Source of the DNA: Eledone cirrhosa
Lineage: Eukaryota
Reading direction: 5' to 3'
Assembly: GCA_964016885.1 (NCBI GenBank)
Contig: OZ024745.1
Location: 29,140,001 to 29,204,000, forward strand
Length of the DNA: 64,000 nt
Shown one piece after another: positions 1 to 64,000 of the stretch; the first letter of the stretch is position 1; every line of letters starts with the position of its first letter. Position numbers and translations under genes: made by a program. The notes below the pieces were generated by a model that saw only the letters and a list, made by a program, of their open reading frames with translations, did no database searches and had not been told where the DNA came from.

Positions 1-2789
1 TATAAACTATAGTAACTTCTATATAAACTATAGTAACTTCTATATAAACTAGGGTAACTTCTATATAAACTATGCTAACTGCTATATAAACTATAGTAAC
101 TGCTATATAAACTATAGTAACTTCTATATAAACTATAGTAACTTCTATATAAACTATGCTAACTTCTATATAAACTATGGTAACTTCTATATAAACTATG
201 GTAACTTCTATATAAACTATGCTAACTTCTATATAAACTATAGTAACATCTATATAAACTATAGTAACTTCTATATAAACTATGGTAACTGCAATATAAA
301 CTATGGTAACATCTATATAAACTATGCTAACTTCTATATAAACTAAAGTAACATCTATATAAACTTTAGTAACTTCTATATAAACTATAGTAACATCTAT
401 ATAAACTATAGTAACTGCTATATAAACTATGGTAACTGCAATATAAACTATACTAACTTCTATATAAACTATAGTAGCTTCTATATAAACTATAGTAACT
501 TCTATATAAACTATAGTAACTGTTATATAAACTATGTTAACATCTATATAAACTATGCTAACTTCTATATAAGCTAAAGTAACATCTATATAAACTTTAG
601 AAACTTCTATATAAACTATAGTAACATCTATATAAACTATAGTAACTGTTATATAAACTATGCTAACTTCTATATAAACTATAGTAACATCTATATAAAC
701 TATAGTAACTGCTATATAAACTATAGTAATTTCTATATAAACTATAGTATCTTCTATATAAACTATGCTAACTTCTATATAAACTATAGTAACTTCTATA
801 TAAACTATAGTAACTGCTATATAAACTATGGTAACTTCTATATAAACTATGCTAACTTCTATATAAACTATAGTAACTTCTATATAAACTATAGTAACAT
901 CTATATAAACTATAGTAACTTCTATATAAACTATGGTAACTTCTATATAAACTATAGTAAGTTCTATATAAACTATAGTAACTTCTATATAAACTATAGT
1001 AACTTCTATATAAACTATAGTAACTTCTATATAAACTATAGTAACTTCTATATAAACTATAGTAACATCTATATAAACTATAGTAACTTCTATATAAACT
1101 ATGGTAACTTCTATATAAACTATGCTCACTTCTATATAAACTATAGTAACTTCTATATAAACTATGGTAACTTCTATATAAACTATAGTAACTTCTATAT
1201 AAACTATAGTAACTGCTATATAAACTATAGTAACTGCTATATAAACTATAGTAACTTCTATATAAACTATAGTAACTTCTTTATAAACTATGGTAACTTC
1301 TATATAAACTATAGTAACTTCTATATAAGCTATAGTAACTTCTATATAAACTATGGTAACTTCTATATAAACTATGCTAACTTCTATATAAACTATGCTA
1401 ACTTCTATATAAACTATGGTAACTTCTATATAAACTATGCTAACTTCTATATAAACTATAGTAACTTCTATATAAACTATAGTAACTACTATATAAACTA
1501 TAGTAACTTCTATATAAACTACAGTAACTTCTATATAAACTATGCTAACTGCTATATAACCTATAGTAACTGCTATATAAACTATAGTAGCTGCTATATA
1601 AACTATAGTAACTTCTATATAAACTATAGTAACTGCTATATATACTATAGTAACTTCTATATAAACTATGCTAACTGCTATATAAACTATAGTAACTGCT
1701 ATATAAACTATAGTAACTTCTATATAAACTATAGTAACTGCAAGATAAACTATAGTAAGTGCTATATAAACTATAGTAACTTCTATATAAACTATAGTAA
1801 CTTCTATATAAACTATAGTAACTGCTATATAAACTATAGTAACTGCTATATAAACTATAGTAACTTCTATATAAACTATAGTAACTTCTATATAAACTAT
1901 GCTAACTTCTATATAAACTATGGTAACTTCTATATAAACTATGCTAACTTCTATATAAACTATAGTAACATCTATATAAACTATAGTAACTGCTATATAA
2001 ATTATGGTAACTTCTATATAAACGATGGTAACTTTTATATAAACTATGCTAACTTCTATATAAACTATAGTAACTGCTATATAAACTATAGTAACTGCTA
2101 TATAAACTATAGTAACTTCTATATAAACTATAGTAACTTCTATATAAACTATAGTAACTGCTATATAAACTATAGTAACTGCTATGTAAACTATAGTAAC
2201 TGCTATATAAACTATGGTAACTTCTATATAAACTATGCTAAGTTCTATATAAACTATTGTAACATCTATATAAACTATAGTAACTGCTATATAAACTATA
2301 GTAACTTCTATATAAACTATAGTAACTTCTATATAATCTATAGTAACATCTATATAAACTATAGTAACTTCTATATAAACTATGGTAACTTCTATATAAA
2401 CTATAGTAACTTCTATATAAACTATAGTAACTTCTATATAAATTATAGTAACTTCTATATAAACTATAGTAACTTCTATATAAACTATAGTAACATCTAT
2501 ATAAACTATAGTAACTTCTATATAAACTATGGTAACTTCTATATAAACTATGCTCACTTCTATATAAACTATGGTAACTTCTATATAAACTATAGTAACT
2601 TCTATATAAACTATGGTAACTTCTATATAAACTATGCTAACTGCTATATAAACTATAGTAACTGCTATATAAACTATAGTAACTTCTATATAAACTATAG
2701 TAACTTCTATATAAACTATGCTCACTTCTATATAAACTATAGTAACTTCTATATAAACTATGGTAACTTCTATATAAACTATAGTAACT

Positions 2790-5700
2790 TCTATATGAAC
2801 TATAGTAACTTCTATATAAAGTATAGTAACTTCTATATAAACTAGGGTAACTTCTATATAAACTATGCTAACTGCTATATAAACTATAGTAACTGCTATA
2901 TAAACTATAGTAACTTCTATATAAACTATAGTAACTTCTATATAAACTATGCTAACTTCTATATAAACTATGGTAACTTCTATATAAACTATGGTAACTT
3001 CTATATAAACTATGGTAACTTCTATATAAACTATAGTAACATCTATATAAACTATAGTAACTTCTATATAAACTATGGTAACTGCAATATAAACTATGCT
3101 AACTTCTATATAAACTAAAGTAACATCTATATAAACTTTAGTAACTTCTATATAAACTATAGTAACATCTATATAAACTATAGTAACTGCTATATAAACT
3201 ATGGTAACTGCAATATAAACTATACTAACTTCTATATAAACTATAGTAGCTTCTATATAAACTATAGTAACTTCTATATAAACTATAGTAACTGCTATAT
3301 AAACTATGGTAACATCTATATAAACTATGCTAACTTCTATATAAGCTAAAGTAACATCTATATAAACTTTAGAAACTTCTATATAAACTATAGTAACATC
3401 TATATAAACTATAGTAACTGTTATATAAACTATGCTAACTTCTATATAAACTATAGTAACATCTATATAAACTATAGTAACTGCTATATAAACTATAGTA
3501 ACTTCTATATAAACTATAGTAACTTCTATATAAACTATGCTAACTTCTATATAAACTATAGTAACTTCTATATAAACTATAGTAACTGCTATATAAACTA
3601 TGGTAACTTCTATATAAAGTATGCTAACTTCTATATAAACTATAGTAACTTCTATATAAACTAGTGTAACTTCTATATAAACTATAGTAAGTTCTATATA
3701 AACTATAGTAACTTCTATATAAACTATAGTAACTTCTATATAAACTATAGTAACTTCTATATAAACTATAGTACCTTCTATATAAACTATAGTAACATCT
3801 ATATAAACTATAGTAACTTCTATATAAACTATGGTAACTTCTATATAAACTATGCTCACTTCTATATAAACTATAGTAACTTCTATATAAACTATAGTAA
3901 CTGCTATATAAACTATAGTAACTGCTATATAAACTATAGTAACTTCTATATAAACTATAGTAACTTCTTTATAAACTATGGTAACTTCTATATAAACTAT
4001 AGTAACTTCTATATAAGCTATAGTAACTTCTATATAAACTATGGTAACTTCTATATAAACTATGCTAACTTCTATATAAACTATGCTAACTTCTATATAA
4101 ACTATAGGAACTTCTATATAAACTATAGTAACATCTATATAAACTATGCTAACTTCTATATAAACTATAGGAACTTCTATATAAACTATAGTAACATCTA
4201 TATAAACTATGCTAACTTCTATATAAACTATAGTAACTTCTATATAAACTATAGTAACTGCAAGATAAACTATAGTAAGTGCTATATAAACTATAGTAAC
4301 TTCTATATAAACTATAGTAACTTCTATATAAACTATAGTAACTGCTATATAAACTATAGTAACTGCTATATAAACTATAGTAACTTCTATATAAACTATA
4401 GTAACTTCTATATAAACTATGCTAACTTCTCTATAAACTATGTTAACTTCTATATAAACTATGCTAACTTCTATATAAACTATAGGAACTTATATATAAA
4501 CTATAGTAACATCTATATAAACTATGCTAACTTCTATATAAACTATGCTAACTGCTATATAAACTATGCTAACTTCTATATAAACTATGCTAACTTCTAT
4601 ATAAACTATGGTAACTTCTATATAAACTATGCTAACTTCTATATAAACTATAGTAACTTCTATATAAACTATAGTAACTACTATATAAACTATAGTAACT
4701 TCTATATAAACTACAGTAACTTCTATATAAACTATGCTAACTGCTATATAAACTATAGTAACTGCTATATAAACTATAGTAGCTGCTATATAAACTATAG
4801 TAACTTCTATATAAACTATAGTAACTGCTATATATACTATAGTAACTTCTATATAAACTATGCTAACTGCTATATAAACTATAGTAACTGCTATATAAAC
4901 TATAGTAACTTCTATATAAACTATAGTAACATCTATATAAACTATAGTAACTTCTATATAAACTATGGTAACTTCTATATAAACTATGCTCACTTCTATA
5001 TAAACTATAGTAACTTCTATATAAACTATGGTAACTTCTATATAAACTATAGTAACTTCTATATAAACTATAGTAACTGCTATATAAACTATAGTAACTG
5101 CTATATAAACTATAGTAACTTCTATATAAACTATAGTAACTTCTTTATAAACTATGGTAACTTCTATATAAACTATAGTAACTTCTATATAAGCTATAGT
5201 AACTTCTATATAAACTATGGTAACTTCTATATAAACTATGCTAACTTCTATATAAACTATGCTAACTTCTATATAAACTATAGGAACTTCTATATAAACT
5301 ATAGTAACATCTATATAAACTATGCTAACTTCTATATAAACTATGCTAACTTCTATATAAACTATGGTAACTTCTATATAAACTATGCTAACTTCTATAT
5401 AAACTATAGTAACTTCTATATAAACTATAGTAACTACTATATAAACTATAGTAACTTCTATATAAACTACAGTAACTTCTATATAAACTATGCTAACTGC
5501 TATATAAACTATAGTAACTGCTATATAAACTATAGTAGCTGCTATATAAACTATAGTAACTTCTATATAAACTATAGTAACTGCTATATATACTATAGTA
5601 ACTGCTATATAAACTATGCTAACTGCTATATAAACTATAGTAACTGCTATATAAACTATAGTAACTTCTATATAAACTATAGTAACTGCAAGATAAACTA

Positions 5701-8700
5701 TAGTAAGTGCTATATAAACTATAGTAACTTCTATATAAACTATAGTAACTTCTATATAAACTATAGTAACTGCTATATAAACTATAGTAACTGCTATATA
5801 AACTATAGTAACTTCTATATAAACTATAGTAACTTCTATATAAACTATGCTAACTTTTATATAAACTATGGTAACTTCTATATAAACTATGCTAACTTCT
5901 ATATAAACTATAGTAACATCTATATAAACTATAGTAACTGCTATATAAATTATGGTAACTTCTATATAAACGATGGTAACTTTTATATAAACTATGCTAA
6001 CTTCTATATAAACTATAGTAACTGCTATATAAACTATAGTAACTTCTATATAAACTATAGTAACTTCTATATAAACTATAGTAACTGCTATATAAACTAT
6101 AGTAACTGCTATATAAACTATAGTAACTGCTATATAAACTATGGTAACTTCTATATAAACTATGCTAAGTTCTATATAAACTATTGTAACATCTATATAA
6201 ACTATAGTAACTGCTATATAAACTATAGTAACTTCTATATGAACTATAGTAACTTCTATATAAAGTATAGTAACTTCTATATAAACTAGGGTAACTTCTA
6301 TATAAACTATGCTAACTGCTATATAAACTATAGTAACTGCTATATAAACTATAGTAACTTCTATATAAACTATAGTAACTTCTATATAAACTATGCTAAC
6401 TTCTATATAAACTATGGTAACTTCTATATAAACTATGGTAACTTCTATATAAACTATGGTAACTTCTATATAAACTATAGTAACATCTATATAAACTATA
6501 GTAACTTCTATATAAACTATGGTAACTGCAATATAAACTATGGTAACATCTATATAAACTATGCTAACTTCTATATAAACTAAAGTAACATCTATATAAA
6601 CTTTAGTAACTTCTATATAAACTATAGTAACATCTATATAAACTATAGTAACTGCTATATAAACTATGGTAACTGCAATATAAACTATACTAACTTCTAT
6701 ATAAACTATAGTAGCTTCTATATAAACTATAGTAACTTCTATATAAACTATAGTAACTGCTATATAAACAATGGTAACATCTATATAAACTATGCTAACT
6801 TCTATATAAGCTAAAGTAACATCTATATAAACTTTAGAAACTTCTATATAAACTATAGTAACATCTATATAAACTATAGTAACTGTTATATAAACTATGC
6901 TAACTTCTATATAAACTATAGTAACATCTATATAAACTATAGTAACTGCTATATAAACTATAGTAACTTCTATATAAACTATAGTAACTTCTATATAAAC
7001 TATGCTAACTTCTATATAAACTATAGTAACTTCTATATAAACTATAGTAACTGCTATATAAACTATGGTAACTTCTATATAAAGTATGCTAACTTCTATA
7101 TAAACTATAGTAACTTCTATATAAACTAGTGTAACTTCTATATAAACTATAGTAAGTTCTATATAAACTATAGTAACTTCTATATAAACTATAGTAACTT
7201 CTATATAAACTATAGTAACTTCTATATAAACTATAGTACCTTCTATATAAACTATAGTAACATCTATATAAACTATAGTAACTTCTATATAAACTATGGT
7301 AACTTCTATATAAACTATGCTCACTTCTATATAAACTATAGTAACTTCTATATAAACTATAGTAACTGCTATATAAACTATAGTAACTGCTATATAAACT
7401 ATAGTAACTTCTATATAAACTATAGTAACTTCTTTATAAACTATGGTAACTTCTATATAAACTATAGTAACTTCTATATAAGCTATAGTAACTTCTATAT
7501 AAACTATGGTAACTTCTATATAAACTATGCTAACTTCTATATAAACTATGCTAACTTCTATATAAACTATAGGAACTTCTATATAAACTATAGTAACATC
7601 TATATAAACTATGCTAACTTCTATATAAACTATAGGAACTTCTATATAAACTATAGTAACATCTATATAAACTATGCTAACTTCTATATAAACTATAGTA
7701 ACTTCTATATAAACTATAGTAACTGCAAGATAAACTATAGTAAGTGCTATATAAACTATAGTAACTTCTATATAAACTATAGTAACTTCTATATAAACTA
7801 TAGTAACTGCTATATAAACTATAGTAACTGCTATATAAACTATAGTAACTTCTATATAAACTATAGTAACTTCTATATAAACTATGCTAACTTCTCTATA
7901 AACTATGTTAACTTCTATATAAACTATGCTAACTTCTATATAAACTATAGGAACTTATATATAAACTATAGTAACATCTATATAAACTATGCTAACTTCT
8001 ATATAAACTATGCTAACTGCTATATAAACTATGCTAACTTCTATATAAACTATGCTAACTTCTATATAAACTATGGTAACTTCTATATAAACTATGCTAA
8101 CTTCTATATAAACTATAGTAACTTCTATATAAACTATAGTAACTACTATATAAACTATAGTAACTTCTATATAAACTACAGTAACTTCTATATAAACTAT
8201 GCTAACTGCTATATAAACTATAGTAACTGCTATATAAACTATAGTAGCTGCTATATAAACTATAGTAACTTCTATATAAACTATAGTAACTGCTATATAT
8301 ACTATAGTAACTTCTATATAAACTATGCTAACTGCTATATAAACTATAGTAACTGCTATATAAACTATAGTAACTTCTATATAAACTATAGTAACATCTA
8401 TATAAACTATAGTAACTTCTATATAAACTATGGTAACTTCTATATAAACTATGCTCACTTCTATATAAACTATAGTAACTTCTATATAAACTATGGTAAC
8501 TTCTATATAAACTATAGTAACTTCTATATAAACTATAGTAACTGCTATATAAACTATAGTAACTGCTATATAAACTATAGTAACTTCTATATAAACTATA
8601 GTAACTTCTTTATAAACTATGGTAACTTCTATATAAACTATAGTAACTTCTATATAAGCTATAGTAACTTCTATATAAACTATGGTAACTTCTATATAAA

Positions 8701-10800
8701 CTATGCTAACTTCTATATAAACTATGCTAACTTCTATATAAACTATAGGAACTTCTATATAAACTATAGTAACATCTATATAAACTATGCTAACTTCTAT
8801 ATAAACTATGCTAACTTCTATATAAACTATGGTAACTTCTATATAAACTATGCTAACTTCTATATAAACTATAGTAACTTCTATATAAACTATAGTAACT
8901 ACTATATAAACTATAGTAACTTCTATATAAACTACAGTAACTTCTATATAAACTATGCTAACTGCTATATAAACTATAGTAACTGCTATATAAACTATAG
9001 TAGCTGCTATATAAACTATAGTAACTTCTATATAAACTATAGTAACTGCTATATATACTATAGTAACTGCTATATAAACTATGCTAACTGCTATATAAAC
9101 TATAGTAACTGCTATATAAACTATAGTAACTTCTATATAAACTATAGTAACTGCAAGATAAACTATAGTAAGTGCTATATAAACTATAGTAACTTCTATA
9201 TAAACTATAGTAACTTCTATATAAACTATAGTAACTGCTATATAAACTATAGTAACTGCTATATAAACTATAGTAACTTCTATATAAACTATAGTAACTT
9301 CTATATAAACTATGCTAACTTTTATATAAACTATGGTAACTTCTATATAAACTATGCTAACTTCTATATAAACTATAGTAACATCTATATAAACTATAGT
9401 AACTGCTATATAAATTATGGTAACTTCTATATAAACGATGGTAACTTTTATATAAACTATGCTAACTTCTATATAAACTATAGTAACTGCTATATAAACT
9501 ATAGTAACTTCTATATAAACTATAGTAACTTCTATATAAACTATAGTAACTGCTATATAAACTATAGTAACTGCTATATAAACTATAGTAACTGCTATAT
9601 AAACTATGGTAACTTCTATATAAACTATGCTAAGTTCTATATAAACTATTGTAACATCTATATAAACTATAGTAACTGCTATATAAACTATAGTAACTTC
9701 TATATGAACTATAGTAACTTCTATATAAAGTATAGTAACTTCTATATAAACTAGGGTAACTTCTATATAAACTATGCTAACTGCTATATAAACTATAGTA
9801 ACTGCTATATAAACTATAGTAACTTCTATATAAACTATAGTAACTTCTATATAAACTATGCTAACTTCTATATAAACTATGGTAACTTCTATATAAACTA
9901 TGGTAACTTCTATATAAACTATGGTAACTTCTATATAAACTATAGTAACATCTATATAAACTATAGTAACTTCTATATAAACTATGGTAACTGCAATATA
10001 AACTATGGTAACATCTATATAAACTATGCTAACTTCTATATAAACTAAAGTAACATCTATATAAACTTTAGTAACTTCTATATAAACTATAGTAACATCT
10101 ATATAAACTATAGTAACTGCTATATAAACTATGGTAACTGCAATATAAACTATACTAACTTCTATATAAACTATAGTAGCTTCTATATAAACTATAGTAA
10201 CTTCTATATAAACTATAGTAACTGCTATATAAACAATGGTAACATCTATATAAACTATGCTAACTTCTATATAAGCTAAAGTAACATCTATATAAACTTT
10301 AGAAACTTCTATATAAACTATAGTAACATCTATATAAACTATAGTAACTGTTATATAAACTATGCTAACTTCTATATAAACTATAGTAACATCTATATAA
10401 ACTATAGTAACTGCTATATAAACTATAGTAACTTCTATATAAACTATAGTAACTTCTATATAAACTATGCTAACTTCTATATAAACTATAGTAACTTCTA
10501 TATAAACTATAGTAACTGCTATATAAACTATGGTAACTTCTATATAAACTATGCTAACTTCTATATAAACTATAGTAACTTCTATATAAACTAGTGTAAC
10601 TTCTATATAAACTATAGTAAGTTCTATATAAACTATAGTAACTTCTATATAAACTATAGTAACTTCTATATAAACTATAGTAACTTCTATATAAACTATA
10701 GTACCTTCTATATAAACTATAGTAACATCTATATAAACTATAGTAACTTCTATATAAACTATGGTAACTTCTATATAAACTATGCTCACTTTTATATAAA
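2790..10800. repeat. Higher-order tandem duplication within the satellite, period 3,465 bp (165 monomers), about 2.3 copies
   Basis: Rare variants recur 3,465 bp apart: CTAGTGTAAC at 3661/7126/10591; CAAGATAAAC at 4261/7726 and 5689/9154; the TTATATATA variant at 4490/7955. Boundaries are approximate. Confidence 0.9.
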
Positions 10801-13599
10801 CTATAGTAACTTCTATATAAACTATGGTAACTTCTATATAAACTATAGTAACTTCTATATAAACTATAGTAACTGCTATATAAACTATAGTAACTGCTAT
10901 ATAAACTATAGTAACTTCTATATAAACTATAGTAACTTCTTTATAAACTATGGTAACTTCTATATAAACTATAGTAACTTCTATATAAGCTATAGTAACT
11001 TCTATATAAACTATGGTAACTTCTATATAAACTATGCTAACTTCTATATAAACTATGCTAACTTCTATATAAACTATGCTAACTTCTATATAAACTATGG
11101 TAACTTCTATATAAACTATGCTAACTTCTATATAAACTATGCTAACTTCTATATAAACTATGCTAACTTCTATATAAACTATGGTAACTTCTATATAAAC
11201 TATGCTAACTTCTATATAAACTATGCTAACTTCTATATAAACTATGCTAACTTCTATATAAACTATGGTAACTTCTATATAAACTATAGTAACTTCTATA
11301 TAAACTATAGTAACTACTATATAAACTATAGTAACTTCTATATAAACTACAGTAACTTCTATATAAACTATGCTAACTGCTATATAAACTATAGTAACTG
11401 CTATATAAACTATAGTAGCTGCTATATAAACTATAGTAACTTCTATATAAACTATAGTAACTGCTATATATACTATAGTAACTTCTATATAAACTATGCT
11501 AACTGCTATATAAACTATAGTAACTGCTATATAAACTATAGTAACTTCTATATAAACTATAGTAACTGCAAGATAAACTATAGTAAGTGCTATATAAACT
11601 ATAGTAACTTCTATATAAACTATAGTAACTTCTATATAAACTATAGTAACTGCTATATAAACTATAGTAACTGCTATATAAACTATAGTAACTTCTATAT
11701 AAACTATAGTAACTTCTATATAAACTATGCTAACTTCTCTATAAACTATGGTAACTTCTATATAAACTATGCTAACTTCTATATAAACTATAGTAACATC
11801 TATATAAACTATAGTAACTGCTATATAAATTATGGTAACTTCTATATAAACGATGGTAACTTCTATATAAACTATGCTAACTTCTATATAAACTATAGTA
11901 ACTGCTATATAAACTATAGTAACTGCTATATAAACTATAGTAACTTCTATATAAACTATAGTAACTTCTATATAAACTATAGTAACTGCTATATAAACTA
12001 TAGTAACTGCTATATAAACTATAGTAACTGCTATATAAACTATGGTAACTTCTATATAAACTATGCTAAGTTCTATATAAACTATAGTAACATCTATATA
12101 AAGTATAGTAACTGCTATATAAACTATAGTAACTTCTATATAAACTATAGTAACTTCTATATAATCTATAGTAACATCTATATAAACTATAGTAACTTCT
12201 ATATAAACTATGGTAACTTCTATATAAACTATAGTAACTTCTATATAAACTATAGTAACTTCTATATAAATTATAGTAACTTCTATATAAACTATAGTAA
12301 CTTCTATATAAACTATAGTAACATCTATATGAACTATAGTAACTTCTATATAAACTATGGTAACTTCTATATAAACTATGCTCACTTCTATATAAACTAT
12401 AGTAACTTCTATATAAACTATGGTAACTTCTATATAAACTCTAGTAACTTCTATATAAACTATGGTAACTTCTATATAAACTATGCTAACTGCTATATAA
12501 ACTATAGTAACTGCTATATAAACTATAGTAACTTCTATATAAACTATAGTAACTTCTATATAAACTATGCTCACTTCTATATAAACTATAGTAACTTCTA
12601 TATAAACTATGGTAACTTCTATATAAACTATAGTAACTTCTATATAAACTATAGTAACTTCTATATAAACTATAGTAACTTCTATATAAACTAGGGTAAC
12701 TTCTATATAAACTATGCTAACTGCTCTATAAACTATAGTAACTGCTATATAAACTATAGTAACTTCTATATAAACTATAGTAACTTCTATATGAACTATG
12801 CTAACTTCTATATAAACTATGGTAACTTCTATATAAACTATGCTAACTTCTATATAAACTATAGTAACATCTATATAAACTATAGTAACTTCTATATAAA
12901 CTATGGTAACTGCAATATAAACTATGGTAACATCTATATAAACTATGCTAACTTCTATATAAACTAAAGTAACATCTATATAAACTTTAGTAACTTCTAT
13001 ATAAACTATAGTAACTTCTATATAAACTATGGTAACTGCAATATAAACTATACTAACTTCTATATAAACTATAGTAGCTTCTATATAAACTATAGTAACT
13101 TCTATATAAACTATAGTAACTGCTATATAAACTATGGTAACATCTATATAAACTATGCTAATTTCTATATAAGCTAAAGTAACATCTATATAAACTTTAG
13201 AAACTTCTATATAAACTATAGTAACATCTATATAAACTATAGTAACTGTTATATAAACTATGCTAACTTCTATATAAACTATAGTAACATCTATATAAAC
13301 TATAGTAACTGCTATATAAACTATAGTAACTTCTATATAAACTATAGTAACTTGTATATAAACTATGCTAACTTCTATATAAACTATAGTAACTTCTATA
13401 TAAACTATAGTAACTGCTATATAAACTATGGTAACTTCTATATAAACTATGCTAACTTCTATATAAACTATAGTAACTTCTATATAAACTATAGTAACAT
13501 CTATATAAACTATAGTAACTTCTATATAAACTATGGTAACTTCTATATAAACTATAGTAAGTTCTATATAAACTATAGTAACTTCTATATAAACTATAG

Positions 13600-16500
13600 T
13601 AACTTCTATATAAATTATAGTAACTTCTATATAAACTATAGTAACTTCTATATAAACTATAGTAACATCTATATAAACTATAGTAACTTCTATATAAACT
13701 ATGGTAACTTCTATATAAACTATGCTCACTTCTATATAAACTATAGTAACTTCTATATAAACTATGGTAACTTCTATATAAACTCTAGTAACTTCTATAT
13801 AAACTATGGTAACTTCTATATAAACTATGCTAACTGCTATATAAACTATAGTAACTGCTATATAAACTATAGTAACTTCTATATAAACTATAGTAACTTC
13901 TATATAAACTATGCTCACTTCTATATAAACTATAGTAACTTCTATATAAACTATGGTAACTTCTATATAAACTATAGTAACTTCTATATAAACTATAGTA
14001 ACTTCTATATAAACTATAGTAACTTCTATATAAACTAGGGTAACTTCTATATAAACTATGCTAACTGCTCTATAAACTATAGTAACTGCTATATAAACTA
14101 TAGTAACTTCTATATAAACTATAGTAACTTCTATATAAACTATGCTAACTTCTATATAAACTATGGTAACTTCTATATAAACTATGCTAACTTCTATATA
14201 AACTATAGTAACATCTATATAAACTATAGTAACTTCTATATAAACTATGGTAACTGCAATATAAACTATGGTAACATCTATATAAACTATGCTAACTTCT
14301 ATATAAACTAAAGTAACATCTATATAAACTTTAGTAACTTCTATATAAACTATAGTAACATCTATATAAACTATAGTGACTGCTATATAAACTATGGTAA
14401 CTGCAATATAAACTATACTAACTTCTATATAAACTATAGTAGCTTCTATATAAACTATAGTAACTTCTATATAAACTATAGTAACTGCTATATAAACTAT
14501 GGTAACATCTATATAAACTATGCTAATTTCTATATAAGCTAAAGTAACATCTATATAAACTTTAGAAACTTCTATATAAACTATAGTAACATCTATATAA
14601 ACTATAGTAACTGTTATATAAACTATGCTAACTTCTATATAAACTATAGTAACATCTATATAAACTATAGTAACTGCTATATAAACTATAGTAACTTCTA
14701 TATAAACTATAGTAACTTGTATATAAACTATGCTAACTTCTATATAAACTATAGTAACTTCTATATAAACTATAGTAACTGCTATATAAACTATGGTAAC
14801 TTCTATATAAACTATGCTAACTTCTATATAAACTATAGTAACTTCTATATAAACTATAGTAACATCTATATAAACTATAGTAACTTCTATATAAACTATG
14901 GTAACTTCTATATAAACTATGGTAACTTCTATATAAACTATAGTAACATCTATATAAACTATAGTAACTTCTATATAAACTATGGTAACTTCTATATAAA
15001 CTATAGTAACATCTATATAAACTATAGTAACTGTTATATAAACTATGCTAACTTCTATATAAACTATAGTAACATCTATATAAACTATAGTAACTTCTAT
15101 ATAAACTATAGTAACTTCTATATAAAGTATAGTAACTGCTATATAAACTATAGTAAGTTCTATATAAACTATAGTAACTTCTATATAAACTATAGTAACT
15201 TCTATATAAACTATAGTAACTTCTATATAAACTATAGTAACTTCTATATAAACTATAGTAACATCTATATAAACTATAGTAACTTCTATATAAACTATGG
15301 TAACTTCTATATAAACTATGCTCACTTCTATATAAACTATAGTAACTTCTATATAAACTATGGTAACTTCTATATAAACTATAGTAACTTCTATATAAAC
15401 TATAGTAACTGCTATATAAACTATAGTAACTGCTATATAAACTATAGTAACTTCTATATAAACTATAGTAACTTCTTTATAAACTATGGTAACTTCTATA
15501 TAAACTATGCTAACTTCTATATAAACTATGCTAACTTCTATATAAACTATAGGAACTTCTATATAAACTATAGTAACATCTATATAAACTATGCTAACTT
15601 CTATATAAACTATGCTAACTTCTATATAAACTATGCTAACTTCTATATAAACTATAGGAACTTCTATATAAACTATAGTAACATCTATATAAACTATGCT
15701 AACTTCTATATAAACTATGCTAACTTCTATATAAACTATGCTAACTTCTATATAAACTATAGGAACTTCTATATAAACTATAGTAACATCTATATAAACT
15801 ATAGTAACTTCTATATAAACTATGCTAACTTCTATATAAACTATGCTAACTTCTATATAAACTATGGTAACTTCTATATAAACTATAGTAACTTCTTTAT
15901 AAACTATGGTAACTTCTATATAAACTATAGTAACTGCTATATAAACTATGCTAACTTCTATATAAACTATAGTAACTTCTATATAAACTATAGTAACTAC
16001 TATATAAACTATAGTAACTTCTATATAAACTACAGTAACTTCTATATAAACTATGCTAATTGCTATATAAACTATAGTAACTGCTATATAAACTATAGTA
16101 GCTGCTATATAAACTATAGTAACTTCTATATAAACTATAGTAACTGCTATATATACTATAGTAACTTCTATATAAACTATGCTAACTGCTATATAAACTA
16201 TAGTAACTGCTATATAAACTATAGTAACTTCTATATAAACTATAGTAACTGCAAGATAAACTATAGTAAGTGCTATATAAACTATAGTAACTGCTATATA
16301 AACTATAGTAACTTCTATATAAACTATAGTAACTTCTATATAAACTATGCTAACTTCTATATAAACTATAGTAACTTCTATATAAACTATAGTAACTGCT
16401 ATATAAACTATGGTAACTTCTATATAAACTATGCTAACTTCTATATAAACTATAGTAAGTTCTATATAAACTATAGTAACTTCTATATAAAATATAGTAA

Positions 16501-19500
16501 CTTCTATATAAACTATAGTAACTTCTATATAAACTATAGTAACTTCTATATAAACTATAGTAACATCTATATAAACTATAGTAACTTCTTTATAAACTAT
16601 GGTAACTTCTATATAAACTATGCTCACTTCTATATAAACTATAGTAACTTCTATATAAACTATGGTAACTTCTATATAAACTATAGTAACTTCTATATAA
16701 ACTATAGTAACTGCTATATAAACTATAGTAACTGCTATATAAACTATAGTAACTTCTATATAAACTATAGTAACTTCTTTATAAACTATGGTAACTTCTA
16801 TATAAACTATAGTAACTTCTATATAAGCTATAGTAACTTCTATATAAACTATGCTAACTTCTATATAAACTATGCTAACTTCTATATAAACTATAGGAAC
16901 TTCTATATAAACTATAGTAACATCTATATAAACTATGCTAACTTCTATATAAACTATGCTAACTTCTATATAAACTATGGTAACTTCTATATAAACTATG
17001 CTAACTTCTATATAAACTATGGTAACTTCTATATAAACTATGCTAACTTCTATATAAACTATAGTAACTTCTATATAAACTATAGTAACTACTATATAAA
17101 CTATAGTAACTTCTATATAAACTACAGTAACTTCTATATAAACTATGCTAACTGCTATATAAACTATAGTAACTGCTATATAAACTATAGTAGCTGCTAT
17201 ATAAACTATGGTTACTTCTATATAAACTATAGTAACTGCTATATATACTATAGTAACTTCTATATAAATTATGCTAACTGCTATATAAACTATAGTAACT
17301 GCTATATAAACTATAGTAACTTCTATATAAACTATAGTAACTGCAAGATAAACTATAGTAAGTGCTATATAAACTATAGTAACTTCTATATAAACTATAG
17401 TAACTTCTATATAAACTATAGTAACTGCTATATAAACTATAGTAACTGCTATATAAACTATAGTAACTTCTATATAAACTATAGTAACTTCTATATAAAC
17501 TATGCTAACTTCTATATAAACTATGGTAACTTCTATATAAACTATGCTAACTTCTATATAAACTATAGTAACATCTATATAAACTATAGTAACTGCTATA
17601 TAAATTATGGTAACTTCTATATAAACGATGGTAACTTCTATATAAACTATGCTAACTTCTATATAAACTATAGTAACTGCTATATAAACTATAGTAACTG
17701 CTATATAAACTATAGTAACTTTTATATAAACTATGCTAACTTCTATATAAACTATAGTAACTGCTATATAAACTATAGTAACTGCTATATAAACTATAGT
17801 AACTGCTATATAAACTATGGTAACTTCTATATAAACTATGCTAAGTTCTATATAAACTATAGTAACATCTATATAAACTATAGTAACTGCTATATAAACT
17901 ATGGTAACTTCTATATAAACTATAGTAACTTCTATATAAACTATAGTAACTTCTATATAAATTATAGTAACTTCTATATAAACTATAGTAACTTCTATAT
18001 AAACTATAGTAACATCTATATAAACTATAGTAACTTCTATATAAACTATGGTAACTTCTATATAAACTATGCTCACTTCTATATAAACTATAGTAACTTC
18101 TATATAAACTATGGTAACTTCTATATAAACTATAGTAACTTCTATATAAACTATGGTAACTTCTATATAAACTATGCTAACTGCTATATAAACTATAGTA
18201 ACTGCTATATAAACTATAGTAACTTCTATATAAACTATAGTAACTTCTATATAAACTATGCTCACTTCTATATAAACTATAGTAACTTCTATATAAACTA
18301 TGGTAACTTCTATATAAACTATAGTAACTTCTATATAAACTATAGTAACTTCTATATAAACTATAGTAACTTCTATATAAACTCGGGTAACTTCTATATA
18401 AACTATGCTAACTGCTATATAAACTATAGTAACTGCTATATAAACTATAGTAACTTCTATATAAACTATAGTAACTTCTATATAAACTATAGTAACTTCT
18501 ATATAAATTATAGTAACTTCTATATAAACTATAGTAACTTCTATATAAACTATAGTAACATCTATATAAACTATAGTAACTTCTATATAAACTATGGTAA
18601 CTTCTATATAAACTATGCTCACTTCTATATAAACTATAGTAACTTCTATATAAACTATGGTAACTTCTATATAAACTCTAGTAACTTCTATATAAACTAT
18701 GGTAACTTCTATATAAACTATGCTAACTGCTATATAAACTATAGTAACTGCTATATAAACTATAGTAACTTCTATATAAACTATAGTAACTTCTATATAA
18801 ACTATGCTCACTTCTATATAAACTATAGTAACTTCTATATAAACTATGGTAACTTCTATATAAACTATAGTAACTTCTATATAAACTATAGTAACTTCTA
18901 TATAAACTATAGTAACTTCTATATAAACTAGGGTAACTTCTATATAAACTATGCTAACTGCTCTATAAACTATAGTAACTGCTATATAAACTATAGTAAC
19001 TTCTATATAAACTATAGTAACTTCTATATAAACTATGCTAACTTCTATATAAACTATGGTAACTTCTATATAAACTATGCTAACTTCTATATAAACTATA
19101 GTAACATCTATATAAACTATAGTAACTTCTATATAAACTATGGTAACTGCAATATAAACTATGGTAACATCTATATAAACTATGCTAACTTCTATATAAA
19201 CTAAAGTAACATCTATATAAACTTTAGTAACTTCTATATAAACTATAGTAACATCTATATAAACTATAGTGACTGCTATATAAACTATGGTAACTGCAAT
19301 ATAAACTATACTAACTTCTATATAAACTATAGTAGCTTCTATATAAACTATAGTAACTTCTATATAAACTATAGTAACTGCTATATAAACTATGGTAACA
19401 TCTATATAAACTATGCTAATTTCTATATAAGCTAAAGTAACATCTATATAAACTTTAGAAACTTCTATATAAACTATAGTAACATCTATATAAACTATAG

Positions 19501-22500
19501 TAACTGTTATATAAACTATGCTAACTTCTATATAAACTATAGTAACATCTATATAAACTATAGTAACTGCTATATAAACTATAGTAACTTCTATATAAAC
19601 TATAGTAACTTGTATATAAACTATGCTAACTTCTATATAAACTATAGTAACTTCTATATAAACTATAGTAACTGCTATATAAACTATGGTAACTTCTATA
19701 TAAACTATGCTAACTTCTATATAAACTATAGTAACTTCTATATAAACTATAGTAACATCTATATAAACTATAGTAACTTCTATATAAACTATGGTAACTT
19801 CTATATAAACTATGGTAACTTCTATATAAACTATAGTAACATCTATATAAACTATAGTAACTTCTATATAAACTATGGTAACTTCTATATAAACTATAGT
19901 AACATCTATATAAACTATAGTAACTGTTATATAAACTATGCTAACTTCTATATAAACTATAGTAACATCTATATAAACTATAGTAACTTCTATATAAACT
20001 ATAGTAACTTCTATATAAAGTATAGTAACTGCTATATAAACTATAGTAAGTTCTATATAAACTATAGTAACTTCTATATAAACTATAGTAACTTCTATAT
20101 AAACTATAGTAACTTCTATATAAACTATAGTAACTTCTATATAAACTATAGTAACATCTATATAAACTATAGTAACTTCTATATAAACTATGGTAACTTC
20201 TATATAAACTATGCTCACTTCTATATAAACTATAGTAACTTCTATATAAACTATGGTAACTTCTATATAAACTATAGTAACTTCTATATAAACTATAGTA
20301 ACTGCTATATAAACTATAGTAACTGCTATATAAACTATAGTAACTTCTATATAAACTATAGTAACTTCTTTATAAACTATGGTAACTTCTATATAAACTA
20401 TGCTAACTTCTATATAAACTATGCTAACTTCTATATAAACTATAGGAACTTCTATATAAACTATAGTAACATCTATATAAACTATGCTAACTTCTATATA
20501 AACTATGCTAACTTCTATATAAACTATGCTAACTTCTATATAAACTATAGGAACTTCTATATAAACTATAGTAACATCTATATAAACTATGCTAACTTCT
20601 ATATAAACTATGCTAACTTCTATATAAACTATGCTAACTTCTATATAAACTATAGAAACTTCTATATAAACTATAGTAACATCTATATAAACTATAGTAA
20701 CTTCTATATAAACTATGCTAACTTCTATATAAACTATGCTAACTTCTATATAAACTATGGTAACTTCTATATAAACTATAGTAACTTCTTTATAAACTAT
20801 GGTAACTTCTATATAAACTATAGTAACTGCTATATAAACTATGCTAACTTCTATATAAACTATAGTAACTTCTATATAAACTATAGTAACTTCTATATAA
20901 ACTATAGTAACTTCTTTATAAACTATGGTAACTTCTATATAAACTATAGTAACTGCTATATAAACTATGCTAACTTCTATATAAACTATAGTAACTTCTA
21001 TATAAACTATAGTAACTACTATATAAACTATAGTAACTTCTATATAAACTACAGTAACTTCTATATAAACTATGCTAATTGCTATATAAACTATAGTAAC
21101 TGCTATATAAACTATAGTAGCTGCTATATAAACTATAGTAACTTCTATATAAACTATAGTAACTGCTATATATACTATAGTAACTTCTATATAAACTATG
21201 CTAACTGCTATATAAACTATAGTAACTGCTATATAAACTATAGTAACTTCTATATAAACTATAGTAACTGCAAGATAAACTATAGTAAGTGCTATATAAA
21301 CTATAGTAACTGCTATATAAACTATAGTAACTTCTATATAAACTATAGTAACTTCTATATAAACTATGCTAACTTCTATATAAACTATAGTAACTTCTAT
21401 ATAAACTATAGTAACTGCTATATAAACTATGGTAACTTCTATATAAACTATGCTAACTTCTATATAAACTATAGTAAGTTCTATATAAACTATAGTAACT
21501 TCTATATAAACTATAGTAACTTCTATATAAACTATAGTAACTTCTATATAAACTATAGTAACTTCTATATAAACTATAGTAACATCTATATAAACTATAG
21601 TAACTTCTTTATAAACTATGGTAACTTCTATATAAACTATGCTCACTTCTATATAAACTATAGTAACTTCTATATAAACTATGGTAACTTCTATATAAAC
21701 TATAGTAACTTCTATATAAACTATAGTAACTGCTATATAAACTATAGTAACTGCTATATAAACTATAGTAACTTCTATATAAACTATAGTAACTTCTTTA
21801 TAAACTATGGTAACTTCTATATAAACTATAGTAACTTCTATATAAGCTATAGTAACTTCTATATAAACTATGGTAACTTCTATATAAACTATGCTAACTT
21901 CTATATAAACTATGCTAACTTCTATATAAACTATAGGAACTTCTATATAAACTATAGTAACATCTATATAAACTATGCTAACTTCTATATAAACTATGCT
22001 AACTTCTATATAAACTATGGTAACTTCTATATAAACTATGCTAACTTCTATATAAACTATGGTAACTTCTATATAAACTATGCTAACTTCTATATAAACT
22101 ATAGTAACTTCTATATAAACTATAGTAACTACTATATAAACTATAGTAACTTCTATATAAACTATGCTAACTGCTATATAAACTATAGTAACTGCTATAT
22201 AAACTATAGTAGCTGCTATATAAACTATGGTTACTTCTATATAAACTATAGTAACTGCTATATATACTATAGTAACTTCTATATAAATTATGCTAACTGC
22301 TATATAAACTATAGTAACTGCTATATAAACTATAGTAACTTCTATATAAACTATAGTAACTGCAAGATAAACTATAGTAAGTGCTATATAAACTATAGTA
22401 ACTTCTATATAAACTATAGTAACTTCTATATAAACTATAGTAACTGCTATATAAACTATAGTAACTGCTATATAAACTATAGTAACTTCTATATAAACTA

Positions 22501-23520
22501 TAGTAACTTCTATATAAACTATGCTAACTTCTATATAAACTATGGTAACTTCTATATAAACTATGCTAACTTCTATATAAACTATAGTAACATCTATATA
22601 AACTATAGTAACTGCTATATAAATTATGGTAACTTCTATATAAACGATGGTAACTTCTATATAAACTATGCTAACTTCTATATAAACTATAGTAACTGCT
22701 ATATAAACTATAGTAACTGCTATATAAACTATAGTAACTTTTATATAAACTATGCTAACTTCTATATAAACTATAGTAACTGCTATATAAACTATAGTAA
22801 CTGCTATATAAACTATAGTAACTGCTATATAAACTATGGTAACTTCTATATAAACTATGCTAAGTTCTATATAAACTATAGTAACATCTATATAAACTAT
22901 AGTAACTGCTATATAAACTATGGTAACTTCTATATAAACTATAGTAACTTCTATATAAACTATAGTAACTTCTATATAAATTATAGTAACTTCTATATAA
23001 ACTATAGTAACTTCTATATAAACTATAGTAACATCTATATAAACTATAGTAACTTCTATATAAACTATGGTAACTTCTATATAAACTATGCTCACTTCTA
23101 TATAAACTATAGTAACTTCTATATAAACTATGGTAACTTCTATATAAACTATAGTAACTTCTATATAAACTATGGTAACTTCTATATAAACTATGCTAAC
23201 TGCTATATAAACTATAGTAACTGCTATATAAACTATAGTAACTTCTATATAAACTATAGTAACTTCTATATAAACTATGCTCACTTCTATATAAACTATA
23301 GTAACTTCTATATAAACTATGGTAACTTCTATATAAACTATAGTAACTTCTATATAAACTATAGTAACTTCTATATAAACTATAGTAACTTCTATATAAA
23401 CTCGGGTAACTTCTATATAAACTATGCTAACTGCTATATAAACTATAGTAACTGCTATATAAACTATAGTAACTTCTATATAAACTATAGTAACTTCTAT
23501 ATAAACTATGCTAACTTCTA
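13600..23520. repeat. Higher-order tandem duplication within the satellite, period 4,893-5,019 bp (233-239 monomers), 2 copies
   Basis: TTGTATATA at 14717/19610 and the GTGAC variant (substituted G at 14378/19271), both +4,893; CAAGATAAAC at 16252/21271 and 17344/22363, and ACTCGGGTAA at 18381/23400, all +5,019. The second copy has 6 extra monomers near 20.9 kb. Boundaries are approximate. Confidence 0.88.
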
Positions 23521-26379
23521 TATAAACTATGGTAACTTATATATAAACTATGCTAACTTCTATATAAACTATAGTAACATCTATATAAACTATAGTAACT
23601 TCTATATAAACTATGGTAACTGCAATATAAACTATGGTAACATCTATATAAACTATGCTAACTTCTATATAAACTAAAGTAACATCTATATAAACTTTAG
23701 TAACTTCTATATAAACTATAGTAACATCTATATAAACTATAGTAACTGCTATATAAACTATGGTATCTGCAATATAAACTATACTAACTTCTATATAAAC
23801 TATAGTAGCTTCTATATAAACTATAGTAACTTCTATATAAACTATAGTAACTGCTATATAAACTATGGTAACATCTATATAAACTATGCTAACTTCTATA
23901 TAAGCTAATGTAACATCTATATAAACTTTAGAAACTTCTATATAAACTATAGTAACATCTATATAAACTATAGTAACTGTTATATAAACTATGCTAACTT
24001 CTATATAAACTATAGTAACATCTATATAAACTATAGTAACTGCTATATAAACTATAGTAACTTCTATATAAACTATAGTAACTTCTATGTAAACTATGCT
24101 AACTTCTATATAAACTATAGTAACTTCTATATAAACTATAGTAACTGCTATATAAACTATGGTAACTTCTATATAAACTATGCTAACTTCTATATAAACT
24201 ATAGTAACTTCTATATAAACTATAGTAACATCTATATAAACTATAGTAACTTCTATATAAACTATGGTAACTTCTATATAAACTATAGTAAGTTCTATAT
24301 AAACTATAGTAACTTCTATATAAACTATAGTAACTTCTATATAAACTATAGTAACTTCTATATAAACTATAGTAACTTTTATATAAACTATAGTAACATC
24401 TATATAAACTATAGTAACTTCTATATAAACTATGGTAACTTCTATATAAACTATGCTCACTTCTATATAAACTATAGTAACTTCTATATAAACTATGGTA
24501 ACTTCTATATAAACTATAGTAACTTCTATATAAACTATAGTAACTGCTATATAAACTATAGTAACTGCTATATAAACTATAGTAACTTCTATATAAACTA
24601 TAGTAACTTCTTTATAAACTATGGTAACTTCTATATAAACTATAGTAACTCCTATATAAGCTATAGTAACTTCTATATAAACTATGGTAACTTCTATATA
24701 AACTATGCTAACTTCTATATAAACTATGCTAACTTCTATATAAACTATAGTAACTCCTATATAAGCGATAGTAACTTCTATATAAACTATGGTAACTTCT
24801 ATATAAACTATGCTAACTTCTATATAAACTATGCTAACTTCTATATAAACTATGCTAACTTCTATATAAACTATAGTAACTACTATATAAACTATAGTAA
24901 CTTCTATATAAACTACAGTAACTTCTATATAAACTATGCTAACTGCTATATAAACTATAGTAACTGCTATATAAACTATAGTAGCTGCTATATAAACTAT
25001 AGTAACTTCTATATAAACTATAGTAACTGCTATATATACTATAGTAACTTCTATATAAACTATGCTAACTGCTATATAAACTATAGTAACTGCTATATAA
25101 ACTATAGTAACTTCTATATAAACTATAGTAACTGCAAGATAAACTATAGTAAGTGCTATATAAACTATAGTAACTTCTATATAAACTATAGTAACTTCTA
25201 TATAAACTATAGTAACTTCTATATAAACTATAGTAACTTCTATATAAACTATGCTAACTTCTATATAAACTATGGTAACTTCTATATAAACTATGCTAAC
25301 TTCTATATAAACTATAGTAACATCTATATAAACTATAGTAACTGCTATATAAATTATGGTAACTTCTATATAAACGATGGTAACTTCTATATAAACTATG
25401 CTAAGTTCTATATAAACTATAGTAACATCTATATAAACTATAGTAACTGCTATATAAACTATAGTAACTTCTATATAAACTATAGTAACTTCTATATAAT
25501 CTATAGTAACATCTATATAAACTATAGTAACTTCTATATAAACTATGGTAACTTCTATATAAACTATAGTAACTTCTATATAAACTATAGTAACTTCTAT
25601 ATAAATTATAGTAACTTCTATATAAACTATAGTAACATCTATATAAACTATAGTAACTTCTATATAAACTATGGTAACTTCTACATAAACTATGCTCACT
25701 TCTATATAAACTATAGTAACTTCTATATAACCTATGGTAACTTCTATATAAACTATAGTAACTTCTATATAAACTATGGTAACTTCTATATAAACTATGC
25801 TAACTGCTATATAAACTATAGTAACTGCTATATAAACTATAGTAACTTCTATATAAACTATAGTAACTTCTATATAAACTATAGTAACTTCTATATAAAC
25901 TATGCTCACTTCTATATAAACTATAGTAACTTCTATATAAACTATGGTAACTTCTATATAAACTATAGTAACTTCTATATAAACTATAGTAACTTCTATA
26001 TAAACTATAGTAACTTCTATATAAACTAGGGTAACTTCTATATAAACTATAGTAACTGCTATATAAACTATAGTAACTGCTATATAAACTATAGTAACTT
26101 CTATATAAACTATAGTAACTTCTATATAAACTATGCTAACTTCTATATAAACTATGGTAACTTCTATATAAACTATGCTAACTTCTATATAAACTATAGT
26201 AACATCTATATAAACTATAGTAACTGCTATATAAATTATGGTAACTTCTATATAAACGATGGTAACTTCTATATAAACTATGCTAACTTCTATATAAACT
26301 ATAGTAACTGCTATATAAACTATAGTAACTGCTATATAAACTATAGTAACTTCTATATAAACTATAGTAACTTCTATAT

Positions 26380-29300
26380 AAACTATAGTAACTTCTATAT
26401 AAACTATAGTAACTTCTAAAGAAACTATAGTAACATCTATATAAACTATAGTAACTTCTATATAAACTATGGTAACTTCTATATAAACTATGCTCACTTT
26501 TATATAAACTATAGTAACTTCTATATAAACTATGGTAACTTCTATATAAACTATAGTAACTTCTATATAAACTATAGTAACTGCTATATAAACTATAGTA
26601 ACTTCTATATACACTATGCTAACTGCTATATATACTATAGTAATTGCTATATAAACTATAGTAACTTCTATATAAACTATAGTAACTTCTATATAAACTA
26701 TAGTAACTTCTATATAAGCTATAGTAACTTCTATATAAACTATAGTAACTGCTATAGACACTATGCTAACTGCTATATAAACTATAGTAACTTCTATATA
26801 AACTATGGTAACTTCTATATAAACTATGCTAACTTCTATATAAACTATAGGAACTTCTATATAAACTATAGTAACTTCTATATAAAGTATAGTAACTTCT
26901 ATATAAACTATGGTAACTTCTATATAAACTATAGTAACTTCTATATAAAATATAGTAACATCTATATGAACTATAATAACTGCTATATAAACTATAGTAA
27001 CTGCTATATAAACTATTGTAACATCTATATAAACTATAGTAACTTCTATATAAACTATAGTAACATCTATATAAACTATAGTAACTGCTATATAAACTAT
27101 GCTAACTGCTATATAAACTATAGTAACATCTATATAAACTATAGTAACTTCTATATAAACTATGCTAACTTCTATATAAACTATGCTAACTTCTATATAA
27201 ACTATAGGAACTTCTATATAAACTATAGTAACTTCTATATAAACTATAGTAACTTCTATATAAACTATAGTAACTACTATATAAACTATAGTAACTTCTA
27301 TATAAACTACAGTAACTTCTATATAAACTATGCTAACTGCTATATAAACTATAGTAACTGCTATATAAACTATAGTAGCTGCTATATAAACTATAGTAAC
27401 TTCTATATAAACTATAGTAACTGCTATATATACTATAGTAACTTCTATATAAACTATGCTAACTGCTATATAAACTATAGTAACTGCTATATAAACTATA
27501 GTAACTGCTATATAAACTATAGTAACTTCTATATAAACTATAGTAACTGCAAGATAAACTATAGTAAGTGCTATATAAACTATAGTAACTTCTATATAAA
27601 CTATAGTAACTTCTATATAAACTATAGTAACTGCTATATAAACTATAGTAACTGCTATATAAACTATCGTAACTTCTATATAAACTATAGTAACATTTAT
27701 ATAAACTATAGTAACTGCTATATAAATTATGGTAACTTCTATATAAACGATGGTAACTTCTATATAAACTATGCTAACTTCTATATAAACTATAGTAACT
27801 GCTATATAAACTATAGTAACTGCTATATAAACTATAGTAACTTCTATATAAACTATAGTAACTTCTATATAAACTATAGTAACTGCTATATAAACTATAG
27901 TAACTTCTATATAAACTATAGTAACTGCTATATAAACTATGGTAACTTCTATATAAACTATGCTAACTTCTATATAAACTATAGTAACTGCTATATAAAC
28001 TATAGTAACTGCTATATAAACTATAGTAACTGCTATATAAACTATAGTAACTTCTATATCAACTATAGTAACTTCTATATAAACTATAGTAACTTCTATA
28101 TACACTACAGTAACTTCTATATAAACTATAGTAACTTCTATATAAACTATGGTAACTTCTATATAAACTATGCTAACTTCTATATAAACTATAGTAACTT
28201 CTAGATAAACTATGGTAACTTCTATATACACTATAGTAACTTCTATATAAACTATAGTAACTGCTATATAAACTATAGTAACTTCTATATAAACTATGCT
28301 AAATTCTATATAAACTATGCTAACTTCTATATAAACTATAGTAACTTCTATATAAACTATAGTAACATCTATATAAACTATAGTAACTTCTATATAAACT
28401 ATGCTAACATCTATATAAACTATGGTAACTTCTATATAAACTATAGTAACGTCTATATAAACTATAGTAACTGCTATATAAACTATAGTAACTGCTATAT
28501 AAACTATAGTAACTTCTATATAAACTATAGTAACTTCTAAAGAAACTATAGTAACATCTATATAAACTATAGTAACTTCTATATAAACTATGGTAACTTC
28601 TATATAAACTATGCTCACTTTTATATAAACTATAGTAACTTCTATATAAACTATGGTAACTTCTATATAAACTATAGTAACTTCTATATAAACTATAGTA
28701 ACTGCTATATAAACTGTAGTAACTTCTATATACACTATGCTAACTGCTATATATACTATAGTAATTGCTATATAAACTATAGTAACTTCTATATAAACTA
28801 TAGTAACTTCTATATAAACTATAGTAACTTCTATATAAGCTATAGTAACTTCTATATAAACTATAGTAACTGCTATAGACACTATGCTAACTGCTATATA
28901 AACTATAGTAACTTCTATATAAACTATGGTAACTTCTATATAAACTATGCTAACTTCTATATAAACTATAGGAACTTCTATATAAACTATAGTAACTTCT
29001 ATATAAAGTATAGTAACTTCTATATAAACTATGGTAACTTCTATATAAACTATAGTAACTTCTATATAAAATATAGTAACATCTATATGAACTATAATAA
29101 CTGCTATATAAACTATAGTAACTGCTATATAAACTATTGTAACATCTATATAAACTATAGTAACTTCTATATAAACTATAGTAACATCTATATAAACTAT
29201 AGTAACTGCTATATAAACTATGCTAACTGCTATATAAACTATAGTAACATCTATATAAACTATAGTAACTTCTATATAAACTATGCTAACTTCTATATAA

Positions 29301-30600
29301 ACTATGCTAACTTCTATATAAACTATAGGAACTTCTATATAAACTATAGTAACTTCTATATAAACTATAGTAACTTCTATATAAACTATAGTAACTACTA
29401 TATAAACTATAGTAACTTCTATATAAACTACAGTAACTTCTATATAAACTATGCTAACTGCTATATAAACTATAGTAACTGCTATATAAACTATAGTAGC
29501 TGCTATATAAACTATAGTAACTTCTATATAAACTATAGTAACTGCTATATATACTATAGTAACTTCTATATAAACTATGCTAACTGCTATATAAACTATA
29601 GTAACTGCTATATAAACTATAGTAACTGCTATATAAACTATAGTAACTTCTATATAAACTATAGTAACTGCAAGATAAACTATAGTAAGTGCTATATAAA
29701 CTATAGTAACTTCTATATAAACTATAGTAACTTCTATATAAACTATAGTAACTGCTATATAAACTATAGTAACTGCTATATAAACTATCGTAACTTCTAT
29801 ATAAACTATAGTAACATTTATATAAACTATAGTAACTGCTATATAAATTATGGTAACTTCTATATAAACGATGGTAACTTCTATATAAACTATGCTAACT
29901 TCTATATAAACTATAGTAACTGCTATATAAACTATAGTAACTGCTATATAAACTATAGTAACTTCTATATAAACTATAGTAACTTCTATATAAACTATAG
30001 TAACTGCTATATAAACTATAGTAACTTCTATATAAACTATAGTAACTGCTATATAAACTATGGTAACTTCTATATAAACTATGCTAACTTCTATATAAAC
30101 TATAGTAACTGCTATATAAACTATAGTAACTGCTATATAAACTATAGTAACTGCTATATAAACTATAGTAACTTCTATATCAACTATAGTAACTTCTATA
30201 TAAACTATAGTAACTTCTATATACACTACAGTAACTTCTATATAAACTATAGTAACTTCTATATAAACTATGGTAACTTCTATATAAACTATGCTAACTT
30301 CTATATAAACTATAGTAACTTCTAGATAAACTATGGTAACTTCTATATACACTATAGTAACTTCTATATAAACTATAGTAACTGCTATATAAACTATAGT
30401 AACTTCTATATAAACTATGCTAAATTCTATATAAACTATGCTAACTTCTATATAAACTATAGTAACTTCTATATAAACTATAGTAACATCTATATAAACT
30501 ATAGTAACTTCTATATAAACTATGCTAACATCTATATAAACTATGGTAACTTCTATATAAACTATAGTAACGTCTATATAAACTATAGTAACTGCTATAT
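26380..30600. repeat. Higher-order tandem duplication within the satellite, period 2,121 bp (101 monomers), 2 copies
   Basis: Identical 412-aa pseudo-ORFs at 26966 and 29087; CAAGATAAAC at 27550/29671; TTCTAAAGAAAC and TCTAGATAAAC variants are both duplicated. Confidence 0.92.
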
Positions 30601-33600
30601 AAACTATAGTAACTTCTATATAAACTATAGTAACTTCTATATAAACTATGGTAACTTCTATATAAACTATAGTAACTTCTATATAAACTATAGTAACTTC
30701 TATATAAACTATAGTAAATTCTATATAAACTATGCTAACTTCTATATAAACTATAGTAACTGCTATATAAACTATAGTAACTTCTATATAAACTATAGTA
30801 ACTTCTATATAAACTATAGTAACTTCTATATAAACTATGCTAACTTCTATATAAACTATGCTAACTTCTATATAAACTATAGTAACTTCTATATAAACTA
30901 TGGTAACTTCTATATGAACTATAGTAACTTCTATATAAACTATAGTAACTTCTATATAAACTATAGTAGCTTCTATATAAACTATGCTAACTTCTATATA
31001 AACTATAGTAACATCAATTATAAACTATGCTAACTTCTATATAAACTATAGTAACATCTATATAAACTATAGTAACTTCTATATAAACTATGCTAACTTC
31101 TATATAAACTATAGTAACATCTATATAAACTATAGTAACTGCTATATAAACTATAGTATCTTCTATATAAACTATAGTAACTTCTATATAAACTATAGTA
31201 ACATCTATATAAACTATAGTAACTGCTATATCAACTATGCTAACTGCTATATAAACTATAGTAACATCTATATAAACTATAGTAACTGCTATATAAACTA
31301 TGCTAACTTCTATATAAACTATAGTAACTGCTATATAAACTATAGTAACTTCTATATAAACTATAGTATCTTCTATATAAACTATAGTAACTTCTATATA
31401 AACTATAGTAACATCTATATAAACTATAGTAACTGCTATATCAACTATGCTAACTGCTATATAAACTATAGTAACATCTATATAAACTATAGTAACTGCT
31501 ATATAAACTATGCTAACTTCTATATAAACTATAGTAACTTCTATATAAAGTATAGTAACTTCTATATAAACTATAGCAACTGCTATATAAGCTATAGTAA
31601 CTTCTATATAAACTATAGTAACTTCTATATAAACTATAGTAACTTCTATATTAACTATGCTAACTTCTATATAAACTATGCTAACTTCTATATAAACTAT
31701 GGTAACTTCTATATAAACTATAGTAACTTCTATATAAACTATAGTAACTGCTATATAAACTATAGTAACTGCTATATAAACTATAGTAACTTCTATATAA
31801 ACTATAGTAAATTCTATATAAACTATGGTAACTTCTATATAAACTATAGTAACTTCTATATAAACTATAGTAACTTCTATATAAACTATGGTAACTTCTA
31901 TATAAACTATAGTAACTGCTATATAAACTATGCTAACTTCTATATAAACTATAGTAACTTCTATATAAACTATGCTAACTTCTATATAAACTATGCTAAC
32001 TTCTATATAAACTATAGTAACTTCTATATAAACTATGCTAACTTCTATATAAACTATGCTAACTTCTATATAAACTATGCTAACTTCTATATAGACTATG
32101 CTAACTTCTATATAAACTATGGTAACTTCTATATAAACTATGCTAACTTCTATATAAACTATGCTAACTTCTATATAGACTATGCTAACTTCTATATAAA
32201 CTATGCTAACTTCTATATAAACTATAGTAACTTCTATATAAACTATGCTAACATCTATATAAACTATAGTAACTTCTATATAAACTATAGTAACTTCTAT
32301 ATAAACTATGCTAACTTCTATATAAACTATGCTAACTTCTATATAAACTATGCTAACTTCTATATAAACTATGCTAACTTCTATATAAATTATAGTAACT
32401 TCTATATAAACTATGCTAACTTCTATATAAACTATGGTAACTTCTATATAAACTATAGTAACTTCTATATAAACTATAGTAACTTCTATATAAACTATAG
32501 TAACTTCTATATAAACTATGCTAACTTCTATATAAACTATAGTAACTTCTATATAAACTATGCTAACTTCTATATAAATTATAGTAACTTCTATATAAAC
32601 TATGCTAACTTCTATATAAACTATGGTAACTTCTATATAAACTATAGTAACTTCTATATAAACTATAGTAACTTCTATATAAACTATAGTAACTTCTATA
32701 TAAACTATGCTAACTTCTATATAAACTATGCTAACTTCTATATAAACTATGCTAACTTCTATATAAACTATGCTAACTTCTATATAAACTATGCTAACTT
32801 CTATATAAATTATAGTAACTTCTATATAAACTATGCTAACTTCTATATAAACTATGGTAACTTCTATATAAACTATGCTAACTTCTATATAAACTATAGT
32901 AACTTCTATATAAACTATGCTAACTTCTATATAAACTATGCTAACTTCTATATAAATTATATGAACTTCTATATAAACTACAGTAACTGCTATATAAACT
33001 ATAGTAACTTCTATATAAACTACAGTAACTTCTATATAAACTATAGTAACTTCTATATAAACTATAGTAACTTCTATATAAACTACAGTAACTTCTATAT
33101 AAACTATGCTAACTGCTATATAAACTATAGTAACTGCTATATAAACTATAGTAACTTCTATATAAACTATAGTAACTGCTATATATACTATAGTAACTTC
33201 TATATAAACTATGCTAACTGCTATATAAACTATAGTAACTGCTATATAAACTATAGTACCTGCTATATAATCTATAGTAACTTCTATATAAACTACAGTA
33301 ACTGCAAGATAAACTATAGTAAGTGCTATATAAACTATAGTAACATCTATATAAACTATAGTAACTGCTATATAAACTATAGTAACTGCTATATAAACTA
33401 TAGTAACTTCTATATAAACTATAGGAACGTCTATATAAACTATAGTAACTTCTATATAAACTACAGTAACTTCTATATAAACTATAGTAACTTCTATATA
33501 AACTATAGTAACTTCTATAATAAACTATAGTAACTTCTATATAAACTATAGTAACTTCTATATAAACTATAGTAACTTCTATATAAACTATTGTAACTGC

Positions 33601-34719
33601 TATATAAACTATAGTAACTTCTATATAAACTATAGTAACTTCTATATAAACTATAGTAACATCTATATAAACTATAGTAACTGCTATATAAATTATGGTA
33701 ACTTCTATATAAACTATGGTAACTTCTATATAAACTATGCTAACTTCTATATAAACTATAGTAACTGCTATATAAACTATGGTAACTTCTATATAAACTA
33801 TGCTAACTTCTATATAAACTATAGTAACTTCTATATAAACTATGGTAACTTCTATATAAACTATAGTAACTTCTATATAAACTATAGTAACTCCTATATA
33901 AACTATAGTAACTTCTATATAAACTATAGTAACTTCTATATAAACTATTCTAACTTCTATATAAACTATGGTAACTTCTATATAAACTATAGTAACTTCT
34001 ATATAAACTATAGTAACTGCTATATAAACTATAGGAACTTCTATATAAACTATAGTAACTTCTATATAAAGTATAGTAACTTCTATATAAACTATAGTAA
34101 CTTCTATATAAACTATAGTAACTACTATATAAACTATAGTAACCTCTATATAAACTATAGTAACTGCTATAAAAACTATAGTAACTTCTATATAAATTAT
34201 AGTAACTTCTATATAAACTATGGTCACTTCTATATAAACTATGCTCACTTCTATATAAACTATAGGAACTTCTATATAAACTATAGTAACTTCTATATAA
34301 ACTATAGTAACATCTATATAAACTATAGTAACTTCTATATAAACTATAGTAACTTCTATATAAACTATGCTAACTTCTATATAAACTATGCTAACTTCTA
34401 TATAAACTATAGTAACTTCTATATAAACTATGGTAACTTCTATATAAACTATGGTAACTTCTATATAAACTAAGCTAACTTCTATATAAACTATAGTAAC
34501 TTCTATATAAACTATAGTAACTGCTATATAAACTATAGTAACTTCTATATAAACTATGCTAACTTCTATATAAACTAGGGTAACTGCTATATAAACTATA
34601 AGAACTTCTATATAAACTATAGTAACTACTATATAAACTATAGTAACTTCTATATAAACTATAGGAACTGCTATATAAACTATGGTAACTTCTATATAAA
34701 CTATAGTAACTGCTATATA

Positions 34720-37700
34720 AATTATAGTAACTTCTATATAAACTATAGTAACTTCTATATAAACTATGCTAACTGCTATATATACTATAGTAATTGCTAT
34801 ATAAACTATAGTAACTTCTATATAAACTATAGTAACTTCTATATAAACTATAGTAACTGCTATATGTACCATAGTAACTGCTATATAAACTATAGTAACA
34901 TCTATATAAACTATAGTAACTGCTATATAAACTATGCTAACTGCTATATAAACTATAGTAACATCAAAATAAACTATAGTTACTGCTATATAAACTATAG
35001 TAACATCTATATAAACTATAGTAAACTTCTATATAAACTATAGTAACTGCTATATAAACTATAGTAACATCTATATGAACTATAGTAACTGCTATATAAA
35101 CTATAGTAACTTCTATATAAACTATAGTAGCTTCTATATAAACTATAGTAATTTCTATATAAACTATAGTAACTGCTATGTAAACTATAGTAACATCTAT
35201 ATAAACTATAGTAACTGTTATATAAACTATGCTAACTTCTATATAAACTATAGTAGCTTCTATATAAACTATAGTAACTTCTATATAAACTATAGTAACT
35301 GCTATATAGACTATAGTAACTTCTATATAAACTATAGTAACTGCTATATAAACTATATTAACTGCTATATAAACTATAGTAACATCTATATGAACTATAG
35401 TAACTTTTATATAAACTATAGTAACTTTTATATAAACTATGCTAAGTTCTATATAAACTATAGTAACTTCTATATAAACTATAATAACTTTTATATAAAC
35501 TATGCTAACTTCTATATAAACTATAGTTACTTTCTATATAAACTATAGTAACTTTTATATAAACTATGCTAACTTCTATATAAACTATAGTAACTTCTAT
35601 ATAAACTATAGTAACTTTTATATAAACTATGCTAACTTCTATATAAACTATAGTAACTTCTATATAAACTATAGTAACTTTTATATAAACTATGCTAACT
35701 TCTATATAAACTATAGTAACTTCTATATAAACTATAGTAACTTTTATATAAACTATGCTAACTTCTATATAAACTATAGTAACTTCTATATAAACTATAG
35801 TAACTTTTATATAAACTATGCTAACTTCTATATAAACTATAGTAACTGCTATATAAACTATAGTAACTGCTATATAAACTATAGTAACTGCTATATAAAC
35901 TATAGTAACTTCTATATAAACTATAGTAAATTCTATATAAACTATGGTAACTTCTATATAAACTGTGCTAACTTCTATATAAACTATAGTAACTTCTATA
36001 TAAACTATGCTAACTTCTATATAAACTATAGTAACTTCTATATAAACTATGGTAACTTCTATATAAACTATAGTAACTGCTATATAAACTATGCTAACTT
36101 CTATATAAACTAAAGTAACATCTATATAAACTATAGTAACTTCTATATAAACTATAGTAACTTCTATATAAACTATAGTAACTGCTATATAGACTATGGT
36201 AACTTCTATATAAACTATGGTAACTTCTATATAAACTATGCTAACTTCTATATAAACTATAGTAACTTCTATATAAACTATGCTAACTTCTATATAAACT
36301 ATAGTAACTTCTATATAAACTATGCTAACTTCTATATAAACTATGGTAACTTCTATATAAACTATGCTAACTTCTATATAAACTATAGTAACTTCTATAT
36401 AAACTATGCTAACTTCTATATAAACTATAGTAACTTCTATATAAACTATGCTAACTTCTATATAAACTATGGTAACTTCTATATAAACTATAGTAACTTC
36501 TATATAAACTATGCTAACTTCTATATAAACTATAGTAACTTCTATATAAACTATGCTAACTTCTATATAAACTATAGTAACTTCTATATAAACTATGCTA
36601 ACTTCTATATAAACTATGGTAACTTCTATATAAACTATAGTAACTTCTATATAAACTATGCTAACTTCTATATGAACTATGCTAACTTCTATATAAACTA
36701 TAGTAACTTCTATATAAACTATGCTAACTTCTATATAAACTATGCTAACTTCTATATAAATTATATGAACTTCTATATAAACTATAGTAACTTCTATATA
36801 AACTATAGTAACTTCTATATAAACTATAGTAACTTCTATATAAACTATAGTAACTTTTATATAACCTATGCTAACTTCTATATAAACTATAGTAACTGCT
36901 ATATAAACTATAGTAACTGCTATATAAACTATAGTAACTTCTATATAAACTATAGTATCTTCTATATAAACTATAGTAACTTCTATATAAACTATAGTAA
37001 CATCTATATAAACTATAGTAACTGCTATATCAACTATGCTAACTTCTATATAAACTACAGTAACTGCTATATAAACTATAGTAACTTCTATATAAACTAT
37101 AGTAACTGCTATATAACCTATGCTAACTTCTATATAAACTATAGTAACTTCTATATAAACTATGCTAACTTCTATATAAACTATAGTAACTGCTATATAA
37201 ACTATAGTAACTTCTATATAAACTATAGTAACTGCTATATAAACTATAGTAACTTCTATATAATCTATAGTAACTTCTATATAAACTATAGTAACTTCTT
37301 TATAAACTATAGTAACATCTATATAAACTATGCTAACTTCTATATAAACTATAGTAACTTCTATATAAACTATAGTAACTTCTATATAAACTATAGTAAC
37401 TTCTATATAAACTATAGTAACTTCTATATAAACTATAGTAACTGCTATATAAACTATGCTAACTGCTATATAAACTATAGTAACTGCTATATAAACTATT
37501 AACTGCTATATAAACTATAGTAACATCTATATAAACTATAGTAACTTTTATATAAACTATAGTAACTTTTATATAAACTATGCTAAGTTCTTTATAAACT
37601 ATAGTAACTTTTATATAAACTATGCTAACTTCTATATAAACTATAGTTACTTTCTATATAAACTATAGTAACTTTTATATAAACTATGCTAACTTCCATA

Positions 37701-40700
37701 TAATCTATAGTAACTTCTATATAAACTATAGTAACTTTTATATAAACTATGCTAACTTCTATATAAACTATAGTAACTTCTATATAAACTATAGTAACTT
37801 TTATATAAACTATGCTAACTTCTATATAAACTATAGTAACTTCTATATAAACTATAGTAACTTTTATATAAACTATGCTAACTTCTATATAAACTATAGT
37901 AACTGCTATATAAACTATAGTAACTGCTATATAAACTATAGTAACTTCTATATAAACTATAGTAACATCTATATAAACTATCGTAACTGCTATATAAACT
38001 ATAGTAACATCTATATAAACTATAGTAACTGCTATATCAACTATGCTAACTTCTATATAAACTATAGTAACATCTATATAAACTATGCTAACATCTATAT
38101 AAACTATAGTAACTTTTATATAAACTATGCTAACTTCTATATAAACTATAGTAACTTCTATATAAACTATAGTAACTTTTATATAAACTATGCTAACTTC
38201 TATATAAACTATAGTATCTTCTATATAAACTATAGTAACTTCTATATAAACTATAGTAACTTCTATATAAACTATAGTAACTTCTATATAAACTATAGTA
38301 ACTTTTATGTAAACTATGCTAACTTCTATATAAACTATAGTAACTGCTATATAAACTATAGTAACTGCTATATAAACTATAGTAACTTCTATATAAACTA
38401 TAGTAACTTCTATATAAACTATGCTAACTGCTATATATACTATAGTAATTGCTATATAAACTATAGTAACTTCTATATAAACTATAGTAACTTCTATATA
38501 AACTATAGTAACTGCTATATGTACCATAGTAACTGCTATATAAACTATAGTAACATCTATATAAACTATAGTAACTGCTATATAAACTATGCTAACTGCT
38601 ATATAAACTATAGTAACATCAAAATAAACTATAGTTACTGCTATATAAACTATAGTAACATCTATATAAACTATAGTAAACTTCTATATAAACTATAGTA
38701 ACTGCTATATAAACTATAGTAACATCTATATGAACTATAGTAACTGCTATATAAACTATAGTAACTTCTATATAAACTATAGTAGCTTCTATATAAACTA
38801 TAGTAATTTCTATATAAACTATAGTAACTGCTATGTAAACTATAGTAACATCTATATAAACTATAGTAACTGTTATATAAACTATGCTAACTTCTATATA
38901 AACTATAGTAGCTTCTATATAAACTATAGTAACTTCTATATAAACTATAGTAACTGCTATATAGACTATAGTAACTTCTATATAAACTATAGTAACTGCT
39001 ATATAAACTATATTAACTGCTATATAAACTATAGTAACATCTATATGAATTATAGTAACTTTTATATAAACTATAGTAACTTTTATATAAACTATGCTAA
39101 GTTCTATATAAACTATAGTAACTTCTATATAAACTATAATAACTTTTATATAAACTATGCTAACTTCTATATAAACTATAGTTACTTTCTATATAAACTA
39201 TAGTAACTTTTATATAAACTATGCTAACTTCTATATAAACTATAGTAACTTCTATATAAACTATAGTAACTTTTATATAAACTATGCTAACTTCTATATA
39301 AACTATAGTAACTTCTATATAAACTATAGTAACTTTTATATAAACTATGCTAACTTCTATATAAACTATAGTAACTTCTATATAAACTATAGTAACTTTT
39401 ATATAAACTATGCTAACTTCTATATAAACTATAGTAACTTCTATATAAACTATAGTAACTTTTATATAAACTATGCTAACTTCTATATAAACTATAGTAA
39501 CTGCTATATAAACTATAGTAACTGCTATATAAACTATAGTAACTGCTATATAAACTATAGTAACTTCTATATAAACTATAGTAAATTCTATATAAACTAT
39601 GGTAACTTCTATATAAACTGTGCTAACTTCTATATAAACTATAGTAACTTCTATATAAACTATGCTAACTTCTATATAAACTATAGTAACTTCTATATAA
39701 ACTATGGTAACTTCTATATAAACTATAGTAACTGCTATATAAACTATGCTAACTTCTATATAAACTAAAGTAACATCTATATAAACTATAGTAACTTCTA
39801 TATAAACTATAGTAACTTCTATATAAACTATAGTAACTGCTATATAGACTATGGTAACTTCTATATAAACTATGGTAACTTCTATATAAACTATGCTAAC
39901 TTCTATATAAACTATAGTAACTTCTATATAAACTATGCTAACTTCTATATAAACTATAGTAACTTCTATATAAACTATGCTAACTTCTATATAAACTATG
40001 GTAACTTCTATATAAACTATGCTAACTTCTATATAAACTATAGTAACTTCTATATAAACTATGCTAACTTCTATATAAACTATAGTAACTTCTATATAAA
40101 CTATGCTAACTTCTATATAAACTATGGTAACTTCTATATAAACTATAGTAACTTCTATATAAACTATGCTAACTTCTATATAAACTATAGTAACTTCTAT
40201 ATAAACTATGCTAACTTCTATATAAACTATAGTAACTTCTATATAAACTATGCTAACTTCTATATAAACTATGGTAACTTCTATATAAACTATAGTAACT
40301 TCTATATAAACTATGCTAACTTCTATATAAACTATGCTAACTTCTATATAAACTATAGTAACTTCTATATAAACTATGCTAACTTCTATATAAACTATGC
40401 TAACTTCTATATAAATTATATGAACTTCTATATAAACTATAGTAACTTCTATATAAACTATAGTAACTTCTATATAAACTATAGTAACTTCTATATAAAC
40501 TATAGTAACTTTTATATAACCTATGCTAACTTCTATATAAACTATAGTAACTGCTATATAAACTATAGTAACTGCTATATAAACTATAGTAACTTCTATA
40601 TAAACTATAGTATCTTCTATATAAACTATAGTAACTTCTATATAAACTATAGTAACATCTATATAAACTATAGTAACTGCTATATCAACTATGCTAACTT

Positions 40701-42050
40701 CTATATAAACTACAGTAACTGCTATATAAACTATAGTAACTTCTATATAAACTATAGTAACTGCTATATAACCTATGCTAACTTCTATATAAACTATAGT
40801 AACTTCTATATAAACTATGCTAACTTCTATATAAACTATAGTAACTGCTATATAAACTATAGTAACTTCTATATAAACTATAGTAACTGCTATATAAACT
40901 ATAGTAACTTCTATATAATCTATAGTAACTTCTATATAAACTATAGTAACTTCTTTATAAACTATAGTAACATCTATATAAACTATGCTAACTTCTATAT
41001 AAACTATAGTAACTTCTATATAAACTATAGTAACTTCTATATAAACTATAGTAACTTCTATATAAACTATAGTAACTTCTATATAAACTATAGTAACTGC
41101 TATATAAACTATGCTAACTGCTATATAAACTATAGTAACTGCTATATAATCTATTAACTGCTATATAAACTATAGTAACATCTATATAAACTATAGTAAC
41201 TTTTATATAAACTATAGTAACTTTTATATAAACTATGCTAAGTTCTTTATAAACTATAGTAACTTTTATATAAACTATGCTAACTTCTATATAAACTATA
41301 GTTACTTTCTATATAAACTATAGTAACTTTTATATAAACTATGCTAACTTCCATATAATCTATAGTAACTTCTATATAAACTATAGTAACTTTTATATAA
41401 ACTATGCTAACTTCTATATAAACTATAGTAACTTCTATATAAACTATAGTAACTTTTATATAAACTATGCTAACTTCTATATAAACTATAGTAACTTCTA
41501 TATAAACTATAGTAACTTTTATATAAACTATGCTAACTTCTATATAAACTATAGTAACTGCTATATAAACTATAGTAACTGCTATATAAACTATAGTAAC
41601 TTCTATATAAACTATAGTAACATCTATATAAACTATCGTAACTGCTATATAAACTATAGTAACATCTATATAAACTATAGTAACTGCTATATCAACTATG
41701 CTAACTTCTATATAAACTATAGTAACATCTATATAAACTATGCTAACATCTATATAAACTATAGTAACTTTTATATAAACTATGCTAACTTCTATATAAA
41801 CTATAGTAACTTCTATATAAACTATAGTAACTTTTATATAAACTATGCTAACTTCTATATAAACTATAGTATCTTCTATATAAACTATAGTAACTTCTAT
41901 ATAAACTATAGTAACTTCTATATAAACTATAGTAACTTCTATATAAACTATAGTAACTTTTATGTAAACTATGCTAACTTCTATATAAACTATAGTAACT
42001 GCTATATAAACTATAGTAACTGCTATATAAACTATAGTAACTTCTATATA
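34720..42050. repeat. Higher-order tandem duplication within the satellite, period 3,655 bp (174 monomers +1 nt), 2 copies
   Basis: Pseudo-ORF starts 35075/38730 and 34872/38527 and ends 37502/41157 are all 3,655 apart. AATAAA variant at 34968/38623. Indel monomers are shared. Confidence 0.92.
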
Positions 42051-45000
42051 AACTATAGTATCTTCTATATAAACTATAGTAACTTCTATATAAACTATAG
42101 TAACATCTATATAAACTATAGTAACTGCTATATCAATTATGCTAACTTCTATATAAAGTATAGTAACTGCTATATAAACTATAGTAACTTCTATATAAAC
42201 TATAGTAACTGCTATATAAACTATGCTAACTTCTATATAAACTTTAGTAACTTCTATATAAACTATGCTAACTTCTATATAAACAATAGTAACTGCTATA
42301 TAAACTATAGTAACTTCTATATAAACTATAGTAACTGCTATATAAACTATAGTAACTTCTATATAATCTATAGTAACTTCTATATAAACTATAGTAACTT
42401 CTTTATAAACTATAGTAACATCTATATAAACTATGCTAACTTCTATATAAACTATAGTAACTTCTATATAAACTATAGTAACTTCTATATAAACTATAGT
42501 AATTTCTATATAAACTATGGTAACTTCTATATAAACTATGCTAACTTCTATATAAACTATAGGAACTTCTATATAAACTATAGTAACTTCTATATAAACT
42601 ATAGTAACATCTATATAAACTATAGTAACTGCTATATAAACTATAGTAACTGCTATATAAACTATTAACTGCTATATAAACTATAGTAACATCTATATAA
42701 ACTATAGTAACTTCTATATAAACTATAGTAACTTTTATATAAACTATGCTAACTTCTATATAAACTATAGTAACTTTTATATAAACTATGCTAACTTCTA
42801 TATAAACTATAGTAACTTCTATATAAACTATAGTAACTTCTATATAAACTATAGTAATTTCTATATAAACTATGGTAACTTCTATATAAACTATGCTAAC
42901 TTCTATATAAACTATAGGAACTTCTATATAAACTATAGTAACTTCTATATAAACTATAGTAACATCTATATAAACTATAGTAACTGCTATATAAACTATA
43001 GTAACTGCTATATAAACTATTAACTGCTATATAAACTATAGTAACATCTATATAAACTATAGTAACTTCTATATAAACTATAGTAACTTTTATATAAACT
43101 ATGCTAACTTCTATATAAACTATAGTAACTTTTATATAACTATGCTAACTTCTATATAAACTATAGTAACTTCTATATAAACTATAGTAACTTTTATATA
43201 AACTATGCTAACTTCTATATAAACTATAGTATCTTCTATATAAACTATAGTAACTTCTATATAAACTATAGTAACTTCTATATAAACTATAGTAACTTTT
43301 ATGTAAACTATGCTAAGTTCTATATAAACTATAGTAACTTTTATATAAACTATACTAACTTCTATATAAACTATAGTTACTTTCTATATAAACTATAGTA
43401 ACTTTTATATAAACTATGCTAACTTCTATATAATCTATAGTAACTTCTATATAAACTATAGTAACTTTTATGTAAACTATGCTAACTTCTATATAAACTA
43501 TAGTAACTGCTATATAAACTATAGTAACTGCTATATAAACTATAGTAACTTCTATATAAACTATAGTATCTTCTATATAAACTATAGTAACTTCTATATA
43601 AACTATAGTAACATCTATATAAACTATAGTAACTGCTATATCAATTATGCTAACTTCTATATAAACTATAGTAACTGCTATATAAACTATAGTAACTTCT
43701 ATATAAACTATAGTAACATCTATATAAACTATAGTAACTGCTATGTCAATTATGCTAACTTCTATATAAACTATAGTAACTGCTATATAAACTATAGTAA
43801 CTTCTATATAAACTATGCTAACTTCTATATAAACTATAGTAACTGCTATATAAACTATAGTAACTTCTATATAAACTATCGTAACTGCTATATAAAGTAT
43901 AGTAACATCTATATAAACTATAGTAACTGCTATATCAACTATGCTAACTTCTATATAAACTATAGTAACATCTATATAAACTATGCTAACTTCTATATAA
44001 ACTATAGTAACTTTTATATAAACTATGCTAACTTCTATATAAACTATAGTAACTTTTATATAAACTATGCTAACTTCTATATAAACTATAGTAACTTCTA
44101 TATAAACTATAGTAACTTTTATGTAAACTATGCTAACTTCTATATAAACTATAGTAACTGCTATATAAACTATAGTAACTGCTATATAAACTATAGTAAC
44201 TTCTATATAAACTATAGTATCTTCTATATAAACTATAGTAACTTCTATATAAACTATAGTAACATCTATATAAACTATAGTAACTGCTATATCAATTATG
44301 CTAACTTCTATATAAAGTATAGTAACTGCTATATAAACTATAGTAACTTCTATATAAACTATAGTAACTGCTATATAAACTATGCTAACTTCTATATAAA
44401 CTTTAGTAACTTCTATATAAACTATGCTAACTTCTATATAAACAATAGTAACTGCTATATAAACTATAGTAACTTCTATATAAACTATAGTAACTGCTAT
44501 ATAAACTATAGTAACTTCTATATAATCTATAGTAACTTCTATATAAACTATAGTAACTTCTTTATAAACTATAGTAACATCTATATAAACTATGCTAACT
44601 TCTATATAAACTATAGTAACTTCTATATAAACTATAGTAACTTCTATATAAACTATAGTAATTTCTATATAAACTATGGTAACTTCTATATAAACTATGC
44701 TAACTTCTATATAAACTATAGGAACTTCTATATAAACTATAGTAACTTCTATATAAACTATAGTAACATCTATATAAACTATAGTAACTGCTATATAAAC
44801 TATAGTAACTGCTATATAAACTATTAACTGCTATATAAACTATAGTAACATCTATATAAACTATAGTAACTTCTATATAAACTATAGTAACTTTTATATA
44901 AACTATGCTAAGTTCTATATAAACTATAGTAACTTTTATATAAACTATGCTAACTTCTATATAAACTATAGTAACTTCTATATAAACTATAGTAACTTCT

Positions 45001-46250
45001 ATATAAACTATAGTAATTTCTATATAAACTATGGTAACTTCTATATAAACTATGCTAACTTCTATATAAACTATAGGAACTTCTATATAAACTATAGTAA
45101 CTTCTATATAAACTATAGTAACATCTATATAAACTATAGTAACTGCTATATAAACTATAGTAACTGCTATATAAACTATTAACTGCTATATAAACTATAG
45201 TAACATCTATATAAACTATAGTAACTTCTATATAAACTATAGTAACTTTTATATAAACTATGCTAACTTCTATATAAACTATAGTAACTTTTATATAACT
45301 ATGCTAACTTCTATATAAACTATAGTAACTTCTATATAAACTATAGTAACTTTTATATAAACTATGCTAACTTCTATATAAACTATAGTATCTTCTATAT
45401 AAACTATAGTAACTTCTATATAAACTATAGTAACTTCTATATAAACTATAGTAACTTTTATGTAAACTATGCTAAGTTCTATATAAACTATAGTAACTTT
45501 TATATAAACTATACTAACTTCTATATAAACTATAGTTACTTTCTATATAAACTATAGTAACTTTTATATAAACTATGCTAACTTCTATATAATCTATAGT
45601 AACTTCTATATAAACTATAGTAACTTTTATGTAAACTATGCTAACTTCTATATAAACTATAGTAACTGCTATATAAACTATAGTAACTGCTATATAAACT
45701 ATAGTAACTTCTATATAAACTATAGTATCTTCTATATAAACTATAGTAACTTCTATATAAACTATAGTAACATCTATATAAACTATAGTAACTGCTATAT
45801 CAATTATGCTAACTTCTATATAAACTATAGTAACTGCTATATAAACTATAGTAACTTCTATATAAACTATAGTAACATCTATATAAACTATAGTAACTGC
45901 TATGTCAATTATGCTAACTTCTATATAAACTATAGTAACTGCTATATAAACTATAGTAACTTCTATATAAACTATGCTAACTTCTATATAAACTATAGTA
46001 ACTGCTATATAAACTATAGTAACTTCTATATAAACTATCGTAACTGCTATATAAAGTATAGTAACATCTATATAAACTATAGTAACTGCTATATCAACTA
46101 TGCTAACTTCTATATAAACTATAGTAACATCTATATAAACTATGCTAACTTCTATATAAACTATAGTAACTTTTACATAAACTATGCTAACTTCTATATA
46201 AACTATAGTAACTTTTATATAAACTATGCTAACTTCTATATAAACTATAG
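41930..46250. repeat. Higher-order tandem duplication within the satellite, period 2,159 bp (103 monomers -4 nt), 2 copies, with a nested 355-bp duplication
   Basis: AAACAATAG at 42281/44440, CTATGTCAAT at 43741/45900, 1-nt deletion monomer TTTATATAAC at 43131/45290. Nested ACTATTAACT at 42661/43016. Confidence 0.9.
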
Positions 46251-46269
46251 TAACTTCTATATAAACTAT

Positions 46270-49200
46270 AGTAACTTCTATATAAACTATAGTAACTTCT
46301 ATATAATCTATAGTAACATCTATATAAACTATAGTAACTTCTATATAAACTATGGTAACTTCTATATAAACTATAGTAATTTCTATATAAACTATAGTAA
46401 CTTCTATATAAATTATAGTAACTTCTATATAAACTATAGTAACATCTATATAAACTATAGTAACTTCTATATAAACTATGGTAACTTCTATATAAACTAT
46501 GCTCACTTCTATATAAACTATAGTAACTTCTATATAACCTATGGTAACTTCTATATAAACTATAGTAACTTCTATATAAACTATGGTAACTTCTATATAA
46601 ACTATGCTAACTGCTATATAAACTATAGTAACTGCTATATAAACTATAGTAACTTCTATATAAACTATAGTAACTTCTATATAAACTATAGTAACTTCTA
46701 TATAAACTATGCTCACTTCTATATAAACTATAGTAACTTCTATATAAACTATGGTAACTTCTATATAAACTATAGTAACTTCTATATAAACTATAGTAAC
46801 TTCTATATAAACTATAGTAACTTCTATATAAACTAGGGTAACTTCTATATAAACTATAGTAACTGCTATATAAACTATAGTAACTGCTATATAAACTATA
46901 GTAACTTCTATATAAACTATAGTAACTTCTATATAAACTATGCTAACTTCTATATAAACTATGGTAACTTCTATATAAACTATGCTAACTTCTATATAAA
47001 CTATAGTAACATCTATATAAACTATAGTAACTGCTATATAAATTATGGTAACTTCTATATAAACGATGGTAACTTCTATATAAACTATGCTAACTTCTAT
47101 ATAAACTATAGTAACTGCTATATAAACTATAGTAACTGCTATATAAACTATAGTAACTTCTATATAAACTATAGTAACTTCTATATAAACTATAGTAACT
47201 TCTATATAAACTATAGTAACTTCTAAAGAAACTATAGTAACATCTATATAAACTATAGTAACTTCTATATAAACTATGGTAACTTCTATATAAACTATGC
47301 TCACTTTTATATAAACTATAGTAACTTCTATATAAACTATGGTAACTTCTATATAAACTATAGTAACTTCTATATAAACTATAGTAACTGCTATATAAAC
47401 TATAGTAACTTCTATATACACTATGCTAACTGCTATATATACTATAGTAATTGCTATATAAACTATAGTAACTTCTATATAAACTATAGTAACTTCTATA
47501 TAAACTATAGTAACTTCTATATAAGCTATAGTAACTTCTATATAAACTATAGTAACTGCTATAGACACTATGCTAACTGCTATATAAACTATAGTAACTT
47601 CTATATAAACTATGGTAACTTCTATATAAACTATGCTAACTTCTATATAAACTATAGGAACTTCTATATAAACTATAGTAACTTCTATATAAAGTATAGT
47701 AACTTCTATATAAACTATGGTAACTTCTATATAAACTATAGTAACTTCTATATAAAATATAGTAACATCTATGTGAACTATAATAACTGCTATATAAACT
47801 ATAGTAACTGCTATATAAACTATTGTAACATCTATATAAACTATAGTAACTTCTATATAAACTATAGTAACATCTATATAAACTATAGTAACTGCTATAT
47901 AAACTATGCTAACTGCTATATAAACTATAGTAACATCTATATAAACTATAGTAACTTCTATATAAACTATGCTAACTTCTATATAAACTATGCTAACTTC
48001 TATATAAACTATAGGAACTTCTATATAAACTATAGTAACTTCTATATAAACTATAGTAACTTCTATATAAACTATAGTAACTACTATATAAACTATAGTA
48101 ACTTCTATATAAACTACAGTAACTTCTATATAAACTATGCTAACTGCTATATAAACTATAGTAACTGCTATATAAACTATAGTAGCTGCTATATAAACTA
48201 TAGTAACTTATATATAAACTATAGTAACTGCTATATATACTATAGTAACTTCTATATAAACTATGCTAACTGCTATATAAACTATAGTAACTGCTATATA
48301 AACTATAGTAACTGCTATATAAACTATAGTAACTTCTATATAAACTATAGTAACTGCAAGATAAACTATAGTAAGTGCTATATAAACTATAGTAACTTCT
48401 ATATAAACTATAGTAACTTCTATATAAACTATAGTAACTGCTATATAAACTATAGTAACTGCTATATAAACTATCGTAACTTCTATATAAACTATAGTAA
48501 CATTTATATAAACTATAGTAACTGCTATATAAATTATGGTAACTTCTATATAAACGATGGTAACTTCTATATAAACTATGCTAACTTCTATATAAACTAT
48601 AGTAACTGCTATATAAACTATAGTAACTGCTATATAAACTATAGTAACTTCTATATAAACTATAGTAACTTCTATATAAACTATAGTAACTGCTATATAA
48701 ACTATAGTAACTTCTATATAAACTATAGTAACTGCTATATAAACTATGGTAACTTCTATATAAACTATGCTAACTTCTATATAAACTATAGTAACTGCTA
48801 TATAAACTATAGTAACTGCTATATAAACTATAGTAACTGCTATATAAACTATAGTAACTTCTATATCAACTATAGTAACTTCTATATAAACTATAGTAAC
48901 TTCTATATACACTACAGTAACTTCTATATAAACTATAGTAACTTCTATATAAACTATGGTAACTTCTATATAAACTATGCTAACTTCTATATAAACTATA
49001 GTAACTTCTAGATAAACTATGGTAACTTCTATATACACTATAGTAACTTCTATATAAACTATAGTAACTGCTATATAAACTATAGTAACTTCTATATAAA
49101 CTATGCTAAATTCTATATAAACTATGCTAACTTCTATATAAACTATAGTAACTTCTATATAAACTATAGTAACATCTATATAAACTATAGTAACTTCTAT

Positions 49201-52200
49201 ATAAACTATGCTAACATCTATATAAACTATGGTAACTTCTATATAAACTATAGTAACGTCTATATAAACTATAGTAACTGCTATATAAACTATAGTAACT
49301 TCTATATAAACTATAGTAACTTCTATATAAACTATGGTAACTTCTATATAAACTATAGTAACTTCTATATAAACTATAGTAACTTCTATATAAACTATAG
49401 TAAATTCTATATAAACTATGCTAACTTCTATATAAACTATAGTAACTGCTATATAAACTATAGTAACTTCTATATAAACTATAGTAACTTCTATATAAAC
49501 TATAGTAACTTCTATATAAACTATGCTAACTTCTATATAAACTATGCTAACTTCTATATAAACTATAGTAACTTCTATATAAACTATGGTAACTTCTATA
49601 TGAACTATAGTAACTTCTATATAAACTATAGTAACATCTATATAAACTATAGTAACTTCTATATAAACTATAGTAGCTTCTATATAAACTATGCTAACTT
49701 CTATATAAACTATAGTAACATCAATTATAAACTATGCTAACTTCTATATAAACTATAGTAACATCTATATAAACTATAGTAACTTCTATATAAACTATGC
49801 TAACTTCTATATAAACTATAGTAACTTCTATATAAACTATAGTAACTGCTATATAAACTATAGTATCTTCTATATAAACTATAGTAACTTCTATATAAAC
49901 TATAGTAACATCTATATAAACTATAGTAACTGCTATATCAACTATGCTAACTGCTATATAAACTATAGTAACATCTATATAAACTATAGTAACTGCTATA
50001 TAAACTATGCTAACTTCTATATAAACTATAGTAACTGCTATATAAACTATAGTAACTTCTATATAAACTATAGTATCTTCTATATAAACTATAGTAACTT
50101 CTATATAAACTATAGTAACATCTATATAAACTATAGTAACTGCTATATCAACTATGCTAACTGCTATATAAACTATAGTAACATCTATATAAACTATAGT
50201 AACTGCTATATAAACTATGCTAACTTCTATATAAACTATAGTAACTTCTATATAAAGTATAGTAACTTCTATATAAACTATAGCAACTGCTATATAAGCT
50301 ATAGTAACTTCTATATAAACTATAGTAACTTCTATATAAACTATAGTAACTTCTATATTAACTATGCTAACTTCTATATAAACTATGCTAACTTCTATAT
50401 AAACTATGGTAACTTCTATATAAACTATAGTAACTTCTATATAAACTATAGTAACTGCTATATAAACTATAGTAACTGCTATATAAACTATAGTAACTTC
50501 TATATAAACTATAGTAAATTCTATATAAACTATGGTAACTTCTATATAAACTATAGTAACTTCTATATAAACTATAGTAACTTCTATATAAACTATGGTA
50601 ACTTCTATATAAACTATAGTAACTGCTATATAAACTATGCTAACTTCTATATAAACTATAGTAACTTCTATATAAACTATGCTAACTTCTATATAAACTA
50701 TGCTAACTTCTATATAAACTATAGTAACTTCTATATAAACTATGCTAACTTCTATATAAACTATGCTAACTTCTATATAAACTATGCTAACTTCTATATA
50801 GACTATGCTAACTTCTATATAAACTATGGTAACTTCTATATAAACTATGCTAACTTCTATATAAACTATGCTAACTTCTATATAGACTATGCTAACTTCT
50901 ATATAAACTATGCTAACTTCTATATAAACTATGCTAACTTCTATATAAACTATGGTAACTTCTATATAAACTATGCTAACTTCTATATAAACTATGCTAA
51001 CTTCTATATAAACTATGGTAACTTCTATATAAACTATAGTAACTTCTATATAAACTATGCTAACATCTATATAAACTATAGTAACTTCTATATAAACTAT
51101 AGTAACTTCTATATAAACTATGCTAACTTCTATATAAACTATGCTAACTTCTATATAAACTATGCTAACTTCTATATAAACTATGCTAACTTCTATATAA
51201 ACTATGCTAACTTCTATATAAATTATAGTAACTTCTATATAAACTATGCTAACTTCTATATAAACTATGCTAACTTCTATATAAACTATGGTAACTTCTA
51301 TATAAACTATGCTAACTTCTATATAAACTATAGTAACTTCTATATAAACTATGCTAACTTCTATATAAACTATGCTAACTTCTATATAAATTATATGAAC
51401 TTCTATATAAACTACAGTAACTGCTATATAAACTATAGTAACTTCTATATAAACTACAGTAACTTCTATATAAACTATAGTAACTTCTATATAAACTATA
51501 GTAACTTCTATATAAACTACAGTAACTTCTATATAAACTATGCTAACTGCTATATAAACTATAGTAACTGCTATATAAACTATAGTAACTTCTATATAAA
51601 CTATAGTAACTGCTATATATACTATAGTAACTTCTATATAAACTATGCTAACTGCTATATAAACTATAGTAACTGCTATATAAACTATAGTACCTGCTAT
51701 ATAAACTATAGTAACTTCTATATAAACTACAGTAACTGCAAGATAAACTATAGTAAGTGCTATATAAACTATAGTAACATCTATATAAACTATAGTAACT
51801 GCTATATAAACTATAGTAACTGCTATATAAACTATAGTAACTTCTATATAAACTATAGGAACGTCTATATAAACTATAGTAACTTCTATATAAACTACAG
51901 TAACTTCTATATAAACTATAGTAACTTCTATATAAACTATAGTAACTTCTATAATAAACTATAGTAACTTCTATATAAACTATAGTAACTTCTATATAAA
52001 CTATAGTAACTTCTATATAAACTATTGTAACTGCTATATAAACTATAGTAACTTCTATATAAACTATAGTAACTTCTATATAAACTATAGTAACATCTAT
52101 ATAAACTATAGTAACTGCTATATAAATTATGGTAACTTCTATATAAACTATGGTAACTTCTATATAAACTATGCTAACTTCTATATAAACTATAGTAACT

Positions 52201-53290
52201 GCTATATAAACTATGGTAACTTCTATATAAACTATGCTAACTTCTATATAAACTATAGTAACTTCTATATAAACTATGGTAACTTCTATATAAACTATAG
52301 TAACTTCTATATAAACTATAGTAACTCCTATATAAACTATAGTAACTTCTATATAAACTATAGTAACTTCTATATAAACTATTCTAACTTCTATATAAAC
52401 TATGGTAACTTCTATATAAACTATAGTAACTTCTATATAAACTATAGTAACTGCTATATAAACTATAGGAACTTCTATATAAACTATAGTAACTTCTATA
52501 TAAAGTATAGTAACTTCTATATAAACTATAGTTACTTCTATATAAACTATAGTAACTACTATATAAACTATAGTAACCTCTATATAAACTATAGTAACTG
52601 CTATAAAAACTATAGTAACTTCTATATAAATTATAGTAACTTCTATATAAACTATGGTAACTTCTATATAAACTATGCTCACTTCTATATAAACTATAGG
52701 AACTTCTATATAAACTATAGTAACTTCTATATAAACTATAGTAACATCTATATAAACTATAGTAACTTCTATATAAACTATAGTAACTTCTATATAAACT
52801 ATGCTAACTTCTATATAAACTATGCTAACTTCTATATAAACTATAGTAACTTCTATATAAACTATGGTAACTTCTATATAAACTATGGTAACTTCTATAT
52901 AAACTAAGCTAACTTCTATATAAACTATAGTAACTTCTATATAAACTATAGTAACTTCTATATAAACTATAGTAACTGCTATATAAACTATAGTAACTTC
53001 TATATAAACTATGCTAACTTCTATATAAACTAGGGTAACTGCTATATAAACTATAAGAACTTCTATATAAACTATAGTAACTACTATATAAACTATAGTA
53101 ACTTCTATATAAACTATAGGAACTGCTATATAAACTATGGTAACTTCTATATAAACTATAGTAACTGCTATATAAATTATAGTAACTTCTATATAAACTA
53201 TAGTAACTTCTATATAAACTATGCTAACTGCTATATATACTATAGTAATTGCTATATAAACTATAGTAACTTCTATATAAACTATAGTAA
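46270..53290. repeat. Non-adjacent second copy of satellite block about 25470-34840, lacking the 2,121-bp duplication
   Basis: Shared rare variants: TATAATCTA near 25500/46307 and pseudo-ORF 26966/47773 (+20,807); CATCAATTATAAAC near 31015/49720; AATAAA insertion monomer at 33519/51953 and CAAGATA at 33305/51739 (+18,434). Confidence 0.88.
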
Positions 53291-56200
53291 CTTCTATATA
53301 AACTATGGTAACTTCTATATAAACTATAGTAACTTCTATATAAACTACAGTAACATCTATATGAACTATAGTAACTGCTACATCAACTATGCTAACTTCT
53401 ATATAAACTATAGTAACTACTATATAAACTATAGTAACTTCTATATAAACTACAGTAACTTCTATATAAACTATAGGAACTGCTATATAAACTATGGTAA
53501 CTTCTATATAAACTATAGTAACTGCTATATAAATTATAGTAACTTCTATATAAACTATAGTAACTTCTATATAAACTATGCTAACTGCTATATATACTAT
53601 AGTAATTGCTATATAAACTATAGTAACTTCTATATAAACTATAGTAACTTCTATATAAATTATAGTAACTTCTATATAAACTATAGTAACTGCTATATAA
53701 ACTATGCTAAATGCTATATAAACTATAGTAACATCTATATAAACTATAGTAACTTCTATATAAACTATAGTAACTGCTATATAAACTATAGTAACATCTA
53801 TATCAACTATAGTAACATCTATATAAACTATAGTAACTTCTATATAAACTATAGTTACTGCTATATAAACTATAGTAACATCTATATAAACTATAGTAAC
53901 TGCTATATAAACTATAGTAACTGCTATATAACCTATAGTAACTTCTATATAAACTATAGTAGCTTCTATATAAACTATAGTAACTTCTATATAAACTATA
54001 GTAACTGCTATATAAACTATAGTAACTTCTATATAAACTATGCTAACTTCTATATAAACTATAGTAACTTCTATATAAACTATAGTACTTGCTATATAAA
54101 CTATAGTAACATCTATATAAACTATAGTAACTGTTATATAAACTATGCTAACTTCTATATAAACTATAGTAACTTCTATATAAATTTTAGTAACTTCTAT
54201 ATAAATTATAGTAACTTCTATATAAACTATAGTAACATCTATATAAACTATAGTAACTTCTATATAAACTATAGTAACTTTTATATAAACTATGCTAACT
54301 TCTATATAAACTATAGTAACATCTACATAAACTATAGTAACTGCTATATAAACTATGCTAACTTCTATATAAACTATAGTATCTTCTATATAAACTATAG
54401 TAACTTCTATATAAACTATAGTAACTGCTATATCAACTATGCTAACTTCTATATATACTATAGTAACTTCTATATAAACTATAGTAACTTCTATATAAAC
54501 TATAGTAACTGCTATATAAACTATAGTAACTTCTATATAAACTATAGTAACTTCTATATAAACTATAGTAACTGCTATATACACTATGCTAACTGCTATA
54601 TAAACTATAGTAACTTCTATATAAACTATGGTAACTTCTATATACACTATGCTAACTTCTATATACACTATGCTAACTTCTATATAAACTATAGGAACTT
54701 CTATATAAACTATAGTAACTTCTATATAAAGTATAGTAACTTCTATATAAACTATGGTAACTTCTATATAAACTATAGTAACTTCTATATAAACTATAGT
54801 AACATCTATATGAACTATAGTAACTGCTACATCAACTATGCTAACTTCTATATAAACTATAGTAACTTCTATATAAACTATGGTAACTTCTATATAAACT
54901 ATAGTAACTTTTATATAAACTATGCTAACTTCTATATAAACTATAGTAACATCTATATAAACTATAGTAACTGCTATATAAACTATGCTAACTTCTATAT
55001 AAACTATAGTAACTGCTATATAAATTATAGTAACTTCTATATAAACTATAGTAACTTCTTTATAAACTATAGTAACATCTATATAAACTATGCTAACTTC
55101 TATATAAACTATGCTAACTTCTATATAAACTATAGGAACTTCTATATAAACTATAGTAACTTCTATATAAAGTATAGTAACTTCTATATAAACTATAGTA
55201 ACTTCTATATAAACTATAGTAACTACTATATAAACTATAGTAACATCTATATAAACTATAGTAACTTCTATATAAACTATAGTAACTACTATATAAACTA
55301 TAAGAACTTCTATATAAACTATAGTAACTACTATATAAACTATAGTAACTTCTATATAAACTACAGTAACTTCTATATAAACTATAGGAACTGCTATATA
55401 AACTATGGTAACTTCTATATAAACTATAGTAACTGCTATATAAATTATAGTAACTTCTATATAAACTATAGTAACTTCTATATAAACTATGCTAACTGCT
55501 ATATATACTATAGTAATTGCTATATAAACTATAGTAACTTCTATATAAACTATAGTAACTTCTATGTAAACTATAGTAACTGCTATATATACCATAGTAA
55601 CTGCTATATAAACTATAGTAACTTCTATATAAACTATAGTAACTTCTATATAAATTATAGTAACTTCTATATAAACTATAGTAACTGCTATATAAACTAT
55701 GCTAAATGCTATATAAACTATAGTAACATCTATATAAACTATAGTTACTGCTATATAAACTATAGTAACATCTATATAAACTATAGTAACTTCAATATAA
55801 ACTATAGTAACTGCTATATAAACTATAGTAACATCTATATCAACTATAGTAACATCTATATAAACTATAGTAACTTCTATATAAACTATAGTTACTGCTA
55901 TATAAACTATAGTAACATCTATATAAACTATAGTAACTGCTATATAAACTATAGTAACTGCTATATAACCTATAGTAACTTCTATATAAACTATAGTAGC
56001 TTCTATATAAACTATAGTAACTTCTATATAAACTATAGTAACTGCTATATAAACTATAGTAACTTCTATATAAACTATGCTAACTTCTATATAAACTATA
56101 GTAACTTCTATATAAACTATAGTAACTGTTATATAAACTATAGTAACTTCTATATAAACTATAGTAACATCTATATAAACTATAGTAACTTCTATATAAA

Positions 56201-57637
56201 CTATAGTACTTGCTATATAAACTATAGTAACATCTATATGAACTATAGTAACATCTATATAAACTATAGTAACTGTTATATAAACTATGCTAACTTCTAT
56301 ATAAACTACAGTAACTTCTATATAAATTTTAGTAACTTCTATATAAATTATAGTAACTTCTATATAAACTATTGTAACATCTATATAAACTATAGTAACT
56401 TCTATATAAACTATAGTAACTTTTATATAAACTATGCTAACTTCTATATAAACTATAGTAACATCTACATAAACTATAGTAACTGCTATATAAACTATGC
56501 TAACTTCTATATAAACTATAGTATCTTCTATATAAACTATAGTAACTTCTATATAAACTATAGTAACTGCTATATCAACTATGCTAACTTCTATATATAC
56601 TATAGTAACTTCTATATAAACTATAGTAACTTCTATATAAACTATAGTAACTGCTATATAAACTATAGTAACTTCTATATAAACTATAGTAACTTCTATA
56701 TAAACTATAGTAACTGCTATTTACACTATGCTAACTGCTATATAAACTATAGTAACTTCTATATAAACTATGGTAACTTCTATATAAACTATGCTAACTT
56801 CTATATAAACTATAGGAACTTCTATATAAACTATAGTAACTTCTATATAAACTATAGTAACTGCTATTTACACTATGCTAACTGCTATATAAACTATAGT
56901 AACTTCTATATAAACTATGGTAACTTCTATATAAACTATGCTAACTTCTATATAAACTATAGGAACTTCTATATAAACTATGCTAACTTCTATATAAACT
57001 ATAGTAACATCTATATGAATTATAGTAACTGCTACATCAACTATGCTAACTTCCATATAAACTATAGTAACTTCTATATAAACTATGGTAACTTCTATAT
57101 AAACTATAGTAACTTTTATATAAACTATGCTAACTTCTATATAAACTATAGTAACATCTATATAAACTATAGTAACTGCTATATAAACTATGCTAACTTC
57201 TATATAAACTATAGTAACTGCTATATAAACTATAGTAACTTCTATATAAACTATAGTATCTTCTATATAAACTATAGTAACTTCTATATAAACTATAGTA
57301 ACTGCTATATCAACTATGCTAACTTCTATATATACTATAGTAACTTCTATATAAACTATAGTAACTTCTATATAAACTATAGTAACTGCTATATAAACTA
57401 TAGCAACTTCTATATAAACTATAGTAACTTCTATATAAACTATAGTAACTGCTATATACACTATAGGAACAGCTATATAAACTATGGTAACTTCTATATA
57501 AACTATAGTAACTGCTATATAAATTATAGTAACTTCTATATAAACTATGGTAACCTGTAATGATGACATTCTACAAAGAATTCAGTATGTTCTGTGTCAG
57601 TATTCAGTTTTCATTGTCATCATTCCTTGCTTTCCAG

Positions 57638-57806
57638 GTGCAATAGTCAGGGAACAAAGAAGGCTGTTGGAAGTTTTGCAAAGAATTTTGGCCGTTCTTT
57701 ATTAGCTGATTTCTCTGATCATTACCTCTCTGACTTTGTATTACATGGGACATCAAGCTCACAGTTTCATCGCAAGATGAACAAAGACCTACAACAAGCA
57801 GTTCAG
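57638..57806 (+). CDS. FNIP: Folliculin-interacting protein (FNIP1/2-like), internal coding exon A, first visible exon
   Basis: Acceptor TTCCTTGCTTTCCAG|G, donor CAG|GTAATA, 169 nt (1 nt + 56 codons). Encodes CNSQGTKKAVGSFAKNFGRSLLADFSDHYLSDFVLHGTSSSQFHRKMNKDLQQAVQ, matching the recalled FNIP C-terminal motif NFGRSLLGGY...PDFVLQG...DLSHAVQ. Confidence 0.93.
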
Positions 57807-58110
57807 GTAATAACTAGTGTTTGGTAACTAGTGTTTAATTCCTAATGTGTGATAGCTAGAGTTTGATAACTACTGTAATTACTTTGTAATAACTAGTGTG
57901 TAATAACTAGTGTGTAATAACTAGTGTTTAAAAACTAGTCTGTAATAACTAGTATGTGATAACTAGTGTTTAATAAGGAGTGTGTAATAACTAGTGTTTA
58001 ATAACTAGTCTGTAATAACTAGTGTTTAATAAGGAGTGTGTAATAACTAGTCTGTAATAACTAGTATGTGATAACTAGTGTTTAATAACTAGTGTGTGAT
58101 AACTACTATA
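57807..58110. repeat. 14-bp minisatellite (GTAATAACTAGTGT)n, about 21 degenerate copies
   Basis: Units such as GTAATAACTAGTGT, TTAATAACTAGTCT, GTGATAACTAGTGT, TTAATAAGGAGTGT. The first unit begins at the GT of the exon A donor. Confidence 0.95.
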
Positions 58111-58117
58111 TAATTAC

Positions 58118-58396
58118 TGTCAATTCTAATATCAATGGAAATGAGACTCTCAAGATAGAACCGTTGCACAGCATTCAGCTTGGCCTGCTTGATGGAAATA
58201 TTTAGTGGATGGTATACATTCTAGGGATGTGACAGGTGGAGGACTTCAAGCCTTCTTCAAGCTGACTTCTAGGCCAAAAACGGTCGGAAGCATGGCTCTT
58301 TCAGTGTGTGTGACAAGTGTGGTAGCGCCAGCAGCTCCAGAATCAGTTTTTCTGTGGTAGACTCCCAGAATTTGATGTAGACAACCTCTTGTCCTT
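58118..58396 (-). mobile_element. Decayed RTE-clade LINE, inverted 5' segment (late reverse-transcriptase domain)
   Basis: With frameshifts the minus strand reads EVVYIKF..TTEKLILELL / TTLVTHTERAM..FGLEVSLKK / EVLHLSHP*NVYHPLNISIKQAKLNAVQRFYLESLISIDIRID. This resembles recalled RTE ORF motifs (GVYI, ELLFADD, FGLxISLKKTEVL, FTYLGSxIS..ID). The FADD motif is deleted. Confidence 0.85.
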
Positions 58397-58995
58397 AGAA
58401 GGTCTTGGACAACAGACTTGCTATTGGGAGACTTAAGAAATAACAACTTAAAAATTGAAATCTCATTTTATACAGGGCCATAGTCCTTACTCCTCTGATA
58501 TATGGCTCTGAGTTGTGGGTCTTGACACAGAGCACCCATCTGGAGGGATTCCACTAATGCTGTCTGTGTATCAAATTAAACATCCACTCGAGTGACTGTC
58601 ATTAACACAGAGGTCCTCGAGAAAGCCCAGACCACCAGTGTCAAGGCCACTCTTATAAAGAAACTGCTGCTCTGGGTGGGGCATGTTTCCAGAATGGTAG
58701 ACCATTTCCTGCCAAAGATCATACTCTATGGAGAATTATCTTCTCACCCAAGAAGTGGTATAAAGACATGTTAAAAAGGACTCTGAAAGTATGTAACATC
58801 AACTCCCACCAGAGGACCACCCAGGCTGCTGACTGCAATGCTTGGTACTGCACCATCCTGTAGGCTACCAACACATTGGTGGAAGGGCTGTGTCATAACG
58901 GAGCCAAGCGAAACACAGACATTTCCCTGCTGCCACTGTAAATGAATCTGCTGATCTAGGATCAGTCACATCAGTCATCAGTGGGCATGCATGCA
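58397..58995 (+). mobile_element. Decayed RTE-clade LINE, 3' segment of the ORF
   Basis: With stops and frameshifts: DNRLA..GRL, YRAIVLTPLIYGSELWVL, NTEVLEKA, LLWVGHVSRMVDHFLPKIILYGEL, YKDMLKRTLKVCNI, AADCNAW and the terminal zinc-finger remnant FPCCHCK*IC*SRISHISHQWAC. Confidence 0.9.
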
Positions 58996-59249
58996 GGAGA
59001 TCTCTATGAGAACCTGGCAGATATGTGACATGGGCCTCACCTTGGCCTGGAAGCAGGTTCACAACAGGATTTGCAAGTGTGCTGGTTGGAAGGTGGGCTG
59101 AGACCTCAGAGCTTAATGCTCCATAAGGAGCAGGAGGAACTACAGATTAAGACTTGTTACTGAAGTCACTAATAGAATTTGAACCCTTGCTTCAGTTTTA
59201 TTCTAATGCTGCAGGTATAACTGCATTGTTTTGTTGTCTTCTTTCTCTA

Positions 59250-59269
59250 ATATATATATATATATATAT
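59250..59269. repeat. (AT)n microsatellite just upstream of the exon B acceptor
   Basis: About 10 AT units ending 15 nt before the exon. Confidence 0.95.
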
Positions 59270-59284
59270 CTTTATACTCATCAG

Positions 59285-59346
59285 CATTCAATCCTGGATG
59301 AACCTATCACAGAGGCTGTGTGTATCTTGGCAAACACTGATGAATG
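59285..59346 (+). CDS. FNIP: FNIP coding exon B
   Basis: CATCAG|CAT...GAATG|GTACGT, 62 nt. Encodes HSILDEPITEAVCILANTDE(W); recalled vertebrate FNIP1 has [21 protein letters not shown]. Phase matches exons A and C. Confidence 0.95.
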
Positions 59347-59422
59347 GTACGTACTAACAACTACTGAGCTCTTTCACTGATGGTTGCCATCATTTTGATG
59401 GGAGGTGGGCAGCACTCCTGTG

Positions 59423-59520
59423 ATCATCATCACAGGAGGTTAAATGAGTACTCTCCAGTGCAATGTCCTTCCAATCATCTCTTTCTTTTGTCATCTCCTT
59501 TGTTTGGAGATGTAATACAT
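59423..59520 (-). mobile_element. Short 3'-terminal fragment of a second RTE-like LINE family
   Basis: Minus strand LHLQTKEMTKERDDWKDIALESTHLT followed by a (GAT)n tail; same motif as the + strand fragments downstream. Confidence 0.65.
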
Positions 59521-59534
59521 ATGGAAAATGAGCA

Positions 59535-59845
59535 CTGAGTGAAGAAGTGCCAAGAGTTCCAAGTGAAAGAAGCTGTGTGAAAGAGGGACCAAGAATGATG
59601 TGAGCAGAAGAAGTGAGAGCTGATCTCAAGAAACTACACCTCACAAAGGAGATGATATAGGAAAGAAACAAATAGAGAGGTGGTGTACTGGATAGGTCCT
59701 GTCTAACCCATATTGGGGTGGGGAAACTGGACCTCAAGAAACTAACCCTCATAAAGGAATAAAACAGGTAGAAAGATGCTGTGCTGGAGAAGACCTGTCT
59801 AACCCATGCCAGCATAAAAAATATGGATGTAAAACTGATGATGAT
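59535..59845 (+). mobile_element. Two tandem 3'-terminal RTE-like LINE fragments with a (GAT)n tail
   Basis: EEVRADLKKLHLTKEMI..VLDRSCLTH, then DLKKLTLIKE..AVLEKTCLTHASIKN followed by TGATGATGAT. CTCAAGAAACTA and CCTGTCTAACCCAT each occur twice. Confidence 0.75.
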
Positions 59846-59890
59846 TATCTTGGTAACAATGTCTAATTGTTGTTCATGTGTTGCTTACAG

Positions 59891-60017
59891 GAATGTCACA
59901 ATTGCCAGTAGCTGCAGAATTGATAAATGTCCAATTCCTTGCTCTGCTTCTCGCCTTGTCTGTGATATGGTGGAATCGGTGTCAGATCTATGGAAGTTAA
60001 AAATGAGCCCAGAATTT
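59891..60017 (+). CDS. FNIP: FNIP coding exon C
   Basis: TTGCTTACAG|G...GAATTT|GTGAGT, 127 nt. Encodes (W)NVTIASSCRIDKCPIPCSASRLVCDMVESVSDLWKLKMSPEF; recalled FNIP1 has WTVQVASS...[23 protein letters not shown]. Confidence 0.93.
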
Positions 60018-60046
60018 GTGAGTACATTAGCTTTTTTTTTTATTTC

Positions 60047-60092
60047 AAACCATACTAGCATGGAAGAATGGACATTAGATAATGATGATGAT
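60047..60092 (+). mobile_element. Very short 3'-end remnant of the same RTE-related family
   Basis: AACCATACTAGCATGGAAGAATGGACATTAGATAATGATGATGAT, similar to 59801-59845. Confidence 0.6.
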
Positions 60093-60440
60093 TAGCTTTC
60101 TCTCTTTTTTTATTACCAACTACTTTACAGAGTGTACTGGGTGTATTTTATCATGACACTGACACTGGAAAGGATATCATATCTACCCTGTAATGTCTAG
60201 GTTCATCATTCCTTCTTTTACCATATAACTGGGTAAGAGAAAGAGAGGGTGATAAAAAAGAGGGAACACGGGCTGATAGTGATAGATGAGAGGTAGAAGA
60301 GAGAGTGAGTGTGAAAGGGTGTTAGTTGAGCGTGAGAAAGTGATAGATGAGAGTGAGGAAAAAGAACCAGATTGTTCATGTCTACCTTAACAAAAACCAC
60401 TTTCTCTGATTAATTTTAATTGGCATAGAACCAATTTATT

Positions 60441-60590
60441 CATCATCACCATCGTCATTTTACGTCCGCTTTTCCCTGCTTGCAAGGGTGGGACGGGAAC
60501 TGATTCTGGCTTCATTTCTACAGCTGGATGCCCTTCCTAACACCAACCTCATTTACAGTGAGTGCTGAGTGCTTTTTTTCCGTGGTGCCT
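60441..60590 (-). mobile_element. Interspersed repeat carrying the same RTE-related 3' end; a related remnant lies near 60112-60170
   Basis: CATCATC...TTTTACGTCCGCTTTTCCCTGCTTGCAAGGGTGGGACGG, then GGATGCCCTTCCTAACACCAACC...TTTACAG..GTGCTTTTT. Recalled as an abundant octopus repeat; family name not assigned. Confidence 0.7.
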
Positions 60591-60599
60591 ACACGTCCA

Positions 60600-60780
60600 C
60601 TTTACAGTGGAATGATATGGACCCCAGTCCCTATCATCTCATTTATACAGCTGAGTAAACTGGAGCAATGTGAAATAAAGTGTCTTGCTCAAGGAAACAA
60701 CACATCACTCGGTCTGAGAATTGAACTCACAACCTTTCGATTGCAAGGCCAATGCTCTAACCACTAAGCCATGTGCCTCC
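60600..60780 (-). mobile_element. tRNA-derived SINE with a CORE-like central domain
   Basis: Minus strand GGAGGCACATGGCTTAGTGGTTAG (A box)...GAGTTCAATTC (B box), then CCTTGAGCAAGACACTTTATTTCACATTGCTCCAGTTTACTCAGCTGTATAAATG, similar to the MIR CORE domain. The 3' boundary is approximate. Confidence 0.85.
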
Positions 60781-60789
60781 ATGCTATTC

Positions 60790-60791
<2 letters not shown>

Positions 60792-60833
<42 letters not shown>

Positions 60834-60842
60834 AGTGTGTGT
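60792..60842. repeat. (TA)n(TG)n compound microsatellite
   Basis: Read directly from the sequence. Confidence 0.95.
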
Positions 60843-61104
60843 TTATATATTTAAATATTCTTTTCTTTTTTCCTCTTTTCTCTTTCTGTATTCTAATATT
60901 TCTCAGTGAAGTATTAATTATAATTACAGTAATATGTGGAATAACTTCATGAACTTTTCTGAACATATTTCTGGCCTGCCTGATTGTTGCCAAATCCAAC
61001 CCTCCCACTGCCCTTACCTCCACCTTCCTAAAGGATGCTTTTACCTATGTACATATATGATATGGTTAATGACAGCTCCCTAAGTTGACTGTAACTATGC
61101 TATA

Positions 61105-61450
61105 TGTGGAGCAGACATTGTCTCCGTAAGCTACTTCGAAGGCATCATTTGGGATAAAGTGGGCAGACAAGGGCACCGTAAAGTGCAGAGAAATGTCTGC
61201 CTGTCGAGATCAGTATATCGGAGTAAATATAACTGAACAGGATGGTTATAGGTTTCTCTCCATAAGTCACATGCAAGGCAAGCTGACTAGGAGTACAGTT
61301 CTTCTGAATAAATAGGATTGCATGGAGTATACATAGCTGCTGTAAGCTACAGGGTAAGGCAGCCCAGTTATCAGGGTAGTGACTTCAAATAAATATGACT
61401 GCATGGGGTAGACATGGGCTCTGTAAACTACAGGGAAGGCAGCCTCTAAT
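61105..61450. repeat. Old degenerate direct repeats; best pair has an 81-bp period
   Basis: AATAAATAGGATTGCATGGAGTATACATAGCTGCTGTAAGCTACAGGGTAAGGCAGC at 61307 versus AATAAATATGACTGCATGGGGTAGACATGGGCTCTGTAAACTACAGGGAAGGCAGC at 61388. Weaker copies lie near 61111 and 61163. Confidence 0.7.
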
Positions 61451-61621
61451 GACAACAAATAAAGTTTGACCCTGCAAAAAACTATGAAAAGCAACATATA
61501 AGATTCACACAAATTGTGTATAACAGTGTATGTGTACCCGTGTTTATATATATATGTATATTTCCATTGTAGTTGTCCTACTGTATTCATCAGTTTTCTA
61601 TTCATGTATCTTCTATAACAG

Positions 61622-61737
61622 TGTATGATGCATCTGGAAGACCGACTACAAGAGATCTATTTCAAAAGTATGATGTTGGTAGAATATGCCCACGGAATTA
61701 ACAAACCTTCTATGAAAGAACTAACAACAATGTTAGG
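61622..61737 (+). CDS. FNIP: FNIP coding exon D
   Basis: CTATAACAG|TGT...TTAGG|GTAAGT, 116 nt. Encodes [38 protein letters not shown](G); recalled FNIP1 has [23 protein letters not shown]...KELGVVLG. Confidence 0.96.
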
Positions 61738-61910
61738 GTAAGTATTCCTACATGAAACATGTGGTACTCATATGAAAACTGACTAAGTGTTTGTTAATAT
61801 AGATTTTACTACATTAACAATTTCGTTAGGATATTTTTAACAATGCACTGGAGTAATTGGTGGGCTTATGCCAAAAGTAGAAACATTATTATTATCGTGA
61901 TGATGATGAT

Positions 61911-62116
61911 CAGTATCGGTAGAGCGTCTCACAACATGCATTGTGGCATATAGTTACAGCCTTTTATGTTCTGAGTTCAAATCCTGCTGTGATTAGCTTT
62001 GCTTTTCATCCTTATGGGGTCAATAAGATAAAGTGCTAGTCACATACTGGGGTCGATTTAATCGACTTTTCCCCCTAAAATTGCTGGCCTTGTCTCTAAA
62101 TCAGAAACCATTATTA

Positions 62117-62157
<41 letters not shown>
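61911..62157 (+). mobile_element. Octopus-type tRNA-derived SINE (Deu/Nin-like central domain) with an (ATT)n tail; 3' remnant of another copy near 61860-61893
   Basis: B box GAGTTCAAATCC, central GCTTTTCATCCTTATGGGGTCAATAAGATAAAGTGCTAG, then ACTGGGGTCGATTTAATCGAC...AAAATTGCTGGCCTTGT..GAAACC and about 16 ATT units. The 5' head and A box are degraded. Confidence 0.85.
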
Positions 62158-62161
62158 TCAG

Positions 62162-62228
62162 GTTTGATGCCAGTGATATCCCACTGTTGTTGGCTGTAGC
62201 ATCGACTCATTCCAGCCAAGCTGCATGA
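62162..62228 (+). CDS. FNIP: FNIP terminal coding exon E, including the TGA stop
   Basis: TTATTTCAG|G TTT GAT...GCA TGA. Encodes (G)FDASDIPLLLAVASTHSSQAA*; recalled FNIP1 has [26 protein letters not shown]. The five exons total 541 nt in one open frame. Confidence 0.95.
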
Positions 62229-62334
62229 ACTGGTGACAACAGCAGCAACTACAGCAACAACTGCAGCAGAACACTGGCACATCATTATTACAGTTTACCT
62301 ATTTCCTCAAAACCAGAGAAGAGAAGAAAAAAAC

Positions 62335-62346
62335 ACATACTCACAT

Positions 62347-62387
<41 letters not shown>

Positions 62388-62650
62388 AACATACACTCCT
62401 GTAAGCATGTACATACATGCATACTTATTTGTACTCTTGCGCATACATATGCACACGTATACATACAAATGTATGCACACATGTACATACATACTTACAA
62501 ATATATGCACATATATACATACAAATGTGTGCTCACATATACATACATATATGCATACAAATGTGCTCACACGTGTACATACATACAAATATATGTACAC
62601 ATACGTACATATATACATTCAAATGTGTGCACACATATATATATAGACAC
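62335..62650. repeat. CA/TA-rich compound microsatellite (CATA, CACA, TA) in the putative 3' UTR
   Basis: Low complexity, with a recurring ACAAATRTRTGC motif. Confidence 0.9.
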
Positions 62651-62906
62651 AAACTGAAAAGAGAATGAATGGATGGATGAAAGGAAGATAATGGTTGAAA
62701 ATGGTTTATTTATATCACAATGTTAACCCTTTCCATTCTCGCCACACACTAAAACGCTCCATATTCCACTCCCACCCCGCTACACCCTGGAGACAAATCC
62801 ACGGATGGCTGTCAATTTCATTGCCTTCCAAGACCAGGTTTTCACATATGTGTGAGGAGGACATTTACACACACACAAATATGTATGTATAAACGTGTGT
62901 GTTCAT

Positions 62907-63019
62907 CATCATTGTTTAAGGTCTGTTTTCCATGCTGACATGGGTGGGTTAAGTTGTCTGAAAATATGACAAACTGTCAAACTCATGCCAGCATGAAAAA
63001 CAGACCTAAAACGATGATG
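62907..63019. repeat. Inverted repeat with 39-bp arms, formed by two opposed RTE-related 3' ends
   Basis: 62907-62945 pairs with 62981-63019: 34 Watson-Crick pairs, 2 G.U pairs, 3 mismatches, 35-nt spacer. Confidence 0.9.
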
Positions 63020-63023
63020 TTCT

Positions 63024-63237
63024 CACACACACACACACACTCACACACATATACGTTGTCTATGTATGTGTGTATACATATATATGCATATGTATATCTG
63101 TATATATATAATGTGTATGTGTGTGTGTATATACATATGTGTATATATGTATATATACATATATATGTATATGTATATATATATATATGTCTATATATAT
63201 GTATGTATATATATATATATATATATGTGTATGTATG

Positions 63238-63289
<52 letters not shown>

Positions 63290-63342
63290 CATATATACAT
63301 ATAGATATACACACATACACACTCACACATGTATATATACAT
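63024..63342. repeat. (CA)n, (TATG/TA)n and (CATA)n compound microsatellite
   Basis: Read directly from the sequence; source of the spurious Y/I-rich ORFs. Confidence 0.92.
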
Positions 63343-63678
63343 ATTTCAAAACAGATCAACTTATTTTGCATCAAGATAAGAAGATCGATGTTAGAGCTGT
63401 TGTTCGAAGGACAAGTTTTGAACAGTTTGCCATCTCATTCTCTCACTCTCCATTCCTTCACTCTCTATCCCTCTCTCTTCCTGCTGCTACCCTTGTTTTA
63501 CTTTATCCACCCCTTTCGTCCTTTGCACCACCACCACCACTACTACCACCTCCCCTCTCTCTGTTATATAACTAAATGGTTGCTTGATCTGAAAGTTGGA
63601 TATGCTAGGCTGTAAGTTATGTCCCAACTGTTGTGTTAATTGTACGATAAGTCACAGCTCATGTGTTGGCTCAGAGTA

Positions 63679-63724
63679 ATATATATATATATATCTATAT
63701 CTATCTATCTATCTATATATATAT
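63679..63724. repeat. (AT)n(ATCT)n microsatellite
   Basis: Read directly from the sequence. Confidence 0.92.
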
Positions 63725-63794
63725 TACAACTGTTGTGTTAACATTTCAACACATGTTGACCAACAAAAGATATGTCACAACTGTTAAGATCTTC

Positions 63795-63873
63795 ATTAAA
63801 CAATAAATTAAATTTTTGCATCAATCATCAGAAATATGTGATTGTGGTATTTACCTGGAGTTGTTTGTTGTTT
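63795..63873 (+). terminator. Candidate FNIP cleavage/polyadenylation region
   Basis: Clustered ATTAAA (63795), AATAAA (63802) and ATTAAA (63807), followed by a GT-rich tract (TGTGATTGTGG...GTTGTTTGTTGTTT). First AATAAA I see after the stop; implies a 3' UTR of about 1.6 kb. No transcript evidence. Confidence 0.45.
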
Positions 63874-64000
63874 ATATACCTGTATATAGGTTTACCTGGC
63901 CTGGAAGTAGGCCTGTTACAAGGCTTTCAGTCATGCCAAATAGAAATCTATTATCACGCAATACTTCATGGCAAGCAAAGTAACTAAAGAAGATAAATGT

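What the first reader, a model, noticed from the sequence alone, without database searches (positions are those of the whole stretch)
1..57806. A pure satellite of more than 57 kb apparently fills an intron of an intact FNIP gene and stops 83 nt from the exon
Seen: the array ends at 57554 and a phase-2 internal exon starts at 57638; this exon and four more splice into an intact FNIP C-terminus. Established: FNIP1/2 are large proteins (over 1,000 aa) that partner folliculin in Rag/mTORC1 and AMPK signalling, so most of the gene must lie upstream. Satellite-filled giant introns are best known from Drosophila Y-loop genes (kl-3, kl-5, ORY), which need dedicated RNA-binding proteins. Inference: Pol II transcribes about 2,740 or more monomers in each pre-mRNA of a broadly expressed nutrient-sensing gene, which could act as a transcription delay, a nuclear RNA scaffold or a length-polymorphic expression modifier.
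Basis: partly seen in the sequence, partly recalled or inferred. Interest (0 to 1): 0.8.

Follow-up and report, generated by a model that had tools for sequence, protein, structure and literature searches.

The report
Giant private repeat inside octopus intron
A 21-base unit repeated about 3,600 times fills a 76-kb intron of an intact, spliced octopus FNIP gene; it likely ballooned recently, and equally large private repeats are common in this genome, so it is probably tolerated filler rather than a special regulatory device.

Summary
Observation confirmed and extended. The array is 75,221 bp (about 3,581 units, no gap), starts 17.7 kb before the window and fills 98.5% of a 76,367-bp phase-2 intron of a complete 20-exon octopod FNIP gene. 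A contig of run X1 joins the upstream exon directly to 57638. The unit is single-locus: 273 of 273 genome-wide dimer hits lie in this array. Read depth in two runs fits roughly the assembled length; a related organism keeps the array's end but shows depth for only a few units. Three quarters of the units lie in near-identical kilobase blocks, so growth is recent. It is not exceptional here: 8 of 118 probes fell in other arrays of 9 kb or more, two spanning about 100 kb on the same chromosome. Best reading: a runaway single-locus intronic minisatellite that splicing tolerates, like human CACNA1C TRACT but larger. Nothing supports a delay, scaffold or Y-loop role.

The parts
1..57554 (+). 3' three quarters of a 75,221-bp head-to-tail array of a 21-bp unit (whole array G000:C5:29122334-29197554; it begins 17,667 bp before the window); single locus; inside FNIP coding intron 15 of 19
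3088..10773 (+). example of a recent internal block duplication: 4,221 bp at 3088-7308 matches 6553-10773 with 2 mismatches (lag 165 units)
25453..52939 (+). long-range internal duplication: blocks within 25453-34505 recur within 46260-52939 (lags 878-991 units, 1-4 mismatches per 1.3-3.0 kb)
57555..57637 (+). 83-nt unique intron end with pyrimidine tract and CAG acceptor; present in DNA runs X2 (same organism) and X5 (related organism)
57638..57806 (+). FNIP coding exon 16 (169 nt); joined in run X1 to exon 15 (ends G000:C5:29121270) and to exon 17
57808..58105 (+). second, small 14/28-bp minisatellite starting at the donor of exon 16
59285..59346 (+). FNIP coding exon 17 (62 nt)
59891..60017 (+). 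FNIP coding exon 18 (127 nt)
61622..61737 (+). FNIP coding exon 19 (116 nt)
62162..62228 (+). FNIP last coding exon with stop codon

Best explanation
This is a single-locus 21-bp minisatellite that fills a spliced FNIP intron and likely grew from a few units to 75 kb recently by repeated duplication of kilobase blocks, being tolerated rather than selected. Shown: the array, the intact gene around it, the exon 15-16 junction, the single locus, the near-identical internal blocks. Inferred: a short seed array existed before the split from organism B; unequal exchange or template switching copied blocks of 100-1,000 units in tandem; Pol II reads through the array; the spliceosome defines the two flanking exons from their own short unique ends (1,063 bp on the 5' side, 83 bp on the 3' side) and ignores the array because its many AG dinucleotides lack a strong pyrimidine tract and it holds no AG|GT ratchet site; the cost is perhaps 20-75 minutes of extra transcription (recalled Pol II rates of 1-4 kb/min). 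The same process appears to act at many loci of this genome, each with its own unit.
For: Complete 2,823-nt reading frame over 20 exons, 19 of 19 introns GT-AG, no internal stop, about 93% identical to three Octopus proteins. X1 contig (2,947 nt, depth 58) has the last 30 nt of exon 15 before 57638 and exon 17 behind 57806. 273 of 273 dimer hits are in this array; 0 near-matches in 1.18 Mb of probes. 76% of units lie in 19 duplicated blocks; the 13 longest differ at 22 of 30,724 bases, against about 4% from organism B in coding DNA (my estimate from word share 0.29). Summed depth over the array edge: X2 28,800, X3 54,500, X5 (organism B) about 140, with single-copy depth 2.5 for X2 and 22.6 for X5; a simulation gives 21,000-46,000 for 75 kb, 2,600-3,800 for 10 kb, and 144 for 150 bp at X5's depth. 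X5 contig carries the array's last letters in front of the unique flank. Base rate: 8 of 118 probes hold an array of 9 kb or more, with different units; 26.8% of probed DNA is tandem repeat. No AGGT in the array; at most 13 of 20 pyrimidines before any of 2,688 AGs, 16 of 20 at the real acceptor.
Against: Neutrality is argued from abundance and fast turnover, not tested. X1 is not on record as RNA, comes from another sample (S1) than the DNA runs (S2) and may carry a shorter allele; X1-X4 are one study and may be the assembly's own source, so they are not independent. The depth estimate rests on assembled contigs, an inferred coverage of 1.4 and my own unitig model, and the tool warns that summed depth is no copy number; X3 exceeds the simulated range. 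Organism B's array could be long but more than 15% diverged or dropped from its contigs. Long TRACT alleles do lower CACNA1C expression in fibroblasts (PMC13131567), so length effects are possible. A poly(A)-signal-creating variant is not clearly depleted (10 against a median of 15), which neither shows nor excludes selection.
Confidence: 0.7

Rival explanations
1. The array is a cis-acting, length-variable modifier of FNIP expression (slower elongation, premature termination or transcription-factor binding), as shown for the human CACNA1C TRACT repeat.
For: It makes up 53% of the 142.5-kb coding span. Each unit carries TATATAAA, a TATA-box-like word, and 3,330 TATAAA words lie on the sense strand (TATAAA as a weak poly(A) variant is recalled). 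Long TRACT alleles associate with lower host-gene expression in fibroblasts (PMC13131567, passages).
Against: No expression or population data. Such words are expected in any AT-rich unit. The close relative appears to lack the expansion, and similar arrays are widespread. TRACT length had no effect in 47 of 49 tissues.
Confidence: 0.12
2. The assembly inflated the array: the near-identical blocks are false duplications and the true array is much shorter.
For: Two of the 13 longest block pairs are identical over 1.3 and 2.8 kb, and the array is longer than one accurate long read.
Against: No N gap; 11 of the 13 pairs differ by 1-4 bases; indel variants recur in register; unit composition drifts along the array. 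Depth in X2 and X3 fits 75 kb and is about ten times what 10 kb would give.
Confidence: 0.08
3. The nascent satellite RNA acts as a nuclear scaffold or needs dedicated RNA-binding proteins, as in Drosophila Y-loops or the chicken LL2R lumpy loops.
For: About 3,600 copies of one word per pre-mRNA offer multivalent binding; 351 GGTAAC donor-like words occur in the array. Precedents: PMC6508621 and 10.64898/2026.03.19.712899 (abstracts).
Against: The intron is 76 kb, not megabases; strong donor words are few (27 GTAAG, 0 AGGTAA); folding is barely better than shuffles (z -1.8); the expansion looks young and lineage-specific, leaving little time for a dedicated partner.
Confidence: 0.05
4. The 75-kb allele is a rare, mildly harmful variant of this individual; normal FNIP mRNA comes from shorter alleles.
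For: X1 (junction) and X2/X3 (depth) are different samples; block duplications look very recent.
Against: Depth in sample S2 fits a full 75 kb per haploid genome rather than half; FNIP is single-copy and intact.
Confidence: 0.05

Closest known systems
TRACT, the 30-bp intronic VNTR of human CACNA1C (PMC13131567; abstract, introduction, part of methods and passages read)
   Same: Single locus, intronic, short unit with many sequence variants, thousands of copies, lineage-specific expansion, growth by tandem duplication of long runs of units suggested.
   Different: TRACT is 3 to over 30 kb within a gene with other large introns; this array is 75 kb, fills 98.5% of its intron and ends 83 nt from the exon. 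TRACT has measured expression effects; none is known here.
Human-specific single-locus VNTR expansions (PMC8327921, passages read)
   Same: Unique to one place, mean unit about 40 bp, 61.5% of 467 intronic, expanded in one lineage.
   Different: Here arrays of 9 kb or more filled 8 of 118 probes of the genome, and three followed spanned 22, 99 and 105 kb.
Drosophila Y-loop genes kl-3 and kl-5 (PMC6508621, PMC11207136; abstracts and outlines read)
   Same: Tandem repeat makes up nearly all of an intron and is presumably transcribed and spliced out.
   Different: Those hold megabases of simple satellite, over 99% of the locus, are transcribed over about 90 hours in spermatocytes and need Blanks and Heph; this is one 76-kb intron with a private 21-mer in a conserved signalling gene.
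Chicken LL2R repeat of lampbrush lumpy loops (10.64898/2026.03.19.712899, abstract read)
   Same: Locus-specific tandem array transcribed by Pol II on one strand.
   Different: LL2R is its own non-coding unit driven by a retrotransposon promoter, rich in donor sites and poorly spliced; this array is inside a coding gene whose flanking exons are joined.
Human 'midisatellite' at 1p36 (recalled from memory; look-up failed)
   Same: Recalled as a single-locus array of a roughly 40-bp unit reaching hundreds of kilobases.
   Different: Not verified here; not recalled as filling an intron of a conserved gene.

Membership tests
FNIP1/2 (folliculin-interacting protein) | FNIP_N, FNIP_M and FNIP_C regions in order in one reading frame | tested here: met
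   FNIP_C on the five window exons, FNIP_M at C5:29112557-29118680, all 941 residues of the O. bimaculoides protein placed in order, open frame of 940 aa
FNIP1/2 (folliculin-interacting protein) | spliced transcript across the large intron | tested here: met
   X1 contig joins exon 15, 16 and 17; run type not on record, one sample
Single-locus intronic minisatellite (VNTR, TRACT type) | head-to-tail unit of about 10-100 bp | tested here: met
   21-bp unit, 3,581 units
Single-locus intronic minisatellite (VNTR, TRACT type) | confined to one locus | tested here: met
   273 of 273 exact dimer hits in this array; diverged copies elsewhere only sampled (0 in 1.18 Mb)
Single-locus intronic minisatellite (VNTR, TRACT type) | copy number varies between individuals | not testable with these tools
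   other individuals were offered only as RAD runs; X6 laid 0 reads. Between species the length appears to differ
Single-locus intronic minisatellite (VNTR, TRACT type) | effect on host gene expression (TRACT) | not testable with these tools
   no expression or genotype data
Drosophila Y-loop type intron gigantism | megabase introns, over 99% of the locus | tested here: not met
   intron 76,367 bp; array 53% of the coding span
Drosophila Y-loop type intron gigantism | simple satellites shared across the genome | tested here: not met
   private 21-mer found only here; that Y-loop satellites occur elsewhere in the fly genome is recalled
Drosophila Y-loop type intron gigantism | dedicated RNA-binding proteins and visible loop | not testable with these tools
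   needs cytology and genetics
Recursive splicing intron | AG|GT ratchet sites with pyrimidine tract inside the intron | tested here: not met
   0 AGGT in the array
Multi-locus (centromeric type) satellite family | same unit in many arrays or on several chromosomes | tested here: not met
   all hits at one place, one strand

The most novel reading that the evidence does not exclude
This octopod genome carries thousands of giant minisatellites, each with its own private unit and many inside introns of ordinary genes, which change length by hundreds-fold between close species and act as fast-evolving dials on gene output; the FNIP array would be one such dial on a nutrient-sensing gene. The abundance part is fairly well supported (8 of 118 probes, about 200 Mb by extrapolation); the regulatory part is untested.
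Probability: 0.12. Interest if true: 0.75.

Novelty: new member of a known kind. Interest (0 to 1): 0.4.

Why it matters
As a single case it shows that a conserved gene splices across 75 kb of pure short-unit repeat with only 83 unique bases before the exon, and that such an intron can apparently grow several hundred-fold within the short time that separates two close relatives. That makes it a clean natural test of whether intron length or repeat content changes gene output, since short and long versions can be compared. The wider lead is genomic: roughly 3-13% of this 3-Gb genome seems to lie in private arrays of 9 kb or more. If many are intronic, minisatellite runaway is an overlooked driver of octopod intron and genome size, which the papers I could read ascribe to transposons, enlarged introns and simple repeats without describing such arrays.

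Tried and rejected
No RNA holder was listed as such by the run search. X1 showed no contig on the 45 array bases laid; a part without cover is no evidence. RAD run X6 laid 0 reads: no test. No long reads were available. RNA folding of 300 nt: z -1.82, 3 of 200 shuffles as good: no structure claimed. No fixed higher-order repeat: short-lag unit identity 0.13-0.17 against 0.127 by chance. A strict collapse of adjacent duplications removed only 4 blocks (3,581 to 3,038 units), so the duplication history was not rebuilt. Selection against harmful words: not shown. Host genes for the 99-kb and 105-kb arrays were not found: flanks were mostly transposon frames and 0 of 6 frames tested from them hit Pfam. 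For the C4 array the homologue P0043 covers only one side and the Pfam hit is below cut-off. My first exon ends were off by one and three upstream ends were imprecise; corrected. Earlier scan notes: none for this genome, none by words, one unrelated phage look-alike. The midisatellite paper was not held. Supplements of the papers were not read and may list large tandem repeats in octopus genomes.
Full report
Observation. The window's first 57,554 bases are one 21-bp tandem array (2,740.8 copies, 91% matches). An exon begins at 57638, 83 nt after the array, and five exons splice in frame to a stop. All five match Pfam FNIP_C in order. The first exon is 96% identical to Octopus bimaculoides and Argonauta FNIP, so the genome is an octopod; I did not identify it further.

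The rest of the gene. The window is G000:C5:29140001-29204000 and the exon is single-copy. I fetched the 200 kb upstream. The array starts at C5:29122334, is 75,221 bp long and has no N; the only N run in 264 kb lies over 110 kb upstream of it. All 941 residues of the O. bimaculoides protein map in order on the plus strand. The model has 20 coding exons, 19 of 19 introns GT-AG, 940 aa with no internal stop; intron 15 is 76,367 bp, the others 421-26,925 bp; coding span 142,546 bp. Identity to three Octopus proteins is 92.8-93.6% (three exon ends there slightly off). The array fills 98.5% of the intron. The 1,063 bp on its 5' side hold an 881-bp element with terminal inverted repeats between TA dinucleotides (the Tc1/mariner label is recalled) and about 120 bp of a dispersed repeat that is cut off where the array begins.

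Splicing. The run search returned 8 runs, 5 holding the large exon, none on record as RNA. Of 4 runs laid on 57555-57807, X1 gave a 2,947-nt contig (depth 58) covering exactly 57638-57806, with the last 30 nt of exon 15 in front and exon 17 behind; X2 gave the genomic form; X5 a related genomic form; X6 nothing. So the exon 15-16 junction exists. Limits: one contig, one sample, run type unknown, same study as the DNA runs and possibly the assembly's source, and a different sample from the one that shows the long array.

Is the length real? On the left edge, summed contig depth jumps from about 240 on the dispersed repeat to 28,800 (X2) and 54,500 (X3) on the array, against single-copy depth 2.5 in X2. 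Simulating unitigs from the assembled array at an inferred coverage of 1.4 gave 21,000-46,000 for 75 kb, 8,000-15,000 for 30 kb and 2,600-3,800 for 10 kb. This is rough (my model, inferred coverage, X2 and X3 one sample) but argues against a strongly inflated assembly. No long reads were available.

One locus, recent growth. An exact dimer of the unit has 273 hits genome-wide, all forward, and 273 inside the array; no near-match in 1.18 Mb of probes. There are 202 unit types, the commonest 28.5%, and no fixed higher-order period. 76% of units lie in 19 duplicated blocks of 0.5-4.2 kb; the 13 longest differ at 22 of 30,724 bases, 0.07%. Organism B (run X5) shares 0.29 of the words of the large exon (about 4% divergence by my arithmetic). 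Its contig carries the array's last letters before the unique 3' flank, but summed depth on the array is about 140 at single-copy depth 22.6, which the simulation matches with about 150 bp. So a short seed likely predates the split and most of the 75 kb is much younger. A long but diverged or dropped array in B is not excluded.

How common is this here? I requested 120 evenly spaced 10-kb probes on C1-C24 and got 118 (20 on C5, 60 on C1-C4, 38 on smaller chromosomes; not random, small contigs not sampled). 26.8% of the probed DNA is tandem repeat; 8 of 118 probes (6.8%, 95% interval 3-13%) hold one array of 9 kb or more, with units of 47, 30, 36, 79, 16, 7, 38 and 16 bp; two more probes are wholly tandem but split into several records. 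I followed 3 of the 8. Their unit words give 343, 716 and 1,117 hits, all forward, the first 100 of each at one place. They span C4:34987238-35009253 (22 kb), C5:80936174-81040971 (105 kb) and C5:2940424-3039632 (99 kb) (parts of the interiors not fetched). The C4 array lies about 60 nt from a GT donor, with a phase-compatible open exon on its far side; RNA support was not checked. Host genes for the other two were not found. Extrapolated, about 200 Mb, or 2,000-8,000 arrays at a mean of 100-25 kb. The FNIP array is therefore not even the largest on its chromosome.

Mechanism. Shown: array, intact gene, junction, single locus, block duplications. Inferred: growth by unequal exchange or template switching; read-through by Pol II; splicing by recognition of the flanking exons. 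The array has 2,688 AGs but none with more than 13 of 20 pyrimidines before it (real acceptor 16), no AGGT, 5 AATAAA, 27 GTAAG. No depletion of harmful variants could be shown and RNA folding is unremarkable. I put tolerated runaway at 0.7, a TRACT-like length effect at 0.12, assembly inflation at 0.08, an RNA scaffold at 0.05 and a rare harmful allele at 0.05.

Comparison. Closest is TRACT in human CACNA1C: intronic, single-locus, 30-bp unit, 3 to over 30 kb, long alleles lowering expression in fibroblasts and not in 47 other tissues (PMC13131567; part 1 of 6 and passages). Single-locus lineage-specific VNTRs are often intronic (PMC8327921, passages). Drosophila kl-3 and kl-5 have megabases of simple satellite and dedicated proteins (PMC6508621, PMC11207136, abstracts and outlines); scale and repeat type do not match. 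LL2R is a non-coding unit (abstract). Octopus papers report 14.7% simple repeats and enlarged introns in O. minor (PMC6279123, passages) and a median intron of 2,467 bp in O. vulgaris (PMC10700109, passage); word look-ups in PMC9068888, PMC13652810, PMC13282606 (also part 1 of 3 read) and PMC12692304 showed no passage on giant intronic arrays. Searches listed no paper on this array or on giant private minisatellites in cephalopods; the library holds open-access papers only and supplements were not read.

Verdict. Real, spliced, single-locus and recent; a large new member of the intronic minisatellite kind. The more valuable lead is the genome-wide abundance of private giant arrays. Interest 0.4.

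Noticed in passing
G000:C5:80936174-81040971 (L046, L100-L104): A 105-kb array of a 30-bp unit whose minus strand carries a perfect splice-donor consensus in about 92% of units (295-317 per 10 kb in 4 of 4 stretches), so roughly 3,200 donors in a row. If it lies in a minus-strand intron it resembles the donor-rich LL2R repeat; host gene not found.
   Followed up: partly
G000:C4:34987238-35009253 (L071, L095-L097): A 22-kb 36-bp array about 60 nt from an exon donor of a minus-strand coiled-coil gene (weak CDK5RAP2-like Pfam hit below cut-off), with a phase-compatible exon beyond it; a second likely intronic giant array.
   Followed up: partly
G000:C5:2940424-3039632 (L035, L108-L111) and L107: A 99-kb 47-bp array, with a separate 33-bp array of at least 9.9 kb ending 10 kb upstream of it.
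   Followed up: partly
L121, L129, L145, L154, L165, L078, L136: Further probes lying wholly in tandem arrays (units 79, 16, 7, 38, 16 bp and two compound arrays); lengths and gene context unknown.
   Followed up: no
window 57808-58105: A small 14/28-bp minisatellite starts at the donor of exon 16 and repeats its GTAATA word 9 times, so the exon sits between two different minisatellites; X1 uses the first donor.
   Followed up: partly
G000:C5:29049786-29050984, 29058532-29059766, 29042975-29043034: The first coding exon of FNIP is present twice in tandem (flanks 87% identical, both with a GT donor) and once as a partial inverted copy; possible alternative first exon.
   Followed up: no
G000:C5:29009496-29024653: A 15-kb degenerate (TA)n array upstream of the FNIP gene; a 200-base N run lies just before it.
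   Followed up: no
G000:C5:29122215-29122333 (L025:1066-1188): The array begins exactly where a dispersed repeat is cut off; a shared six-letter word one unit-length apart hints that the seed arose at this junction.
   Followed up: partly
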